Positions 1 through 63,350 of a stretch of DNA of 63,350 nt are shown one piece after another. The stretch lies in the IMG/VR virus record IMGVR_UViG_3300020159_004055, positions 1 to 63,350 of that record, one strand, 5' to 3'. Numbering within the stretch: position 1 is the stretch's first letter; each line of letters starts with the position of its first letter. The position numbers and the translations under genes were made by a program. This stretch comes from a virus (lineage: Duplodnaviria > Caudoviricetes). The notes under the pieces were generated by a model that was not told the origin of the DNA, did no database searches, and saw nothing but the letters and a program-made list of their open reading frames with translations.

Positions 1-354
1 CCTGACCTTGGAGTTCCTGGAAGAAGCTATAATCAGAATCTTAATGACGATGTTTACGAAAACACTCCTAACTTCGGTAATCAGCTCGAGTCAAGCCGTG
101 TTTATGACGAGACAAGTTTAGTTTCATCAAGGGGTGAATTAAGATCTCCTGAAAATAATTTTGGACAACCTCCAGGAACTGTTTATCCTCCAGTAAGAAG
201 ACAGACTGCACAAGGAGAACTTGGAAGAATTTACCCAGTTACTTCTGGAGACTTTATTATTGATAAACCACTGAATTTAGGAAACGAAAAACCAGCGGAT
301 CAATATAATGTTAGTTTGGGTGACTTTAATCCTGAGGATTATCCGGAACAATAA
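1..354 (+). CDS. 3' end of a hypothetical (probably structural) protein, truncated by the window edge
   Basis: Frame +1 is open from base 1 (PDLGVPGRSYNQ...) to TAA at 352-354; not in the ORF track. Short recurring xVY/xIY units. Confidence 0.7.
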   Translation, partial: PDLGVPGRSYNQNLNDDVYENTPNFGNQLESSRVYDETSLVSSRGELRSPENNFGQPPGTVYPPVRRQTAQGELGRIYPVTSGDFIIDKPLNLGNEKPADQYNVSLGDFNPEDYPEQ

Positions 355-364
355 ATTTGTATAG

Positions 365-1039
365 ATGAGCTACTCACCACCTAAGATCTATTTAGGAGAA
401 ATCGTTGACATAGATGACCCACTAAAGGAGGGAAGAGCAAAAATACGGGTTTTTGGATTGTTTGACGGTCTGGACCACGACGATCTTCCTTGGGCAAGTC
501 AAGTGACGTTTGTATCTTTTTCTGGTAACGGTAATGGTGCAATTTCAGTCCCAAGGATGGGAACTGTCGTTGCCGTTGAATTCGATGGACAAAATTATTA
601 CAGATTTTATTACTATGCTGAATGGGAAACGTCTCCCGATCTTTTAGCTGAAATAGCAGAATCTTATGAAGGTGCTCATTCACTTATTTACGATACCCAA
701 GCTCAGCCTGGTCCTCTAAAAGTTTTCTACACACAGAAGAAAGGTTTAAACCTTGTCCTGGGAGATGCTAAGATTCAATTGGATACTCAGGATGGAGGTC
801 AACTCAGAGTGGTAATTGAAATGGGGGAAGACCAGATTCGAATGGAAAACAACAAAATTATTATCAACTCGAATAATATTGAGCTTGGCGAAAATGCAGC
901 AGAAGCTCTGATAAAGGGTAATACATTCCAAACTTACTTCAATTCACATACCCACATCGGAAACTTAGGTGGTGCTACCTCTCCTCCAGTAATCCCATCT
1001 GATCCAACACATCTTTCGAATATTTCCAAAACCAAATAA
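365..1039 (+). CDS. Baseplate central spike, gp5/gpV-like, without lysozyme domain
   Basis: OB-fold motif YLGEIVDIDDPLKEGRAKIRV...LPWA...VPRMGTVVAVEF and C-terminal FNSHTH (HxH metal-binding apex). Confidence 0.85.
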   Translation: MSYSPPKIYLGEIVDIDDPLKEGRAKIRVFGLFDGLDHDDLPWASQVTFVSFSGNGNGAISVPRMGTVVAVEFDGQNYYRFYYYAEWETSPDLLAEIAESYEGAHSLIYDTQAQPGPLKVFYTQKKGLNLVLGDAKIQLDTQDGGQLRVVIEMGEDQIRMENNKIIINSNNIELGENAAEALIKGNTFQTYFNSHTHIGNLGGATSPPVIPSDPTHLSNISKTK

Positions 1040-1042
1040 TCA

Positions 1043-3847
1043 ATGGCAGTTTTACCAGACAAGATATTGGAAGACGCTGAAATTGAAGCATTTGTTGAAA
1101 GAGTAAATCAATCTGCTGAAAATATTGTAAGTGATTCTAAATTTAAAATAAGTAGCCCAAATTTACCTGGGATAGGTCTACTGCTTAAATTACAGATCAG
1201 AGCATTTGAAAAAAGTTTGGCTGGCACTTTCGCACCAATCTTCATAGGAAAGAAAGCACTTTCTGAAGGATTCTCTGGAATAAAAACTGCTTTCGAATCA
1301 ATCCAAACAATTTTTTCAAATCCGCTACAATTTCTTTTAGATGAGGGGGTCAATTCCATACTTGGTGAATTTCCATTTCCGATAAGACTTGAAATCGGAG
1401 GCGGTATTGATGGAGATTTAAAAGAAAAGTTTGCGGATCTCCTTACTGACAAGAAACAAACTGGCGATCCGCTAGATAAACTTCAAAATTTTAATTACAC
1501 TCTTGTTTACAATTCTAATACAAATCCAGCATCGGGTGAGATAACCACGTCATCCTCTTCTGTAAAAGATGTAAGCAAGATAGTTGTCAGTGGAATTACC
1601 AAAAACGAGCAGAAGAATGATTTGTTAGCATTGCTTAAGCCTGGTGATTCTATTCAACTTTCTGACCAAGAATTCAGTGGAAGTTTCACTATAAATTCTA
1701 TATCTGTCAATAGTGATAATACATTCAGCTTATCGGTTTCTTTGAACTCTATTTCTTCTCTTGATTCCCCAGATGGTGAGGTGAATGTCCCAGGTTTAAA
1801 AAATTCTAAATTGTCTGCGGATCGAAATATTTTTCTACGACAATTTTTGGATGAAAATGGAAATCTTAAAATACCAATTTCAGCTCTGGGACTTACACTT
1901 CCTTTGCTCTCCTCGCTTTCCATTTCCTTGGGGGATTTTAGTAAACTGAGAGATGATTCTCCAGCTAAGAAGTTTATGGAGAAATTGAGTGAGAGATCCG
2001 GACTGCAATTTTCTGAAATATTTGCTGGAATTATAGATGGAAAATTTCCCAAAATAGATTTCGAACAACTCCAAAAAGACGCTTCTGAAGGTAACACAGA
2101 AAGCACAGAGAAGGCAAAAGAAGATATGGTAGTTTTGGGTAGGCTTCTCCAAATTGGAAGCTCTGACCCTCTTTTTCTGATCAAGATAATTTTCAATTAT
2201 GTAAAACTACTTTTGCTTCCAATTAACGTAGTCATTGGAGTAATCAAAGGATTGGCAGAAATAATTACTGGACCCATATCGCTAATTAAAACATTAATAA
2301 GAGGAATTATCAATCCACTTGGTTTGTTATGTGATCTTATTTCTAAGGCGTTTTTAGAAGCTTTAAGACCATATATTCAAAATCCCATACTATCTATTGG
2401 AATGACTTGGGAAGAGGCTTTAAACGAGCCAGATTCGGACCGTAGGGGTTTGCAACCACTTATCTCAGATATGGTTTGTGGAAAGTTTTCTCGAGACCTT
2501 AAGAATTACACTCCGGATCAAAGTTTTTTCCAAAATTTAGCTAACACGATCCCTGATAAACAAATGGATCAGTTTCAGCCAGGATTAAATATAGATTACA
2601 ACACTTTCTTTGATTCAAGAAATCCATCTCAAGGGGAGGTCTCAGTAAACAATTCGGATCCTAAGCAAGTTACGGTTTTTAAAGTTTCTGGAATTTCATC
2701 AACTGTAGAAAATTCAACACCTCTTTTGACTTCCTTGAATGTTGGTGACGAGTTCAGTTTTTCCTTGCAAGATTCATTTTCAGTATTCAGAGTGGGAACA
2801 AAGAAGTTTGTTACCGATACAGAATCACCATTTTTTGAATTCACCGTTCAATACCTGAAATCCGATTTAGAAAAAGCACAAGAAAAAAGTATTGAAGAAT
2901 TGCAGCTTGAAGGGATTGATAATGGGGCTCTCAAGTCCAAGCTAAATGTTTCCAATCCGGATAAAACATTTTTATTTATTATAGAAAAATATCTGCCTGT
3001 TAAAATGATAGCAGTTTGGGAATCAATTAAGGGTGTTATAGGAATTTTTGGTGGTTTAGCGCAGCAGGTTCCTTCTCTGCTTCCAGCCATTATAAGAAGT
3101 CTTTTAGGTCTGAACACAAACAAATCTGTCGAGGAACTGGTCGAGGCAATTAAAAATGAGGAATCCGGTGGAGGGTCAGCTTCTATCGAAGGGGCAGCAC
3201 AGACTATAAATCTTCTTTATGACGGAGAAAGCTCTTTGATGTATTTAGGGACTGTTAACCAATCAGAAGGAGGTAGCAATTATGAGCAGGAAGCAAGGGA
3301 TGCTTTAGAGCTTTTAGTTCAGAATTCCAGTACTGATAACGAACCGGGAATAGAAAACATTTTCTATGATTTGCTTGTAGGACAAAAGGAAGCCGATAAA
3401 CCTACATCGATCGTAAAGGATAATCTTTCATCAGATCCTGGAAAAGATACAACTGACAATAAATTTTTAAACTATATAAAGAGTAATGCTTATCAATTTG
3501 CAGATCTTGCCCCGTCTAAAAATAATTTCTATTACGGAGAATTTGGCTTGGTGGATCTCGGAAATAGCGTAAAGGTACTTTCTGTAATCATGCTTCAGTT
3601 TAAAGATTTTTACTATTTCAGCAACAATAACGTAAACCTTGAAGATGTTTCTATAACTGTTTACATTAAACCAGCGGACGGTGGTGCAAGAACTACCCTT
3701 TATTCAGGGAACGTATACAATGCTTTACAAAGGTACAAGCTTACAAATCAGGGATTTGATAAGAGGGTTGATTACCGTGATGTCAGGATTATAATTAACC
3801 GGGAAATGAATTTTCTAGTTAACTATGCTTTACCTTCCTTGCAATAA
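1043..3847 (+). CDS. Large hypothetical virion protein with a duplicated beta domain and amphipathic helices
   Basis: 934-aa ORF directly after the spike gene; internal repeat NPASGEI...KPGDSI / NPSQGEV...NVGDEF. Confidence 0.55.
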   Translation: MAVLPDKILEDAEIEAFVERVNQSAENIVSDSKFKISSPNLPGIGLLLKLQIRAFEKSLAGTFAPIFIGKKALSEGFSGIKTAFESIQTIFSNPLQFLLDEGVNSILGEFPFPIRLEIGGGIDGDLKEKFADLLTDKKQTGDPLDKLQNFNYTLVYNSNTNPASGEITTSSSSVKDVSKIVVSGITKNEQKNDLLALLKPGDSIQLSDQEFSGSFTINSISVNSDNTFSLSVSLNSISSLDSPDGEVNVPGLKNSKLSADRNIFLRQFLDENGNLKIPISALGLTLPLLSSLSISLGDFSKLRDDSPAKKFMEKLSERSGLQFSEIFAGIIDGKFPKIDFEQLQKDASEGNTESTEKAKEDMVVLGRLLQIGSSDPLFLIKIIFNYVKLLLLPINVVIGVIKGLAEIITGPISLIKTLIRGIINPLGLLCDLISKAFLEALRPYIQNPILSIGMTWEEALNEPDSDRRGLQPLISDMVCGKFSRDLKNYTPDQSFFQNLANTIPDKQMDQFQPGLNIDYNTFFDSRNPSQGEVSVNNSDPKQVTVFKVSGISSTVENSTPLLTSLNVGDEFSFSLQDSFSVFRVGTKKFVTDTESPFFEFTVQYLKSDLEKAQEKSIEELQLEGIDNGALKSKLNVSNPDKTFLFIIEKYLPVKMIAVWESIKGVIGIFGGLAQQVPSLLPAIIRSLLGLNTNKSVEELVEAIKNEESGGGSASIEGAAQTINLLYDGESSLMYLGTVNQSEGGSNYEQEARDALELLVQNSSTDNEPGIENIFYDLLVGQKEADKPTSIVKDNLSSDPGKDTTDNKFLNYIKSNAYQFADLAPSKNNFYYGEFGLVDLGNSVKVLSVIMLQFKDFYYFSNNNVNLEDVSITVYIKPADGGARTTLYSGNVYNALQRYKLTNQGFDKRVDYRDVRIIINREMNFLVNYALPSLQ

Positions 3848-3864
3848 AGATAATTTTTCTAATG

Positions 3865-3872
3865 GATATATA
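3865..3872 (+). promoter_or_regulatory. GATATATA putative phage late promoter
   Basis: Motif recurring upstream of many genes; here before ATG 3901. Confidence 0.6.
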
Positions 3873-3900
3873 GAAAGGTTAACTTTTAAACAAAAAATAA

Positions 3901-5070
3901 ATGAACACTCCAGACTTAAATCGAACCACAGGTATCGAGGATTTTAATTGGAACATCACAAGCAAAAGAAAATTGAATCGCAGCGTTAACACAATTGACG
4001 ATGCTAAAGTTTTCTGCCAGGAAGATTATGCACAACATTTGTATGATCTAATGGCTGACAATTTGAGGTCCGTAAGTGGATCTAAGGATTTGAAAAACGG
4101 TCACGTTTATGAATGCCGTATTACTTCAGTCAACGAGAAGTATGCTATTGCACAAACAGTAGAGGGACAATCAATCTACATTGATCTCGTCAAAGAGAGA
4201 AAAGATGCTATCAAGTTAAATCTTGAAGGACTTAACTTTCAGGTAGGTGCGGAAACACAAGCTATTGTACGAAACGTAATGGGAACATATTACGGTTCTG
4301 TTATCGATTGCTTTATAGAAAACACAAAACTTGAGTTTTTCGAGCAGATTACAAAACAAAGTGTTGCTTACGAAGCTAAAATTGAATCAATCAACAACGG
4401 AGGTTACCTTGTTGAAGTTCAAGGAATCAAGTGTTTCCTTCCGGGGTCATTGGCTGCAGCCAATAAAATTACTGATTTCGAATCTTACCTGGGTAAAAAA
4501 ATCTATGTAATGATTGACGGATACGTTAAGAAGAAAGATATTTTCGTAGTATCCTATAAGAAGTATTTGACTAAGATCATGGATCAAAAAATCCAAGAAC
4601 TAGATCTTACTAAGAAATACAAAGGTCATGTAACTGGTACTTCCGATTTTGGAGTGTTTGTAGAATGGGAAGACATTTACACTGGATTGATCCATAAAAC
4701 AGAATTTGATAATCAGAAAGTTGCTGGATTTGTTGCTGGGGATGAGATTGAGTTTTACATCAAAGAAGTGAAGGACGACAATAGACTGACATTAACTTTT
4801 GGCCAGCCGGTTGATAAGACTTTGAAAGTATATGAAATTAAGAAGTCTATCGAAGACGGGGATAATCCGATTTTCACTGCAAGAGTTAAACACAAGAGGA
4901 AAAACGGAGCACTGGTTGAATTAGAAGAAGTTGGCCTTATGGCGTTGATCCCACAGGGAAGAATAACCAAAGACAGTAAAAACCTTAAGAGTGGAGACCA
5001 GTTGAAGGTTTCTGTTTATGAGGTAGACCCAGTGATGGGCAAAATATTTGCAGAACCTATAAATGAGTAA
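3901..5070 (+). CDS. Ribosomal protein S1 (bS1)-like multi-S1-domain RNA-binding protein
   Basis: S1 motifs INNGGYLVEVQGIKCFLPGS, GHVTGTSDFGVFVE...GLIHKTE, GALVELEEVGLMALIP; about four OB repeats. Confidence 0.8.
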   Translation: MNTPDLNRTTGIEDFNWNITSKRKLNRSVNTIDDAKVFCQEDYAQHLYDLMADNLRSVSGSKDLKNGHVYECRITSVNEKYAIAQTVEGQSIYIDLVKERKDAIKLNLEGLNFQVGAETQAIVRNVMGTYYGSVIDCFIENTKLEFFEQITKQSVAYEAKIESINNGGYLVEVQGIKCFLPGSLAAANKITDFESYLGKKIYVMIDGYVKKKDIFVVSYKKYLTKIMDQKIQELDLTKKYKGHVTGTSDFGVFVEWEDIYTGLIHKTEFDNQKVAGFVAGDEIEFYIKEVKDDNRLTLTFGQPVDKTLKVYEIKKSIEDGDNPIFTARVKHKRKNGALVELEEVGLMALIPQGRITKDSKNLKSGDQLKVSVYEVDPVMGKIFAEPINE

Positions 5071-6460
5071 CCTTTCACATTTTGATAAAAGTCAGATACT
5101 TTCCTCTGCCATTCTCGGATTCGAATTTGAATTCTTTTCCGAGATGGTCAGGGGTAGGATTGTAGAGTCTTTATCAAAATTGTTGGGGAAGAAAATTATT
5201 CTAACGAATAAGTACCACTCAAAAACTCCAGTTAGCTCCGACACTTTCAAGCTTGAACCTGATTATTCAGGGGGAAGCAAAATGAACGAGCTAATTACCG
5301 GACCTTTACCTTATGCTGAAGCAATTCCTATTTTAATCAAGGTTTTAAGATGGATAGATGAAAATGGATGGACAAACGATAAGTGCGCTTTCCAATTTTC
5401 AATAAGCTTCGATAAGTTTGACCGAAGTATCAGGAGGATCGAAGAATTGGATAAACTTCAGTTCATCTTGGGGATTGACGAGGGAATGATTTATTCGAAG
5501 TTCGGTAATAGGACTAACAATGTTTATGCAAAGTCGATAAAAAGAGTAGTCCCGAGGAATAGATTTTCTATGCTAGAGAATATCACTACGATTGATCCCA
5601 AGATATTCAAGATCCCTGACGAGAAATATTACGGTGCTAATTTTACCAAGATACCGAAAGGTTACATGGAGATAAGGTATCTTGGAGGAAGGGATTATCA
5701 AAAGAAAATAAATTCAATTCGGGAGATCATTGATTATGTTCTCATGTTTACTTCTGATATTCTTTCCGGTCGTAGGGGATACACAAAAACTGATTTAGAG
5801 AATCTGAAATCGATGATGAAGGATTACACTAAGGTAGTTAGAAGTTTTTCAGATCCGGAGGCATTCTTTATGAACTTCCCTGATTTCCATTTGTTGGTAG
5901 ATCTGAAAGGTTACGAAGAAAACATCAAAACTTACTTTCCTGTCATAAGGGATAAAATCTTCGATCTTATTGTCGAGGGAAATGTTAGAACTGGTTTCTT
6001 TAACTATGACACTAGTAATGGCAGATTCCAACTAAAGGACGCTAAAATCAAAGATGCTTCTTTCATAGATAATTTAGATTTAATTGACTGTAAAATCCGG
6101 ACTTCTAAAGTTGATAACTGCAGACTATTTGGATGCGAAATTAAAAACTCGGAAGTTCACAATTCAGAGGTCGTTAATTCAAACAAAATAACAGATAGTA
6201 AAGTACAGAACACAAGCGTGTCTTTTGGTAACAAATTGTTCGGATGCTTTATTGATAGCCCAATGAAAATGGTTGATTGTGAAATCAATGGCGGTGTTAT
6301 TAGAAAAGCCGATTTGGGCAGAAATGCTAATGTTAGCGATTCAACCGAAAAGGTTAAGGATTTCAACGAGATAAGACAGAGCAGATTTGTAACTGACTCA
6401 AGGCTGAAGGATTTAAATGATCCTTTAACAAGGATAAAATTTAAAAATCAGAACTATTAA
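5063..6460 (+). CDS. Putative amidoligase (COOH-NH2 ligase-like) with C-terminal beta-helix-like repeats
   Basis: LGFEFEF, LEPDYSG...ELITGPL, TNDKC, MEIRYLGG; about 5-residue periodic I/V-x-x-S/C-x repeats at the C-terminus. Confidence 0.6.
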   Translation: MSNLSHFDKSQILSSAILGFEFEFFSEMVRGRIVESLSKLLGKKIILTNKYHSKTPVSSDTFKLEPDYSGGSKMNELITGPLPYAEAIPILIKVLRWIDENGWTNDKCAFQFSISFDKFDRSIRRIEELDKLQFILGIDEGMIYSKFGNRTNNVYAKSIKRVVPRNRFSMLENITTIDPKIFKIPDEKYYGANFTKIPKGYMEIRYLGGRDYQKKINSIREIIDYVLMFTSDILSGRRGYTKTDLENLKSMMKDYTKVVRSFSDPEAFFMNFPDFHLLVDLKGYEENIKTYFPVIRDKIFDLIVEGNVRTGFFNYDTSNGRFQLKDAKIKDASFIDNLDLIDCKIRTSKVDNCRLFGCEIKNSEVHNSEVVNSNKITDSKVQNTSVSFGNKLFGCFIDSPMKMVDCEINGGVIRKADLGRNANVSDSTEKVKDFNEIRQSRFVTDSRLKDLNDPLTRIKFKNQNY

Positions 6461-6461
6461 G

Positions 6462-7238
6462 ATGACACAGGAAGAATTGATGCAAGAAATCAAGGACGAT
6501 CTTTCAGCAAGTTGTTCTTTGCCGTACAATCTCAATGATGATGAGATAGAAAGAATTATCCGAAGAGCGAAAGCCTATATGTATGATAACTATCAATATG
6601 CAGTTGAAGATAGGGTTTTCGTTTTAGCTAATAATTTATTTGCCCACCCGCAATTTAGAAAAACAAGGCAAATCCAACTTCCACCAAGAATAGTTTCTGT
6701 GTATGATGTAAGGGAAGTAAATGGTATGGGAATATCAGGAAATCCTGACAGGGATTTTGGTGATTCTAAACTATTAGGCTCCGAACTTCTCCTTTCACCT
6801 TTTACCGGGGACAACTTGGTTTATCGTACTGTTATGTACTCTTATTTTGATCTAGCACAAGCTTATCTTTTGCCAACTTTTGCATATAAATTTAACAAGA
6901 ACACCAAGAAATTAACTATCTTAGGTAGAGATCCAAATAGATCTGGCAGCGGCGGGGTAGGAACGGGCTACGACCAAAATGGAATGGATGTTGCGGTGAG
7001 ATGCTATGTTGCTATTGATGATGATGATCTATATGATGATGAATTATTCATCAGATATTGTCTCGCAAAATCTAAAATTTCTCTCTCTAGAGTTTTAAGT
7101 GCCTTCGATTACAATCTACCTGGAGGGGTCAGAGTAAACACTGCTGATCTTAGATCGGATGGGGAAAAAGAGCTCCAAGAAGTCATGGATATGATCAATG
7201 GAGAAAATACTCCATCTTATTTCTTACAGTGGAATTAA
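6462..7238 (+). CDS. Neck/head-tail adaptor protein, T4 gp13-like
   Basis: C-terminal LPGGVRVNTADLRSDGEKELQE resembles the gp13 C-terminus; size 258 aa; structural context. Confidence 0.65.
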   Translation: MTQEELMQEIKDDLSASCSLPYNLNDDEIERIIRRAKAYMYDNYQYAVEDRVFVLANNLFAHPQFRKTRQIQLPPRIVSVYDVREVNGMGISGNPDRDFGDSKLLGSELLLSPFTGDNLVYRTVMYSYFDLAQAYLLPTFAYKFNKNTKKLTILGRDPNRSGSGGVGTGYDQNGMDVAVRCYVAIDDDDLYDDELFIRYCLAKSKISLSRVLSAFDYNLPGGVRVNTADLRSDGEKELQEVMDMINGENTPSYFLQWN

Positions 7239-7242
7239 CCTT

Positions 7243-7250
7243 GATATATA
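7243..7250 (+). promoter_or_regulatory. GATATATA putative late promoter
   Basis: Intergenic, upstream of ATG 7269. Confidence 0.6.
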
Positions 7251-7251
7251 T

Positions 7252-7267
7252 GGGGAATTAATTCCCC
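7252..7267. repeat. Perfect 16-bp palindrome GGGGAATTAATTCCCC
   Basis: Read directly; lies between the promoter motif and the start codon at 7269. Confidence 0.85.
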
Positions 7268-7268
7268 T

Positions 7269-7640
7269 ATGGTAGAGATTTATAACAGAGATCCTTCAGA
7301 CTTAAACTATAAAACAAATATAGTCGAGGTTACCCAGCCAGTTGAGATTTGTCTCGGCCAGCTTAAAATGTTCCTCCTGACCAACAAGGGAGATGTTTTA
7401 GGAGATCCCAAATTTGGACTCAACTTAGAGGATCTTGTATTCAGTTTAGAACTTTCAGAAAAAACACTCAGAGATGAGATTGAGCAGGGACTAAGATTTT
7501 ATGTTCCGCTCTTTGCCCAACTTGGTGGATATTTTGATCTGAAGTTTTACCAAGGTACCGAAAGGGATATTTGTTTGCTTGATTTCTATATTCCCGCAAA
7601 TGGAAATGAAAGTCCTCTTGTCTCATTGAAAGTAAGTTAA
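7269..7640 (+). CDS. Baseplate wedge subunit, gp25-like
   Basis: LKMFLLTNKGDVLGDPKFGLNLEDLVF matches the gp25 T-x-x-GE...P-x-FG pattern; 123 aa. Confidence 0.8.
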   Translation: MVEIYNRDPSDLNYKTNIVEVTQPVEICLGQLKMFLLTNKGDVLGDPKFGLNLEDLVFSLELSEKTLRDEIEQGLRFYVPLFAQLGGYFDLKFYQGTERDICLLDFYIPANGNESPLVSLKVS

Positions 7641-7644
7641 AAAC

Positions 7645-9375
7645 ATGGCTAATAACATTTTTAGAAAGAACAACATTCTCATAAGGGGTCTTCTCAGTGA
7701 TTCCTACGAGTTCTTGCAAAGAACTTACAACCAATCAAGAAATGTTTTTACTGTAGCTTCTGCTTGGGGGCAGATCCTTTTTGTAATCGAAAACCTTTCC
7801 CAGTTGATTCTTTACTTTATTGAAGATTCAATTACTGAACTAAATATGCAAGAAGCTACAAGGAGCTATTCCATAAAAAGTTTGGCAAGAATTGCAGGGT
7901 ATGATCCTGTTAGAGGTATGTCAGCTCAGGGTGAGGTTGCTATATCATGGAATCTTAAAGAAGCGGATGCTGGCGGTGGAGCTGTTATACTTAACGGATA
8001 TCCCAAAATACAAAACATTCAAAATGGATTACCTTACACTCTGATCCTTAACTCACCATCAATTAAGATTCCTCTCAGTAGGGGAACGACATTTAACTTC
8101 AAAATAGTCCAGGGTGCTTTTTCAAGTTCGAACTTCACAGGAACCGGAAGGGCTTTGCAAAGTTTTAATCTCCCATCTAAAGCTGGATCCTACATCGACC
8201 AATTCTACATCGATGTTTATGTAAATGGTACTAAATGGAGAAGATATGAATCACTATATGATATTCCTCTTGATGGTGAGGGATATTTAATTAGAAGTGG
8301 GATCGAAGAAGGAATTGATATTTACTTTGGAAATTCTAATTTTGGTAAAGTACCTCAATCGGGAAGCACGATAAGAGTAGAGTACTTACAAACCTCTGGA
8401 TTCAACGGTAACCTCCAGTCAAGAACTGATAGTCCTCTGACTTACAGATTTCTTGATTCTGGAACGGATCTCTTTGGAAATGACGTCAATCTGAATAACT
8501 ATTTAGGTATTGGCGGTGTTCTAGACCCTTCCTTCGGTGCAGACCCGGAACCAATCGAGATTACAAGATTGGTTGCACCAAAAACATCTCGTGCTTTCGT
8601 TTTTGCAAACGCTGAAAACTATGAGATTTTTCTTCAGAGGTTTAACATTTTTTCTCAAATACAGGCATTTTCGACTTTCGATGATGAATATTTGGACGAC
8701 GACAACGTTATTTACATTTTCTTGGTTCCTGATGTTACGATCTCTCTGACTTCAAACCAGGACTATTTTGATATCCCACAAACTCAATTCATCTTAACCA
8801 CAAGTCAAAAACTTTCTATTCTAAATCTTATCGAAGATTCAGGAAGAATGATCGCGACTACCGTTGTTAAAATTATAGACCCTGAAGTTTCAAGATATGT
8901 AGCTAATGTTTCCATGTCAATATTTGAAGGATATGATCCTGAGCTTATAAAGGATAAGGTCAGGACTTCAATTTCAGAATATATGCTCAATCTGAAAAGG
9001 AGAGATAGAGTTCCAAAATCAGATTTCATTGCTTTAATTGAAGCCATAGAAGGTGTGGACTCTGTTTCAGTTTATTTCATTGGACAAGAAAATGAAAGTT
9101 ACCACGCAACTGTCGATAATCTAGCAAATGCATCCTCGGCCCAACTCAATAGACAAATTGGTCTGGATGAATATGGCGATATAATTATTGGAAGGGGACA
9201 ACTAATCTTGCTTCGTGGTGGATGGAGCGACAGATATGGTGTTAATTATGAACAAGGAATTGTGGCTGGAAAACCAAGCGCATTAAACATAGCGATAACT
9301 TCAATAAATCCTAAAGATTTCTTGGGTGAACTTAATGCTCAAACCAAAGCAAGAATAATTCAACAAAATAGATAA
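7645..9375 (+). CDS. Baseplate wedge protein, gp6/baseplate J-like
   Basis: SIKSLARIAGYDP, IYFGNSNFGKVP...IRVEYLQTSGFNGN, GADPEPIE; follows gp25. Confidence 0.8.
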   Translation: MANNIFRKNNILIRGLLSDSYEFLQRTYNQSRNVFTVASAWGQILFVIENLSQLILYFIEDSITELNMQEATRSYSIKSLARIAGYDPVRGMSAQGEVAISWNLKEADAGGGAVILNGYPKIQNIQNGLPYTLILNSPSIKIPLSRGTTFNFKIVQGAFSSSNFTGTGRALQSFNLPSKAGSYIDQFYIDVYVNGTKWRRYESLYDIPLDGEGYLIRSGIEEGIDIYFGNSNFGKVPQSGSTIRVEYLQTSGFNGNLQSRTDSPLTYRFLDSGTDLFGNDVNLNNYLGIGGVLDPSFGADPEPIEITRLVAPKTSRAFVFANAENYEIFLQRFNIFSQIQAFSTFDDEYLDDDNVIYIFLVPDVTISLTSNQDYFDIPQTQFILTTSQKLSILNLIEDSGRMIATTVVKIIDPEVSRYVANVSMSIFEGYDPELIKDKVRTSISEYMLNLKRRDRVPKSDFIALIEAIEGVDSVSVYFIGQENESYHATVDNLANASSAQLNRQIGLDEYGDIIIGRGQLILLRGGWSDRYGVNYEQGIVAGKPSALNIAITSINPKDFLGELNAQTKARIIQQNR

Positions 9376-9376
9376 G

Positions 9377-9910
9377 ATGGCAAAAAGGGACTTTTCTCCG
9401 TTTCTTCCACCCGTGGAATCATCATACACGGTAAAAGGAATAAAATTTAACACTTCAACAACTAATTTTGAAGAGCCTGACGATCTATACAAGAGCATAA
9501 GTAAAGCTGAAGAAAGGGCTTTTAATATCGGTTGTTCTGGATACAGGAGCGTGACTACAAATGCAGTTGGTGACCAATTGTATGGTCCCTGCTCTAGCTT
9601 AAATGACTATGTGAATATCACTAAGCAAATAAGACCTGCTCAACGCCCCCGTGAGTACTACAGTTTCGATCCAACGGACAATTTGTACGACGTTAGAGAC
9701 TCTGTCAATGACGCCAACATTAGGGAAGGTTTTAATTACAAGAATGAAATATTCCCCAGAACTATGTCACAGATTATTTTCAGAGATCCCAGAAGAACCG
9801 AGATTCTTGAAAATATGCAAAGGATCATATTTGCAATGATCGAATCAGTTAAGCAAATTCGAAATTTTGTTAACTACACGGTTCCTTCGAACAATAAAAG
9901 GGTATTCTAA
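9377..9910 (+). CDS. Hypothetical baseplate-associated protein
   Basis: 177-aa ORF tightly packed between baseplate genes. Confidence 0.5.
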   Translation: MAKRDFSPFLPPVESSYTVKGIKFNTSTTNFEEPDDLYKSISKAEERAFNIGCSGYRSVTTNAVGDQLYGPCSSLNDYVNITKQIRPAQRPREYYSFDPTDNLYDVRDSVNDANIREGFNYKNEIFPRTMSQIIFRDPRRTEILENMQRIIFAMIESVKQIRNFVNYTVPSNNKRVF

Positions 9911-9912
9911 TA

Positions 9913-12900
9913 ATGGCAGATAGACATTTAAAGTTTTTTGATAAGAAGGGACTTCCACTTAATTTTGAATATGTTGGTGCTGAGGTTTCGTACCCTTTGA
10001 ATTTAGTTTTTAATTACGAAACGAGTTCGAACAATTCTACACCCACAGCCGGGAAAATATCTTTCTTTGATTTAGGTAGCAATGTCATTTATTTGAATAT
10101 TCTTGACATGAACGGCCTGAATATAACAAACTGGGCTCAATCTGTTAATGATAGCTTAATTCAGGGAGGTAAGATTTCTCTAAAAATGAATGTGATCCCA
10201 GCAATTGTTGTTACTGCTGAGATCTCTTCAGTTTCTATCTCTTCCGGAATAATAACTTTAAATCTGGTTAGGTTTGTTGGACCTACCTCCATTTCAAACG
10301 GAAACGTTACATACTGTGAAACTATCACGCAGGATTTACCCGGCGGATATTTTAGAGGTAATATCTATTTTGATCCTGTTTCTGCTGGTCTTTATGAGAA
10401 CGAACAGATTTTTATTGTCCAACAATTTAAGGATACTGCCACAAATTCCCAATTTATTGGATATCCACACACGGGAGTAACTGGTGCCGCCGGAAATCCT
10501 TTATGGAGAACCAGATGGGAGGATGATACTTACGGTAACGTTGATGTTAGCAACATCATTTTTACTTACAAAATTGAAGAAAATGATCCCGACATTGGTG
10601 GAGATCCTTCTATAACAAATTACCAGAATATAGCCATTCCAGTAGTTCAGGATCTCAACGACTATTATGCTGGCGGGTATATCAACACTCTTGAAGCTTC
10701 AACACCCTCTAGGGCTCTTCAAGTAAATGTTGCTATCAACGGACCAGAACAGGGAGCAGAAGTTTATCAAAGAAGACTTATCATTGAAGATATAACTTCT
10801 ACTACTACAAAGATCGCAGAAATAGACTTTTATGGACAAATAATAGGATCCGATGAAAGACTTGATGTTTTAACACGAAATTTAGGCAGGGCTTTTCTGG
10901 CGGAAGACTCTACAATTTTAAGAACACATGATCCAAGTGAGCCCCTTCCTAACTACATAGAAATAAACGAAAAAAGGAAAGAGTTAATGGTAGCGGGGGA
11001 AGAAATTTTCCCTTATATCGGAAGCTATAAAGGCCTTATAGGAGCTTTAAAGTTCTTTGGATACCAAGACCTTAGAATTAAAGAATATTGGCTTAATCTT
11101 AATTATAACCAGGTAAGCTTAACCCCTCTACAAGAGACCCAACAATTTTTAAATAGGTACACAAATACTGCGTCCCCAAACCAGACTATTTTAATTGCCG
11201 ATGTTCTTGATAATGAAAATTCCGGAAAGTATAGATTAGAGCAAACGTACGGACCAAACTCTAGTGGTGAGTATGTTCTAGATGTTTCCTCCGAGAATAC
11301 GCTGGTTCCTTCAAGAACATACAAGAAAACCTCTTTATTCGGACTATACTATGATATAAACACAACCTCAGCCCTCACTGATGAGTTTGGTTACCCAATT
11401 ACTCCGGAAGCTTTCGCTTTTACGCAGGAAGAGGTTTTAGTTAAATTATTTGCACTCAAACAAAGATTGAAGCAATCTTATTTGCCTTTGAATGCAAGAA
11501 TCATTGACATAACAGGGGAGGGAGTTTATTATAACGTTTACAACACAAAATCTTGGACAGACACAGTAGACCGTAGTGATGTTGAATCTGGAAATAACAT
11601 AAGCTTCAAGACTAATCCAGATTTCGGGTTTATAGAAGATTTAAGAGCTTTCGGAACCAGAACTACTCCTATTTCTATTCAAGCTCCTATGAACTACTTT
11701 AACGTTGAAGATATTGACGTTTCTGTAGTTGGAGGTACCGGCGATGCATTTTTATTTTCCTCGTCGACCCGGTATAATGCAAGCTTGGAATTGACACGAG
11801 GAAAAAGATATGACTTTTCTTTATTGACTTCGGGCTTTGATTTTTACATAACCCAGGATATTAATCTGACACAGGTTGATCCGAATGGTGTGACTGGAAA
11901 TGGAGCAACTGGGGGAACACTAACATTCGACGTTACTCCACAGGCAACTGGTCCTTACTACTATTACTCTTCTGTTAATACATCAAAACTAAATGGAACA
12001 ATAACTTTCGTTGATGCCTCAATTTCAGATTTTGGTAATATCGTTGCTCCACTACAAAATGGGCAGAATTATACAGCTTCTCAGAATCTTTCGATGATCG
12101 AGGCAATCAATAATTTCTATGAGCTCAAGATGGATGGCGATATCATTAATTTAGGAGACAATATTGGACTGCCTGAGGGTGGAGTACCTGTTGGTATGCC
12201 GGTCGTTTTGGAATTGGATGTTGACACCTGGGATTGGGACGAAATGGGAATGTCCTGGGACTCTATGGTTTTACCACAATTCTTAAGCAACCAAAGTGCA
12301 CTTACTTGGCAAACTATTGACTTTTCGGCATATAATGAAATTGAGTGGGTTTTAGAAAAATCGCAAAATCAACCAGGATCTGGATATTACTTTTCGCATA
12401 GAGGATATGCAATTGATTTTTTCAGACTTGCCCATTTCCTACCTTACACTGGAGAATATGATGTTACTTGTTATCTCTATGATGCCTTCAATTTCAAAAA
12501 CAGAAAAATATCAAAATCTGCAATTACGGTTTCTCCAAGAACCATTCAAATAGATGCTTGGACTAGATACAGAGAAAATGAGATTTATCTATGGGACCAA
12601 ACTGTCAGGGATTGGGATTCTTATGAATCCATTTGGGAAGCTCCAGCTGAAGGAAAAACAATCAATGAGCTGACCAAGCAGATCCCTGAAGCAATTTTAG
12701 ATTTTGCTATTTATGGGAATAACTCTATCGATGGCCAGCAATTAGAAGTTAAGATGGATGTTGATTCTATCGGTGCATCCGGTAACGTTTCAATCACACA
12801 AAACATACTCGACGTATCTAAAATTTACTCCCTTTTGATATCTGGTAGTCAATATGGATACGCTCAAGTACACACCACTCAACCACATGGGTTTCAAAAT

Positions 12901-13929
12901 GGTTCCCAGGTTTACATTTCGGGATCCATCCCAGACTTGAATAAATCTTGGAACATCACTATTCCTAGTGGGGCAACAGGTTACTCTTTTGAAATATCAT
13001 ATATTCTAGGGGCACAATCTGGTGTTGGTGCTACTTCCGGTTCCGGATCTATAGCGGGTGGAACGGCTTATTATGTTCTTCCTTCTACATACCCGGATCA
13101 GGTTGTTACTGGGGGTGGAAGCATTTCAGTTTCAATAAATGGAAGAGTCATAGGGGCAACAGCATCTGGATCCAATCTACAATCTACAGCAAACTCTATT
13201 ATACAGGAGATTAATTCGGTAACTACACAGCCTGACTACTTTGCTCAAACGTTTGATCCAGAGGCAGACCCGGTCCTCATAAATCTAGTTGCTGACACAT
13301 CAACGGGGAATATTGGAAACGGTGATGTTGTAACAGTTTCACTGAGTGGATCCCTTAATTTAGTCAGTGCAGATCCATCATTAAGCGGAGGAGTAACTGG
13401 AAGTACACAATACGTTACTTGGGATCCAGCCAGCGGATCTTTGCCTGTAGAAAATCTGAAATTCTTTGGAACTAAAAATTTAGTTTGGGAGACTTTTACT
13501 GACGCTGCTTGGGATAATGCTTATGCACACGGTTGGGATGATTTTGAGTACGAAAACGGATGGCTAGGTGGGTTTGAAATACACTCTGCAAAGGTTGGCG
13601 ATAATATTAAAGTAAGCACAGGTAATGAAACTTACCCATTTCCCACTGGGGTAACTTTCGAAGCTGGAACCGGAGGCACCGGAGCATCTGCATATCTTTC
13701 TTTGGGATCTGCGGCAACTCAATTAAACGGTTCAGGAGATCCTAATATTACAAATTTTTACTACCGCGTTGTTCCTTCTACAGAAACGGCAACTTTGACC
13801 ACTTCCGGACCAACAAGCGTTTCAATTTTCCCATTTGCTGCAACCGGTGGTTCTCTGGCTGTACCGTCTTCTGTTCCGGGATCTCCACCACCTCTAGTAG
13901 TTTCATTCACAGTAGCCACCGGACCGTAA
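9913..13929 (+). CDS. Large baseplate wedge protein (gp7-like) with Trp-spaced repeats
   Basis: 1338 aa; YIGSYKGLIGALKFFGY segment; periodic W-D/E repeats; position after the gp6-like gene. Confidence 0.5.
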   Translation: MADRHLKFFDKKGLPLNFEYVGAEVSYPLNLVFNYETSSNNSTPTAGKISFFDLGSNVIYLNILDMNGLNITNWAQSVNDSLIQGGKISLKMNVIPAIVVTAEISSVSISSGIITLNLVRFVGPTSISNGNVTYCETITQDLPGGYFRGNIYFDPVSAGLYENEQIFIVQQFKDTATNSQFIGYPHTGVTGAAGNPLWRTRWEDDTYGNVDVSNIIFTYKIEENDPDIGGDPSITNYQNIAIPVVQDLNDYYAGGYINTLEASTPSRALQVNVAINGPEQGAEVYQRRLIIEDITSTTTKIAEIDFYGQIIGSDERLDVLTRNLGRAFLAEDSTILRTHDPSEPLPNYIEINEKRKELMVAGEEIFPYIGSYKGLIGALKFFGYQDLRIKEYWLNLNYNQVSLTPLQETQQFLNRYTNTASPNQTILIADVLDNENSGKYRLEQTYGPNSSGEYVLDVSSENTLVPSRTYKKTSLFGLYYDINTTSALTDEFGYPITPEAFAFTQEEVLVKLFALKQRLKQSYLPLNARIIDITGEGVYYNVYNTKSWTDTVDRSDVESGNNISFKTNPDFGFIEDLRAFGTRTTPISIQAPMNYFNVEDIDVSVVGGTGDAFLFSSSTRYNASLELTRGKRYDFSLLTSGFDFYITQDINLTQVDPNGVTGNGATGGTLTFDVTPQATGPYYYYSSVNTSKLNGTITFVDASISDFGNIVAPLQNGQNYTASQNLSMIEAINNFYELKMDGDIINLGDNIGLPEGGVPVGMPVVLELDVDTWDWDEMGMSWDSMVLPQFLSNQSALTWQTIDFSAYNEIEWVLEKSQNQPGSGYYFSHRGYAIDFFRLAHFLPYTGEYDVTCYLYDAFNFKNRKISKSAITVSPRTIQIDAWTRYRENEIYLWDQTVRDWDSYESIWEAPAEGKTINELTKQIPEAILDFAIYGNNSIDGQQLEVKMDVDSIGASGNVSITQNILDVSKIYSLLISGSQYGYAQVHTTQPHGFQNGSQVYISGSIPDLNKSWNITIPSGATGYSFEISYILGAQSGVGATSGSGSIAGGTAYYVLPSTYPDQVVTGGGSISVSINGRVIGATASGSNLQSTANSIIQEINSVTTQPDYFAQTFDPEADPVLINLVADTSTGNIGNGDVVTVSLSGSLNLVSADPSLSGGVTGSTQYVTWDPASGSLPVENLKFFGTKNLVWETFTDAAWDNAYAHGWDDFEYENGWLGGFEIHSAKVGDNIKVSTGNETYPFPTGVTFEAGTGGTGASAYLSLGSAATQLNGSGDPNITNFYYRVVPSTETATLTTSGPTSVSIFPFAATGGSLAVPSSVPGSPPPLVVSFTVATGP

Positions 13930-13943
13930 AAAGATTATAGAAT

Positions 13944-15548
13944 ATGCCTTCAACAATAACTATTTACCAATCTCAATCAGTGCTATTCACAGACACCTCC
14001 AGTGGTGGTGTTCCTCCATATTCAAGACTTTGGTCTTTCACAGGCGGTGACATCTCCAGTTCAACCGGAGCTACAGCACTAGTTACCTATTCAAATCCGG
14101 GAGCTTACACTGCTTCTCTCACTGTTACTGATGACATTGGGGTTGCTGCTTCTTATAACAGTTTAAGTGGTATTACTGTTAACCCTCCAGTAATTACTGC
14201 ATCATTTACTAATTCTCCATCCAGCTCTGTGCTAATGTCACAAACCATTTCATTCACCGATACAACTACTGGTCTCCCCGTCGGTGCAACCGGATGGTCT
14301 TGGAGCATAGGGGGAAGCGGATTTGCTACTACCCAAAATTCAAGTTTAACCTTCAACGATTGGGTTTTAGTTCCGGGATCTTCAATTGCTGACCCAGCTG
14401 GTACATCTTTATCTGCGAACGTATCTTTGCTAGCTTCAAACTCTTATACCTCAGATACTGAATCTAAAAATATTACTTTTAGTAAGGTAGGAACAACAGA
14501 AACAACGATTTTAAATAGATCTGCGCCATCCGGTGCTTATTCTAGGTACGCTGATGTGAGTTACTCTGGGGTTCTAGCTTCATCCCTTGGATATCCCACA
14601 GCTACTTATGTGTATGAAATAGATCTTGCAAGTTATGGTCACACTGTTGACCAGTTCCATTCTGATCGTGAGGTAGCATATATGGTTGTTACCGGATTAA
14701 CTGGAAAACCTGAATTTTTGCAAAATGGGGTATCAACGGTTAGCGGTTACATTCTGGTTGATGATTCTTTATATGGATCGGGTGCACCCGAGATATCTCT
14801 AGGAAGATATTTGACACCTGCATTAAATGCCAAAAAGATATTCTTTACCGACAGTGGTACCGTGGGCAACATTACAAATTTGATAACTGCAAAAAATTGG
14901 ACTACGTCTTTAATATCTTCTGTGCTGACAAACATTTACCCACAGCTTAATTCTGCACAGGGGATTTACTATGGAATAGTATACCCTGCTTCCGCCTTCA
15001 GTTCGGGTAGGAATCCTATAGTTTATTCCCCCCAGTACTTAGCTTCCTTGGGAGCGTCTGGACAAAGTATAGAAATAGGATTAGCTGTAGTTTTTGGAAC
15101 TTCTTATTCCGTAGTTTGTAATCTTAATGACAACGCGGGGGTTGGTAATGAAACTGGTGGAGACTATTACTTGATGCAGAGTGTTGGCGGTAACTTAGGT
15201 GTTGCTGCCATGCTCAATTCTGCAATAGCAGCTTCTAGTGTTCCTGGTGGCACTGCCTCTATAGAATTCGTGTCTGATTCAACCTTGAATATTTACCCCG
15301 CAAGTACCCCTGCTTCATACAGCGGACTTCGAATGGAGGTAAAAAATAGATCAATAACCTCGGTCTCTTTAAGTGATAACACAGAAACATTAAATGCAAC
15401 ATACGGCTTATCACTTTTGCCCGTCTTTTATAATTACACTGGTACAACGCAACCTTCTTGCATAGGAATGCCTCCCTACTTTAATTTGAATAATCTGGAT
15501 TACCTTTCCAATGGAACTAGCATAGTCTACGGAAACTCTATTTTCTAA
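13944..15548 (+). CDS. PKD-domain virion protein
   Basis: VLFTDTS...WSFTGG...VTYSNPGAYTASLTVTD and a second FTDTT...WSWSIG repeat. Confidence 0.7.
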   Translation: MPSTITIYQSQSVLFTDTSSGGVPPYSRLWSFTGGDISSSTGATALVTYSNPGAYTASLTVTDDIGVAASYNSLSGITVNPPVITASFTNSPSSSVLMSQTISFTDTTTGLPVGATGWSWSIGGSGFATTQNSSLTFNDWVLVPGSSIADPAGTSLSANVSLLASNSYTSDTESKNITFSKVGTTETTILNRSAPSGAYSRYADVSYSGVLASSLGYPTATYVYEIDLASYGHTVDQFHSDREVAYMVVTGLTGKPEFLQNGVSTVSGYILVDDSLYGSGAPEISLGRYLTPALNAKKIFFTDSGTVGNITNLITAKNWTTSLISSVLTNIYPQLNSAQGIYYGIVYPASAFSSGRNPIVYSPQYLASLGASGQSIEIGLAVVFGTSYSVVCNLNDNAGVGNETGGDYYLMQSVGGNLGVAAMLNSAIAASSVPGGTASIEFVSDSTLNIYPASTPASYSGLRMEVKNRSITSVSLSDNTETLNATYGLSLLPVFYNYTGTTQPSCIGMPPYFNLNNLDYLSNGTSIVYGNSIF

Positions 15549-15566
15549 CCAAAGATAAATAAACAA

Positions 15567-18500
15567 ATGCCAACTACTTTTTTATACATTAACGACGCTA
15601 AACTAGATTCATTCGGGGATGTTTGGGCTGTAGGAAGGGATCTTACTAAATACGACGGAGAATCTTGGTCATACTACGATTCGTCTAATTCAGTAGTTCC
15701 GACCAATTTACCATATTATCTAGATACTCGTTCCATTTCGATAGATAATTTTGACAATAAATGGGTTGGTTGTGCAGTCACGACATCTTTATCTCAGGAG
15801 TTAGTATTTTTTGCAAAAGGTCCACAAGCTGCAACTGGATCCAGCTGGTCTTTAAGTGATTTTGGATCTTTGTCTACAATTTCTCCCAATTGGGATGTTC
15901 CAACTATATTCGCTTCTCCTTACGCACAAGAAGTACTTGCATTTATTTCTCCGCTGAACGGCGGTGCAGGAACGGGGGGTACAGCAAATGTAGGAGTGAC
16001 CGGTGGATATCTTTGGAAATATGACATCGTTTCTGAAACTTGGTCTGAGGTTTCTCCTGGATACACATGGCCACACATCTATCAAATAAATGCGAAAGGA
16101 ATAGATGGTACTAACTTTGAATACTACTTATCTACTGATGATGGTCTACAAATTATTCCCCCGGGGGATCTAGACACACAAACGCTAGATGACGGATCAC
16201 TTTTCATACCACAACTTCGTAAATACAATTCTTACACCTCAGGCATAGGTGGTGATATAGTTTATTCGGTTTCCTTTGACGAAAATGGTAATTATTGGGC
16301 TGGAACCGAAAATGGAATATCCTATTGGGATGGCAGGAAATATTTTACATGGGACTATGGATCCGGTGTTGGTGTAACAAAGGTAGTATCAAGAAAAAAT
16401 GGACACGTATTTTTCAGAATTGGAGACCCGTTCCTCCTAAGTTCAACCTCCGTTGGTTTTTACCATTTTAATGGGGACACTTTTACTCAATTTACAAGTT
16501 CAAATTCGACTCTTCCCGATGATAGGGTTATTTCTATTCTTCTTGCAGAAGAAAAATCTGAAGCAGGAGCACTAACTGTCTATGAAAATGATCTTTGGAT
16601 AGTCTCTGGAAATTACGTGTCTCTGTTTGATTATGTTTTACCCCACGTGTATGCAACATCAAAATACGCTGGCACTACTGGATGGAACTTTGTAAATTAT
16701 TCTTATACCACAGAGGGAGGAACTACAGACACTGCAAGAATTCCAAAGGCAGACAAATATAGCTGGGTCTATCCATCGTGGAGACCTTATGAAAATAAGT
16801 ATCTTGAAAATTTACATCCCGGTTTGGATCCAAGGAATCTTTTCTTAGAAACCAATTTCAAAGATATAGCAAATGGTAGAGCTGGGACACAAGACTACTG
16901 GAATAAGGGTGAAATAGTTCCTATAGAAGAAGTTGATGTACAAAAGCTTATTCCCAATTATGAGTGGTTAACTACAACGACATCTTTTGAAGTTACATCA
17001 GTTTCTAAATATAAAAATTTGAACGTTGTAACTGGATACAGTAGCGAGTCTAGCATTACTCTAGGAGAAGTAAACAACAACAATCCTAGCTATGCCTTAA
17101 CTAATCCAAACCCAACAAATTCTGCGGGTGGAACTGGAAACGTTGGATTTGTTTCCATATATTCCGATGCCGGTCAGCTAACTTCTGTTATTCCATTTAG
17201 AGGTTTCGAGACTAAGGTCTTTAAAGCTATCCCTTCGCTAGACGATTCCTCTATTTTTGTCGTTGGTAGTTTTAAAAAATTTATAGAATTTTCGGAGTTT
17301 GTTTTCCCGTCGAATTATCCAGGCGCATCCCTAATGAATGTGACTGGAGTGACTGGTCCAACCGGAGGTCCTATTGGATTTTCGAACATAGCAGCACCCG
17401 GACTAACTTCTGGATTCCCTTATCCTTGGATTTTAAATGGTGCAACCGGTGCAACCAGCGGAATTTACTTGCCGGATACTAGCTTTTTAGAGGACCGGGA
17501 GGCAATGTTTATAGCAGAGATAGATGTTGACCTAGGAAACACTGTTAGTTATGGTGATATTGATTTTTCCCAAACAAATGCTCTTTCTAAATTTTGTTTG
17601 AAAAATTTCAGATATTTTCCGGGAGCTGATGGAAGCTATGATCCAACGGGTGTTATTGATCCGAGTTTCCCGACACCTTTATCCTTTGAGAAACTGGATC
17701 TTTCGATTTCTAAAAATTCAGTAAGAATAACAAGCAATTATTTAGGAGGGATAGCCACTCTGAAGAACGGCTGGACCGGGCAAAGTGATTTCAACAATTC
17801 ACCAGAATTCCTATTTTCAGCAAAACAATCTGCAACTGGATCATATGACTACAGTGGTTCGTATCTGGACCTCAATTCAAGTTTAGATCTCAGAAGTGGT
17901 TTTATTGTCGGATTGTCTGGAGCTGGCACGTCTTACTTAGATGGAATTACCTCTTTGATCAATGCATCAACTTATTTACTAACTGGAACTTCAACATTTG
18001 ATGTAGTTTCACCTCAGGTGACCCTATCACACCCACAGCCTGGTTATTCATTACCTTATTTCATTCTTAATGATCTAAACAGTACCGGAATAACTGCAGG
18101 GTTCATAATCAACAATGCTGGGGAAACTGGAGCTGGGTACACGACCTGGTACGACACAATAAAAGGATATAAATCGGACAATCAATATTATTTGAACTCT
18201 TTGTATACTTCTAGTGGTTCTGTTTTAACACCAGTTTCCCAAATATCCTTCTCTGGAACTACTGGAAGTGTGAACATCGTAACACTTTCTCTTAAACCAG
18301 GTGGGCTTCTGGAAACAGCCTCGACATATGAATTTTTAGATGAAAATTACGGAAGCCCATTTTTGGTTTCTTTAAGTGATCAAAGTGATACTCTTGATAA
18401 TCGTGATCAATATACCTCAATTTATTACCCATATACACCAGGTGTTACCGGAAGTGGACATGTAATTCTAAAGAGAAATGTTAGCGGAACCTACATAGAT

Positions 18501-19226
18501 GAATTTTCAGCATTCTCAATTGGAAATACTGGTGATCAATCCCAATTGAAATTCCACGTCGATGTGGATTTAGATGTTTTTGTTGCAGGATCAAATAGTG
18601 GGGGAACTGGTCCGGATAACCTTCCATATTCTTCTGCCACTGGATCTTTTGTATCTTTGCTAGAAAGCTACAAACCGGGAGTGGGTATAGATTTAGGGAA
18701 CATAATTTCCAGAGCTGGAACGGCAGCTTGGAATTGGGTTGATGTTCATAATTCCGATGCAGATCTTTTTGTTCCTCTTTTATCCATGGTCTTCATGAAC
18801 AACTACGATTCTAAAATATTTGGAAAGACCAACAACAGGTGGGTACTTACCAATTCAATAACCGGTGAAGTTCTTTTGGATGTAAGAGATGTCCAATATT
18901 TTATTTACACATTTACCCAGTCTGGCTATTATTCTATTCAAAACACAGTTGAGGATTCTGCTGGTAATGTCTACGAAATTTCTAAGCCTGCTTTTATAAA
19001 GGTTGTAAATCAGACATTCCCAAGGCCTGACGATCCTAATCCGGATTTCGTGAATTCTTATGATTATGGATTTATAGATCCTTACACCGGTTCGGGTACA
19101 CAATACAATAAGCTTGGGAAAAGCTTGTTGGAACAACAGGTTCAAATCATGCTCCAAAACGTTGTTCCATTCGGTTCTGCCCTTATCATTCCGGATAACC
19201 CGGACGCTACGTTCAACCCTCTTTAA
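15567..19226 (+). CDS. Beta-propeller-containing virion/receptor-binding protein with C-terminal PKD-like domain
   Basis: Propeller blades VYSVSFDENGNYWAGTENGISYWDG, NSTLPDDRVISI; C-terminal YTFTQSGYYSIQNTVEDSAGN. Confidence 0.6.
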   Translation: MPTTFLYINDAKLDSFGDVWAVGRDLTKYDGESWSYYDSSNSVVPTNLPYYLDTRSISIDNFDNKWVGCAVTTSLSQELVFFAKGPQAATGSSWSLSDFGSLSTISPNWDVPTIFASPYAQEVLAFISPLNGGAGTGGTANVGVTGGYLWKYDIVSETWSEVSPGYTWPHIYQINAKGIDGTNFEYYLSTDDGLQIIPPGDLDTQTLDDGSLFIPQLRKYNSYTSGIGGDIVYSVSFDENGNYWAGTENGISYWDGRKYFTWDYGSGVGVTKVVSRKNGHVFFRIGDPFLLSSTSVGFYHFNGDTFTQFTSSNSTLPDDRVISILLAEEKSEAGALTVYENDLWIVSGNYVSLFDYVLPHVYATSKYAGTTGWNFVNYSYTTEGGTTDTARIPKADKYSWVYPSWRPYENKYLENLHPGLDPRNLFLETNFKDIANGRAGTQDYWNKGEIVPIEEVDVQKLIPNYEWLTTTTSFEVTSVSKYKNLNVVTGYSSESSITLGEVNNNNPSYALTNPNPTNSAGGTGNVGFVSIYSDAGQLTSVIPFRGFETKVFKAIPSLDDSSIFVVGSFKKFIEFSEFVFPSNYPGASLMNVTGVTGPTGGPIGFSNIAAPGLTSGFPYPWILNGATGATSGIYLPDTSFLEDREAMFIAEIDVDLGNTVSYGDIDFSQTNALSKFCLKNFRYFPGADGSYDPTGVIDPSFPTPLSFEKLDLSISKNSVRITSNYLGGIATLKNGWTGQSDFNNSPEFLFSAKQSATGSYDYSGSYLDLNSSLDLRSGFIVGLSGAGTSYLDGITSLINASTYLLTGTSTFDVVSPQVTLSHPQPGYSLPYFILNDLNSTGITAGFIINNAGETGAGYTTWYDTIKGYKSDNQYYLNSLYTSSGSVLTPVSQISFSGTTGSVNIVTLSLKPGGLLETASTYEFLDENYGSPFLVSLSDQSDTLDNRDQYTSIYYPYTPGVTGSGHVILKRNVSGTYIDEFSAFSIGNTGDQSQLKFHVDVDLDVFVAGSNSGGTGPDNLPYSSATGSFVSLLESYKPGVGIDLGNIISRAGTAAWNWVDVHNSDADLFVPLLSMVFMNNYDSKIFGKTNNRWVLTNSITGEVLLDVRDVQYFIYTFTQSGYYSIQNTVEDSAGNVYEISKPAFIKVVNQTFPRPDDPNPDFVNSYDYGFIDPYTGSGTQYNKLGKSLLEQQVQIMLQNVVPFGSALIIPDNPDATFNPL

Positions 19227-19858
19227 GAATAGGAATAAAGCAATCTGAGGACTTCGTCGATCGATTCATGTCGGTGATTGTCTTTAAGATTGACTGTGTA
19301 AACGTATTTTGAGCCTTTCAATTTAGGTACCTCGTGAATTGCTGAGTCATTATTAAACTTAAGGTCTATTTGTTGGCCGTCCCCACAAAGGATCATTACC
19401 GAGTCTTTGCCAAGTCTTCCTAAAACCATACCAAGTTGTTGTTTCGTAAGGTTCTGAAATTCGTCTACAATTACAACTGAATTTTCAAAGGTTCTCCCTC
19501 TAAAATGTGTAAGTGAAACTAATTCAATTTGTTCGTCCTTTTCCATTCTTTCTAGGTGATCTACACGAGCATAAACCTTTCTCATGTTAGATCTGATCGG
19601 AACTAGCCAGGGTTCCATCTTTTCTTCTAAAGATCCTGGGAGAAATCCGTTATCTTCATTTGAAACTGTTGGTCTTGTTATGACTATTTTTTCACATTCC
19701 TTTTTAAGTAGTCTATCCAAAGCTATTTGGACTGCTAGGAGGGTTTTACCACTTCCGGCTTTTCCTGTTACAAAATTAAAAGGGTGCCTAAGAATTTCTG
19801 TTTTTGCTACCTTTTGCTCTTCGGATAGAGGAATTGAGAATTTGCTTTTTTCGGTCAT
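19223..19858 (-). CDS. phoH: PhoH-family ATPase
   Basis: GKAGSGKT, ITRPTV, GFLPGSLEEKMEPW, RGRTF, DEFQN, GDGQQID, RH motifs. Confidence 0.95.
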   Translation of the reverse strand: MTEKSKFSIPLSEEQKVAKTEILRHPFNFVTGKAGSGKTLLAVQIALDRLLKKECEKIVITRPTVSNEDNGFLPGSLEEKMEPWLVPIRSNMRKVYARVDHLERMEKDEQIELVSLTHFRGRTFENSVVIVDEFQNLTKQQLGMVLGRLGKDSVMILCGDGQQIDLKFNNDSAIHEVPKLKGSKYVYTVNLKDNHRHESIDEVLRLLYSYS

Positions 19859-20015
19859 CTATTGGTTTATTTAGGATTTGATGAAATTTTGTAAACACAA
19901 ACGCATGTTAGCGTTTGAGGCCTATGATATATCGACAATAAAGTTTTTAGTGATAAAAATGCTCTAAATATCTGAAGATTATCTTTCAGCATGTTTTGGT
20001 GTTTGAAAATGATGT

Positions 20016-20023
20016 GATATATA
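20016..20023 (+). promoter_or_regulatory. GATATATA putative late promoter
   Basis: In the divergent intergenic region, upstream of ATG 20059. Confidence 0.6.
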
Positions 20024-20058
20024 TTCCAAATTACAAAGGAAGAAAAAAAATTTAAAAA

Positions 20059-20949
20059 ATGTCAACAGTAAATACTACTTCCATTTTAGGATCAGATTCT
20101 ATCTCGGGATCGAGAACGACTATCAACTCAAACTTTTTGTTGCTTCAGAATTGGATCAATAATTACGACACTGTCTTTGGATTAGATACAGTGAACGGAA
20201 TTATAGATTTAACTGGTGCATCTACAGGAAGGGTTTCTGCTAAAACTGGAAAATTCGATTCGATCATAGTTCCAAGTGGCGGAACTGCTCTTGCTCAAAT
20301 TAACTCGTCGGGAGCTGGGTCCTTCGCTAGTTTGTCAACTACCGCACTTAGTGCAAGTGGAGTAATTACATTCGGTCCAGGATCAACTTTAACTCAATCC
20401 GGAACAACAACTTTTTCTGGAACAACAACATTGAGTGGTTCAACAACGATCAATGCTACTGCTACTTTAGGACCTTTGGGTAATTTTGCTAGCCAAAATT
20501 CTGTTGGAGCTTCTGGAGCTACTGCTGGTACACCTTTCGCTGACTCCGCAACAGGAGGTGGAGGCGGTAGAGTAACATCTATTTCGAATCCTTATGTTAT
20601 TACCGGATTAGAAGATGTCATATATGCAGCTTGTTCTGCCGGATTATATCTAAGTGTTGGAACTACTGGTGCTACTGCTGCTAATTTACCTGCTGGTTTA
20701 AGAATAACAATCATCAACACGGAGACATCTGCTGGAACTATTATGACTGGCGTACAGGGTTCAAATTACACTGGATTTAATACAATTTCTGGATATGGAC
20801 AATTCCCATCAACTGGTATTACTGTAGATGCAAACAGACCATATCAGGCTTCCCTACAACTTCAGTGGGAACCTAGGGTAGGAAAGGGAACTTCTGTCGA
20901 AGAGGGATCTTGGGTGGTTCTTTCTGCAACTAATATGTCTTGGACTTAA
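20059..20949 (+). CDS. Short fibre/baseplate appendage protein
   Basis: N-terminal SDSISGSRTTINSNF anchor-like motif; G/S/T-rich beta shaft. Confidence 0.55.
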   Translation: MSTVNTTSILGSDSISGSRTTINSNFLLLQNWINNYDTVFGLDTVNGIIDLTGASTGRVSAKTGKFDSIIVPSGGTALAQINSSGAGSFASLSTTALSASGVITFGPGSTLTQSGTTTFSGTTTLSGSTTINATATLGPLGNFASQNSVGASGATAGTPFADSATGGGGGRVTSISNPYVITGLEDVIYAACSAGLYLSVGTTGATAANLPAGLRITIINTETSAGTIMTGVQGSNYTGFNTISGYGQFPSTGITVDANRPYQASLQLQWEPRVGKGTSVEEGSWVVLSATNMSWT

Positions 20950-20966
20950 TAAAAAAATTATAATAA

Positions 20967-23180
20967 ATGGCAAAAACCCCATTTATAAGACCTCTTCAAG
21001 TACAGGGTGGAACGTTTTACGCTTTTTCATCTGCTGCGGAAGACTTGTCTTTTACATTCAATAACTCAGTCAATAAGTTTAAGTTTTCTAAATTTGCACT
21101 GCTCAATATTCCTGACATAAATTCAGGGGATCCGCTAGGAAACAGTTTGAAGCTTAATGCTCCGGACAGTGCGTTTCTAGATTTGGCAAGTGGTGCAGGA
21201 AATATTATTACCGGTAATGCCAACGTAGATTTTTCTCAAAGCTTTCAAAGCTATTGTTTGAATCTTGAGACTACTATTTTGAGTTCTGATAACTACAATT
21301 CAAACCTGAAGCAAAACATCTCTGAAAGAGTATTTTTTAAATGGCTGAAAGAACTTGGAGGAATCAGATTTCAACCTGCAGCATCTACCCAGGTAGTTTC
21401 TACACTCGATCAAAATACTGTTTTGACGGTAAACAGCCTCCCAGTAACTCAAAAGAGATATGTTGAGGGCGATCCAACAGGAGGAACTGGTTCATATGGC
21501 CTAACCGGAGGAGTAACTTATGATAGGGTAGTTCAGTATGTCGGAAACCTGGACATTGTTAATTCTGTAAAAAACAACAATAACACCTATTCGGAGGTTT
21601 ATGTTTACGTCCCAACTAAGGACGGTAACACCCCTACGGTTCTTTTCAAAAATGTGGTTGACGAAAACTATTATCCTGACTATCAATGGACGAATAATCC
21701 AGCTGATCCTTTGGATGATGAGTATTTAACTGGAAGATCTTATGACGAGCTTAACCCAAGCGGATTGACAAATTTGGCAATTTTCGACGATGACGTTTTA
21801 GGATCACCTGACGTAACCTATGAGGACACAACCAATGGGTCGACAGGGTCTGGAAACTGGTACTCTCCAAGAGACACAGCTAATACTTATTTTACTGATT
21901 CATCATTTACAGATCCCACAGCTTTAATTATTTCCAAATCTGTTTCTGGTGCAACAGCAGGAGTAGGTTTTCAACAATATGTCAGAACAAAGCTTGACTC
22001 TGTAGGTATTGATTTTGATCCTGATTCATACAAGCAAATTGTTGACGATGCATCTATCTCAACCCTTGAAGAATTCAACTCAACATCTCTTTCCCAAGAT
22101 TTTGATTTCAACTGCGTTCTTATCTATTATGATGTTTATGATCCTGCGAATCCAACAGATTCTGCAACTAATCTTTATGGAGTTCTTTTCTTAGACGATG
22201 TTCAAACTACAGGGTCTGGAATTTATTCAATACCAACATTTAAAAAATACAAACCAAACATTGTTACCAAACTCAACGGTAACTCTTATGGTCTAAAAAT
22301 CAATATCAAGTTCGACGTCGACGTCGATCAGACTGGTGTTGAGCAGGCAATAAATGACTATTCGCCATTCTCACTGACAATGTTCATGGATGCTGTGAAT
22401 GTTCTTCAGGATGCTTCAAGTACCTTAAATAACAATGCTTCTGGGTTTATTGGTTTAGAAGAAAGGGTTAGTCAGATGGAGAATTTGCTTCTGACATCAA
22501 GCACTTCTTTGTCTTTGGATAGGAGAATAAACTCATTAGAACAAACCATTGCAGCTAATCAAGCATTGTTCAACAACACCCAGTCTGTCATGGGATTAAT
22601 CAACCAGAACTATGAACTAATTAGGGCTTTGATTAACAATGAGACATCGGTTGAGGTATCATACAATCTGGACTTGATCAAGCAAGGATCGGGTGTAATC
22701 GTTGATAGATCTATTCCTAATCAATTGACAATTTCGAATTCTAATGAGGATTATAATATAGGAAATAACTTAGGCGTTGTTACTTTACAAAATTCTGCAC
22801 CTAATGTGATTCCTTTGAGGAACTTTAGTAATTACGTCAAACACGTAAATAACGGGACTCCAATTTCGTTGACATCAGACCTTGTGATTAGAATAGACGA
22901 TTCTGCTATCAATTGGAAAAAGGGACAGAGCTTTAAATTTGGATTTGGTGACCAGATTTACCCTGGGGATTTCAACATAAGCTTTTTAACAAATGCTGTT
23001 GGGAAATATCCTATAGCAAATCCAACTGGGGTTGCTTACTCTAAGCTGATTATTTCGCTAGTTGATTCGGATCTTTTAGCTTATGATTTCATGCCTGTAA
23101 TTGAGATTATATGTGTGAATGAGGAAAACCAGATTTTCCAAGTAGACATAATTGGAAAGAGTTTAACAAACAATGCTTAA
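20967..23180 (+). CDS. Hypothetical virion structural protein
   Basis: 737 aa; beta-rich with a coiled-coil segment; in the structural operon. Confidence 0.55.
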   Translation: MAKTPFIRPLQVQGGTFYAFSSAAEDLSFTFNNSVNKFKFSKFALLNIPDINSGDPLGNSLKLNAPDSAFLDLASGAGNIITGNANVDFSQSFQSYCLNLETTILSSDNYNSNLKQNISERVFFKWLKELGGIRFQPAASTQVVSTLDQNTVLTVNSLPVTQKRYVEGDPTGGTGSYGLTGGVTYDRVVQYVGNLDIVNSVKNNNNTYSEVYVYVPTKDGNTPTVLFKNVVDENYYPDYQWTNNPADPLDDEYLTGRSYDELNPSGLTNLAIFDDDVLGSPDVTYEDTTNGSTGSGNWYSPRDTANTYFTDSSFTDPTALIISKSVSGATAGVGFQQYVRTKLDSVGIDFDPDSYKQIVDDASISTLEEFNSTSLSQDFDFNCVLIYYDVYDPANPTDSATNLYGVLFLDDVQTTGSGIYSIPTFKKYKPNIVTKLNGNSYGLKINIKFDVDVDQTGVEQAINDYSPFSLTMFMDAVNVLQDASSTLNNNASGFIGLEERVSQMENLLLTSSTSLSLDRRINSLEQTIAANQALFNNTQSVMGLINQNYELIRALINNETSVEVSYNLDLIKQGSGVIVDRSIPNQLTISNSNEDYNIGNNLGVVTLQNSAPNVIPLRNFSNYVKHVNNGTPISLTSDLVIRIDDSAINWKKGQSFKFGFGDQIYPGDFNISFLTNAVGKYPIANPTGVAYSKLIISLVDSDLLAYDFMPVIEIICVNEENQIFQVDIIGKSLTNNA

Positions 23181-23200
23181 AATTTCAATAGAACAATAAA

Positions 23201-26200
23201 ATGGCTTCAACACAAAATTCAATAAGTTCTCTAGTAGCTCAATTTCTTAGACTTCAAAAAAATGCTCTAGAGATCATTAATGGCCTTAATGAGGTTGCGA
23301 CCTCAACTAATGAGAATGTTCAGATTGAGTTACTTGATGAAAATGGATTACCATCTTTAGCAAGTATCCCAGCATATGGATATTTAAGAAGCCAAATCGA
23401 AAGGCTAGATTCGAATATCCAATCTTTAGCTGGCCTTGGTGACAATCTAGCAGCGGTAAGAAATCCTGATGGGACATACAGCCAAATTTATAGAGCAGAG
23501 CCAATCAAAGATCCAGCTGCATTGCAAAATTTACAAGTACCAAGTACTTTTGCAACTAGAGACAATTGGTTTTTCGAAAGTTTTCTGAGCCCTCTTCTAT
23601 ACATTACTATTGATGTAACTGGGCAAGTTGCTGATGATGCTGATCGGATTAGAGTAAAGAGAATCATTGCCAACGCGAACTCTGACGAGAAAAAAGCTTA
23701 TTTCGACCAAAATCTCAAGGGCAGAAATGATCTGACAGAGCAAACATTTATAAACGAGTTAGTAGATGCAGGAATCGATTATTTCGTCGATGAAGACAAT
23801 ATTGATTTGCCTCTTAGAACTATTAGAAACAAGGGTAATTTTAGTGTTATTTCTTTCTTTGATGATCTGGTCACTATCACAGATTCCAATGGCAACCAAG
23901 TTCAGGAAACACGTAGAAACTACAAATTAAACACGGTAAATTATACAGACACAACTTCCAATGTCACGAACGGAAGAACTTTGGCCGTTGGTAATACATT
24001 ACTGACTGGCGATGGTACGAGATATGAGATTACTGCAATAAACATTGAAGACACCTCGGTACAATTGAAGAGAGCTTCTGGTTATCAGCCTGTTCAAATT
24101 GGTGCAGACGTTTTGACCCTGTCTTCTGTTCAATTATCACCAAAAACAATACAGGTCAACGTTGGATTTGACGAGAGACAAGGTGTATTCTTCAAACAAA
24201 TAGACGACAATTATAATATAGTCGGATCAACTTGGTCTAATGGAGTTATTTTCTTCAGTAACGAGCTCAGAATCAATACGGACTCTGGTGTACAAACTTT
24301 GGAGCAGTTTTATTTAACTTCGGTTGCGGATTTGGGCCAGATTTTTCTAGGGATGGCCAAGGAGAAAAAAATAAATGCAATAAGTGGTTTAGTTCCCGAT
24401 GCACCAACCTTAGCTGAGACCAATTTTAAAGTTGTTCAGATTAACACCCAGTTAACACAAGGAACGGACGCCCAAACATTAAGTGAAAAAGTTGCTCTGA
24501 AGTCTACCCTGCAATCAGAAATTCAGCAACTAGATAATGCCATTACTAAGAATAGGTCGGACATTAATTCTTCATCAAATACAAACGTCAATTCTGGATC
24601 AAGAAATCAGACAATATCTTCCGTTACCACTCAAAACCTTAATTCTAGCGGGAACCAGAATACCAGTTCACTCCAGGCTAATTTAAACTCATTAACCGAA
24701 CAAAGGACCCAAAAGCAACAATTACTTTCATCTGTTGTGTCCGAAATAACAACTATTTCTGAAAATAATCCTCAGCTTAAGGTAGAGCCTAAATATCGAG
24801 TTAGAGGTTTTTGGGCAATCCCTCCTGCAAAACAAAGCCAGGTAACTGGACCTCAAAGTGTTATTCAATTTATTGTACAATACAGATATCTTTCCGAATC
24901 TGGGGCAGCGCCTGCTATTCAACAGATTAACTTTTTAGATAATAACGGACAGGAAAAAACCGGAGCATTTTCCAACTGGAATGAAATCAAAACCGAAATC
25001 AGGAAAAAAGTTTACGACCCAAATACTGGAACGTATGTCTGGGCACCAGAAGATACTGATAATGCGGATGCAACAAATATAAATCAGCTCGACGTTCCCA
25101 TCACAAAAGGGGAAAGAGTAGAAATTAGAATTAAATCTGTATCTGAAGCGGGATGGCCAGATAATCCAGTCACCTCCGATTATTCACAATCTATTATAGT
25201 ATCATTCCCAGCGAACGCGAGTACTCAAAGCACTACAGAGAGTGTAAGTTCTAATCTCAGGGATGAAGCTGTTCTAGCAATTCAGCAAGACCTTGCTTCA
25301 AAAGGAATTGATGGATTGCTCACTAAACAGGTAACAGTCGGAGGTAAAACATTTTATCTCGACGCAGTATCTGTTCTGAGTGGTTTTTACGATTCGTCAG
25401 GATCACCCCTTGATCTTTTCCAAAAGATTGCAGAATTGCAAGACGAGCTTAATTCATTAAGAGGTGTTGTAGAAAGATCTAGAGGAGCACTTGAAGTTTC
25501 TATAGCTGAACCTGGGTCAGCTGGTGGAGGAAGTCAGATTATAGTCAATGGATCTTCAATTACCCTTACAGCAGGATACTACAATCAATTCTTTAGCAAT
25601 CCTTTAACGTCGGATGCTGGTAAAATAGCATCATTTATATTCAAATTAAGGATCACAAATATTGGGGCAGGTGTACTGGAATTAGCATCTGTTCTCCCAG
25701 GAGGTTTGGACACATTGGCAGGAAGCAGCACTACTTACAGTTTGCCTGACGGGTATGCAACTAACCTGAGGTATGGAGAAACTCCTATTTCTATAACATC
25801 ACTTACTACTGCTGATATTGTCCCAGTAGGGTCAACTGGTGGTGCAAATAGTGAATCCCTTACTATGTATAGGCAAGCCCCTCCTTACGCTTCAGGAAAT
25901 TCTAATAGCCAATTTGTTTACCCAAGATGGAAATCGGTCGGATTGGACACTGATTTATACATAGCACCTTCCGCTTTTGCTTCCTCGTACCTTTACACTG
26001 GAGATTCTTCAGGTTTACCAAGAAATGGAAGTCAACTTTTACCTTATGATCCATCGGTAGCTGGAGTACCAACTGCTTCTGGAATAAATGCATCGGTTTG
26101 GAACGGCGGTATAACAGGAACTACCGGATCTTATGCTGGTGAAGGTAACGGAACTCTAAGTGAATTCTGTATTCATAAAGATCACCCAGCTCTGACAACG

Positions 26201-26779
26201 GGACTCAGCTTCACCAATCTAGTAAAACCTGATTATTCCGGAGGTTCGGTTGTTTATCCTTATTTTAGACATTCTGATTATTTCTACGTTGATAGCACAG
26301 TTCAAGGCTATCTTACCCAACTAGGTTATCAGCCTGCACAGGACGACTTCGTTACCGGTGCTACTGCATCAAGAGAGGATTCAATGTATCCTAATAAATT
26401 AGGATTTACAGCAAATGATGAATATCTGATTGGTAGATATACCTGCGGTGCTTACCTATTTGTAGCACCTCCAACTGCATCTTTACTACAAGTTGAAGGA
26501 TCTACACAATTAGCTTCAATGTATGTCCAAAGCGGAGAACAAAATTCACTAACTATTCCTATTGTATTCCAATTTAGAGCTGTAGATAAGCTCGGATACA
26601 TTGGAGGATTTAGAGCAGATGGAAACCCAACCAACGTGTCTTACACCAAGAAAATAGGAATTGATATACAGGTAAGGAATGCCGCTCCTTTCTCTTTTGA
26701 CCTGCAGGTAATTGGCAAATACAAAAATGACAATTTATCATCTCCTAACTTTTCTTCTGCAAGTGTGAATGTTGGATAA
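23201..26779 (+). CDS. Hypothetical virion structural protein with coiled coils
   Basis: 1192 aa; heptad segments (LQSEIQQLDNAI, IAELQDELNSL). Confidence 0.55.
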   Translation: MASTQNSISSLVAQFLRLQKNALEIINGLNEVATSTNENVQIELLDENGLPSLASIPAYGYLRSQIERLDSNIQSLAGLGDNLAAVRNPDGTYSQIYRAEPIKDPAALQNLQVPSTFATRDNWFFESFLSPLLYITIDVTGQVADDADRIRVKRIIANANSDEKKAYFDQNLKGRNDLTEQTFINELVDAGIDYFVDEDNIDLPLRTIRNKGNFSVISFFDDLVTITDSNGNQVQETRRNYKLNTVNYTDTTSNVTNGRTLAVGNTLLTGDGTRYEITAINIEDTSVQLKRASGYQPVQIGADVLTLSSVQLSPKTIQVNVGFDERQGVFFKQIDDNYNIVGSTWSNGVIFFSNELRINTDSGVQTLEQFYLTSVADLGQIFLGMAKEKKINAISGLVPDAPTLAETNFKVVQINTQLTQGTDAQTLSEKVALKSTLQSEIQQLDNAITKNRSDINSSSNTNVNSGSRNQTISSVTTQNLNSSGNQNTSSLQANLNSLTEQRTQKQQLLSSVVSEITTISENNPQLKVEPKYRVRGFWAIPPAKQSQVTGPQSVIQFIVQYRYLSESGAAPAIQQINFLDNNGQEKTGAFSNWNEIKTEIRKKVYDPNTGTYVWAPEDTDNADATNINQLDVPITKGERVEIRIKSVSEAGWPDNPVTSDYSQSIIVSFPANASTQSTTESVSSNLRDEAVLAIQQDLASKGIDGLLTKQVTVGGKTFYLDAVSVLSGFYDSSGSPLDLFQKIAELQDELNSLRGVVERSRGALEVSIAEPGSAGGGSQIIVNGSSITLTAGYYNQFFSNPLTSDAGKIASFIFKLRITNIGAGVLELASVLPGGLDTLAGSSTTYSLPDGYATNLRYGETPISITSLTTADIVPVGSTGGANSESLTMYRQAPPYASGNSNSQFVYPRWKSVGLDTDLYIAPSAFASSYLYTGDSSGLPRNGSQLLPYDPSVAGVPTASGINASVWNGGITGTTGSYAGEGNGTLSEFCIHKDHPALTTGLSFTNLVKPDYSGGSVVYPYFRHSDYFYVDSTVQGYLTQLGYQPAQDDFVTGATASREDSMYPNKLGFTANDEYLIGRYTCGAYLFVAPPTASLLQVEGSTQLASMYVQSGEQNSLTIPIVFQFRAVDKLGYIGGFRADGNPTNVSYTKKIGIDIQVRNAAPFSFDLQVIGKYKNDNLSSPNFSSASVNVG

Positions 26780-26813
26780 GTTTATTATATAAGAGACCGA
26801 AAACAGAATTTAG

Positions 26814-29800
26814 ATGGCTGCACCGAAACTATATGATTATAATTCATCCTTTGGCTTAACAAGGGTAAATCCAAAATTAACGGGAAATGTAAAGGTTACA
26901 CTTGACTCAGAAGGAGGGGTTTGGCTCAATTCTTTCAACGTCAATCCAACACTCAGCCAAGATAGGTATAAAAAATTTCAAGTCACTGGTGATCAAACAT
27001 TTGCCAATGACATTTACAATTTTTTTGATCGCGGAAGGGTTTCAAATGATCTCATTTTTCAGGTTGGCCAATTTACTGATGGAACTAATAAAGCGGTAGA
27101 GAATTTTCAATCACAGTATGACTTCTTTTATGGATCAGGTGCATCAACCCTTGTTGATAAAAATTATCCGGAAAATTTCAGTTATCTCCAACCTTTATGG
27201 CTTAGAAACGAGCTTCCCGAATTTTTCGTAATTTTCAAACTTCCAGAGCCATTAAGTTATCCTTACACAGAAAATGTTACAACAATCGAGGTTGGCAAAC
27301 AGTACAAGGTAATTCAAGCTCCTGATTCTGATTTTCCATTTACTATTTCTTATGGAACAGATAACTCCGGATCACCTGTTATTTACGGAGAGAATGAAAT
27401 TTTTACAGGCTTACAGCTTTTCAATAATTACAATGTTTTGACCGGATCCGGATCCGTTGCTGAAATGGATGAGCTGAAGTTTCAGCCTCAAGTAAGTGAT
27501 GTTGAATCTTTCTTCAACACAAAAGTTCTACCAAACGCAAGTGTTGTTGCTACATTCGATTTAAGGGAGGATACAAATATTGGTAAATACATTCGATCAA
27601 TAGTCAATAACACTGGATATAAGCAATCCCCAATAGATTTTTCTTTCCAATTGAATACTTATACATACTTCAATGGGGCTTCGGTCAAGGATGGTGTTTT
27701 TACAAGTAAAGGAGAACTTCTTTATGATTACCTTATCGGATCTGGTTCTTCCATACAGTCTGACTTTGAGAACTACGTAACCGGTGGTTTTGAAAGGAAT
27801 GGCGTAGTATGTTCCAATGTTCTAAATCTCGAATTTCTTTTTAATGATACTGACTCCGATTTATATTCTATCAATAGGTATTTTGGATTCTATGTTTCTA
27901 AGAATGATACTGGGGATTTCCTCCTAAATGGAAATTACTTCTACGAATTTAAGAACAATGATGAGAATTTAAATTTACCCAAACCATCTAGAAATAACGT
28001 TGGATTTTACAACAGTAACACATCCGCTTATCAATCTAGCACTGGAGGGGTTAGACTTTTTTACGAGGGAGCTTCAGGATGGATCCCGGGATCATACGAT
28101 ACCAATGTATTGAATCCACAGAAGCTTTTTTATATCACAGACAAGAAGGATCGGTTTTATTCACTTAAAAGATTTGAAAACTATAATTCATCAACAGATA
28201 CCTGGGAAAATAATACACCTCCATACTGCCAATATGGACCATTTGACGGGCAGACTTTTGGGATCACTGCCAATCCTCAATTACCCACGGGTTCTGTAGT
28301 TATTCCTAATCGTTCTGTTGATTTAAGTAATTTCACCGGTGTTGGTGATAAACTTGGTTCATTTCCAGGAATTCTCCCAAGAAGTAACGGTAAAGCAAAT
28401 ATTGGAATTGAGTTCCTTCAGCCTTTGGAACTTAATAACGAAATCGTTTTCAAAGTTTTCTGGCCAAACGGAACTTTGTCAGAAAGTGCCGGAAAATATG
28501 ACCTAATAAAATCCGGTGAATTTGGTGGCACCTTGGTAGGTTGGAGGGCAGGATCTTCCTATAATGTTGGTAACCAACATTTTTTCAACGCCATCGGCGG
28601 GGTTACTTCTGACATAGCAAAATCATTTTCCGAATGTGTTTATGCAGTAAGTGATGTTGTCTGGGATTCTGCAATTTCGCAATCTACTTCTATTATCAGA
28701 ACGAAAGCATCTGGCTCTAAATTAAACAACGAATTTAGAGTTGCTGTTTTCGACGATTATTCTACTTTTTCAAATAACTATGTCGGAATTTGGGATACAA
28801 ACTCTGGGTACACTTCTGGTCAGATTGCTGATTTTGCTGGCAATTTTTACGAGGCTCAAAATAATATTTCACAAGTAAGCCCAGGAAACGAAAACATTGA
28901 TCCTGCTAACGACATAATTAACTGGAATCTTTACTCAACATTTTCTAATAGTGGCTATATTAGAATCAATGGAACTGATGCTTCCCAATTACAAGGAACT
29001 GTAACATTTGAGGGTGGAACCGACTATCCTTTATCCAGGGTAGCTTTCAGTATTCAGGACCAGGAAAAAATCCAGGAGGGATATTGGATAGAAGTTCAAA
29101 CGGGTACTGGAATTACAGGGGGAGTTTCTAGAATTTCTTCAATTACCAGATATGTTGATAATCCAGCTTTTGACTCCAGCGGGGATGTTTCCGCTTTTGT
29201 TGGGTATCAGGAATTTCTTGTAGCAAATCTAGAGGATGAAAAAGCAATCATTAGTCTTGGATCTAATAATATGTTCAACGTTTATGAGATGCCTAAGGTT
29301 AATGCGGGGGTTTTCTCATTCTTTGACGTAAAGGAGTTTGATTTCGATTTCTGGGCTTCTAATTACGGAATAACACCAACCGCTGAATTCAATAGATATT
29401 TCCAAATTGTTCCCGAGCAAGCTGGACAAATCAAGAGCGGTGTTAAATATCTGGTAAGATCTGGACAGATCCTTATAAACAAAGGAACTCCATCCGAAAC
29501 AATTGTTCTGGCAGGTACGGCTTTTATTGGTGGGTCTGTTGATTATTTTGAGGATATTTCTGCAGCATCTACGGGAATAAATTCTGTTGTAGTGCCAGCA
29601 ATATTCACACAGATTCCATGGGTCAGTACATCAACGACTTACGATATTGCTCAAATTTTAGCAGAGCAGAATTTAGATACTTTTGATGGATTCTATGGAA
29701 TACAATCTATCAACGCATCCTCCAGCGTTTCACAGCAGAATACAAAAGAGTACATTTTCAATTACGGAAAACTTGACACCGAGTACGAATACCTCGAAGA

Positions 29801-32336
29801 AAATTATACGAGGCCTAGGGCTAACAGATCTAAGCTTGTTCCTTACATAAATAAATGGGGTTATTTTGGCGGAACTGATGCCAGAGGAAATTCCTACAGG
29901 CTAAACGTTTCTCCTGCATTCAGCCCCACTAATTTTTCTCCAAGTTTTGAAAAAGAAACTCCGGATCCTAGATACCTAACACACGAATGGTGGCTTTTAG
30001 AAGGGGTTCCTCAAGACTTTCCCATAAATTCAATTGAATCTCAAAATAACTATCTGCCATCAACGGTTAATTTGTCTAGGATAAGAAGCGCTGACCCGGA
30101 TGACTCGCTTTACTTCTCTTCTTTCTTTACCGTCGATCCAACCGATTATCCAGCACCGTACTCGATTGCAGCTAACACAACCAAAGAACTATTCACACCC
30201 TTTGTTTATAATACTTCGACAGGTTTTTATGATACTTTATTTAGAGGTGCCAAAATATCTTTAAAGAGAAGAAGCACTGTACAAAATCCTCAAAGCGATC
30301 TTGAAAAATATGTACCAAATTACAGAGGATTCGAGGATTATAAGTTTGCATCTATTTTAAGAGTGGTTCCCGAGGACAGTACTAGTATACAGTCTCCGGT
30401 TACTTATGAGATCATAGAAAACACCCAGCAAAAATGTCTCCTATTCGTATGTAGCGTGGTTCTAAAGGACTATCGTGCTCTTCCCTTAGGATATACTGGT
30501 GGCACGGGCGGAAGTCCAGTACTGGACTATTTATTGATGTATTCACTGAGTGATAAAAAGAAGGATGCTGGAATAGGAAACACTGGTGCAAGTGGAGGTT
30601 CTATACTATATGCTATCGATGACATAAAACTTTCTTCTGCCTTGGATTTGTCCATAACTTCACAAAGTTCTGTGACAAGTGTAACTAATCCTGGATACAT
30701 TTATTCAATAGCTAATCCAGATTATGATACGGACCTCAGAGAAGAAATAAGTTTGATCTATCCTGTGGGTGGAACTGCTTCAATTTCACCAACGGGTACT
30801 GGAAGTTTTTCTGTACCTAATATTTCATCAACTTATCCTTGGCCAACTGGAAGATCCCAAAATCTGGTGTCTTTCGGACCGGTTGGAACTAACTATACAT
30901 TCACAATACCTTTTGCATTCTCCTCTCCGGTTACGATTCCTGTTGGACCTAGAAGTGCATATGCGGGGAACCCAGTTTTTCAACTTGGTGGTGGTGAAAA
31001 GTATTTTGATTTCATCATGAGAAGAATTTCTCTATCTCAGGTTGCAAGCAGAATCAATAACGAAAGTCCTTACGTAACTTACTCTACTTATTCTTGGAAT
31101 GAAACCACGCAAACTACCGAGATCAGAAGCAATTATTTCCAGATAAGCTTTAGTCAACCAACAGCTTTATTCCGACCGAACGGTACTTTCCCAGTCGAAG
31201 ATTATTCCGGTCCTCAAACACTTGGACAGAATCAACCAACTGGTTTTGAAATAGGAGTATCTCAAAATTATAGATCAGACATTCTAAGATATGCTGGACC
31301 TTATGAACCTCTTTTCAGAAAAATTATGTTGTTCAAAAATGACAAAACTGATGCTCTGAATGGATATTCTTCTATTGATTTAAGTTATCGAAACTGCACC
31401 TTCGCTCCAGAGAAAAACAACTTTGGAGTACTTAGGAATTTGAATTACAGCAAAGTTTCACTGGGAAGGAATATCTTGGAAAAATCTGCAAATCTTCCTC
31501 TCGGGCCGGTCTATCCATTAATTGGGGAGAGCCCTATAGATAAGAAAGATTTCTCGATCTTCCTCTCCTCGTGGGATCCTGGGTATTACAACCTTTATAC
31601 ATCTTCAACACAAAACGATGCAGTAGCAGGAACTCGCAGCATGGCGGAAAGAAAGAGCTTCTTCGGATCTAAAATGATGCAAACCCCTTACACCATCAAT
31701 GCATATACTTTCATCACTCTTCAACTTTCAAGAATAACTGGACAAACTGATGTTCAGAAGATAAATCAAGAAGCGGGAGCTGCATTATCTGCAATTCAGA
31801 ATATAAACAAGCAAACCTCAGGTACGGGAATTGGTCAATTAGGTACTGTTTTCACCAGTGTGGATCTCCCTGTTTTCGATGAGGGGATATACCCAGACGT
31901 TGAAGTCTTTTGGCAAAAGATTGAAAAAACAAACACTCTTATAGGAACTATACGTTTGGATCGTATTCTTAGAAGATTTTTGCTCAACGCAGGAATAAGC
32001 AAGGTGTTTGTCGAAAACATGATCAGCGAGTACGGTGTTGGAGATCCCGATAATATTAATGATGACGTTAAAGCTTACATTGACCAGAACATCGTTCCCA
32101 TATTTGAGGGAATAGCTTTTGAGCTCTATGTCAAAAAGACAGGTACAGCACTTTCAGCAAATGAATTGTTAGTAAGAGGTGACTTGATTAACCCGGACAG
32201 AATTAGATATTCTTATTATTTGGAACCTAATTTCAAGCTTACTCGAAGAACTGCACTGTCATACACATTTGAGCTACCACTTGAATCTGGTAAAAATTAT
32301 TCTACAACTTTCTCGTTTCGTATTCAGAAAATATAA
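26814..32336 (+). CDS. Very large hypothetical virion (baseplate/tail) protein
   Basis: 1840-aa ORF; includes a CBM5/12-like segment WDTNSGYTSGQIADFAGNFYEA. Confidence 0.55.
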   Translation: MAAPKLYDYNSSFGLTRVNPKLTGNVKVTLDSEGGVWLNSFNVNPTLSQDRYKKFQVTGDQTFANDIYNFFDRGRVSNDLIFQVGQFTDGTNKAVENFQSQYDFFYGSGASTLVDKNYPENFSYLQPLWLRNELPEFFVIFKLPEPLSYPYTENVTTIEVGKQYKVIQAPDSDFPFTISYGTDNSGSPVIYGENEIFTGLQLFNNYNVLTGSGSVAEMDELKFQPQVSDVESFFNTKVLPNASVVATFDLREDTNIGKYIRSIVNNTGYKQSPIDFSFQLNTYTYFNGASVKDGVFTSKGELLYDYLIGSGSSIQSDFENYVTGGFERNGVVCSNVLNLEFLFNDTDSDLYSINRYFGFYVSKNDTGDFLLNGNYFYEFKNNDENLNLPKPSRNNVGFYNSNTSAYQSSTGGVRLFYEGASGWIPGSYDTNVLNPQKLFYITDKKDRFYSLKRFENYNSSTDTWENNTPPYCQYGPFDGQTFGITANPQLPTGSVVIPNRSVDLSNFTGVGDKLGSFPGILPRSNGKANIGIEFLQPLELNNEIVFKVFWPNGTLSESAGKYDLIKSGEFGGTLVGWRAGSSYNVGNQHFFNAIGGVTSDIAKSFSECVYAVSDVVWDSAISQSTSIIRTKASGSKLNNEFRVAVFDDYSTFSNNYVGIWDTNSGYTSGQIADFAGNFYEAQNNISQVSPGNENIDPANDIINWNLYSTFSNSGYIRINGTDASQLQGTVTFEGGTDYPLSRVAFSIQDQEKIQEGYWIEVQTGTGITGGVSRISSITRYVDNPAFDSSGDVSAFVGYQEFLVANLEDEKAIISLGSNNMFNVYEMPKVNAGVFSFFDVKEFDFDFWASNYGITPTAEFNRYFQIVPEQAGQIKSGVKYLVRSGQILINKGTPSETIVLAGTAFIGGSVDYFEDISAASTGINSVVVPAIFTQIPWVSTSTTYDIAQILAEQNLDTFDGFYGIQSINASSSVSQQNTKEYIFNYGKLDTEYEYLEENYTRPRANRSKLVPYINKWGYFGGTDARGNSYRLNVSPAFSPTNFSPSFEKETPDPRYLTHEWWLLEGVPQDFPINSIESQNNYLPSTVNLSRIRSADPDDSLYFSSFFTVDPTDYPAPYSIAANTTKELFTPFVYNTSTGFYDTLFRGAKISLKRRSTVQNPQSDLEKYVPNYRGFEDYKFASILRVVPEDSTSIQSPVTYEIIENTQQKCLLFVCSVVLKDYRALPLGYTGGTGGSPVLDYLLMYSLSDKKKDAGIGNTGASGGSILYAIDDIKLSSALDLSITSQSSVTSVTNPGYIYSIANPDYDTDLREEISLIYPVGGTASISPTGTGSFSVPNISSTYPWPTGRSQNLVSFGPVGTNYTFTIPFAFSSPVTIPVGPRSAYAGNPVFQLGGGEKYFDFIMRRISLSQVASRINNESPYVTYSTYSWNETTQTTEIRSNYFQISFSQPTALFRPNGTFPVEDYSGPQTLGQNQPTGFEIGVSQNYRSDILRYAGPYEPLFRKIMLFKNDKTDALNGYSSIDLSYRNCTFAPEKNNFGVLRNLNYSKVSLGRNILEKSANLPLGPVYPLIGESPIDKKDFSIFLSSWDPGYYNLYTSSTQNDAVAGTRSMAERKSFFGSKMMQTPYTINAYTFITLQLSRITGQTDVQKINQEAGAALSAIQNINKQTSGTGIGQLGTVFTSVDLPVFDEGIYPDVEVFWQKIEKTNTLIGTIRLDRILRRFLLNAGISKVFVENMISEYGVGDPDNINDDVKAYIDQNIVPIFEGIAFELYVKKTGTALSANELLVRGDLINPDRIRYSYYLEPNFKLTRRTALSYTFELPLESGKNYSTTFSFRIQKI

Positions 32337-32381
32337 GGTCATTGGCTAGGTTGAATATATAAACAAAGTCAATGAAATAAA

Positions 32382-33884
32382 ATGCCGACCCTGAATATTC
32401 AAAGTTTAAACCTTGGTGACACGCAAGAGTCAATTATAGAGAAGGTTAACACCAATTTTGACGCCATCGTTGCAAATGGCGGAGGACCGCAAGGTCCAAA
32501 AGGAGATCAAGGCCTGCAAGGGGCTATTGGTCAAGCGGGACCTAAGGGTGATCCTGGAGAGGAGGGAACTAGAGGTACAAGATGGTTTGTTCAAAGCGTA
32601 GAACCTACTGGTGGAATTAATAACCCTATTCTTGTTGGAGATTACTGGGTTCAAACATTGGCGAACAATTCTATTTATGAATATACATCAGCAGGATGGA
32701 TAGACACGGGGTATAATTTAAAAGCAACGGAAGTTTTTGAATTAGTTACTGGTATTTCAGGTCCGACTGGTAATAAAAATGCAATCGTAATTAGCTCGCC
32801 TTCTCCCGAGTTAAATACTTTGGTTCTTAGTGATTCTGTTGCTGCTACATCAACTGTTAACCCAACTTATTCTAAACTTTTAATTTCTACTAATGGGACG
32901 AATGATTATCCCATCTTAGAATTTTCTAAAACTAACGCATCTGGTTTAGGAACACCAGCAGATTACAATAGACACCCACAATTTAGATGGCTTAGCCCTT
33001 CTGGGAGTAATTATGACCTCCTGTTTTCAGTTCCACAGGATTCATTAGAAGTTAGAAGTGGAGGTTCATTAACACTGCAATCGACTGCATCAACAATGAA
33101 CATATCTGGTAATCTTGGTGTAAATATTACGTCGGGATCTCAAATGAATCTGACTTCAGTTGGTGCTATGTCATTTTCGTCGGGATCCTCGGTAATGACT
33201 TTCACATCACAGAAGTTCAATCTGAGTTCTACTTTATTTTCACTTACCGTACCAATAAATATTACAAGTACCTCCCCAGCAGTTCTTATGAACTTCATTA
33301 ACAATGGGACAGGAGATACTTTGCTAATTTCATCATCAAGTTCTTCAACTTCATATTTCTTGTTCAGAACTATTTCTTCCGGAACGGAAAGGTTCTCTGT
33401 CAGAAACGATGGTAAAGTAACATTTAATAGGAGTGCAAATTATACAGCCGGACAAACATCCAGCAGCGCTTCCTACACCACAACTATTTCTTCAGTAACC
33501 TACAGTAGCTGGTTTTATGGACCAAACTCAGGTACTTCTGGAGGTGTGAATGTCTATTCTTTTGGCGAGGGTAATATCTCTTATGCAAATTGGACAACTT
33601 CAAATAGCAGGATTATTGGGATTCCAATGATTCCGAATGTATCTAGTTGGGGAGATTATTTAGCAAACTACGAGTCTATAACTCTACGATATTTTGCTGT
33701 AAATGGTAAACCTTTCAATGGTATTGTGTGGATGACGGGGGCTCCGCCAAGTTCCATAACACCATATGATATTTTCGCAAGCTCAGCTAGTATGGTAGAG
33801 GTAACAATTTTAAGATTGACGTCTACATCATCTTATAAAATTTACTGGCGTACTTGTTCAGGTGAATGTGGAACCTTAGTTTAA
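32382..33884 (+). CDS. Collagen-repeat tail fibre protein
   Basis: GDTQESIIEKVNTNF anchor, then GPQGPKGDQGLQGAIGQAGPKGDPGEEG. Confidence 0.75.
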   Translation: MPTLNIQSLNLGDTQESIIEKVNTNFDAIVANGGGPQGPKGDQGLQGAIGQAGPKGDPGEEGTRGTRWFVQSVEPTGGINNPILVGDYWVQTLANNSIYEYTSAGWIDTGYNLKATEVFELVTGISGPTGNKNAIVISSPSPELNTLVLSDSVAATSTVNPTYSKLLISTNGTNDYPILEFSKTNASGLGTPADYNRHPQFRWLSPSGSNYDLLFSVPQDSLEVRSGGSLTLQSTASTMNISGNLGVNITSGSQMNLTSVGAMSFSSGSSVMTFTSQKFNLSSTLFSLTVPINITSTSPAVLMNFINNGTGDTLLISSSSSSTSYFLFRTISSGTERFSVRNDGKVTFNRSANYTAGQTSSSASYTTTISSVTYSSWFYGPNSGTSGGVNVYSFGEGNISYANWTTSNSRIIGIPMIPNVSSWGDYLANYESITLRYFAVNGKPFNGIVWMTGAPPSSITPYDIFASSASMVEVTILRLTSTSSYKIYWRTCSGECGTLV

Positions 33885-33891
33885 TTATATT

Positions 33892-35466
33892 ATGGCGGAT
33901 TTCAACACAAAATATATTTTACCGGGTGACAACAAGGACATTATTCTTGATAAAATAAATTACAATTTTTATCAGGTTTTCTTTAATGGTGTCGGTGAAG
34001 AGGGTCCTGTAGGAGATGTCGGTGCGACAGGTCTTAGAGGTCAAGCTGGAAGGGACGGAAATCACGGTGCTACCGGGGAAAGAGCAGCGAATTGGTATTT
34101 TTCTTCCACAGAGCCAACTGCAGCAGAGTCCCAGCAAAATGATATTTGGATAAACACTGGGTCCACCGGTGGTCAACAGGTTTACATTTATTCGTCAGGA
34201 TCCTGGGTTTATACTGGTGAAACTTTACTTTCATCTGGCCAGTTCGCAACATTGATTGGCGCATCAGGACCGGGTGGTTCGACAGACAACAATGCCATTT
34301 ATATTAATGGCAATTCTATAAACAAATCACTAGTTCTCTCAGATGCTATAGGAACCACCGGTGATATAAATCCAAATCTTGCCAAGCTTCTAATTTCTAC
34401 CAACACGTCCAGTACTTCGGACTTTCCGTTACTTGGATTTGCTAAAACTTTCCTGACACAAACCCCAAATGGGATACCATCTTTAAAATGGAAAGAAGTT
34501 GGAGGAAACTACAAAACAGATTGGATCTTACCTGGTAATAGTATTATCCAAAGTGGCCTGACGGGAAGTTATTCTGCAACCGGGGGAACAGCAAATATTT
34601 CATCTGCAGGTATTACTAATATTACCTCTCAGTCCACCATGACTCTAACTGGGGCAACTGGTGTATCTGGAGCTTTTGCGTTTACTACAAACGGAATCTT
34701 AAATTTTACATCATCCAACGTAAATTTAAGTACCTCTGTTGCCTCCGTCGTTTTAGGAATAGGTGGAACAGCTTTTGTTTCTGCAGTTTCCACTCCTAGC
34801 ACTCCTCTTGTTTACTTGCAAGGTCCAGGAGGAGGAATGATTGTACAATCCACAGCAGATACTAGTAACCAGCTTTTGCAAGTTTTGGATGTAAATGACA
34901 AAGTTCTAATGTCTTCTGGAAGACAAAATAAATTTGTTTTTGGTGGGAGTGGTGCAACTGGTTTTAAGGAAACAAAAAGAATATCAACGACTTCTCCCGT
35001 AACTTTTCCCACATTTACCAGAGGAGCATTTACTAATAATTATTTAGATTGTGGATCTCCAACAAATGATCTTTGTCTAGTTACACCATCTTATTCTGGA
35101 TCTTCTTCAGCAGATGGTAGATCTAATAGGGTATATTTGTCGGTTGGATCGAATTATTCTTGGGCAACCGATCTAGTTTCTATTGGTCAATCAAGGGCAT
35201 TCGATTTTTATTTGAATAGCTCAACCTATTCATTCGGTGGAATAAGAGCTGTCACTGCTCAATCTGGAGGGATAAATTCAGCTCAGATAAATGATCTCGG
35301 ATCTGGGGCAACTGGATGTCAACACATTAGATTGACATTTTTTGATAGCAGTGTTGCTGCTTTCCACTATCAAGCTTTTTCTAATACAAATTATTCTTGT
35401 GGGTGGATAACCTACACAGTAGCTGAACTAGCACCAGGTGCTGGTGGTTCTAAGTCATTCTTTTAA
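33892..35466 (+). CDS. Collagen-repeat tail fibre protein, paralog of the preceding gene
   Basis: GDNKDIILDKINYNF, Gly-X-Y run, shared LVLSD...NP...KLLISTN...P.L.F.KT block. Confidence 0.75.
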   Translation: MADFNTKYILPGDNKDIILDKINYNFYQVFFNGVGEEGPVGDVGATGLRGQAGRDGNHGATGERAANWYFSSTEPTAAESQQNDIWINTGSTGGQQVYIYSSGSWVYTGETLLSSGQFATLIGASGPGGSTDNNAIYINGNSINKSLVLSDAIGTTGDINPNLAKLLISTNTSSTSDFPLLGFAKTFLTQTPNGIPSLKWKEVGGNYKTDWILPGNSIIQSGLTGSYSATGGTANISSAGITNITSQSTMTLTGATGVSGAFAFTTNGILNFTSSNVNLSTSVASVVLGIGGTAFVSAVSTPSTPLVYLQGPGGGMIVQSTADTSNQLLQVLDVNDKVLMSSGRQNKFVFGGSGATGFKETKRISTTSPVTFPTFTRGAFTNNYLDCGSPTNDLCLVTPSYSGSSSADGRSNRVYLSVGSNYSWATDLVSIGQSRAFDFYLNSSTYSFGGIRAVTAQSGGINSAQINDLGSGATGCQHIRLTFFDSSVAAFHYQAFSNTNYSCGWITYTVAELAPGAGGSKSFF

Positions 35467-35495
35467 TTATTGTAACTTTTAAAATTTAGATAAAT

Positions 35496-35741
35496 ATGTT
35501 CGAAATGAATCTAACAGGAGAAGAAAAAAAGATAGCTAACTTGATAAAATCAAGATTTGGTGAGGTAAGATCCGATATAAGCTCAATTGAGAAGGAGATG
35601 GAAATCTTAACTCATAAAGCCGGGACTTTGGTTAGAGAGTTGGAAAATCTTAGGGAGGAAGAGAAAAAATTCATTGAAAACCTAGAGAATAAATACGGGA
35701 AAGGAATACTTGATCCCTTCCGTCTGGTATACACAAAATAG
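35496..35741 (+). CDS. Small coiled-coil hypothetical protein
   Basis: 81 aa with heptad pattern ending LENKYGKG. Confidence 0.55.
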   Translation: MFEMNLTGEEKKIANLIKSRFGEVRSDISSIEKEMEILTHKAGTLVRELENLREEEKKFIENLENKYGKGILDPFRLVYTK

Positions 35742-35751
35742 AAAAACAAAA

Positions 35752-36549
35752 ATGACCAAATTATTAAATCTTAGGAATCTTTCTTTAGTTGCGATAGTCA
35801 TACTCGCTCTTTTGCTTTTAAGACAGTGTGGAGTGGCTAATGATGCTAAAAAAGAGGCTGAAAGAAGTCTGCACAATCTTCTTGCTGAACAAGATTCGGT
35901 TAGAACGATTAAATCGAAGCTTGGGAATGTTCTGGTTGAAAAGTCTGCATTCCAGCTAAAGTATTCGGAACTAACTAAAGAACAAGAACAACTCATAGCA
36001 CAACTTGAGCTCGAAAAAAACAAAAGGCCTGGAGTGATAATTGAAACACAGGTGGTTTACAAGGATACTTCCATTGTAGTACCTGTCCAAAATAGAATAA
36101 AGGATGGTGTTAACACTCTTTCTTTTCTCTATAACCCAACCCTTCCTGGAGCTAACAAACTCAACATTTCTGGGAATCTACCTTACAATGTTAAAACGGA
36201 TACTTTGGCTGATGGGTCTTTTTCTGCCTCTGTTATTCCTGGGAACGTCCAGCTTTCTATCGAGCAAAGAATAGACTTAGTAACTGGTCTATACAGGGAT
36301 CCAAAAACAAACAGACTTTATGTCAGGGCTTCCACTTCATTCCCAGGAATAACATTTAATGATATCCAAGCACTGGATATGGTTGATGATCCGGGTACAA
36401 GAAAGGCCATGAAGGGAGCTAGAAAAACTTGGTCATTTGGAGTCAATGCTGGATATGGCTTAGTGTTTACACCTAATGGATATAGCACAGGTCCGAGCAT
36501 CGGATTTGGACTCAATTATTCACCAAAATTCCTGCAGTTTGGCAAATAA
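35752..36549 (+). CDS. Membrane-anchored coiled-coil protein, candidate spanin
   Basis: Likely start ATG 35752; hydrophobic LSLVAIVILALLLLRQC, coiled coil, C-terminal amphipathic beta hairpin WSFGVNAGYG...IGFGLNY. Confidence 0.5.
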   Translation: MTKLLNLRNLSLVAIVILALLLLRQCGVANDAKKEAERSLHNLLAEQDSVRTIKSKLGNVLVEKSAFQLKYSELTKEQEQLIAQLELEKNKRPGVIIETQVVYKDTSIVVPVQNRIKDGVNTLSFLYNPTLPGANKLNISGNLPYNVKTDTLADGSFSASVIPGNVQLSIEQRIDLVTGLYRDPKTNRLYVRASTSFPGITFNDIQALDMVDDPGTRKAMKGARKTWSFGVNAGYGLVFTPNGYSTGPSIGFGLNYSPKFLQFGK

Positions 36550-36561
36550 ACTATAAAAAAC

Positions 36562-39117
36562 ATGTCATTTTCTACCACCTCTAAATTCGTTCAACTTTCA
36601 CCTTACATGGTGATGGAGTACATGTACGCTGACAATCCCAATCCAGAAACTTACTTCGTTAACACTGGTTCTCCCGCAGTTGGATATGACAGGTTGGTGA
36701 ATGATGTTTTATTAGATGCTAATTCACAGCCTTCTGGAGCTGTACAAATATTCAACCAGGATCAAAATACAGCAACGACAAATAACACTAGAAGCAACAG
36801 TGTTGTTCAAACTACGGAAAACACCTTCATTACTCTAGATCCTAACTTGGTTATCCCATATAATGATTTTAATAGTAATCTAACTGATACAGCAAACCTT
36901 CCTATTGTGTTCCCTTCGAACATCTCTGTAGTTTATGACTCGATAAGATATCACATTCTTGCTGGTTATAATCTTAATAACACTGACGGACTCATCATGC
37001 AGGTACAATATCCTGATGTGGATGGTTCTTTGGTAACGTTTTCCCAGATTAAGATTTCGAGCGGTTCTTCTCAGTCTTACATATTAAATCCAAGCCCAGT
37101 AACTATTGGCTCAAACATTTATGACAAGTACGTTGAGGTCAAGATACCAAGCCTTGTAGATATGAACAATCAATATGGTGCTGCTACACCAATGAACAAA
37201 CCAAACACACTGGCGGGTAAAACTTCTAAGAGCGGTAATGGTTTTCTAGTGGCTGCGCCAATCAGAATCACTGCAAGACAAATTATCAACACCACATTAA
37301 CGAATGGATACACGACATACGGAACACAAATTTTAGCAGTACTTTCTTTAGAATCAACAGATCCGTTCCAAAATATAGGTGCTTACATTGCTCCTGCTGA
37401 TACTGGGGATTTCTTTGAATATTTTGCAACCGATAATGGAGGATTCCCAGAGGATTTCATTCTATTCCAGAATTCAATTGGAAACTCCTACTACATCCAG
37501 CATTCGGTCGAGGTTTTAGAGCAGGTAGGTGCTGCTTTGCTGAACACTTCGAATTTTAACACCATTCAAACTACTGCATACGACGTTCCTAACCTTTTCA
37601 GACCAATAGTTAGGTATCCTCAAGTTGCTGTATCATTCACTTTGAGGTACACAATGACATTGGTAAATAGCGTTGACCAATCGAGGCTTATAAGAATTTC
37701 AACATACACCTCGAATGATGTTGGAAGATATGGAGCGGATATCCAACCTTTGCAATTATCTGTTTTACCCCAGCAACAAAAAATTTATAACAAAGTTGCG
37801 GGAGCTACAAATTTGGCTATTGGTGGAAACTCCAACGCACCTCAGCAGGTTACAAAGTACACAAATGTTTTTATAGATAGAACATTGGTTAACACAACCC
37901 TTACTAATCTTTCTGTAAACGGAACACTTATTAGACAGGACAACGTTGATCAAGCAAGCCAAATCTCGTATGGTATTGGACAAGCTTATATCACGATCAG
38001 TCCTTTTGATAATTACTTCAAATTCACTTTCTTTCAAAAGGCTAAGGATGGAACAACTAAAAATATTGACCTAACATCAGCCGGAACTTATTCTATGGTT
38101 TTTGTGGATAATAATAACAATAAGGTCCACGCTCCATCCATAACAGATAACAATTTGGCAAAGCCCGCATTGGGCGAGATTGCTTTTAAAGTTTCAGAAA
38201 GCATTGCTCAGCAGGTCCTACAATTTACAAATCGAAAATTTTACATCTCCAACTCCCCAGTTCTTGAGGATCCAAATACTAATTCGAATCAGCAGGGATT
38301 ATCAAAAATAACAAATGCAGCGAAACGCTTATCTGAAAGATCTGTGGCTCTCAGTGACTCGGTTACTGAATTGAAAATTCAGGCACTAAAGGACAAAAAT
38401 ATCAGCCAGGTAAATGCTTCTACAGCTCTAATATCTAAAGCGGTTGATTCTGCCAGGATTTCTGCTAAATCATCTTCAGTAATTTATTGGGGAAATTGGT
38501 TGAAAGAGGGAGAAATTGCTCCTCAGGTAACTGCATTCTCCGGGCAAACATTTATTACAGGTCAAGGAACATCTGGACAATCCGGTAACGATTCTAGAGT
38601 AGGAAAGAGCTCATGGCAAATCTTCGGTTCTACCTCTGGAAGTACACAGGCTAATTCTCCTAGCCCAATTACTACTTCAACATCTAACCAGGTTAGACAA
38701 TTACTAACCCAACAACAATTGATCTCTTCGATCTCTTCGGATGTTCAGGGTAAGATAAGCATAGGATGGTCTACACCGGATATACTTTCTTACTTCCTAG
38801 ATCCGTCTAGTACTGGATATCAACTTTATGCCGGTATAACTAAACAAATTTTCATTCAGGCTGTAACTGGTATTTTTTCAGCAAATGATCTAAATTTAGC
38901 CCTTGCTTACGGAAATACTGAAGCCGGGATTACTACTGGTGGTGCTGGAGCCCTTGGTGGTTCAACAAGCGGACAGGCTGCTGGCGATGGTGGAAGCTCT
39001 ATCGCAACACCTAACATAACATTCAGCATTCCTGGAATTTCTAACACAAATACACCAGGACAGGCATCGGGAATTATGGCGGGATCGCAAGGTCCTCAAT
39101 TTACCCCCCTAATATAA
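36562..39117 (+). CDS. Hypothetical virion structural protein
   Basis: 851 aa; beta-rich N-terminal part, low-complexity G/S/Q C-terminal part. Confidence 0.5.
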   Translation: MSFSTTSKFVQLSPYMVMEYMYADNPNPETYFVNTGSPAVGYDRLVNDVLLDANSQPSGAVQIFNQDQNTATTNNTRSNSVVQTTENTFITLDPNLVIPYNDFNSNLTDTANLPIVFPSNISVVYDSIRYHILAGYNLNNTDGLIMQVQYPDVDGSLVTFSQIKISSGSSQSYILNPSPVTIGSNIYDKYVEVKIPSLVDMNNQYGAATPMNKPNTLAGKTSKSGNGFLVAAPIRITARQIINTTLTNGYTTYGTQILAVLSLESTDPFQNIGAYIAPADTGDFFEYFATDNGGFPEDFILFQNSIGNSYYIQHSVEVLEQVGAALLNTSNFNTIQTTAYDVPNLFRPIVRYPQVAVSFTLRYTMTLVNSVDQSRLIRISTYTSNDVGRYGADIQPLQLSVLPQQQKIYNKVAGATNLAIGGNSNAPQQVTKYTNVFIDRTLVNTTLTNLSVNGTLIRQDNVDQASQISYGIGQAYITISPFDNYFKFTFFQKAKDGTTKNIDLTSAGTYSMVFVDNNNNKVHAPSITDNNLAKPALGEIAFKVSESIAQQVLQFTNRKFYISNSPVLEDPNTNSNQQGLSKITNAAKRLSERSVALSDSVTELKIQALKDKNISQVNASTALISKAVDSARISAKSSSVIYWGNWLKEGEIAPQVTAFSGQTFITGQGTSGQSGNDSRVGKSSWQIFGSTSGSTQANSPSPITTSTSNQVRQLLTQQQLISSISSDVQGKISIGWSTPDILSYFLDPSSTGYQLYAGITKQIFIQAVTGIFSANDLNLALAYGNTEAGITTGGAGALGGSTSGQAAGDGGSSIATPNITFSIPGISNTNTPGQASGIMAGSQGPQFTPLI

Positions 39118-39126
39118 AAAGGATAG

Positions 39127-39687
39127 ATGAGCATTCTTAACGCAAGAGCAAACAGTTTTTACTTTGTATTCCCAAAAGGATTCTTTCCCGATAAGGTACA
39201 CCAAAAGTATATTGACTATTTGAAAGCACAACCTACGCCTTATGATACCTTGACGTCATACATGAATAGCACTATTCAGGCAATTACATTCCCTTCAATG
39301 TCAATTGATTCTGTTGAGCAGGTTAGAAATCTTGGTAAGAAAGTTAATTATCAAAGTGCTACCCCAGTACAGGATTTATTTGCTAGAGATTTTCAAGTCA
39401 CATTCCGTGTTGCAGAAGGATTCATAAATTATTTCATAATGCTTGAAACCGTACTCGACTATCTTGACTTCAAAAATCCTGCAATCTATGTACAAAATTT
39501 ACCATTAAGGACTCTCGATAATCAGGGTAATATTATAACGACAGTTATGTTTAAAGAAGTCATTTTTGGGTCTTTTTCGGAATTAAACTTCAACTACACA
39601 CAAAATGCTCCTACCGTTACAACATTCAGTGTTGGATTTAGATGCAACTATATAGGTTTAGATCTAGAAATTGACAGGATGAAATAA
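39127..39687 (+). CDS. Tail-tube-fold protein (T4 gp3/gp19-like tail completion)
   Basis: IQAITFPSMS, FQVTFRVAEGFINY, LRTLDNQGN...FSELNF...TFSVGF pattern; 186 aa. Confidence 0.6.
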   Translation: MSILNARANSFYFVFPKGFFPDKVHQKYIDYLKAQPTPYDTLTSYMNSTIQAITFPSMSIDSVEQVRNLGKKVNYQSATPVQDLFARDFQVTFRVAEGFINYFIMLETVLDYLDFKNPAIYVQNLPLRTLDNQGNIITTVMFKEVIFGSFSELNFNYTQNAPTVTTFSVGFRCNYIGLDLEIDRMK

Positions 39688-39695
39688 GATATATA
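39688..39695 (+). promoter_or_regulatory. GATATATA putative late promoter
   Basis: Directly after a stop codon, upstream of ATG 39718. Confidence 0.6.
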
Positions 39696-39717
39696 AAGAA
39701 CAAAAAAACAAAAAGAA

Positions 39718-39963
39718 ATGAAAAAGTTTTCAGAGCTCACTAAAATCAACGAGATGAAATACGGTCAACCTATGTACGGTGAAGACGATCTCAAACAACA
39801 CATGAAAGACCTGCTCGTAGCAGCTTCAGGTAATGACCAAAGGGTTCTTAATGACGTCGTGTCTTGCTTGACTGAGCCCCAAATGAAAGCTTGTTACGAT
39901 AAGTTAATCAATGTTTACAATTACACTGGCAAGAAAGGTGAAGTTGTAAAGCCAGAAATTTAA
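39718..39963 (+). CDS. Small protein, candidate internal head protein
   Basis: N-terminus MKKFSELTKINE resembles a capsid-targeting sequence. Confidence 0.5.
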   Translation: MKKFSELTKINEMKYGQPMYGEDDLKQHMKDLLVAASGNDQRVLNDVVSCLTEPQMKACYDKLINVYNYTGKKGEVVKPEI

Positions 39964-40006
39964 TCGACTTTTAGGAAAGAATCTTAGGAAAGATTAATAG
40001 ATTTTT

Positions 40007-40033
40007 AGCCCCCTAGTTATAGGGGGCTTTTTT
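40007..40033 (+). terminator. Rho-independent terminator
   Basis: AGCCCCCTA-GTTA-TAGGGGGCT followed by a T run. Confidence 0.85.
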
Positions 40034-40038
40034 GTTTG

Positions 40039-40046
40039 GATATATA
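40039..40046 (+). promoter_or_regulatory. GATATATA putative late promoter for the RuvC-like/RLP operon
   Basis: Just after the terminator and before the likely start at 40071. Confidence 0.6.
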
Positions 40047-40070
40047 AATGGCATTTTAAACAATAAAATT

Positions 40071-40736
40071 TTGAAAACATTAATCGGAATCGATTTTTCA
40101 CTAAACTCCCCAGCATTTTGTGTTAGAAAAGGCAATCAATTGATTTGGGGATCATTGACAAGAAGCGAGAGGGATAGGGAATCATATATCAAAAGTTCGA
40201 AAAAACCCTATGCTGTCTTGGATCCACAAGAGGAGTTCAATTTTCTTTTTATGGATAAGAAGAAAATGCCAGATGACTATTCTGAAAAGGAGAGAATCAA
40301 GATTGATTATTTTCAGGAGCTTGTTGACATATTTTGGACATCGATAATGGAAATATGTAAAGATGAAGAGATTGTGGTTGCGATGGAGGGTCTAAGTTTT
40401 TCCTCCAATGGCAACGCTTTGATTGATATTTCTATGGCTACTGCCTTGCTAAGGAAAAAGATCGTAGACCAAACCGGAAGCTCGAATTTCCATGTATTTT
40501 CACCCACCTCTGTCAAAAAATTTGCACTCAAGGGAAATGCAAAAAAGCATGAACTTTATGAGTCTTTGGTAAATCTTGATTCTGGAGAAACCAATCTGGG
40601 CAAATTCACTAAAATTTTAGAAGACAATAAGCATGAATGGATCACCGGGGGTGGAAACGTAAATAAGCCTCTAGACGATATGATTGATGCAACTTACATA
40701 TGTCTCTATCTATATGACACAGTCGGAAAAAATTAA
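40071..40736 (+). CDS. RuvC-like Holliday junction resolvase/nuclease
   Basis: IGIDFSLNSPA, VAMEGLSF, PTSVKKFA..GNAKK, DDMIDA; likely TTG start at 40071. Confidence 0.8.
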   Translation: MKTLIGIDFSLNSPAFCVRKGNQLIWGSLTRSERDRESYIKSSKKPYAVLDPQEEFNFLFMDKKKMPDDYSEKERIKIDYFQELVDIFWTSIMEICKDEEIVVAMEGLSFSSNGNALIDISMATALLRKKIVDQTGSSNFHVFSPTSVKKFALKGNAKKHELYESLVNLDSGETNLGKFTKILEDNKHEWITGGGNVNKPLDDMIDATYICLYLYDTVGKN

Positions 40737-41460
40737 CATCCTGATTCCTTTGGGAGGAGCCGGAAAAAGGTTTAGTGATAGCGGATACGAAGTGCCTAAA
40801 CCTTTTATTGATGTTGATGGTGAAACAATGATAAGAAGTGTTGTTAGCAACCTTAAACACGACCACTCGCATTTCATTTTTATAATAAACGAGCAAAGTA
40901 TTGGTATTTCTGATTTTCAGAAACACATTGAGGATTTATCAATTAGTTTTTCAATTTATGCAACACCATCTCTAACCGAGGGACCGGCTAGCACTGTCCT
41001 TTTAGCTAAAGACGAGATCAATACGGATATCCCACTGATAGTCGTTAATTGTGACCAGATCATACTAGACTTCAGTCTAGAAAACCTATTGTCGTTTTCT
41101 AAAACAACCGGCTGTGATGGAATACTCGGATGCTTCCTTTCTTCTTCAAAAAAGAATAGTTACGTTAGATTGGATCCAAACGGGGAAATTAGTGAAGTAA
41201 AGGAGAAGATAGTCATCTCAAATGTCGCAACTAATGGTTTACACTATTGGAAGTGTGGATCACTCTTTGTTAAATCTGCAGAGCAAATGATTGCTTTGGG
41301 TGACAGATATAATAATGAATTTTATGTTGCTCCTTCATATAACTACCTTATCAAGGAGGGGAAAAAAATACTTCCTTTCTTTTACAATTTACACTTTCCG
41401 ATTGGAACACCTGAAGACTTACAAACATACTTAGACATAAAGAAAAATGCAAATATTTAA
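40714..41460 (+). CDS. Sugar-phosphate nucleotidyltransferase (GT-A fold NTP transferase)
   Basis: ILIPLGGAGKRF..GY..PKPFI, TEGPA, VVNCDQ, EVKEK, NEFYVAP, IGTPEDL; likely start ATG 40714. Confidence 0.85.
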   Translation: MTQSEKINILIPLGGAGKRFSDSGYEVPKPFIDVDGETMIRSVVSNLKHDHSHFIFIINEQSIGISDFQKHIEDLSISFSIYATPSLTEGPASTVLLAKDEINTDIPLIVVNCDQIILDFSLENLLSFSKTTGCDGILGCFLSSSKKNSYVRLDPNGEISEVKEKIVISNVATNGLHYWKCGSLFVKSAEQMIALGDRYNNEFYVAPSYNYLIKEGKKILPFFYNLHFPIGTPEDLQTYLDIKKNANI

Positions 41461-41785
41461 GATTGAAGATATGACTGGTGGCTGGTATGCAGGGGATTTT
41501 TCACCCTGTGCTTATCCCACTAAAGATTTTGAAATTTGTTATAAGAAACATCACAAAGGCGAATCGTGGCCAGCCCACTATCACAAAGAAGCTGACGAAA
41601 TAAATTTCCTTCGGAGTGGTAGAATGATCATACAAGGCAAGGAACTAGTGGCTGGTGACATTTTCATTCTCAAAAAGGGTGAGATAGCAAATCCGGTTTT
41701 TCTTGAAGATTGCGAAGTATTTATTGTAAAAACCCCAAGTGTAATCGGTGATAAATTCATATTAGGAGATGATCAGCATATTTAG
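41447..41785 (+). CDS. Cupin-domain protein
   Basis: HYHKEADEIN metal motif and GDIFIL..GE second cupin motif. Confidence 0.8.
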   Translation: MQIFKIEDMTGGWYAGDFSPCAYPTKDFEICYKKHHKGESWPAHYHKEADEINFLRSGRMIIQGKELVAGDIFILKKGEIANPVFLEDCEVFIVKTPSVIGDKFILGDDQHI

Positions 41786-43004
41786 AAAACAAAAAGGGAT
41801 TGATCTAGAGAAATATTTCGTCGTAACCTATTTTTTAGGTGCAAAAACTTCGTTAAGGGAAGCTGCCTGGAATTTAGCTATTGGCCAAAGTATAGGTAAT
41901 CCCAATAACAGAAGCGTTTGGGAAACTGAAGAGATGTTTGAGAACCACAGTTGCTTTATCATGCATGACGAGGAGGAACTCAAAAATTTAAAAGAAGGTG
42001 AAATTAAAATCGCGTTCCCTCTTGATAATTTAGATTTAGAAGAAGACGGGATTTCACAGATCCTGTGTCATATTGCTGGCGGGCAGGTTGATATATTGGA
42101 GATTGAAAAATGCCATATATTGGACGTAACTCTCCCCAAAATCATTGAAGAAATCTTTGCTCTCAAACCTGCTTACGGCATTGATGGTTTTAGAAAGTTC
42201 AATGGGGTGGATGGTAAGCCCTTTCTAGGAGGAATTATCAAACCCAAAGTGGGAATGTCTCCAGCGGTATTACTTGAGGCGGTGAAGGAAATGGTTTCTG
42301 GTGGTGTAAACTTCATCAAAGAGGATGAGCTACTAGCAAATCCTTCCCATTGTCCTTTAGAAGAAAGGGTTCCCCTTATAACTTCTTGGCCGAAAGAAAA
42401 TGCACCTGACGTAATTTATGCTTTCTGTATAAATGGCGACAGTCCTTATGCTTTGGAGAGAGCAAAATTTGTTTCTGAAAATGGTGGCAATGCCATTCAT
42501 ATTAATGTTTGGAGTGGGCTTGGAGTTTACCGGGCAATCAGAAAACAAAACCCTTGCCTCTGGATACACTTTCAAAAAAGCGGTGATAAATTTTTTACCG
42601 ATAGAAGAGCACCATTCCATATCTATTGGCCACTTATTTGCAAGATAGCTGGCTGGTCGGGGGTTGACTCCATTCACGCTGGTATGATTGGTGGATATAT
42701 GAATCAAGACGAGAAGGAATTGGCAGATTGCTTAAGTATGCTTTGGCATTATAATATAGTCCCAGCTCTCAGCTGCGGGATGCACCCCGGACTTGTTGAT
42801 TTTATAAACAAGCAATTAAATTCTGTTGACTGGATGGCAAATGTAGGTGGAGCAATGCACGGACATCCGTCAGGGACAAAAGCTGGTGGTCTCGCGATGA
42901 AGCAAGCAATCAACGGGGAGGTTCAATCTGAAGAGTATTTACAAGCAATAGAAAAATGGGGAATAAAAAGCTTCCCTGAAGATTTAGCATATAGAATTTT
43001 TTAA
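41769..43004 (+). CDS. RuBisCO-like protein (form IV-type RLP)
   Basis: GGIIKPKVG, GGVNFIKEDE, GVDSIHAG, PALSCGMHPG, NVGGAMHGHPSG; lacks carboxylase residues such as K334. Confidence 0.92.
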   Translation: MISIFRKQKGIDLEKYFVVTYFLGAKTSLREAAWNLAIGQSIGNPNNRSVWETEEMFENHSCFIMHDEEELKNLKEGEIKIAFPLDNLDLEEDGISQILCHIAGGQVDILEIEKCHILDVTLPKIIEEIFALKPAYGIDGFRKFNGVDGKPFLGGIIKPKVGMSPAVLLEAVKEMVSGGVNFIKEDELLANPSHCPLEERVPLITSWPKENAPDVIYAFCINGDSPYALERAKFVSENGGNAIHINVWSGLGVYRAIRKQNPCLWIHFQKSGDKFFTDRRAPFHIYWPLICKIAGWSGVDSIHAGMIGGYMNQDEKELADCLSMLWHYNIVPALSCGMHPGLVDFINKQLNSVDWMANVGGAMHGHPSGTKAGGLAMKQAINGEVQSEEYLQAIEKWGIKSFPEDLAYRIF

Positions 43005-43007
43005 GTC

Positions 43008-43466
43008 ATGAGATTAATCTCACATCGTGGAAATGTAAATGGTCCTTATTCGAATCTGGAAAATAGTCCTCATTATATCGATAAGGCGATTTCACAGGGA
43101 TTTGATGTTGAGATTGATGTCTGGGTTGTAGAAGAACAGATTATGTTAGGTCACGATTTTCCACAATTTATGGTAGATCTTGATTGGATTAAAGAAAGAC
43201 ATGATGTTCTTTGGATCCATTGCAAGAATATAGAAGCTATTACTTTCTTTGCAAGATATGATGTGCTTTTTGGGATGACCCATCCTGCATTTAATTATTT
43301 CTGGCACGAGACTGATAAGGTCACTTTAACTTCTAAAGGCGTAATATGGGCTTATCCTGGTAATCAGCCAATTTCAGGAAGCATTGCAGTTTTACCTGAA
43401 CTACATGATGATGACCTTGGAGATTGCTTTGGGGTTTGCTCTGATTTTGTAACTAGATATAAATGA
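43008..43466 (+). CDS. Minimal glycerophosphodiester phosphodiesterase (GDPD)-like protein
   Basis: LISHRGN...ENS...GFDVEIDVW...LGHD, WIHCKN, GVCSDF. Confidence 0.75.
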   Translation: MRLISHRGNVNGPYSNLENSPHYIDKAISQGFDVEIDVWVVEEQIMLGHDFPQFMVDLDWIKERHDVLWIHCKNIEAITFFARYDVLFGMTHPAFNYFWHETDKVTLTSKGVIWAYPGNQPISGSIAVLPELHDDDLGDCFGVCSDFVTRYK

Positions 43467-44245
43467 GGGTAGCACTTTTACTTCCAGGTCAAATAAGGGA
43501 GGCCAAAGATGTATTTCCTTTCATAAAGGGTAAAATCATAGATAAATTCAAAGCTGATGTTTTCATTTCAACGTGGGCACCTTCGAACAAAATAAAACAA
43601 TCCCTACACGCGGATAGTTCACACCTTGTGGATTCATTAACACTGAATGATGCCTTAGAATCTTTTAAACCAAAATCTTTTTTAACAGAAGACTACGAAT
43701 CCGAAGGTATATCAAATATAATTCAGCGTGCTTTTTCATATGATCCTTTGAGTCCAGGCACCGGAGAGATGAATCCTGCCTCAGTTTTTCTGATGTGGTA
43801 TAAAGTTATGCAATGCTTCAATTTGATGTGCGACTACGAAAAAATCATTGGTGAAAGATACGACTATGTTATAAAAGGAAGATTTGACATTAAGATCCAT
43901 AACGACTTGAATTTAGACCCGAATTTGAATACAATCTGTGTACCTCCTGGATATGATTGGAGGGGAGGAGTAAATGACGTTTTCGCTTGGGGAGGCAGAG
44001 ATGCTATGGAATGGTATAGTTCAATGTTCATGCACTTAGAAGAGTATATTCTAACGTTAAACTTTTTCCATCCGGAAACTCTTCTCCGCCGGCATTTAGA
44101 GGTTGGCCCTTATAATTTAGACCGGCCAGACCTCCACGTTTCTCTACGTGGAAAAAATGTTTGGGAAACTGAAGTGCTTGCAGAAAAATTTAATAAAAAA
44201 AGTTACAGATATATAGAATCTAAGGGAAACATTTGGGACACTTAG
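43463..44245 (+). CDS. Putative glycosyltransferase-like protein
   Basis: MRVALLLPGQIR, DVFISTW, MWYK, YDYVIKGRFD, GVNDVFAWG, HPETLL pattern seen in glycan-locus proteins. Confidence 0.6.
   Translation: MRVALLLPGQIREAKDVFPFIKGKIIDKFKADVFISTWAPSNKIKQSLHADSSHLVDSLTLNDALESFKPKSFLTEDYESEGISNIIQRAFSYDPLSPGTGEMNPASVFLMWYKVMQCFNLMCDYEKIIGERYDYVIKGRFDIKIHNDLNLDPNLNTICVPPGYDWRGGVNDVFAWGGRDAMEWYSSMFMHLEEYILTLNFFHPETLLRRHLEVGPYNLDRPDLHVSLRGKNVWETEVLAEKFNKKSYRYIESKGNIWDT
44208..44215 (+). promoter_or_regulatory. GATATATA putative promoter upstream of the gp32-like gene
   Basis: Within the last codons of the preceding ORF, about 70 nt before ATG 44285. Confidence 0.45.
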
Positions 44246-44284
44246 AGATTAAATAAAGGAATTTAAAAATAAATTTAAGGAATC

Positions 44285-45256
44285 ATGAGCAATTTAGACA
44301 TTTTTAACTTGGATGCAGAAGCATTCGTAACCAAGGCAAAAAAGGAGCAATCCGAAGGAATCGAATTTTACAAGCCTTATCCAGAAAATGGAAAGGACGG
44401 GGTTTACAAATCTCTTATTCGTTTCTTACCAAACCACGTAGATCCTACGAAATCAAAAATCCACAAGTACTACGTTTACTTAACTGATCCTTCCTCTGGA
44501 GACGGATTTGTAGCTGACTGTCCTTCCACTGTCGGAAAGAAGTCAATTCTGAAAGACATGTTCTGGAAGCTAAAGAATTCACATTCTGCTGCTGACCAAG
44601 AGCTTGCTAAGAGCTTCTCCCGTAAGGAAGATTATTATTCATTAATCCAAATTGTTCAGGACAAACATAATCCTGAGCTAGAAGGTAAAATCATGATCTT
44701 CAAATTTGGTAAAAAGCTTAACGACATGCTCGAGGCACAGCTTAAGCCAGAATACGGAGACCCTGTAAATCCATTTGATCTGTTCGAAGGAAAACTTTTC
44801 TCCGTACACACAAGAAAAGTTGGTGATTGGAACAACTATGATCTTTGCTCTTTTGTTGGAGATAGGCTTCCTATTGAAATCAATGGCAAAAGAATGCAAA
44901 AGAATAAGCAAGATATGGACACCATCCTTGAGTATTTGAAAACTGGACCAGACAATCTTACTCAATTTGATTACAGAGATTGGGATGATAATATGACTGA
45001 TCGAGTGATGAATGTTATCAGAAATTCAGTTCCTGACGGACGTATGGTAAATGAGGTTCTGTCGGGAGTAAATACATCTGCACCTTCAAAACCATCATCT
45101 AACAATTCTAGACCAACAACTTCTTCCAGCATTTATGAAGAAGCTTCTCATACTAAAGTTGGTGCCCAGCCAGAGCCGGTTAAGTCCGAAGGGATTGTAA
45201 GGCCAGAAGCACCTGAAACTTCTTCGTCTTTGGACGACCTATACGCAGATCTCTAA
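44285..45256 (+). CDS. Single-stranded DNA-binding protein, T4 gp32-like
   Basis: LIRFLP, PELEGKIMIFKFGKK, NPFDLFEG, NNYD, acidic tail SLDDLYADL. Confidence 0.85.
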   Translation: MSNLDIFNLDAEAFVTKAKKEQSEGIEFYKPYPENGKDGVYKSLIRFLPNHVDPTKSKIHKYYVYLTDPSSGDGFVADCPSTVGKKSILKDMFWKLKNSHSAADQELAKSFSRKEDYYSLIQIVQDKHNPELEGKIMIFKFGKKLNDMLEAQLKPEYGDPVNPFDLFEGKLFSVHTRKVGDWNNYDLCSFVGDRLPIEINGKRMQKNKQDMDTILEYLKTGPDNLTQFDYRDWDDNMTDRVMNVIRNSVPDGRMVNEVLSGVNTSAPSKPSSNNSRPTTSSSIYEEASHTKVGAQPEPVKSEGIVRPEAPETSSSLDDLYADL

Positions 45257-45268
45257 TTTGCAATCGAG

Positions 45269-45305
45269 AGGGAACAGTCAAGCAAGTCTTGCTGTTCCCT
45301 TTTTT
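45269..45305 (+). terminator. Rho-independent terminator
   Basis: AGGGAACAG...CTGTTCCCT followed by a T run. Confidence 0.8.
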
Positions 45306-45325
45306 ACAATCAAAGGTATTTTAAG

Positions 45326-46387
45326 ATGGATTTAGGAAGAGTTCAAGAATTAGTTAGTGAAATTTTAAGAAAAGAATTTGCAGGTAATTCAGACAAGCAA
45401 AAGATCTACCAAGCTGCAAATAGATTAAATTTCTCTTGCCCCTACTGCGGGGATAGCTCCTCGGCAAGAAAAAAGAGAGGGAATTTTTATCTGGACACTC
45501 TCACTTACAAATGTTACAACGGCGGCTGTGGCATTTACAAGGATGCTTTTTCCATGTTCAAGGATTTTTCAGTCATATCGAGACTTGAGGGTGAAGAAAA
45601 ACAGGACATCATCGAGACAATTAAGCTAGGAAAGGAGAAGAGAAGAACTCACTTTGGTGATATTGACATCTCTCTGTTTTTTGACGCTGACTTTTCAAGT
45701 GTTGTTATAGACAGGAATGACTTTGTCCAAAGGATGAATCTCGAGGAGGTTAAAGGTTCAAAGATTGAAAATTATTTGATCCGGAGAAACCAAACAGCAG
45801 ACAACAAGTTTGCCTGGGACCCTAAGGGAGAGAAGCTTTATCTTTTCAATCTAACCAAGGACGGTAAAATACTAGGATTGCAGTTTAGAAACATGTCGGG
45901 TACATCAGGTTCAAAATACTACACTTATAAGTTAAGTGGAATCTGGGAAAAAATGCTTGGAGTTACAAACCAGGAGTTCCTAGATGAGGCCAGAAAGATA
46001 GATCCTGTAAGTCATGTGTTTAACGTTGGAATGATATCCTTTGATTCGACAATTACTGTTTTCGAAGGTCCAATGGATTCTTGGCTTTGGAAAAATTCGG
46101 TTGCATTATGTTCGGTTGAGAATAAATTCCCATTCGAAGTTGAAAACATACAATACTGGTATGATTGGGATAATGCAGGAAGACAAAAGCACTCGGAGCT
46201 ATTGTCCGAGGGCAAAACAGTTTTCAATTGGAAGAAATTTTTACTAGATCACGAGCTTCCGATAAATAAAAAATGGGATCTTAATGATCTTGTAAATTAC
46301 CTTCGTGCGAAGAGGATTAAAATAAGAAGATTAGATAACTATTTCACAGAAGAAATTCTAGACTTATCTGATTTCATTTATGCTTGA
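45326..46387 (+). CDS. DNA primase, T4 gp61-like
   Basis: Zn finger CPYCGDS...YKCYNGGC; TOPRIM motifs VFEGPMDS, DWDNAG, WDLND. Confidence 0.85.
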   Translation: MDLGRVQELVSEILRKEFAGNSDKQKIYQAANRLNFSCPYCGDSSSARKKRGNFYLDTLTYKCYNGGCGIYKDAFSMFKDFSVISRLEGEEKQDIIETIKLGKEKRRTHFGDIDISLFFDADFSSVVIDRNDFVQRMNLEEVKGSKIENYLIRRNQTADNKFAWDPKGEKLYLFNLTKDGKILGLQFRNMSGTSGSKYYTYKLSGIWEKMLGVTNQEFLDEARKIDPVSHVFNVGMISFDSTITVFEGPMDSWLWKNSVALCSVENKFPFEVENIQYWYDWDNAGRQKHSELLSEGKTVFNWKKFLLDHELPINKKWDLNDLVNYLRAKRIKIRRLDNYFTEEILDLSDFIYA

Positions 46388-46607
46388 AATGCCAACAATT
46401 GATAAAACTGAAGAATGGGAAGATAGGCTAGACCAAGGACAGGGAGTTGTGAAATTTCCTGTAACTCTCTTTGACCAGCTGGAAGTTATTGACACCAATT
46501 TCGAATTTCCTGAGGTCAAGGTAAACACACCCAAGCTCAAGAAAAATTCAGTGAAAGAAATAAATCTAGGCAAAAAGCCTAAAAATAAAGGAAAAGAACT
46601 TTTTTAA
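46380..46607 (+). CDS. Hypothetical protein
   Basis: 75-aa ORF filling the gap between primase and the next gene. Confidence 0.5.
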   Translation: MLEMPTIDKTEEWEDRLDQGQGVVKFPVTLFDQLEVIDTNFEFPEVKVNTPKLKKNSVKEINLGKKPKNKGKELF

Positions 46608-46608
46608 A

Positions 46609-47055
46609 ATGTCAGAAGCACAAAAAGTAGACTACGTAAAGCTTTTCGAGCAGGAGAGGCTAGAATGGAAAGAGAAAATACAAGTCATCTCACTGAGTTT
46701 GAAAAGAATCCAAACTGTAGCAGAAGCCCAAGTAGATCTCTTTTCCAATAGACAAATATTGCTAGAATATAGCTATAAGCTCGCACAGATAGTTAGTAAG
46801 CTCGCAACAAGGGAAAGACAAGCTAGAGCTGCTAAACTTAAAGAATACGCCACTAATAGCGATGTTAGATATGGTTCGAATGAGACAAAGGTTTTAATCG
46901 AGAGTGATATTTCAGAAATCTTAGAAAAAATTCAACTTGTCGAAGGACACAGAAAATTCATAGATCAAACGATTCAGACTGTTGATCATATGCTGTATGG
47001 TATCAAGTCCCGTATTGCCTTAGAGGAATATTTGAGGGGGAGTACCGTAAAATAA
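46609..47055 (+). CDS. Recombination mediator, UvsY-like
   Basis: 148-aa helical protein upstream of UvsW; IESDI...YGIKSRI pattern. Confidence 0.55.
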   Translation: MSEAQKVDYVKLFEQERLEWKEKIQVISLSLKRIQTVAEAQVDLFSNRQILLEYSYKLAQIVSKLATRERQARAAKLKEYATNSDVRYGSNETKVLIESDISEILEKIQLVEGHRKFIDQTIQTVDHMLYGIKSRIALEEYLRGSTVK

Positions 47056-47064
47056 AATGACAAC

Positions 47065-48588
47065 ATGCTTAAGTTTAACGTTTCGGAAGATCAACAGTGG
47101 TTAATACTCGCACAGGTAAGCGACGAGATAGAGAAGAGACAGATAGAGATTTCTTTAACCAAAAAAATACATAACTGGTATTTCCATCCGCTAGTCAAGA
47201 AAAAGCTATGGGACGGGAGTATTTGCTTTATAGAAAAAAAAGGTGCATTTTGGAAGGTCCCAATTGGACTCTGGAGGGAAATTTTCGAGATTGGTAAAGA
47301 ATTCGGTCTTGAGATTGAAATCGAAGGTTTGGATCGCTTGGTTCTTTCAGATCTTAGTCTGGAAGAATTCCAGCAGTGGGTCGATGAATTTTTTGAAGGT
47401 AAAGATATACAACCGAGGGATTATCAGGTAGAAGCTGCCTGGAAGATAGTTAAGTATAGATATTCTGTCTCTGAGATCGCAACTTCTTCTGGAAAAACAC
47501 TTATCTCATTTATGATCTTTGCTTTCTTGAAACAAAGAGGACTGATCAGAAAATTTTTAATGATCGTACCCAGTACAAACCTGGTATTCCAGGGAAACGA
47601 TGATTTCATCGATTATGGGATAGGAGAACTAGGAGTTAGAATACAACAGATTGGTGGTGGCAGTAAGCTGAGAGACGAGTGTGATCTTATCATCGGTACA
47701 TTCCACTCCCTTGTGAAAAAGGATGAGGACTTTTTTGAAGAGGTTGATGCAGTTTTCGTCGATGAAGCTCACCACACAAACTCTATGTCGATTAAAAAGA
47801 TCGTAGCCAAATGTTTGCATAGTAAATGGAGATTTGGACTTACCGGTACACTTACGAAAAGAGGTTCCGCGGATCACTTGACAATTCAGCAATTTCTTGG
47901 GCCGGTTATCGTAGAAATTTCTCCAGACTTTCTATTTAAGAACCAGCACGCCACACCGGTAAATATCAAGGTAGTAATGCTGGATTGGTTAGATCTTGAA
48001 ATAAAAAACAAACTGGCGGATTTGAAGCTCAACTCTGCTAACCTTGAAGGGAATGAAGTTTATAACCTGGAACGTAAATTAGTTATTGAAAGTGAGAAGC
48101 GGCTAAAGTATGTTGTAGATTTTATTGCGAAAACTTCCAAAAATTCACTGGTTCTTTTTCAATCTGTTAAAGACGAATATGGAAAACAGATATGGAACCG
48201 TTTAAGAGAAATAACAAGCAATAAGGAAGTTTTCTACGTAGATGGAGACACGGACGAAAAACTAAGGGAGGAATATAAAGAAAGAATGTCAGGTGGAGAA
48301 AATAAAGTACTTGTAGCAACTTTCGGAACATTCTCAACCGGTATTTCGATAAACAACCTTCACAACATCTTCTTGGTAGAATCTTACAAAAGTGAAATCC
48401 TTATTAAACAGTCTCTAGGAAGGGGTATGAGAAAGATGGAGGGAAAGGATAAAGTAAATGTCATTGATTTTGTAGATGACTTTTCCACTCCTAGATATAA
48501 GAATTACCTGGTAAAACACGGAGAGGCAAGAATTCAGATCTACAAAAACGAGAAATTCAAGTACCAAATATTTAAAGTCAAGCTTTAA
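47065..48588 (+). CDS. uvsW: SF2 DNA helicase, T4 UvsW-like
   Basis: WDGSI, PRDYQ, ATSSGKT, DEAH, GLTGT, FSTGISI, QSLGRGMR. Confidence 0.9.
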   Translation: MLKFNVSEDQQWLILAQVSDEIEKRQIEISLTKKIHNWYFHPLVKKKLWDGSICFIEKKGAFWKVPIGLWREIFEIGKEFGLEIEIEGLDRLVLSDLSLEEFQQWVDEFFEGKDIQPRDYQVEAAWKIVKYRYSVSEIATSSGKTLISFMIFAFLKQRGLIRKFLMIVPSTNLVFQGNDDFIDYGIGELGVRIQQIGGGSKLRDECDLIIGTFHSLVKKDEDFFEEVDAVFVDEAHHTNSMSIKKIVAKCLHSKWRFGLTGTLTKRGSADHLTIQQFLGPVIVEISPDFLFKNQHATPVNIKVVMLDWLDLEIKNKLADLKLNSANLEGNEVYNLERKLVIESEKRLKYVVDFIAKTSKNSLVLFQSVKDEYGKQIWNRLREITSNKEVFYVDGDTDEKLREEYKERMSGGENKVLVATFGTFSTGISINNLHNIFLVESYKSEILIKQSLGRGMRKMEGKDKVNVIDFVDDFSTPRYKNYLVKHGEARIQIYKNEKFKYQIFKVKL

Positions 48589-48599
48589 CTTACAATTCC

Positions 48600-48607
48600 G
48601 ATATATA
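48600..48607 (+). promoter_or_regulatory. GATATATA putative late promoter
   Basis: Intergenic, upstream of ATG 48627. Confidence 0.6.
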
Positions 48608-48626
48608 GGATAAATTATTTAAGTTG

Positions 48627-49163
48627 ATGCAAAATCTAAAAAACTACGGGGAATTCCTTAACGAGAAGGCCAAGCCAAAAATCAAAAGGGATTATAGGGA
48701 GTATCTTGATGATGACTACACTAACCTGAGGATCAAGGAAATTCGGGATAGGATTGACATATCAACAGGTAGCTCAAGAATGGATCAAACTGTTTATGAT
48801 GAAGGTGGCGCTTTGAAAAGGCTAGTTTCAGGAACGGTTGAAAACGTTGGAAAGTTTAAAAAGCACATGTCTGATCTTTTCAAAAGCCAAAAGCTAAAAG
48901 ATATGGACCTCGAAAGCCTTAAGAAAGATAAGAAAGGCGTTCTTTCAAAATGGGGTGACTCAATAAAAACTTCTGGCAAGAACAAGGAAAAAGATTTTGA
49001 AACTTTCTACAAGGACTCTGTTGACAGAGGTAGACAAACTTTCGGTAAAGATTTTGACATGGACGAACCTAAATCAAAAGAGGAAAGAATCTACCGAGAT
49101 TATGTTTTAGGGGCTAGTAAATACTTCGAATTTGAAAAGGATGGCAAGCGTTCTAAATTATAG
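48627..49163 (+). CDS. Charged hypothetical protein, candidate internal head protein
   Basis: N-terminus MQNLKNYGEFLNE. Confidence 0.55.
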   Translation: MQNLKNYGEFLNEKAKPKIKRDYREYLDDDYTNLRIKEIRDRIDISTGSSRMDQTVYDEGGALKRLVSGTVENVGKFKKHMSDLFKSQKLKDMDLESLKKDKKGVLSKWGDSIKTSGKNKEKDFETFYKDSVDRGRQTFGKDFDMDEPKSKEERIYRDYVLGASKYFEFEKDGKRSKL

Positions 49164-50052
49164 TAAATTCATATCCCTCTTTGAGGGCGGTGCTGCTGTT
49201 AAATCTGCTAGGAGGATTAAAGAGAGAGAAGTACCTGCAACTCTTGAATCGATCGAACAGGCGATAATTCCTCTTTTGGGTGGGGGCACTATGGGGGAAG
49301 ATTATCTCATAATCGGTAGCATTGGTAAGAAGAACGATCCCGAGGATACATCAGGTGATATCGATCTAGGGGTTGATCAAAGTTTCATTGCAAGAAAATT
49401 AAACTTAGATCCAAACAACATTCTTGAGGGTGTTGAAAAGGTCTTAACTGAAGAACTTCCCGATATTCTAGGATTCACGCCAGAAATGAAATTAATGAAG
49501 GGGATCAATGTTCTCTCTATTGGCTGGCCAATCGAAGGCGATCCAACTAAGGGGATAGTACAATTAGATCTTATACCTATAAGCGGAATGGATTGGGCTA
49601 AATTCATTTTCTACTCTCCAGACTACAGAAAAAATGAGAGCAAGTATAAATCAGCCCACAGGAATTGGCTGATTCAATCTATCCTCAGTGCACTGAAGGA
49701 GGTAGAATCTAAAGACGAAGAAGGCAATGTTGAGAATTACTCAGCTTATTCACTTCGTTTAAGCGATGGGATTTTTAAAAACAAGAAAACTTTTCGTGGT
49801 GCTACAAAGAGGCTTAAAAACCCAACAACCATCCAAGGAACCAATGAGTTCATCACAAGAGATCCCGATGAAGTAATTAAAATGGTTTTTGGTCCTGGTT
49901 ATTCTCAGGACGATGTAAACACTTTTGAAAAAGCATGGTCTATCGTTTGTGCTCCAAATTATATGTACAAGGATAAATTGGATCAAATAAAAACCTACCT
50001 AAAAGATTACCTACAAAAAGGCGATTTTGAAATACCATCTGAAATTATATAA
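49141..50052 (+). CDS. Pol-beta-superfamily nucleotidyltransferase
   Basis: IIGSIGKK...SGDIDL and VQLDLI catalytic aspartates; likely start ATG 49141. Confidence 0.65.
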   Translation: MASVLNYSKFISLFEGGAAVKSARRIKEREVPATLESIEQAIIPLLGGGTMGEDYLIIGSIGKKNDPEDTSGDIDLGVDQSFIARKLNLDPNNILEGVEKVLTEELPDILGFTPEMKLMKGINVLSIGWPIEGDPTKGIVQLDLIPISGMDWAKFIFYSPDYRKNESKYKSAHRNWLIQSILSALKEVESKDEEGNVENYSAYSLRLSDGIFKNKKTFRGATKRLKNPTTIQGTNEFITRDPDEVIKMVFGPGYSQDDVNTFEKAWSIVCAPNYMYKDKLDQIKTYLKDYLQKGDFEIPSEII

Positions 50053-50504
50053 TGGAATTTACAGCAAGAAATAATGATCTGATTTATGGTGCTTTGGAGG
50101 TATTTTTGGAGCATGACTCTCCTATTCTTGTGGCAAGAGAATCGGATCACACAGTCTCATTTTCAACAATACTCGGTCAAGATGGAAGAATAAAGCCACT
50201 TGAAAATGGTGATTGGGAAATACTCCTTGAGGGAAATTCTGTTTACACCATTGAGAAAGAAATTTACGAGCTCATAAATTACCAAGAAAACACTCCACCT
50301 GTCGAGGATCTTTTACAGATTCTTTCCGAAATTTACCAACACAATTTACAGGATAAATCGAAAATTCTTGTGGAAACTATCATAAGAGGATTAGCAGGAT
50401 TAATCATAGACCAAAAGATAAGTTCCAACGTGGATTTACAATTAGGTCCTTATTTGATCACTAATAATGGAAAAATTGGAAACATCAAAATTGTACTAAA
50501 TTAA
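50052..50504 (+). CDS. Hypothetical protein
   Basis: 150-aa ORF coupled by a TAATG overlap. Confidence 0.55.
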   Translation: MEFTARNNDLIYGALEVFLEHDSPILVARESDHTVSFSTILGQDGRIKPLENGDWEILLEGNSVYTIEKEIYELINYQENTPPVEDLLQILSEIYQHNLQDKSKILVETIIRGLAGLIIDQKISSNVDLQLGPYLITNNGKIGNIKIVLN

Positions 50505-50507
50505 GAG

Positions 50508-52424
50508 ATGGCAGGAATTAATCATTTATACGACATTTACAACAAGAAGGGATCCGACTTTGTAAATCAACTTTTCAACCAGTTCGTAACCATCAATGAG
50601 AAAATGGACGGTTCAGCTTTTTCTTTCGAAAGAGACAAAGAAACTGGAAAATTCAAGTTCTTCAGAAGGGACCAAAGAAATCCTATAACTTTGGTTGATC
50701 GGACCTTAATGAAGTACTATGAGAAGCCAATCCAGTATATTGAATCGTTGCCACCAAACATACTTGAAAAAATACCGAGAGGATGGAGATTTGGTCTCGA
50801 ATATTTTGCTTCTAGACAGCCCGTAGAAATTACCTATGATAGACTACCCAAAAACAATTTAATCCTTTCTTACGTCCATAAAATGGGCGAAGGTGAGAAG
50901 ATTCAGACTACTATCCAAGATAAAGAGAAGCTTGATAATTGGGCGGATCTTTTGGGTGTTGAGAGACCACCGATTATTTTCCAAGGTTTGCTGGACGAAG
51001 ATCAAAAATCTAAATTGCTTGAATTTCTAAACACCCCTTTCAAGGAACTTGTAGAAAAATTTAAGACACAATCTTTCGTCAGATTCCTGATTTCTACACT
51101 TAACCCAGATCTAGAAAAGACAGCTCTTAATGACGACCTAGATAAAGACGTTGAAGGAATAGTTTTCAGATTTGGTGATCCGGATAAAGATAGTGAGACC
51201 ATCCTTGCAAAAATGGTAGATCCTATTTTCACTGAAATAGCAAAGGAAAAGTTTGCTGACAAGCAGGCCAAAAAGCCCAGCGATTTTCTCGGAATCACGA
51301 TTATGGATGTTATGAATTTCATCCTAGAAAAGGGCCTCGACGAGTTTGAGGTTGATGGTGAAAGCGACGATGAGAGATACATTTCATTCATGTCGGATGT
51401 TTATGTTAAATTCTTAGATGAATACTCGGACAAATATAAGGGCACTGACTTTGAAGAACCTGAGTATTTAAAAAGGGATGAATTCAGACTCAATCTCGAT
51501 AAGGTAAAAGACAGAAGAGTTAGAAAGTATGTAGAAAAGGATGAGGCATTCGAATCACTATATAAGCTTATCCTTAATTCATTTAGAAAAATCAAGACAA
51601 GATCTGGTGGAATAGTATCCTCTGGGATGAAGGACCAATTTAACCTCCTGATTCAGGATATTAAAGACTATATCAAAAAACCTAAGGCTAAGATAAATGA
51701 ATCGAATTTTGTTAGCTTCGGTGAATTTAGAAAGGAACTTTCTCCTCAGGTAGATTACATGCAGACAGAATCTGAAGATTCTGATAAATTGGAAGATCCT
51801 TTTTATTCTTTTGAAGAATTCATTACCAAATTAGAAACTATAGGAAACGAATCCTTGCCAAAAGACATAGAGTTGATTGAGGAGGAAACTGGTGATGATT
51901 CCAAGTCGGTAAATGTTATTATGGGTAGATTTCAACCATTTCACAATGGTCATTTACAAATGACCAAAGCAATGAAGGAAGAAAATGGACATCCCACTGT
52001 TTTATTGGTAGTTTATCCAGGTCACAATAAATCTGGCGAATCTCCATTTGACAGCGAAGCAATCAAAAGATACATGGATGCTGTCGTAAATAATAACGAA
52101 GAAATTGATTCCTACATTGTTATGAATCGTGGTCTACTCGGTTCTGGAATTGCCAAGCTAGTTGATAAGGGGTACAATCCAATTTTGATCGGATCAGGTC
52201 CAGACCGTTACGAGGATTACCAAAAGCAAATGGATTATATTAGAATGTCCGATATCAAAGACAGGATTAGTAAAGATATGAAGCTTTTTAAAACCGAAAG
52301 AACTACGAGCGGAACAAAAGCCAGAGAGTATTTGACACAGGGAGACTTTTCTAAATTCAAAAAGATCGTTCCGAAGGAGGTTGCTAATCTTTACAATGAC
52401 TTAGTTACCTTTGTCAAGGACTGA
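50508..52424 (+). CDS. Fusion of an RNA-ligase-like adenylation domain and an HxGH cytidylyltransferase-like domain
   Basis: NEKMDGS (motif I), EGIVFR (IV), AKMVD (V); C-terminal GRFQPFHNGH and TSGTKARE. Confidence 0.75.
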   Translation: MAGINHLYDIYNKKGSDFVNQLFNQFVTINEKMDGSAFSFERDKETGKFKFFRRDQRNPITLVDRTLMKYYEKPIQYIESLPPNILEKIPRGWRFGLEYFASRQPVEITYDRLPKNNLILSYVHKMGEGEKIQTTIQDKEKLDNWADLLGVERPPIIFQGLLDEDQKSKLLEFLNTPFKELVEKFKTQSFVRFLISTLNPDLEKTALNDDLDKDVEGIVFRFGDPDKDSETILAKMVDPIFTEIAKEKFADKQAKKPSDFLGITIMDVMNFILEKGLDEFEVDGESDDERYISFMSDVYVKFLDEYSDKYKGTDFEEPEYLKRDEFRLNLDKVKDRRVRKYVEKDEAFESLYKLILNSFRKIKTRSGGIVSSGMKDQFNLLIQDIKDYIKKPKAKINESNFVSFGEFRKELSPQVDYMQTESEDSDKLEDPFYSFEEFITKLETIGNESLPKDIELIEEETGDDSKSVNVIMGRFQPFHNGHLQMTKAMKEENGHPTVLLVVYPGHNKSGESPFDSEAIKRYMDAVVNNNEEIDSYIVMNRGLLGSGIAKLVDKGYNPILIGSGPDRYEDYQKQMDYIRMSDIKDRISKDMKLFKTERTTSGTKAREYLTQGDFSKFKKIVPKEVANLYNDLVTFVKD

Positions 52425-52430
52425 TATATA
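52423..52430 (+). promoter_or_regulatory. GATATATA putative late promoter
   Basis: Overlaps a stop codon; upstream of GTG 52449. Confidence 0.6.
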
Positions 52431-52448
52431 AGAAAATAACTACATAAA

Positions 52449-52988
52449 GTGAGTAAAAAGATTTACAGTTTTTCGGACTTCATCAACGAAACTAAAGTAA
52501 ACGAGGGAGACGGCTTTGGTACTTTGCCTTTCCTGTTGGTTAGGGACGGTGACATCTACAATTATCTCTTCCAACTGGATATGGAAAATGGGTCACAAAA
52601 AGGATTCTTACTTTCGATTGGAAAATATTCCCAATACGAAACTACAGAAGGACCTAAAAATTCTTACGCCGTTTTAAACGTGAACGAGATAGCTCCTGAA
52701 ATGATTGAAGATATCGCCATTAAAAAATCAGAAATTCCAGCTCTAAACGACGAGAAATTCAAGTTGAAGGACAATGATCTCAGCAGATTTTTAGAGCAGG
52801 TTTCAGACTCGGTTCAGAATTACTTAGAAAAAAATCCCAAGGTGATTAGGATTTTCGACGAAATGAGCGACAATTTAGATATACCGGATTATGAAGAGAT
52901 GGTTAAATCTGTTCTTCTGTCTTTCCTTGGCCCCGAATGGTCAATGCAAGAAGCTTCTCATGAGGGATCATTTATTTTCAGTAGATAA
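52449..52988 (+). CDS. Hypothetical protein, candidate internal head protein
   Basis: N-terminus MSKKIYSFSDFINETKVNE. Confidence 0.55.
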   Translation: MSKKIYSFSDFINETKVNEGDGFGTLPFLLVRDGDIYNYLFQLDMENGSQKGFLLSIGKYSQYETTEGPKNSYAVLNVNEIAPEMIEDIAIKKSEIPALNDEKFKLKDNDLSRFLEQVSDSVQNYLEKNPKVIRIFDEMSDNLDIPDYEEMVKSVLLSFLGPEWSMQEASHEGSFIFSR

Positions 52989-53045
52989 ATAAAAAAGTGA
53001 AACTTTTATTTCATTAAACACTATAACAAATAAATTCACATAATT

Positions 53046-53219
53046 ATGGAATCATTCGAACAAATCAAACAGATCATGTCGGGCGTAGAAGGTGACTTGG
53101 CTAAGTTCCTCGAAAAAGGTAACAAAACAGCTGGAACCCGCGTTCGCCAGGCTATGCAAGAAATCAAAAAACTTGCACAGCAGGTAAGAGTTGACGTTCA
53201 GGGAAAGAAAAATTCCTAA
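53046..53219 (+). CDS. Histone H1-like (Hc1 family) small protein, 57 aa, missing from the ORF track
   Basis: Manual translation MESFEQIKQIMSGVEGDLAKFLEKGNKTAGTRVRQAMQEIKKLAQQVRVDVQGKKNS; KGNKxAGTRxR motif. Confidence 0.85.
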   Translation: MESFEQIKQIMSGVEGDLAKFLEKGNKTAGTRVRQAMQEIKKLAQQVRVDVQGKKNS

Positions 53220-53241
53220 ACTAATAAACCCCTACTAGAAG

Positions 53242-53268
53242 AAGCAGCCTTTTTAGGCTGCTTTTTTT
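53242..53268 (+). terminator. Rho-independent terminator
   Basis: AAGCAGCCT-TTTT-AGGCTGCTT followed by a T run. Confidence 0.85.
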
Positions 53269-53295
53269 GTTTGCCCGGAATAAACTCCTGAGTGA

Positions 53296-53303
53296 GATAT
53301 ATA
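53296..53303 (+). promoter_or_regulatory. GATATATA putative late promoter
   Basis: Between the terminator and ATG 53323. Confidence 0.6.
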
Positions 53304-53322
53304 AGTAAGTAAAAACACAATT

Positions 53323-53529
53323 ATGGGATACTACGTAGCAAAAGTAAATTTTGAGTCCACAGAGACAAAAAGAAATGGTGATCCAGTTATCATCAAATCT
53401 GAATTTTTAGTAGCCGCTGAATCTGTTCTGGAAGTAGAAACAAAGGTAGCAGAATTTCTAAGCGGTACTACTGGATTTTTCGAAACAACACAAATTTCGA
53501 AATCCAAAATAGAAGCAGTAATCGACTAA
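53323..53529 (+). CDS. DUF4494-like small protein
   Basis: YYVAKVNF...NG...KSEFLVAAESVLEVETKV resembles the Bacteroidota DUF4494 N-terminal region. Confidence 0.6.
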   Translation: MGYYVAKVNFESTETKRNGDPVIIKSEFLVAAESVLEVETKVAEFLSGTTGFFETTQISKSKIEAVID

Positions 53530-54542
53530 TGGCCGAGACTGGAAGTTACATACCACCACAATCACCAATTGCTATCCAACCCGGAGACAAAGGATTTGAA
53601 ATCGTTGGAAAGGGTTACAATAGATGGCTATGGACGTTTCCTGATTGGAAGAAGGGCAAAAAGAAGATCATCGACCCCAATGCAAATTGGGGTTTAAATG
53701 CTAAACCAATGTCCCAAAGCGAGATCAAGAAAAAAATGAAGGGTCTTTATTTACAAGAGGATTCTCATGAGAAAATCGAGGGTGGAATATCTTCTGGTAA
53801 GGATCTTAGGGAAATAGCAATCCTACACACTTATGACGATTCAAAAGATCACGTAGATAGGGATGCAATAGAAAAGATGCTTAGTCATTTAAAAAAACAA
53901 TTGTCCATGGGAATCCAAGTAGAATTGGAACACACGGATGACCCATCGATGGCGGCTGAGATCGCAAAGGACCACCTTACTGAGGACCCAGATTACTACA
54001 CCAAATTAAAAAAAATTGAGGAGGGCATGAAACATGTCGTTAATTACGAATCTTTCTTAAATGAGAGTAAAATTCTTGAAGTTGAAGCTACGGCAGCAAC
54101 CCCTATAGAAGATGCAAAAACATTCCCAGTAGAGATTTCACCAACAAAAACCAAAATATCTGTAGTGAAGACTCAAAAACAAGTAGGGGTAGATTCTAAA
54201 ACGGGTAAACCTAAATTTAAGGTGTATAACGGTGCTATAAGATTGGCATATCCAGGTAAAAAACATATGGATTACAAAATTGAAACACAATCTACAGTTT
54301 ATGATGGTCCCGTAGTACCAGCTAATTTTTTTAAAAGTAAAAAAGGTGACTATTATGTAATGATGACTAATGCGGATCAAACACAGAGAATAGAAACTGA
54401 AGATATTAATAAAGTTATTGCTGGATACAAAGATGGTAAGACTTGGATGTCGATTCCGGTTTATAAGGATGTTTTAGGAATCTCTGCTAAAGTTGCCGAT
54501 TTAATATTTAAGAAAACGTCGGATTTCTCAAACATAAAATAA
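53529..54542 (+). CDS. Multi-module protein with a DUF5661-like domain, possible polyprotein
   Basis: MGIQVELEHTDD...EIAKDHLTEDPDYYTKLKKIE, then internal MKHVVNYESFLNE. Confidence 0.6.
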   Translation: MAETGSYIPPQSPIAIQPGDKGFEIVGKGYNRWLWTFPDWKKGKKKIIDPNANWGLNAKPMSQSEIKKKMKGLYLQEDSHEKIEGGISSGKDLREIAILHTYDDSKDHVDRDAIEKMLSHLKKQLSMGIQVELEHTDDPSMAAEIAKDHLTEDPDYYTKLKKIEEGMKHVVNYESFLNESKILEVEATAATPIEDAKTFPVEISPTKTKISVVKTQKQVGVDSKTGKPKFKVYNGAIRLAYPGKKHMDYKIETQSTVYDGPVVPANFFKSKKGDYYVMMTNADQTQRIETEDINKVIAGYKDGKTWMSIPVYKDVLGISAKVADLIFKKTSDFSNIK

Positions 54543-54551
54543 TTTAAACCT

Positions 54552-54986
54552 ATGCCTTCAGTAAGCAAAGCACAGCAAGCAATTATGGGCCAGGCCTGGG
54601 CTCTTAGACAAGGTGACCTTAAGCAAAAGGATATAAATCCTATGTGGAAGGATGAAATTAAAAAGATTGCTTTTGGTTACAAAGACAAAGATGGTAAGTT
54701 TGTACCTCCTATGACAGACAAGGAACTTAGAAAATACGCCACAACCAAATCGAAAAATTTACCTGAAAGGGTTGAAGATGGAAAGCCGATAAACGAGGAG
54801 AATGCTACTCTTGGTGTGGTAGATTCTGCTGAAATGCCAAGTTTTACTCCAAAGCAAACATTCGGAAAAAACATTAAGCCAATCGTACCTTTTCTAAATC
54901 CGGATTCTAAAAAGAAAAAAGCAGGTAAAGGTAATCTTGAAAATCTCAAAGATTATAGGGATTGGATCAAAGAGAACAAAAAATGA
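54552..54986 (+). CDS. DUF3008-like basic protein
   Basis: MPSVSKAQQAIMG...MTDKELRKYATTKSKNLPERV. Confidence 0.55.
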   Translation: MPSVSKAQQAIMGQAWALRQGDLKQKDINPMWKDEIKKIAFGYKDKDGKFVPPMTDKELRKYATTKSKNLPERVEDGKPINEENATLGVVDSAEMPSFTPKQTFGKNIKPIVPFLNPDSKKKKAGKGNLENLKDYRDWIKENKK

Positions 54987-55393
54987 AAACTATCCTCGAG
55001 TTCGAAGACTATGACCCGCGATCCGAGTATATCGAGGATGAAAGGAGAGAGCTGGATCTAGATTGGATTAGAGGCACTAAGGAATATAGACAAATACTGG
55101 ATCTGGGGTTCGAAGACATCACGTCGGACCAGCAGGAACTCAACAACACTCTCAAACTACAAAGAAAAAAACAGCCAGATATCGAAGGATATTCTAAGGT
55201 TTTCTATACTATCCACCCAACCGGAACAGTTAGGAGATATAACCCGGTAGATTCTGATGAGATCCCACAAGGTCAAGGCAATACAATCAGAACTTATCCA
55301 AGACCATTCAGAGACTCTAGAGAATATAGGAAAGCACTTAGATATTTGTTTAACTACCTCAGAAGAAAAGAACTTAAAAAAGATTATAGATAA
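54983..55393 (+). CDS. Hypothetical protein
   Basis: Likely start ATG 54983 (ATGA overlap); MKTILEFEDY N-terminus. Confidence 0.55.
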   Translation: MKTILEFEDYDPRSEYIEDERRELDLDWIRGTKEYRQILDLGFEDITSDQQELNNTLKLQRKKQPDIEGYSKVFYTIHPTGTVRRYNPVDSDEIPQGQGNTIRTYPRPFRDSREYRKALRYLFNYLRRKELKKDYR

Positions 55394-55400
55394 ATAGATT

Positions 55401-55646
55401 ATGGGATGCGGATGTACAAAAGAATTTGGGGGTAATCAACCAACGGGAACCCAAAGGATTTCAAGCAAGGGAGAAAGCTATGTTGATTTGACCGGGAAAA
55501 TGGTTGAAGACAAAAATGGTAACCAGCTATTAGTTTTAGACCCAATATTCGATGCATACAAGGATGTGATCGGATATACTGTTAAAACCCTAGATCAAAG
55601 AACTCTTAGGATCTTTGCTAAAGATATACAAAAAGTATTAGACTAA
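55401..55646 (+). CDS. Hypothetical protein
   Basis: 81 aa beginning MGCGC. Confidence 0.55.
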   Translation: MGCGCTKEFGGNQPTGTQRISSKGESYVDLTGKMVEDKNGNQLLVLDPIFDAYKDVIGYTVKTLDQRTLRIFAKDIQKVLD

Positions 55647-55648
55647 AA

Positions 55649-56107
55649 ATGAAAAGTTTATTTTACCCAACAGGAGACACAACCCAAGGCAGAACATTAA
55701 TTTGTATGTGTTGCGAGGAGGATATGCCCGTTATGGAGGAGCAAGATTCCCCCAATTCCATCGAGAAAGATATCAAGAGTTGGCTTGATGATAATGGATT
55801 TGTCGTTGAAATGTGGCAGATGGAAGAGAAAATGGCAAGCTGCGGTGCAAAGGGATATCAAATGACTGAAATGGAGGGAGGTTTTTCAAGTTTAGACGCA
55901 ACTGCAGGAATGGGAAATGTTATTGCACCCCAGGGACCTGGAACTAATGCAAACTTCTACAACGATGCTTACCAAGGTTCAGGCGATAAATTCACAACAT
56001 TAACTGTAGGAACTCCTGCTGCCAAGAGTAAGAAGAAAAAAAGTGACAAAAGAGTTAAGGTTTTTTCTGATTTCATTAAGATGATGAAAGCTTCACAATC
56101 TAAATAA
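55649..56107 (+). CDS. Hypothetical protein
   Basis: 152 aa; C-terminal RVKVFSDFIKMM. Confidence 0.55.
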   Translation: MKSLFYPTGDTTQGRTLICMCCEEDMPVMEEQDSPNSIEKDIKSWLDDNGFVVEMWQMEEKMASCGAKGYQMTEMEGGFSSLDATAGMGNVIAPQGPGTNANFYNDAYQGSGDKFTTLTVGTPAAKSKKKKSDKRVKVFSDFIKMMKASQSK

Positions 56108-56128
56108 CCTACTCATAAAATTTATACT

Positions 56129-56157
56129 AAAAACCAGGCCCTCAAGCCTGGTTTTTT
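56129..56157 (+). terminator. Rho-independent terminator (possibly bidirectional)
   Basis: AAAAACCAGGC-CCTCAA-GCCTGGTTTTT. Confidence 0.85.
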
Positions 56158-56172
56158 GTTTGTTATCGAAAT

Positions 56173-56216
56173 GACAAAATGTCGTTTGTTATCCTTATCC
56201 GATAGGACAAAATGTC
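56173..56216. promoter_or_regulatory. Two identical dyad boxes GACA-AAA-TGTC, putative activator/operator sites
   Basis: GACAAAATGTC at 56173-56183 and 56206-56216, 33 bp apart. Confidence 0.65.
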
Positions 56217-56238
56217 TTATTTTCATCAATTTTTCGAA

Positions 56239-56255
56239 TTGGTATATTTCTTGCT
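56239..56255 (+). promoter_or_regulatory. Sigma54-type -24/-12 promoter
   Basis: TTGGTATATTTCTTGCT: GG (56241-2), N10, GC (56253-4). Confidence 0.6.
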
Positions 56256-56281
56256 TACTAATAATTAAAAAAAACAAAACT

Positions 56282-56638
56282 ATGGAAACACACAAAATTT
56301 ATCACCCTCTCGAAATGATGGAAAGACTTCTGCAAAACACAACACCTATAGTGCAAAGTAGAAAGTATTTCGTGGATGAAAAGGAAGATTCTTTTATCTT
56401 AGAAATGCCAGTTCCTGGATTTGAACAAGATGCAATAAATTTAGAAGTGGACAATGATATGCTTGTAATTTCAGGGAAAGATTCGGATTCATATTGGACG
56501 GAGGATTTTACTAAGAAATTTAAGTTACCCAACACGGTAGATCAAAATGGAATCAAGGCTAAAATATCGGACGGGATATTGAAAATCAATCTTTCCAAGA
56601 AGAAAGAATCACTTCCCAAAAAGATTAAAATCTCTTAA
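56282..56638 (+). CDS. Small heat shock protein (Hsp20/alpha-crystallin)
   Basis: FILEMPVPGF, LVISG, FTKKFKLPNTVD..GIKAKISDGILKINL; likely start ATG 56282. Confidence 0.92.
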   Translation: METHKIYHPLEMMERLLQNTTPIVQSRKYFVDEKEDSFILEMPVPGFEQDAINLEVDNDMLVISGKDSDSYWTEDFTKKFKLPNTVDQNGIKAKISDGILKINLSKKKESLPKKIKIS

Positions 56639-56669
56639 ATACGAAATTTTATCCTAGATTTGTAATAAG

Positions 56670-56701
56670 AAAGCTCGATCACCAAAAGATTGAGCTTTTT
56701 T
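56670..56701 (+). terminator. Rho-independent terminator after hsp20
   Basis: AAAGCTCGATC-ACCAAAA-GATTGAGCTTT (one G-U pair) plus T run. Confidence 0.7.
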
Positions 56702-56704
56702 ATT

Positions 56705-56917
56705 ATGTCAAGAGAAAGAGAAATGTTAGACACCTGGGCAAAAGAGTTTGCCTCGGATATCTTAAAGAAAGAAGAAGATCCAGACTTCGAATCCGTTTTG
56801 GATAGAACACTTATCGTTAGGAAGCTTTCGGTAGTTATGGAAATGTCCTATGCAGAGACTGCAAGTGCTTTGGATAGTAAAATAAATGAATATAAGAGAA
56901 AACTAAGGTTCTCATAA
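56705..56917 (+). CDS. Hypothetical protein
   Basis: Likely start ATG 56705; TAATG coupling to the next gene. Confidence 0.5.
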   Translation: MSREREMLDTWAKEFASDILKKEEDPDFESVLDRTLIVRKLSVVMEMSYAETASALDSKINEYKRKLRFS

Positions 56918-57306
56918 TGGAAAGACTGATTCAGGAAGATTTTACAGACAGCCCATGGAAAATGACCGTGATCTGTATTCTTCTGAATCAGACTACCAAC
57001 CAACAGGTAAGAAAAGTTCTTCCAGAACTTTTCGAACTCATTCCAGATTGTACTATTGCATCGAACGCTCAGGAGAATCAGATCTATGATGTCATAAAAT
57101 CTACCGGCTTTGGCAACGTCAAAGCTAGAAGAATAATTCAAATGAGCAAAAAATGGACCTCTGGGTTTTCTAAACCCGGAGAGCTTCCGGGGGTTGGTAA
57201 ATACGCCTTGGAATCTTGGAGTATTTTTGTTGACGGTAAAACTAACTTTATTCCTTCCGACAAGAAGCTAAAACTTTATCTAGAGACTCATTATCACCTT
57301 GATTAG
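56917..57306 (+). CDS. MBD4-like HhH-GPD DNA glycosylase
   Basis: LIQE...PWKMTVICILLNQT, ELPGVGKYALESWSIF, PSDKKLKLY parallel the MBD4 glycosylase domain. Confidence 0.8.
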   Translation: MERLIQEDFTDSPWKMTVICILLNQTTNQQVRKVLPELFELIPDCTIASNAQENQIYDVIKSTGFGNVKARRIIQMSKKWTSGFSKPGELPGVGKYALESWSIFVDGKTNFIPSDKKLKLYLETHYHLD

Positions 57307-57975
57307 ATCTGGGTGTGGATAGCAACTGAGCTTATCAATTCTTACATTAGAATGTGACCATAACCCAGGAGAACCAGAAAGGGCTTGCTCGTTCATTTCA
57401 AAAGGTGCGGAATTTCCTGACTTGGATATCTGTTTCTGCAATCCTTTTTTTAAATTAATATCAAATTCTTTCCCCAGGTCTATAAGCAACTCGTACAAGG
57501 AATCCAATTGTTTTGGAGTGTAGGAATGAAAATACTTACTTCCTCTAAAATCGGATTCTAGAATGGTTACGTCTTGCTTCCTTATCTTTATGTTGGTGGA
57601 TGTGTAAAACTCTCCTCCGGATGTTTTAATCAGTTCTCCGTAATTGCATAGTTCTATTCCTATGCTTTTTTGGTTTAGGAAGGTGTTGTTTTTGGCCTTG
57701 ATAAAAAGATGGTGTGACCACATCTGAGGGTCGAAAGCTTTGTAAATCTGCCCGTCGAATTCATCAGATTCCGATATTTCGTGGTTTGATCCACCTATTA
57801 CAAAAGCAGATCCGGACCTAATTTTATTTGTTGATTCTATCCTGTCTCTCCCCCAAGAGTTTATAACCCAATCGGGCCTGAAGAATCCGCTAGTATGACG
57901 TATGAAAATGGAGTCCTTAGGAATTGACTCTTGATAATATGATCCTTCCGAAAGAGGATGCTCGACACATTCCAA
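57280..57975 (-). CDS. N-acetylmuramoyl-L-alanine amidase (Amidase_2) family protein
   Basis: IFIRHTSG, WSHHL, NQKSIGIELCNYG, YTPKQLDSL, GLWSHSNVR.DK. Confidence 0.75.
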   Translation of the reverse strand: MECVEHPLSEGSYYQESIPKDSIFIRHTSGFFRPDWVINSWGRDRIESTNKIRSGSAFVIGGSNHEISESDEFDGQIYKAFDPQMWSHHLFIKAKNNTFLNQKSIGIELCNYGELIKTSGGEFYTSTNIKIRKQDVTILESDFRGSKYFHSYTPKQLDSLYELLIDLGKEFDINLKKGLQKQISKSGNSAPFEMNEQALSGSPGLWSHSNVRIDKLSCYPHPDLIKVIMSL

Positions 57976-57991
57976 TTTAGTTTAATAATTT

Positions 57992-58315
57992 TTATTTTTC
58001 AGAAGTCTTTGCCTTGGATGAAAGCTCTTCGTGAATTCTTTTCTTAAGGTATTTAACTACTTTTTCCGGTGCGTCTCTATTCTCTATCATTTTTACAAAT
58101 TCCTCCTCTTCTTGGAGGGTGTCTAGATAGTTGTATAGATCTGTTGTTTGAAACATCGTGTCAACAACTTGGGGCATTTGTGTGTATGCTGGTCTGAAGT
58201 TCCTAGAGTTAACATTGTCCTTGTACCACTCACCAGGAACGACCACTGAACCTGGGGACTCAGAAATATAATATTCATTCAGGAAATTCTCGAAACTTTT
58301 GATGTTACCTTTCAT
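57992..58315 (-). CDS. Hypothetical protein, candidate internal head protein
   Basis: Likely start ATG at 58315: MKGNIKSFENFLNE. Confidence 0.55.
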   Translation of the reverse strand: MKGNIKSFENFLNEYYISESPGSVVVPGEWYKDNVNSRNFRPAYTQMPQVVDTMFQTTDLYNYLDTLQEEEEFVKMIENRDAPEKVVKYLKKRIHEELSSKAKTSEK

Positions 58316-58323
58316 AAGTAAGC

Positions 58324-58331
58324 TATATATC
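58324..58331 (-). promoter_or_regulatory. GATATATA putative late promoter (minus strand)
   Basis: TATATATC on the + strand, oriented toward the two minus-strand genes. Confidence 0.6.
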
Positions 58332-58370
58332 ATTAGGATTTAGCTTGTCTCTGAATCAAAAAGAAATTAC

Positions 58371-59783
58371 ATGATTGTAGATATTGAAAATAAAGGAACT
58401 TATCTCAAGGTTTCATCCTTCTCGGATGAGGGGGATTTAATTTTTATAAACGTGCCTATTCCAGAAAATGAAAGGTTTGTCTGGGAGAAATGCTCACACT
58501 CTGATAGAAGGAGGGATCCCGATTGGAAATCTTGGGATGGCATGTCGGTGAGGAAAGAAAAATCCCAGCGGTATGATAAGTACAGAATGGTACAAATTCT
58601 AGAAGAGGCTGATCCAGAAATTACAAAATCTCTTTGGGATTTTCAAACTCCAAAAAAGTACTTTGTCGATATTGAGGTTGAGATGACCGATGAAATGGGG
58701 GATTCGTTGGATACTGCTTCTGCAAAAAATAGGATACTGTCAATTGGTATTGCCACAGATAAATGTAAATCAATCATACTTGGACTGGACCCACTGACTC
58801 CTGAGGAGAAAGCAGACATACACCACAAGGTAAATGACTATCTTGCACCCATGGGAGATGAGTGGAGCTTTAGATATCAACAATTCGAAAGCGAATATGA
58901 TATGCTTTACACTTTTTTCAAGGACCTTGCTCCAAAAATGCCTTTGATAACAGGATGGAACTGGTTTGGATATGACTGGCCTTATCTGGTTAATCGGGCT
59001 AAGCGGTTAGGGATAGATCCTAAAATCATTTCACCCGGAAATTATCTTATTGGAAAGGACAACCTACCGATGCACCTCTTAATGGTCGATTACTTGGAAA
59101 TCTACAAGAAGTGGGACAGAGTAATTAAAATCAAGGAAAGCAATCGATTGGACTATGTTGCAGAAAAAGCAACGGGTCTTAAAAAGATAGTTTATGAGGG
59201 TTCTCTGAGGAATTTATATCAATCAGATTTTCCAAAATTTGTCCTCTACAACGTTATTGACTGTGCGCTAGTACATTACATAGATGTAAAGCTAAAGACG
59301 CTTCTAACCTACTTTAAAATAGCAAATTTGAATAGAGTAGAGATCAGCAGAGCTCTATCTCCCGTCTGGGCAACCGAGGTCATGATGCTTAAGAAATTCT
59401 TGGAGAGAAACCATGTGTTTGTTAATGAAAGGAAAGACGAATCCCACGTCAAATTCATAGGCGGATATGTTAAAGAACCAATAAAGGGATTACATGAATG
59501 GGTTGCCTGTTACGACTTTGCATCTCTATACCCGAACACTATTGTTCAATGGGGAATTTCCCCCGAGGTTTATAAAGGCAAACTTGGGAAAGACATTGCT
59601 GATGTGAAGGACGGATGGGTTAGAACATCTTCATCTGCTATCTTCGGAGGGGATGACGAAAGCCCCATTCTGAAGACTATAATTAAGGATCTTTATTCCA
59701 AAAGAAAGGCCACCAAAAAAAGAATGTTGGAACTACAGATAGAAATTGATCAATTGGAGAAACAATTGAAAAATTTAACGTAG
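58371..59783 (+). CDS. Family B DNA polymerase, N-terminal subunit (exonuclease plus motif A) of a split enzyme
   Basis: ExoI DIEV, ExoII GWNWFGYDWPY, ExoIII YNVID, motif A YDFASLYPN; ends in the fingers helix without motifs B and C. Confidence 0.85.
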   Translation: MIVDIENKGTYLKVSSFSDEGDLIFINVPIPENERFVWEKCSHSDRRRDPDWKSWDGMSVRKEKSQRYDKYRMVQILEEADPEITKSLWDFQTPKKYFVDIEVEMTDEMGDSLDTASAKNRILSIGIATDKCKSIILGLDPLTPEEKADIHHKVNDYLAPMGDEWSFRYQQFESEYDMLYTFFKDLAPKMPLITGWNWFGYDWPYLVNRAKRLGIDPKIISPGNYLIGKDNLPMHLLMVDYLEIYKKWDRVIKIKESNRLDYVAEKATGLKKIVYEGSLRNLYQSDFPKFVLYNVIDCALVHYIDVKLKTLLTYFKIANLNRVEISRALSPVWATEVMMLKKFLERNHVFVNERKDESHVKFIGGYVKEPIKGLHEWVACYDFASLYPNTIVQWGISPEVYKGKLGKDIADVKDGWVRTSSSAIFGGDDESPILKTIIKDLYSKRKATKKRMLELQIEIDQLEKQLKNLT

Positions 59784-59820
59784 AATTTTTCCAAAATTAC
59801 CGCACTCTGGGGACCCACTT

Positions 59821-59828
59821 GATATATA
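59821..59828 (+). promoter_or_regulatory. GATATATA putative promoter
   Basis: Intergenic, upstream of ATG 59878. Confidence 0.5.
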
Positions 59829-59877
59829 AAAAACCCAGCGTCGGGGAGACCAAAAAACTAGTTCAAAATAATAAGAT

Positions 59878-60345
59878 ATGGCAAATACAGACAATGAATG
59901 TGCAGATCTTTTGATTAAGGATCTCTACCGAGAATCAAAAGACACATTAGGAGACATCCTCAACTTACAGGCAGAAACACAAAAGAATGTTTATGGATAT
60001 GACTTTGAAAGTATGTCTTTGAGGCAGGTGATGGAATTCTGGCACATGAACAATCATGCGATGATCGACGAAATTCACGAAGCTACCGACGCACTGGGAG
60101 GAATCAAAGATGGCAACGGCAATGCCATCTGGAAAAAATGGAAGAATGCATATTCTTCTTATGCCGACATAAGATTTTCCGACTTATCTGAAATTGACAA
60201 GCTAGAATGTAAATTCGAAATTGTAGATATGCTACATTTTTTCATGAATTACGCAGCTTCAATTGGGATGACCCCACAAGAAATGTACAACATGTACATG
60301 AGTAAAAACGAGGAAAATCGTCGCAGACAAGCCAACAATTATTAA
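59878..60345 (+). CDS. Dimeric dCTPase/dUTPase, T4 gp56-like
   Basis: NECADL, DEIHE...[34 protein letters not shown]. Confidence 0.8.
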
Positions 60346-60371
60346 AATCAAAAGAAATTAGAATTAAAACT

Positions 60372-61355
60372 ATGAAGGAGAACTATTCTTTACCTGAACC
60401 AATTTTGCAGGAAAATCCAAACAGATTTGTTATTTTCCCAATCGAACACCAGGATATCTGGGAAATGTATAAAAACCAAGAAGCTTGTATTTGGACAGCT
60501 GAAGAGATTGATTTATCAGCTGATATCAACGATTGGAGAAACAATCTTAATGATAATGAAAGACACTTTATCAAGCATATTCTGGCTTTCTTTGCTGCAT
60601 CTGATGGGATCGTAAATGAGAATTTGGCAGAGAACTTTGTTAAAGAAGTACAATACTCAGAAGCTAAATTTTTCTATGGTTTCCAAATCATGATGGAGAA
60701 CATACACTCCGAAACTTACTCCTTGCTAATAGACACATACATTACAGACCCTGCAGAAAAGCACATGCTCTTTAATGCCATTGAAACCATCCCTGCCGTT
60801 AAGAAAAAGGCAGAGTGGGCACTTAAATGGGTAGAGTCTGAGCATTTCCAAGAAAGACTCATTGCATTTGCCGCAGTGGAGGGTATTTTCTTCTCTGGCT
60901 CATTTTGTTCAATCTTCTGGTTAAAGAAGAGAGGTCTTATGCCAGGTCTAAGCTTCTCGAATGAACTTATCTCGAGGGATGAAGGAATGCACTGCGACTT
61001 TGCTGTGATGTTGCACAACAACCACTTGGCAAATAAGGTTTCTGAAGAAAGAATCAAAGAAATCATTCTAAGTGCTCTTGAAATTGAAAAGGAGTTCATT
61101 ACAGAATCCCTTCCAGTAAAGTTGATTGGAATGAACCAAGACCTCATGAAGCAATACCTTGAATTTGTGACAGACCGACTTCTGGTTGATTTGGGTTGTT
61201 CCAAGGTGTTTAACGCTGAGAATCCATTTGATTTTATGGCGAATATTTCATTGCAAGGAAAAACTAATTTCTTTGAGAAAAGAGTTGCTGAATACCAAAA
61301 AGCCGGAGTGCTTAATTCCTCCGAGAATGCGTTCGATTTGGACGTAGATTTCTAA
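60372..61355 (+). CDS. nrdB: Ribonucleotide reductase class Ia beta subunit
   Basis: [47 protein letters not shown]. Confidence 0.95.
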
Positions 61356-61379
61356 TTAAAATAAATCAATAACCAAAAC

Positions 61380-63350
61380 ATGTTTGTAACAAAGAGAGAT
61401 GGATCTAAAGAAGCGGTAAGATTCGATAAAATTTCAAACCGCATTAAAAAAATGACCTACGGTCTGAACACCGATTTTGTAGATTGGATGGGGATTTCAC
61501 AAAAGGTGATTGCCGGAATTTATGATGGTATTTCCACCGTGGAGTTGGATAATCTAGCTGCAGAAACAGCAGCTTCTCTGATTCCTTCCCACCCGGATTA
61601 TTCTATTCTTGCCTCAAGAATTGCAGTATCAAGATTGCATAAAACTACAAAGAAGAAGTTCTCCGAGACCATTGAAGATCTGTATCATTACATCGATCCA
61701 GAAACTGGTAAACCAGCTGGACTGATTAACGATAGCACTTTCGAAGCTGTTCAAAAGAACAAGGACAAGTTTGATTCAGCAATAATTCACGACAGGGATT
61801 TTAGCTTTGAGTATTTCGGGTTCAAAACTCTAGAGAAATCATACCTGCTTAAAATGCATGGGGTTTCCGCCGAAAGCCCTCAACACATGTATATGAGAGT
61901 GGCGGTTGGAATCTGGGGAGATGATATTAAGAACGCTCTCAAAACATATGAGCTACTATCAACTCATATGATGACCCATGCAACTCCAACCCTTTTTAAT
62001 GCAGGAACAAAGAAACCACAGCTTTCGTCTTGTTTCTTGTTAACAATGCATGATGATTCTATTGCTGGAATCTACAAAACTTTATCCGACGTTGCACTCA
62101 TCTCTCAAAACGCCGGTGGTATTGGTTTAGCAATTCATAACATCAGATCGACTAACTCTTACATCAGAGGAACAAATGGCCAATCGAACGGCATCGTTCC
62201 GATGCTTAAGGTTTTCAACGAGACCGCAAGATACGTTGATCAGGGAGGTGGTAAAAGAAAAGGCTCGTTTGCAATTTACTTGGAACCATGGCACGCAGAC
62301 GTTGAGGACTTTTTAGATCTACGAAAAAACACAGGTAAGGAAGAAAGAAGGGCACGTGATCTTTTCTTGGCCTTATGGATCCCGGATCTCTTCATGGAAA
62401 GAGTTGAGAATGACCAAGAATGGTCACTATTTTCACCTTCAGAAGTTCCAGGATTACACGAGATATATGGTCAGGAGTTCGTGGACAAATACACCCAAGC
62501 TGAAGCAGAAGGTAAAGCAAGGAGAGTGGTTAAAGCCAGAGAACTTTGGGCAAAAATTCTAGAATCACAAATTGAAACTGGAACACCTTACATACTATTC
62601 AAAGACTCTGCTAACAGAAAGTCCAACCAGCAAAATTTAGGAACTATAAAATCTTCAAATCTTTGTTGCGAAATCATCGAATACACCGATAAAGACGAGC
62701 AAGCAGTTTGTAACCTAGCTTCAATTCCTGTCAATAAATTCTTGAAATCTACGGATGCTAGAACTAACAGAATTGCAAGAGGAAAATGTGAGGTAGATCA
62801 TCAATTACTCTATGAGGTATCCTACCAGACAACAATTAATTTGAACCGTGTTATTGACGTCAATTTTTATCCAACCCCAGAAACACTAAAATCGAACATG
62901 AGACACAGACCTATTGGAATTGGTATTCAAGGTCTTGCTGATTTGTTTGCGATGATGGGAATTGGATTCACTTCAGCCGAAGCAAGAAAAACAAACTCTG
63001 AAATCTTCGAGACGATCTATTTTGCCTCTATGACAGCATCTAAGGATCTTGCAAAAAAAGACGGAGCATATGGAAGCTTTAACGGATCTCCTTTAAGTCA
63101 AGGTAAATTCCAATACAACTTATGGCAAGTAGAAGATCCTGAATTGTCCGGAAGATGGGATTGGGCTAAGCTCAGAAAAGAAGTAATTAAGCATGGTGTT
63201 AGAAATTCATTGTTGCTTGCACCGATGCCAACGGCTTCGACTGCACAAATTATGGGGAACAACGAGGCATTTGAACCATTTACTTCGAACATTTACACAC
63301 GTAGAACTTTGAGTGGTGAATTCATCATCATTAACAAGCACCTTGTTAAA
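61380..63350 (+). CDS. nrdA: Ribonucleotide reductase class Ia alpha subunit with ATP cone (runs off the window)
   Basis: Manual translation: MFVTKRDG...[46 protein letters not shown]; spot-checked motifs share one frame. Confidence 0.95.

Follow-up and report, generated by a model that had tools for sequence, protein, structure and literature searches.

Why should one tetrapeptide recur throughout the tail and fibre proteins of a phage? The DNA analysed here, a stretch of 63,350 nt from a virus (hereafter the window, ~23% of a genome), contains nine consecutive tail/fibre ORFs on the + strand (9913..35466, the fibre block; Table 1), and the first-pass annotation had noted in them a recurring G-x-[T/S]-[G/A], proposed as an acceptor site for O-glycosylation. 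In this uncultured giant phage and its relatives, proteins of the outer tail and the fibres exhibit an approximately fivefold surplus of a conserved Gly-x-Thr-Gly. On the basis of sequence comparison, the probability that this tetrapeptide is the O-glycosylation acceptor site of a phage GT-A+TPR enzyme is placed at roughly 0.5.

Motif counts and conservation in the fibre block

Every example string quoted in the first-pass annotation was found in the ORF to which it had been assigned, and the enrichment over composition-preserving shuffles is confirmed: G.[TS][GA] occurs 70 times in the nine ORFs against 24–32 expected under every shuffle type. The expectation was 23.7 for whole-protein shuffles, 24.6 for 30-aa windows and 26.6 for 15-aa windows, and the observed count was never equalled (0/2000 shuffles each); shuffling in windows of 10, 8 and 6 aa gave 28.6–32.0 expected sites and a maximum of 50 in 1000. 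Three of the ORFs were individually not significant (20059, p 0.15; 23201, p 0.15; 32382, p 0.14), and the remaining ORFs of the window, when pooled, exhibited no G.[TS][GA] excess (13 vs 11.4 expected).

The motif as originally written is too broad. When every X.YZ pattern was scanned without bias, G.TG ranked first, with 41 occurrences vs 7.7 expected (z 12), and its expectation ranged from 7.5 to 11.6 across null models, the upper value being that of a dipeptide-preserving shuffle in which the highest count over 300 shuffles was 24. The scan also returned G.TA at 16 vs 4.6 expected, whereas G.SG was weak (12 vs 8.0; z 1.5), G.DG stood at 4 vs 3.6 and G.NG was absent (0 vs 4.8), although NG outside the motif context occurs in the fibre block at expectation (53 vs 47). 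The residue order at position 3 is accordingly T >> S > D > N. Because G.SG, G.NG and G.DG are without clear excess, the core is Gly-x-Thr-Gly; the Thr part of the original motif stands and Ser alone does not. A sequence logo around the sites reads [T/S]-G-[A/G]-T-G-[G/S/A/N].

No two of the 41 DNA 12-mers encoding G.TG are alike, and the DNA pattern GGNNNNACNGG yields 41 matches in frame 0 and one in another frame, with 6 on the reverse strand; since the 12-mers all differ and 41/42 pattern matches are in frame, the signal belongs to the protein and is not a DNA repeat, as had been argued. The description of the motif-bearing proteins as unrelated also holds at the level of BLASTP, where the sole paralogue pair among the nine ORFs is 32382/33892 (36% identity over ~300 aa).

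Table 1. Coordinates of the fibre-block ORFs and other landmarks of the window, with motif counts (shuffle expectation in brackets) and retention of sites in orthologues. Fibre-block ORFs are named in the text by their first coordinate.
Feature	Coordinates	Strand	Assignment or position	G.[TS][GA] sites unless stated	Sites kept in orthologues
1338-aa tail or baseplate-periphery ORF	9913..13929	+	PHROG 28177, function unknown	11 (3.2–4.9; p 0.0005–0.0065), 9 being G.T[GA] (1.9)	6/11 in 8/8; x variable, T/S interchange
534-aa ORF, N-terminal PKD domain	13944..15548	+	Pfam PKD_4, E 4e-8	6 (2.1–2.3; p ~0.02)	site 42 alone in 6/6
1219-aa ORF; C-terminal half beta-propeller-like	15567..19226	+	Foldseek and AF2	15 (3.4–4.3; 15 reached in 0/2000 shuffles)	8 in 13–15 of 15 (47–76% identity)
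PhoH-like ATPase, inside fibre block	19223..19858	-	Pfam PhoH, E 4e-50		
296-aa Gly/Thr/Ser-rich ORF	20059..20949	+		5 (2.8–2.9; p ~0.15), not significant alone	sites 74 and 153 in 10/10
737-aa ORF	20967..23180	+		4 (1.0–1.2; p 0.016–0.03)	3 in 9/9
1192-aa conserved jumbo-phage structural ORF	23201..26779	+	PHROG 29329	5, all in C-terminal quarter (2.5–2.9; p 0.11–0.15); G.T[GA] 5 (1.5; p 0.017)	
1840-aa ORF	26814..32336	+		8 (3.3–3.6; p ~0.02)	7/8 in single close orthologue (L024)
500-aa fibre protein, collagen-like run	32382..33884	+	PHROG tail-fibre families, E 4e-9	3, not significant alone	
524-aa fibre protein, densest sites	33892..35466	+	collagen-like run aa 35–64, then short strands	13 (3.0–3.2; 13 reached in 0/2000 shuffles)	
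851-aa control ORF	36562..39117	+	just upstream of tail-tube gene; putative sheath position by T4-like gene order	G.T[GA] 0 (1.4)	
Tail tube ORF	39127-39687		PHROG 45 match; directly after 36562..39117		
NTP_transferase of 'RLP cassette'	40684..41460	+	Pfam NTP_transferase, E 4e-11		
Ribonucleotide reductase large subunit, cut by window end	61380..63350	+	Pfam; synteny anchor for GT-A+TPR gene		

Across orthologues the motif was retained in 71% of 405 site-by-orthologue cells, compared with 29–55% for 12 control patterns, and the position-3 hydroxyl was kept in 81% of cells, a T/S residue elsewhere in 61% (p 0.01); the Gly residues of the motif were no better conserved than other Gly residues. 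By these alignments the motif sites are under selection. In the family of ORF 33892, all 45 members (to 37% identity) have 6–14 sites vs 1.5–3.8 expected, and of the site columns in the family alignment 5 are core and 9 intermediate; the excess derives mainly from these positionally conserved columns and not from site turnover.

Distribution of the motif and of a candidate enzyme

All 11 close loci were enriched (3.1–5.1x), and the fibre block of one relative, G001, contains 45 G.TG vs 7.6 expected. The baseplate and fibre proteins of T4 exhibited no motif excess (6 vs 5.2 expected), and neither did five of six distant relatives, MaF61 having 14 vs 7.6; homologues of ORF 23201 in PTm5, PAU, MaF61, MA9V-2, Lak-A2 and LR756500 have 0–1 sites each. 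By these counts the motif is a trait of one phage clade and not a general property of fibres.

The window itself returned no glycosyltransferase match (0 GT2; no GT family in Pfam scans). The clade to which it belongs carries a conserved gene predicted to encode a SunS/SgtA-like GT-A+TPR protein of 414–431 aa, found at 51 loci at 60–100% identity, the 100% locus being the query's own contig; in L050:4915-6183, Pfam places GT2 at residues 42–155 and TPR at 219–276. In a PDB search with this protein the best glycosyltransferase was SunS (7msn, 7msp; E 3.5e-6 and 5.8e-6), outscored by engineered TPR proteins, and the best NCBIfam match was the SunS family (TIGR04195, E 1.2e-6). The phmmer alignment pairs 'iiDaDd' of the phage protein with 'fIDADN' of SunS (7msn, 7msp), the GT-A Asp-x-Asp motif, and extends over the GT-A domain and past D-A-D into the first section of the TPR-like region. 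As the protein of relative G006 scores 27.7 bits against the SunS equivalog TIGR04195, which has a cut-off of 350 bits, the GT2+TPR proteins are not members of the SunS family, which is only the nearest named one.

The gene order in G006 is polB, dUTPase-like, RNR small (327 aa), RNR large (826 aa), adenylate kinase, DUF2452, a 233-aa ORF, GT2+TPR (422 aa) and an adjoining carbamoyltransferase. Anchored on the RNR gene, this order places the GT-A+TPR gene ~2.4 kb beyond position 63350, and we infer from this synteny that the phage of the window has such a gene past the window's 3' end. In both G006 and G001, tens of kilobases separate the gene from the fibre block.

The first-pass annotation had suggested correlating motif type with glycosyltransferase content across related phages. 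The five enzyme-bearing complete genomes, chosen for GT2+TPR, were all motif-rich (4.3–5.8x in the syntenic block); four motif-negative complete genomes lack any GT2, and the fifth such genome, LR756500, encodes GT2 in two small ORFs but gave no GT2+TPR match at E <= 1e-8. Distant homologues of the enzyme (24–29% identity) occur in LR756502 and in three other records, and the regions examined in those three exhibited no motif excess (LR745206, 1 vs 1.1 expected; LR756501, 5 vs 2.7; MW202524, 7 sites in 12 ORFs vs ~6). The co-occurrence is essentially that of one clade and so counts as one evolutionary event. The only lineage added to it is the cultured Tunturiibacter phage Tunturi_5, probably unrelated to the jumbo-phage clade, whose GT2+TPR homologue (36% identity; 32.9 bits against TIGR04195) is encoded 3.7 kb from a fibre gene (gp29) with 66 G.TG vs 9.2 expected. 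Tunturi_5 gp29 is built of (G-[P/A]-T)n runs, its sites belonging to genuine collagen-like repeats and not to single turns.

Structural setting of the sites and competing explanations

The AF2 model of ORF 15567 aa 500–1055 (pLDDT 63, pTM 0.72) matched WD40, CylK and DPP4 propellers in Foldseek. Sites 782, 841, 897 and 959 join two strands in this model, 4/5 sites in blocks of pLDDT >= 65 fall between strands, and the sites in the propeller-like half are spaced ~47–62 residues apart, or roughly one per 55. In the model of ORF 33892 (pLDDT 62, pTM 0.39), sites 90, 222, 231, 291 and 254/257 also fall between two strands. Where models are usable, the motif sites are thus predicted to occupy turns between beta-strands. 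The fibre ORFs also contain G-X-Y runs, real but short, of 11 triplets in ORF 32382 (starting at aa 35) and 10 in ORF 33892, both including GATG; these ORFs score 17.6 and 16.1 bits against Pfam Collagen (PF01391), below its gathering threshold of 27.2 bits.

The position between strands would suit an unmodified structural micro-motif, a tight turn or beta-arc with Thr as cap and two Gly for the backbone angles, reused by beta-rich tail folds particular to this lineage, such as propeller blades and fibre shafts made of short strands, while the clade's glycosyltransferase acts elsewhere, on the host surface, DNA or another protein. The spacing in ORF 15567 resembles a blade signature, and the strong positional conservation, carried by established columns and not by new sites, would suit a structural turn equally well, as would the unexceptional conservation of the motif's Gly residues. 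The other proteins of G001 exhibit no avoidance of the motif (21 vs 16.2 expected), which counts against glycosylation because a promiscuous sequon-reading enzyme might select against stray sites. We nevertheless consider an unmodified turn less likely than glycosylation. It would require the same tetrapeptide in nine proteins whose homology is undetectable save for one pair, and T4 fibres and distant relatives of similar composition are without the excess. Asn and Asp are the usual residues at such a turn position, and generic turn propensity would predict an order other than the one observed; here they go unused, G.NG being missing even though NG is not avoided elsewhere. The motif is also found in the collagen-like runs of ORFs 32382 and 33892 and of Tunturi_5 gp29, a different structural setting.

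A short, Thr-specific, conserved and clade-specific motif across unrelated folds does point to a shared reader, and this might be some trans-acting factor other than a glycosyltransferase: an enzyme that modifies Thr in another way (e.g., phosphorylation), a chaperone for fibre assembly, or a shared ligand, for instance a host glycan or a metal, bound by loops in which Gly brackets Thr. The window yielded no candidate for such a kinase, chaperone or partner, and the searches made for a known system using G-x-T-G as a sequon found none; we regard this explanation as improbable. Least credible is that the signal is no more than what remains of collagen-like G-X-Y repeats carrying Thr at Y, a placement common in the collagen-like fibres of bacteria and phages. 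This is an origin to which the runs in ORFs 32382 and 33892, the make-up of gp29, the ~2x enrichment of Gly three residues to either side of the motif and the frequency of TG.T in the fibre block (26 vs 7.2 expected) would lend themselves, but which is largely refuted for most sites, as runs of >= 4 triplets hold 4/70 sites (4/41 G.TG) and runs of >= 3 triplets 21/70, most sites being single and in beta-hairpin turns of globular domains.

Proposed modification and known systems

Under the glycosylation reading, the phage would encode a GT-A+TPR enzyme that O-glycosylates proteins in the cytoplasm and that would, late in infection, transfer a sugar onto the Thr hydroxyl of G-x-T-G, and also onto G-x-T-A and some G-x-S-G, in the Gly-bracketed turns and short collagen-like runs of distal tail, baseplate-periphery and fibre proteins. 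The relatives' GT-A+TPR enzyme, its SgtA-like architecture, its synteny and the case of Tunturi_5 lend partial support to the acceptor site first proposed; against it stands the window's own want of a glycosyltransferase. The enzyme would act on the motif sites, and its sugar may serve in shielding, stability or host binding; the tail of the phage would plausibly be sugar-coated. More tentatively, Gly-x-Thr-Gly may be a portable sequon, read by the enzyme both on exposed beta-hairpin turns of many unrelated folds and on collagen-like runs, so that the whole distal tail is coated with a glycan made by the phage. If so, such a coat would be common to a clade of 230–430-kb aquatic jumbo phages, and selection would have placed the sequon in nine or more structural genes and kept it there for the lifetime of the clade.

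Phage enzymes acting on their own virions have a precedent in mycobacteriophages, whose glycosyltransferases reportedly decorate their own virion proteins (Freeman et al. 2023, cited in PMC12582341), as is proposed for the jumbo phage. There the sugars are said to be placed near the C-termini of proteins of the capsid and tail tube, in siphoviruses that infect Actinobacteria, and no defined tetrapeptide is known to be involved, whereas the putative targets here belong to the distal tail and fibres of a T4-like jumbo phage and bear a defined motif. Listeria GmaR is a flagellin O-GlcNAc transferase that modifies Ser/Thr of an exposed filament protein and has a GT2-type catalytic domain; to our knowledge no Gly-x-Thr-Gly sequon has been described for it. 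GmaR (PDB 22ao) was a weak match to the GT2+TPR protein (E 1e-4 over residues 34–134), confined to the catalytic domain.

The best named sequence relatives of the GT2+TPR protein are SunS, ThuS and PalS, which are described (PMC6405829) as modifying Cys in a Gly-Cys-Gly-Gly/Ser loop, ThuS also O-glycosylating Ser. They share with the proposed system a Gly-flanked nucleophile in a flexible loop as the acceptor and differ in that their substrates are small secreted bacteriocin peptides modified mostly on Cys. Closer in architecture is SgtA of C. difficile, which is described (PMC7157674) as a GT-A domain followed by 4 TPR, adding O-GlcNAc to Thr of the GPT repeats of BclA3, with Ser acceptors also taken and sgtA directly upstream of the substrate gene bclA3. 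The likeness extends to the N-terminal GT-A followed by TPR, to an acceptor Thr before Gly in Gly-x-Thr triplets with Ser tolerated, and to the cytoplasmic modification, in the phage a proposed one, of a surface fibre protein. The differences are that BclA3 is a long collagen-like GPT array whereas the phage sites are mostly single tetrapeptides in the beta-turns of at least nine proteins, and that sgtA adjoins bclA3 while the enzyme gene of the clade is far from the fibre genes.

The glycan may be an unusual one, because aminotransferase, O-methyltransferase, carbamoyltransferase and NTP-transferase/RuBisCO-like genes are present. The first-pass annotation had suggested that the RLP cassette of the window might feed the glycosyltransferase; within this cassette only the NTP_transferase resembles sugar-1-phosphate nucleotidylyltransferases, with weak NCBIfam matches all far under their cut-offs, and it is a possible maker of activated sugar. 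In G001, sugar genes at 171–182 kb include two GT2, a DegT aminotransferase, a GNAT, a CmcI-type O-methyltransferase and an FkbM methyltransferase. The opposite-strand slot inside the fibre block is occupied by PhoH in G011–G014 as it is in the window; in L012 it instead holds an ORF for a GT2 of 262 aa (34 bits; cut-off 23.3 bits), and in L018 and L009 GT2 matches fall just under the same cut-off (22.7 and 20.9 bits).

A Gly-x-Thr-Gly motif in the structural ORFs

Nine consecutive plus-strand ORFs, 9913 to 35466 (named by start coordinate), carry the motif G-x-[T/S]-[G/A], which the first-pass annotation proposed as an O-glycosylation sequon; every example string that it quoted is present in these ORFs. 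They lie in a window that is a complete IMG/VR virus record of 63,350 bases, estimated to hold ~23% of a genome. It also encodes T4-like tail parts, among them a baseplate wedge similar to gp6 (PHROG 219), the tail tube (PHROG 45) and a head-tail adaptor, and a replication and nucleotide-metabolism module. The most conserved structural protein of the window, ORF 23201, has homologues of 23–32% identity in jumbo phages of Bacteroidota, Sphingomonas phage PAU, and Lak and other huge phages.

The nine ORFs contain 70 copies of G.[TS][GA], against expectations of 23.7 from whole-protein shuffles, 24.6 from shuffles within 30-aa windows and 26.6 within 15-aa windows, and none of 2,000 shuffles reached 70. 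Shuffling within 10-, 8- and 6-aa windows gave expectations of 28.6–32.0 and a maximum of 50 in 1,000 shuffles. The remaining ORFs of the window hold 13 copies (11.4 expected), and ORFs 20059, 23201 and 32382, taken singly, exhibited no significant excess in the shuffle test. When every gapped X.YZ pattern was scanned without prior choice, G.TG came first (41 observed vs 7.7 expected, z 12; paired counts below are likewise observed vs expected), and G.TA was also enriched (16 vs 4.6). Because G.SG (12 vs 8.0) and G.DG (4 vs 3.6) are near expectation and G.NG does not occur (0 vs 4.8), the core of the motif is Gly-x-Thr-Gly. The first-pass observation is confirmed, with a tighter motif than the one proposed, since its serine form is not enriched by itself. 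Around the motif, whose extended logo is [T/S]-G-[A/G]-T-[G/A]-[G/S/A/N], charged residues are under-represented between positions -2 and +4.

Conservation and structural setting of the sites

Fifteen loci orthologous to ORF 15567 were identified (46–76% identity). G.T[GA] was enriched 3.1–5.1-fold in all 11 close loci scanned and 1.2–1.7-fold in three more distant ones; the scan left out L013, L014, L015, L020, L022 and L027, of which L013, L015, L020 and L022 are by alignment near-duplicates of scanned loci and L014 belongs to G001, a 230-kb relative that is ~85% complete. The syntenic block of G001 is itself motif-rich (G.TG 45 vs 7.6). Outside that block, G001 encodes a G.TG-rich ORF of 1181 aa (18270-21815; 8 vs 1.4). 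Eight of the 15 sites of ORF 15567 are retained in 13–15 of the 15 orthologues, where x varies freely and T and S interchange, and sites in the remaining ORFs are similarly conserved. Across six alignments the motif is retained in 71% of 405 site-by-orthologue cells, and 12 control patterns made by permutation or substitution reach 29–55%. In the family of ORF 33892, each of the 45 sequences, the most divergent at 37% identity, has 6–14 sites where 1.5–3.8 are expected, the excess falling in five core and nine intermediate alignment columns; a tblastn search with this ORF found no match in cultured phages. Site turnover at constant density, as in a glycan shield, does not exceed chance in this family, in which the rare columns hold 1.6 sites per sequence against 1.5–3.8 by chance.

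A serious rival to glycosylation, though a less likely one, is that the motif is an unmodified structural turn. An AF2 model of residues 500-1055 of ORF 15567 (12-sequence alignment, pLDDT 63, pTM 0.72) predicts a beta-propeller-like domain, with Foldseek matches to the WD40, CylK and DPP4 propellers and the phi11 receptor-binding protein. Five of the 12 sites in this fragment lie in blocks with pLDDT of at least 65 and seven in low-confidence segments; in the model the sites at 782, 841, 897 and 959 each link two strands directly and 852 is in a loop, the well-modelled sites being spaced 47–62 residues apart, or about one per blade. The AF2 model of ORF 33892 (45 sequences, pLDDT 62, pTM 0.39), which matched no PDB fold at E <= 0.001, has at residues 195-300 a series of strands of 4–6 residues with the motif at the turns. 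As to the residues themselves, the glycines of the motif are no more conserved than other glycines, and T or S is kept at its third position in 81% of cells, more often than elsewhere in these proteins (61%, p 0.01).

A general property of fibre proteins is ruled out as the cause by T4, whose baseplate and fibre proteins hold 6 G.TG vs 5.2 with none significant singly, and by six distant relatives: the structural regions of LR756500, PTm5, PAU, MA9V-2 and Lak-A2 show no motif excess, and that of MaF61 has 14 vs 7.6. In the window itself, the 851-aa ORF at the putative sheath position holds no G.T[GA] (0 vs 1.4). As for hidden paralogy, BLASTP relates only ORFs 32382 and 33892 to each other, so that the motif's occurrence in unrelated proteins, as originally claimed, stands for most ORFs at the level of BLASTP and fails for this pair; the ORFs may still share small, distantly homologous repeat modules. 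Collagen-like repeats explain a small minority of sites, as four of the 70 lie in G-X-Y runs of at least four triplets. The motif had been taken for a protein-level signal, and this is borne out: a DNA repeat or codon-pair cause is excluded by 41 DNA 12-mers that are all distinct, by codon use near background and by a pattern confined largely to the reading frame (41 in frame 0, one in another frame and six on the other strand). An artefact of composition or low complexity is likewise excluded, since the excess persists when shuffling is confined to windows as short as 6 aa or preserves dipeptides (G.TG expectation 11.6). The idea that Thr is used because Asn-Gly tends to deamidate is not supported, with NG outside the motif at 53 vs 47; DG is depleted (22 vs 39).

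A candidate glycosyltransferase and its association with the motif

Profile searches of the window returned no glycosyltransferase match. GT2 matches were found in four of five relatives' records of one set and in two of five of another, the records lacking them being the incomplete ones. The relatives share a conserved protein of 414–431 aa in which a GT2 domain is followed by TPR repeats; it occurs at 51 viral loci at 60–100% identity (the 100% locus being the query's own contig), which equals or exceeds the identity among the ORF 15567 orthologues. Among the glycosyltransferases of the PDB, SunS is closest to it in sequence, in an alignment that spans the D-A-D motif into the TPR part, with GmaR a weaker match; its top NCBIfam match is also the SunS family, far under that family's cut-off. 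In the close relative G006 the genes run polB, dUTPase-like, RNR small subunit, RNR large subunit, adenylate kinase, DUF2452, a 233-aa ORF, GT2+TPR (L050:4915-6183) and carbamoyltransferase. Because the window has its genes in like order as far as the RNR large subunit, at which it ends, synteny predicts that this phage would have a GT2+TPR gene ~2.4 kb past position 63350.

C. difficile SgtA, as described in PMC7157674, has a GT-A domain with four TPR repeats and a gene that adjoins bclA3; it transfers beta-O-GlcNAc onto Thr in the Gly-Pro-Thr repeats of BclA3, with Ser also accepted. In PMC6405829, SunS, ThuS and PalS glycosylate Cys in a Gly-Cys-Gly-Gly/Ser loop, and ThuS additionally O-glycosylates Ser. 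The candidate acceptor in the nine ORFs, a Thr that precedes Gly and one of G, S, A or N, resembles both types of site.

Five complete genomes (250–434 kb), picked because they carry the GT2+TPR enzyme at 62–68% identity, are all motif-rich in the syntenic block (G.TG 51 vs 9.4, 50 vs 9.3, 43 vs 8.9, 43 vs 7.4 and 38 vs 8.9), but as these genomes are essentially one clade the co-occurrence counts as a single event. No GT2 was found in PTm5, MaF61, PAU or MA9V-2, which are complete and classed as motif-negative; LR756500, also motif-negative, has two small GT2 proteins, and the GT2+TPR protein has no match in it at E <= 1e-8. An added, probably unrelated lineage is Tunturiibacter phage Tunturi_5, which encodes a 36%-identical homologue of the GT2+TPR enzyme 3.7 kb from its tail fibre gp29. 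The fibre has 66 G.TG vs 9.2 in collagen-like (G-[P/A]-T)n runs; in the first 37 kb of this genome, 20 further ORFs hold 0–1 sites each. The gp29 runs alternate with globular modules of ~60–300 residues that share similar Trp-bearing segments. The Tunturi_5 homologue adjoins a gene annotated as a nucleotidyltransferase, to which the NTP_transferase of the window has no homology. Against the link, LR745206, LR756501 and MW202524, which carry enzyme homologues of 24–29% identity, have no motif excess in the regions examined. Depletion of the motif from non-virion proteins, a would-be sign of a promiscuous enzyme, was not seen in the window (1 vs 3.1) or in G001 (21 vs 16.2), and the lack of avoidance in G001 also counts against the link.

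A glycosylation sequon is the best single explanation of the motif, at a probability of roughly one half; it rests on inference because the window has no such enzyme gene and the association is mostly from one clade. Virion glycosylation is reportedly known in mycobacteriophages, and no description of a sequon of this kind on phage tail proteins was found in the open-access literature searched. If the reading is correct, phage virion glycosylation would gain a defined, searchable tetrapeptide sequon with a candidate enzyme, sugar-coated particles would be predictable by sequence alone, and the GT-A+TPR protein glycosyltransferases, known from spore coats and from bacteriocins, would be found to act on virus particles too. 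A glycan coat on the fibres would bear on how hosts are recognised, how particles withstand proteases and grazing, how sticky they are in water and how antibodies recognise therapeutic phages. Because Tunturi_5, which carries the enzyme-and-fibre pair, is in culture, the hypothesis can be tested directly.

Possible sugar-supply genes and promoters, and other features

The gene set of the G001 island (see table) suggests an N-acylated, O-methylated amino-deoxy sugar, and the carbamoyltransferase of G006 could act in sugar carbamoylation. The slot held by PhoH in the window appears exchangeable within the structural operon, since locus L012 has there a GT2 gene of ~262 aa, which found no match in a PDB sequence search, and the ORFs at this slot in L009 (250 aa) and L018 (261 aa) match GT2 just under the Pfam cut-off. 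In the window, weak likeness to sugar-1-phosphate nucleotidylyltransferases is limited to the NTP_transferase of the RLP cassette, which the first-pass annotation had thought might feed a glycosyltransferase. The RuBisCO-like protein of this cassette scores best in NCBIfam with type III RuBisCO (155 bits, cut-off 497) and the sugar-acid enzyme OiaX (126 bits, cut-off 700); both being under their cut-offs, it is labelled only as RuBisCO-like with no assigned function, and nothing connects it to the motif.

Features of the window and its relatives
Record	Feature	Coordinates	Strand	Remarks
Window	S1 + OB RNA-binding domain ORF	One of 3901-5070 / 5063-6460		Unexpected inside structural region
Window	Weakly amidoligase-like ORF	Other of 3901-5070 / 5063-6460		20.3 bits vs 22-bit cut-off; unexpected inside structural region
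Window	PhoH	19223-19858	-	Sole opposite-strand gene amid fibre block
Window	RLP cassette	40684-43004		NTP_transferase, small cupin-like ORF (weak match), RuBisCO-like protein
Window	RNA-ligase domain + cytidylyltransferase-like domain fusion	50508-52424		638 aa
Window	Family-B DNA polymerase ORF	58371-59783		Only 470 aa: exonuclease domain and start of polymerase domain
Window	(G)ATATATA(A)	3866, 7244, 20017, 32355, 39689, 48601, 52424, 59822	+	
G001	Sugar-building island	171,553-182,700 (read as L046)		Two GT2, Endonuclease_NS, Methyltransf_24, FkbM methyltransferase, DegT/DnrJ/EryC1 aminotransferase, GNAT, CmcI-type O-methyltransferase
G006	NodU/CmcH-type carbamoyltransferase	L050:3143-4897	-	584 aa; directly downstream of GT2+TPR gene
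Tunturi_5	gp29 tail fibre	L120:28905-33314		1469 aa; eight (G-[P/A]-T)n runs of 5-28 triplets

A single copy of the T4-type late promoter TATAAATA precedes the GT2+TPR gene of G006, ~25 nt ahead of its start; since the window has no copy (0 vs 4.7), no claim about timing is made from it. The sequence (G)ATATATA(A), which may be the late promoter of the clade, sits 20–50 nt upstream of the starts at 3901, 7269, 20059, 32382, 39718, 48624, 52449 and 59878, and is not over-represented across the window (14 matches vs 11.2). The counterpart in G006 of the window's family-B DNA polymerase ORF is 495 aa long, and this polymerase may be split or shortened across the clade.

Follow-up and report, generated by a model that had tools for sequence, protein, structure and literature searches.

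The RuBisCO-like protein (RLP) encoded by a large, freshwater, T4-like phage fragment (IMG/VR virus record IMGVR_UViG_3300020159_004055; 63,350 nucleotides, the whole of which is called the window here) retains the residues that would enolise a sugar phosphate, carries replacements where CO2 would be handled, and is encoded beside a sugar-1-phosphate-type nucleotidyltransferase (NTPtr) in most related phage, bacterial and archaeal loci. The protein is probably a functional enzyme that enolises but does not carboxylate, an isomerase or epimerase supplying a pathway to an activated sugar. A narrower proposal, to which we give about an even chance, is that its branch constitutes a dedicated nucleotide-sugar biosynthesis enzyme, which makes a rare sugar phosphate, to be activated by the NTPtr, out of a common ketose phosphate, and that phages shuttle the cassette. 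RuBisCO-like proteins are a classic case of one active site recruited for new chemistry, and few RLP functions are known, all of them catabolic or salvage; if the proposal is true, the RuBisCO fold would gain its first anabolic, glycan-building role, and activated sugars a new way of being made.

The RLP gene occupies the following position in the window:

41769..43004, + strand: RuBisCO-like protein (RLP), ATG to TAA, 411 aa, 'Form IV-like' clade

Its N-terminal alpha/beta domain (Pfam RuBisCO_large_N, PF02788; 4.8e-5, 24.0 bits, cut-off 20.7) and C-terminal TIM-barrel domain (RuBisCO_large, PF00016; 3.4e-32, 112.3 bits, cut-off 30.1) both score above the Pfam gathering thresholds, which places the protein in the RuBisCO superfamily, and 99 distinct PDB sequences are matched at E <= 0.001. 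The best solved-structure match by sequence is 3nwr, an uncharacterised RLP of Burkholderia fungorum (3.2e-34, residues 77-381); a form III enzyme ranks second, and the form III model is the top NCBIfam match. A bona fide RuBisCO of form I, II or III was rejected as the identity of the protein: the full catalytic set is absent (E60G, N123G, H294Q, K334Y), and scores fall below the NCBIfam cut-offs for rubisco_III (155.2 vs. 497.45), PRK04208 (135.9 vs. 438) and the form II model PRK13475 (99.7 vs. 489). A search of PHROGs returned no family for the RLP. The gene is intact and full-length in 79/80 viral loci and is under strong purifying selection, with 0.12-0.15 nonsynonymous and 0.79-0.89 synonymous differences per site relative to 12 close relatives; pN and pS are reported instead of dN/dS because the synonymous sites are saturated.

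Residue calls were checked twice: against the solved structure 2cwx, a form III enzyme, aligned pairwise with HMMER, and in a 177-sequence MAFFT alignment that had as its anchor P0242, a form III protein scoring above its NCBIfam cut-off. Equivalences are given in the numbering of spinach RbcL. The principal positions in the window are:

42240..42329, + strand: enolisation core, kept; K158 (42240-42242) and K160 (42246-42248)
within 42240..42329, + strand: rest of the enolisation core; K184 (42318-42320), D186 (42324-42326) and E187 (42327-42329)
42573..42698, + strand: replaced catalytic positions; Q269 (42573-42575) at H294, K270 at R295, D273 at H298
42696-42698, + strand: loop-6 replacement; Y310 at K334
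41883-41885 and 42081-42083, + strand: N-terminal domain replacements; G39 at E60 and G105 at N123

Residues kept in the window protein (spinach equivalents in brackets) are K158 (K175), K160 (K177), K184 (K201), D186 (D203), E187 (E204), H303 (H327), S335 (S379), G337 (G381) and G360/G361 (G403/G404). The changes comprise G39 (E60), N44 (T65), P45 (W66) and G105 (N123) in the N-domain, together with E185 (D202), Q269 (H294), K270 (R295), D273 (H298), Y310 (K334) and C336 (G380). The alignments confirmed that K175, K177, K201, D203 and E204, the predicted enolisation set, are retained and that the predicted carboxylation, hydration and cleavage set is replaced. A sequence-only reading of the gene had described K175/K177, K201/D203/E204, H327, S379 and the GG phosphate loop as kept, E60 as lost, H294/R295 as Q/K and loop-6 K334 as Y, and had judged carbamate/Mg binding and enolisation possible but CO2 fixation not; this description held in both alignments, in which the first residue set is present and the carboxylation residues are absent. 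Proper alignment did not restore H294, and loop 6 has no lysine even in the alternative pairwise alignment to 3nwr, where a one-residue gap sets K334 opposite G309 and not Y310.

Each of K175, K177, K201, D203 and E204 is invariant in 28/28 clade rows, 65/65 IMG/VR homologues and 48/48 cellular homologues. The replacements E60G, N123G, H294Q and K334Y, which would affect CO2 handling, hydration and cleavage, are likewise the same in 28/28, 65/65 and 48/48 homologues, down to 32% identity. Because Q294 and Y334 are invariant across the clade and its IMG/VR and cellular homologues, the residue pattern is more than chance.

A branch with an SH-aLRT support of 99% (IQ-TREE, 56 rows) sets the window RLP, 14 metagenomic representatives and 14 cellular homologues apart from the remaining rows, and the 28-row clade has 99% support in a FastTree phylogeny of 112 rows. 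A Beckwithbacteria homologue (L092, 52% identity) falls in the same 99%-supported clade, so that phage and Beckwithbacteria sequences stand together and apart from the other RLP groups in the tree. The suggestion that the residue set marks a clade of its own was borne out by the 99% support of the branches separating it from the form II/III, MtnW-like and OiaX-like groups. A IV-GOS clade was reportedly defined by Tabita et al. in 2007 from Global Ocean Sampling RLP sequences. The GOS paper left groups of RuBisCO homologues unplaced. Both the clade and its unusual residues have a precedent in print, since they fit the phage 'Form IV-like' clade already described, without characterisation, by Jaffe, Castelle, Dupont & Banfield (Mol Biol Evol 2019; PMC6389311). 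In that article, about 80 'Form IV-like' sequences with divergent residues are presented with a 19-site logo and their function is left open; they are phage-borne (Myoviridae-type, IMG/VR-derived), far from other RLPs and grouped with Beckwithbacteria, and their key residues are unlike those of known form IV, as in the window RLP. The window RLP fits this clade, and we infer identity with the published set from a comparison by description. The text passages on these sequences differ from the present account in that they mention neither a nucleotidyltransferase, cupin and phosphodiesterase context or fusions nor a wide cellular range (SAR11, Legionellaceae, Actinomycetota, DPANN).

Among characterised RLPs, MtnW/YkrW, the form IV 2,3-diketo-5-methylthiopentyl-1-phosphate enolase of methionine salvage, has the same fold as the window RLP and, as is proposed for the latter, enolises a keto-phosphate at a Mg2+/carbamate centre and fixes no CO2; E-values for its structures 2oej, 2oek and 2zvi range from 1e-21 to 1e-26. 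However, MtnW-like rows keep H294 and mostly K334 (Q and Y in the window) and have lost K177 (kept in the window), and the methionine-salvage context is absent around the window RLP. Identity with MtnW/YkrW was rejected on scores of 117.4 vs. 409 (PRK09549) and 91.9 vs. 513.6 (TIGR03332) and on the position of the window RLP outside the MtnW-like group (97% support). OiaX/OiaT (3-oxo-isoapionate-4-phosphate decarboxylase/transcarboxylase-hydrolase of D-apiose catabolism) are RLPs as well, with a phosphorylated keto-sugar acid as their substrate, and the NCBIfam OiaX model matches the window RLP at 1.9e-36. These enzymes differ in being catabolic, without a nucleotidyltransferase link, and OiaX-like rows keep H294 (14/14) and K334 (13/14); OiaX identity was rejected (125.8 vs. 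a cut-off of 700; outside the OiaX-like group, 100% support). The 3nwr protein differs in keeping H294, R295 and K334 in its pairwise alignment with the window RLP. The 'DeepYkr' RLP of Rhodospirillum rubrum, reportedly a 5-methylthio-D-ribulose-1-phosphate 1,3-isomerase, is a precedent for enolisation followed by reprotonation elsewhere to give an isomeric sugar phosphate.

The RLP gene is the third of five adjoining genes, NTPtr-cupin-RLP-p152-p260, in which neighbours overlap or lie 3 nt apart and within which no strong terminator occurs:

40007..40028, + strand: terminator-like hairpin, 9 pairs (6 G-C) then a T run; consensus match only
40714..41460, + strand: sugar-1-phosphate-type nucleotidyltransferase (NTPtr); start codon ATG 40714, 248 aa
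41447..41785, + strand: small single-domain metal cupin, 112 aa; overlaps NTPtr by 14 nt and RLP by 17 nt
43008..43466, + strand: probable miniature GDPD-type phosphodiesterase barrel (p152), 152 aa; begins 3 nt past the RLP stop
43463..44245, + strand: GT-A-fold protein (p260, DUF7796-like), 260 aa; 4-nt overlap between its start and the end of p152

The hairpin precedes a RuvC-like gene, and no other strong one lies ahead of the cassette. Gene linkage was counted in 130 fetched loci (80 viral and 50 cellular). NTPtr stands beside RLP in 77/80 viral and 45/50 cellular loci, the latter from both bacteria and archaea, whereas the tail tube, gp32 and primase genes that also flank the cassette in the window occur in only 16-20 of the 80 viral loci; the link is therefore not mere synteny. 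The cupin is present in 61/80 viral and 16/50 cellular loci (absent from 34 of the latter), p152 in 64/80 and 27/50, and p260 in 29/80 and 12/50 (absent from 51 of the viral loci). Since each of these three is missing from many loci, the RLP-NTPtr pair alone is the constant core; the cupin, p152 and p260 are usually companions of RLP within glycan islands.

Fusions tie the same functions together. One protein joins RLP to an NTP_transferase domain (P0123), another carries a mini-GDPD of the p152 type N-terminal to RLP (P0165), and 4 of the 11 long NTPtr forms scanned are HAD_2-NTPtr fusions, the HAD domain of which is nearest the beta-phosphoglucomutase family (95.8 bits, under the cut-off of 153). 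In the RLP fusion P0156, the N-terminal 324 residues gave no match in a PDB sequence search; the fusion partner resembles viral Atlas clusters of which 14-19% carry Glyco_transf_9, a lead only. Glycan-related neighbours in other loci include TylF/FkbM-type methyltransferases, SDR epimerase/dehydratase, UDP-GlcNAc 2-epimerase, DegT aminotransferase and glycosyltransferases of GT2, GT17 and GT61, and 20 recurrent unannotated neighbours gave nothing in NCBIfam and Pfam. LicD, sought with phmmer and jackhmmer on the ORFs of the 130 loci, was found only in 4 Legionellaceae loci; it adjoins there, which points to phospho-alcohol transfer in those loci, and because of this confinement it does not explain the phage cassette. 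The remaining 34 ORFs of the window hold no additional sugar gene, and a search of the window for tRNA genes found none. A predicted complex of RLP and NTPtr scored 0.00 against a mark of 0.32, a run without controls that counts neither way. No published tie of an RLP to a nucleotidyltransferase, LicD or a nucleotide sugar was found in a literature search, and the gene context is, as far as literature searches reach, not in print. This context, which the sequence-only reading had overlooked, is the most informative part of the analysis.

The NTPtr (mechanical ORF from TTG 40684) has a GGAGKRF nucleotide-binding motif and matches Pfam NTP_transferase (3.7e-11) and phrog_3980 (1.9e-56). A profile of 39 orthologues retrieves PDB 4evw, a 'nucleoside-diphosphate-sugar pyrophosphorylase' (2.9e-31), and then mannose-1-P guanylyltransferases (ManC) and glucose-1-P thymidylyltransferases (RmlA) at 1e-8 to 1e-11. 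By sequence similarity the NTPtr is closest to NDP-sugar pyrophosphorylases; the family could act on a non-sugar phosphate instead. The cupin matches phrog_24762 (4.3e-28), has Pfam cupin matches under the cut-offs, and carries motif 1 residues H44, H46, E51 and G58 that are invariant in 41 orthologues; its profile retrieves quercetin 2,3-dioxygenase (1.2e-6), small Cupin_2 proteins and a 113-aa mannose-6-phosphate isomerase (about 2e-4), and KdgF (0.016).

The p152 protein, without a Pfam match at E <= 0.01 and some 90 residues shorter than solved GDPDs, has H6, R7, G8, E18, N19, E35, D37 and H49 invariant in 45 orthologues, and D50 nearly so, at the HRG / EN / ExD / GH(D) positions. Its profile retrieves the GDPD structures 3i10 (1.5e-4) and 7e0v (1.7e-4), and its AF2 model (pLDDT 96.1) has the GDPD 1v8e as top Foldseek match (8.6e-4). 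In VIA-align the top 22 rows are all GDPD or PLD-type phosphodiesterases, the best, 1o1z, covering the whole barrel (Z 10.2, rmsd 3.4 A, 141/152 residues). The p260 protein gave no match in Pfam or NCBIfam, and its profile none among PDB sequences; viral DUF7796 clusters of the Atlas score 0.97. Its AF2 model (pLDDT 87.6) retrieves the GT6 enzyme BoGT6a (1.3e-7), then glycogenin and GTA/GTB, in Foldseek. VIA-align ranks Mnn9 at Z 11.0, with 181 residues aligned at an rmsd of 3.3 A, and BoGT6a at Z 10.8, with GT-A-fold nucleotidyltransferases such as IspD and GlmU close behind (Z 9-9.7). The model suggests that p260 is probably a glycosyltransferase, with the qualification that the predicted fold alone cannot separate a glycosyltransferase from a GT-A-fold nucleotidyltransferase.

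Because the CO2-handling residues are lost and the constant partner is sugar-activating, the RLP probably remodels a sugar phosphate on the way to an unusual sugar of a surface glycan. We infer the enolisation chemistry, the order of steps and the nature of substrate and acceptor as follows. A Mg2+/carbamyl-lysine centre (K184, D186 and E187, with K158 and K160) would enolise a phosphorylated keto-sugar, and the enediol would be reprotonated at the other face or at another carbon, making the RLP an epimerase or an isomerase; the proton donor may be the invariant Y310 that replaces loop-6 K334. The adjacent NTPtr would convert the product to an NDP-sugar, either directly or after the small metal cupin has modified it; in some phages a beta-phosphoglucomutase-like HAD domain is joined to NTPtr. 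GT-A-fold transferases such as p260 may then place the activated sugar on a glycan, and p152 may act in the same pathway at an unspecified step. In the nucleotide-sugar proposal the rare sugar might be, for example, a pentulose or a 3-keto or epimeric sugar, and phage shuttling of the cassette among SAR11, CPR bacteria, DPANN archaea, Legionellaceae and other groups would rewrite cell-surface or virion glycans. In pathways of the GDP-D-glycero-D-manno-heptose type, a ketose phosphate passes through an isomerase, a HAD phosphatase, the nucleotidyltransferase HddC and a GT9 transferase. The likeness lies in a reshaped ketose phosphate, a HAD step and activation by an RmlA-fold nucleotidyltransferase, and the HddC model gives a weak, full-length match to the window NTPtr (4.3e-7, 29.8 bits vs. 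a cut-off of 300); the cassette differs in having no SIS isomerase or kinase, the RLP standing in the isomerase's place.

The RLP might instead act after activation, epimerising or isomerising an NDP-linked keto-sugar by enolisation, and its nucleotide would occupy the space where, in a true RuBisCO, the N-domain lid shuts over the P1 phosphate; we consider this order unlikely. H298D, by which the second phosphate site loses a ligand, and four smaller and fixed lid residues (E60G, T65N, W66P, N123G) could equally mean an NDP-linked substrate, the backbone P1 loop (G381, G403, G404) is retained, small cupins that act on NDP-keto-sugars are known, and the RLP-NTPtr fusion fits either step order. 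However, the core cassette has no NDP-sugar 4,6-dehydratase or oxidoreductase to provide the keto group, SDR genes occurring in only 12/80 viral loci, and no characterised RLP is known to take anything other than a small phosphorylated substrate.

Markedly less probable still is acireductone-type chemistry in auxiliary salvage or cleavage, in which the RLP would enolise a diketo-phosphate, the HAD protein would dephosphorylate it and the cupin would be a dioxygenase. MtnW, MtnX and MtnD of methionine salvage do parallel RLP, HAD and metal cupin; dioxygenases are the top PDB matches of the cupin profile (the 1.2e-6 match above), and MtnW-type models are among the weak NCBIfam matches of the RLP. 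This chemistry would leave unexplained the constant NTPtr partner and the glycosyltransferase and methyltransferase surroundings; H294, kept in 12/12 MtnW-like rows, is Q in the window RLP, the clade stands apart from those rows (117 bits vs. 409), MtnA-, MtnB- and MtnK-like genes were not seen beside RLP, and the HAD domain, which is joined to NTPtr, comes closest to the beta-phosphoglucomutase family. That the gene is a passenger without catalytic activity or in decay, or that its product serves purely in structure or regulation, is scarcely plausible: four canonical catalytic residues are lost, and none of the matches listed for the cassette is an RNA run, but the gene is intact in all but one of the viral loci with pN low beside saturated synonymous sites, metal and carbamate residues are retained, and decay would not leave the replaced positions themselves invariant. 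A true CO2-fixing or oxygenating RuBisCO that boosts host carbon metabolism for the phage has next to no probability, for despite the form III matches and the retention of K175, K177 and the carbamate triad, E60, N123, H294 and K334 are all replaced, the form III score is 155 bits against 497, phosphoribulokinase, AMP phosphorylase and ribose-1,5-bisphosphate isomerase were not seen among the window's 52 ORFs, and the carriers include heterotrophs.

For the preferred reading, an enolising RLP upstream of NTPtr, the constant pairing and occasional fusion make the role of the RLP biochemically tractable with two to four small genes. An RLP-dependent NDP-sugar, if confirmed, would be a new reaction type for the superfamily and would reveal a hitherto unrecognised component sugar of the surface glycans by which phage-host recognition is controlled in abundant microbes of aquatic habitats.

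The clade is common and wide-ranging, its active site fixed, and its carriers are phages, bacteria and archaea, some of them heterotrophs; cultured carriers include Nonomuraea rosea JCM 17326 and Azospirillum oleiclasticum RWY-5-1-1. The view that RuBisCO-superfamily genes are rare in viruses stands for GenBank phages, of which 0/50,697 records match the RLP by tblastn and none matches 10 kb of the window by megablast, in a collection that may omit the window's own record; it does not stand for IMG/VR, where 121 stretches match. In cellular genomes the gene is sporadic, in 1/101 Legionellaceae and 2/151 Pelagibacteraceae genomes, query genomes counted. Near-identical cassette DNA (at least half of the sampled words) is present in 17 metagenome runs, and samples from freshwater, lakes and estuaries in 8 studies contain the cassette in whole or in part.

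The window spans an entire virus record in IMG/VR (63,350 bases; G+C 36–41%; completeness estimate 23%) and clearly represents a T4-like tailed phage, with genes for the baseplate hub and wedge, tail tube, tail fibre, PhoH, a gp32-type SSB, primase, helicase, DNA polymerase, a MazG-like pyrophosphohydrolase, the RNR small subunit and Hsp20. Other genes of the phage include one, situated amid the baseplate genes (3901–5070, + strand), for a protein of 389 aa in which an S1 RNA-binding domain (1.9e-17) occurs together with an OB fold; one for a 638-aa protein that joins an RNA-ligase domain (1.6e-7) to a C-terminal cytidylyltransferase-like domain (50508–52424, + strand; phrog_3041, phrog_395); and an HhH-GPD base-excision glycosylase-like ORF (56917–57306, + strand; 4.5e-10) that adjoins an Amidase_2 (endolysin-type) ORF (57280–57975, − strand). 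The gene for the RuBisCO-like protein (RLP) stands third in a compact run of five that share a strand; three of their junctions overlap, by 14, 17 and 4 nt, and one leaves a gap of 3 nt:

40714–41460, + strand: gene 1, sugar-1-phosphate-type nucleotidyltransferase (NTPtr)
41447–41785, + strand: gene 2, cupin
41769–43004, + strand: gene 3, RLP (ATG to TAA, 411 aa)
43008–43466, + strand: gene 4, GDPD-type phosphodiesterase-like protein of 152 aa (p152)
43463–44245, + strand: gene 5, protein of 260 aa with a predicted GT-A fold (p260)

Both Pfam RuBisCO large-chain domains are found in RLP with scores over their cut-offs, and 99 distinct solved RuBisCO/RLP sequences match it, the best being the uncharacterised RLP 3nwr (3.2e-34) and then 2cwx, a form III enzyme of Pyrococcus (2.5e-32). 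Every curated NCBIfam cut-off is missed by a wide margin (score vs cut-off: form III, 155 vs 497; OiaX, 126 vs 700; MtnW, 117 vs 409; form II, 100 vs 489), and no NCBIfam model strongly matches any of the 20 closest full-length relatives (no hit at E ≤ 1e-90). A search of 1.84 billion representatives yielded 954 hits. In a FastTree phylogeny of 112 rows, the window RLP lies within a 28-row clade (support 99%), no row of which bears a form III, MtnW, OiaX or form II label. When IQ-TREE (LG+C20 mixture, short search) was run on 56 rows (the 112 minus 70 dropped for time, plus 14 cellular homologues), the clade, then of 29 rows, again formed one side of a 99% branch; within it phage-type rows are intermixed with cellular rows from Pelagibacter, Verrucomicrobiae, Saccharibacteria, Beckwithbacteria, Woesearchaeota, Micrarchaeota, Legionella, Nonomuraea, Azospirillum, Turneriella, Elusimicrobia and Sphingobacteriales. 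The window RLP is a further member of an already published, uncharacterised clade, the 'Form IV-like' RLPs of phages and Beckwithbacteria (Jaffe et al., 2019; PMC6389311), matched by description and not by direct sequence comparison; an earlier Global Ocean Sampling paper reports unplaced groups of RuBisCO homologues (PMC1821046). Our literature search found no paper that connects an RLP with a nucleotidyltransferase or with the synthesis of glycans.

In RuBisCO, enolisation begins when the carbamate on K201 and Mg2+, which D203 and E204 hold, take a proton from the substrate, and the resulting enediolate is managed by K175; CO2 addition, hydration and C–C cleavage depend on H294, on K334 together with E60, and on N123. 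One phosphate site comprises G381, G403, G404, T65 and W66, and the other R295, H298 and H327. Residue columns were assigned from a 177-sequence MAFFT alignment anchored on a form III protein (P0242, which passes its NCBIfam cut-off) and are named by spinach numbering. The window RLP retains K175, K177, K201, D203, E204, H327, S379, G381, G403 and G404, and carries the substitutions E60G, T65N, W66P, N123G, D202E, H294Q, R295K, H298D, K334Y and G380C. The sequence-only reading had judged by eye that K175, K177, K201, D203, E204, H327, S379 and the GG phosphate loop are kept, that E60 is lost and that H294, R295 and K334 are replaced by Q, K and Y. MAFFT and an HMMER alignment to 2cwx agree in their assignments, and all of these calls are correct. 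Alignment to 3nwr offsets loop 6 by one residue and places G, not Y, at K334. G60, K175, K177, K201, D203, E204, Q294, Y334 and S379 are invariant in 28/28 clade representatives, 65/65 IMG/VR homologues and 48/48 cellular-genome homologues, the last with identity as low as 32%. The clade is thus fixed for Q294 and Y334, whereas H294 (19/24, 12/12 and 14/14) and K334 (18/24, 8/12 and 13/14) prevail in form-III-like, MtnW-like and OiaX-like rows, respectively.

The best solved relative of the NTPtr profile is a Vibrio cholerae 'nucleoside-diphosphate-sugar pyrophosphorylase' (4evw; 2.9e-31), followed by mannose-1-P guanylyl- and glucose-1-P thymidylyltransferases, with IspD and LicC-type enzymes far weaker. 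The cupin, whose HxH...E metal motif is invariant, resembles small sugar(-phosphate) isomerases as well as dioxygenases. p152 retains the GDPD catalytic motifs, and its predicted fold is a miniature barrel (pLDDT 96) that aligns with GDPD enzymes along its full length (best match of the model 1o1z; Z 10.2, rmsd 3.4 Å, 141 residues). For p260 a GT-A fold is predicted (pLDDT 87.6), the model being nearest to GT6, GT8 and Mnn9-type glycosyltransferases (Z about 11), with GT-A-fold nucleotidyltransferases just 1–2 Z units below.

Among 80 viral loci kept from 121 IMG/VR stretches encoding an RLP relative, BLASTP detected NTPtr in 77, and p152, the cupin and p260 in 64, 61 and 29, respectively, but the window's remaining neighbours (tail tube, RuvC-like, gp32, primase) in only 16–20, a pattern of gene content which indicates that the module is a mobile unit moving between phage backbones. 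In profile searches of 50 bacterial and archaeal loci, the counts were 45 for NTPtr, 27 for p152, 16 for the cupin and 12 for p260, and RLP is often bracketed by two NTPtr paralogues. Protein fusions agree with this linkage: RLP is joined to NTP_transferase in P0123, p152 to an RLP in P0165, and HAD_2 to NTPtr in 4 of the 11 long forms scanned, the HAD part being nearest, below cut-off, to the beta-phosphoglucomutase family. P0156, a 487-aa protein truncated by a contig edge, has a phage-clade RLP after 324 residues lacking a Pfam or PDB sequence match; in the Atlas these residues fall near viral clusters, 14–19% of which carry Glyco_transf_9, a lead towards a glycosyltransferase–RLP fusion.

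Genes adjoining the module in other loci are typical glycan genes; the LicD phospho-alcohol transferase adjoins it in four Legionellaceae loci and in no other of the 130 viral and cellular loci. The RLP gene is sporadic (1/101 Legionellaceae and 2/151 Pelagibacteraceae genomes sampled), as expected of variable surface-glycan islands. Near-identical cassette DNA (at least half of sampled words) is present in 17 metagenome runs, the source sample possibly included, and all or part of it occurs in 8 studies that sampled freshwater, lakes and estuaries (2018–2025). All five genes, ordered as in the window, occur on a 64,200-base contig labelled as a Saprospirales MAG (L082), where the RLP shares 78% identity with the window RLP; this contig is probably of phage origin and was binned with bacterial sequence. 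In Nonomuraea rosea (L119, 4072–5217 and 12634–13692), a module of RLP, cupin, NTPtr and p152 is flanked by two integrases, one phage-type and the other transposase-type (rve_3). Beside it are a deoxynucleoside-kinase-like protein and an AdoHcyase-like NAD-binding protein, and the whole has the look of a mobile island. In three viral loci labelled as giant-virus bins (L069, 7954–9735, − strand, and two related loci), the module adjoins a thiamine-diphosphate enzyme that has the full set of three TPP domains.

In the clade of the window RLP, the enolisation set is intact and the set for CO2 addition, hydration and cleavage lost. The most economical reading is that RLP would be an enolising isomerase or epimerase acting on a phosphorylated keto-sugar, the product of which would be activated by NTPtr and used by GT-A transferases; we regard this supply role as somewhat favoured. 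In the clade, the backbone phosphate loop is retained, the second phosphate site softened (K, D, H) and the N-domain lid reduced to small residues. An NDP-linked keto-sugar as substrate is unlikely. Acireductone-type chemistry, in which the cupin would serve as the oxygenase, is less likely still. Compared with 12 close relatives, RLP shows 0.12–0.15 nonsynonymous differences per site against saturated synonymous sites (0.79–0.89), which indicates strong purifying selection on the gene; the substituted positions are themselves under selection, which argues for an active enzyme with an altered reaction and not a dead one, and a decayed or non-enzymatic RLP is very improbable. A true carboxylating enzyme, given the loss of that residue set, is the least credible.

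Outside the cassette, the RuBisCO-type domain occurs in other fusions among the hits from the 1.84 billion representatives. P0190 (583 aa) and P0192, a sister protein, join an N-terminal TIR_2 domain (3.3e-13) to a complete RuBisCO-like protein and form their own branch (100% support) outside the phage clade; the TIR–RLP fusion suggests that an RLP may serve in defence or signalling. P0153 (726 aa) and P0157 (742 aa) combine an IF-2B-family domain (ribose-1,5-bisphosphate or MTR-1-P isomerase type) with form-III-like RuBisCO, placing two AMP-pathway steps on one polypeptide, and P0252 (1265 aa) carries a form-III-like RuBisCO domain (residues 438–860) and, after it, a phosphotransferase domain of the APH type.
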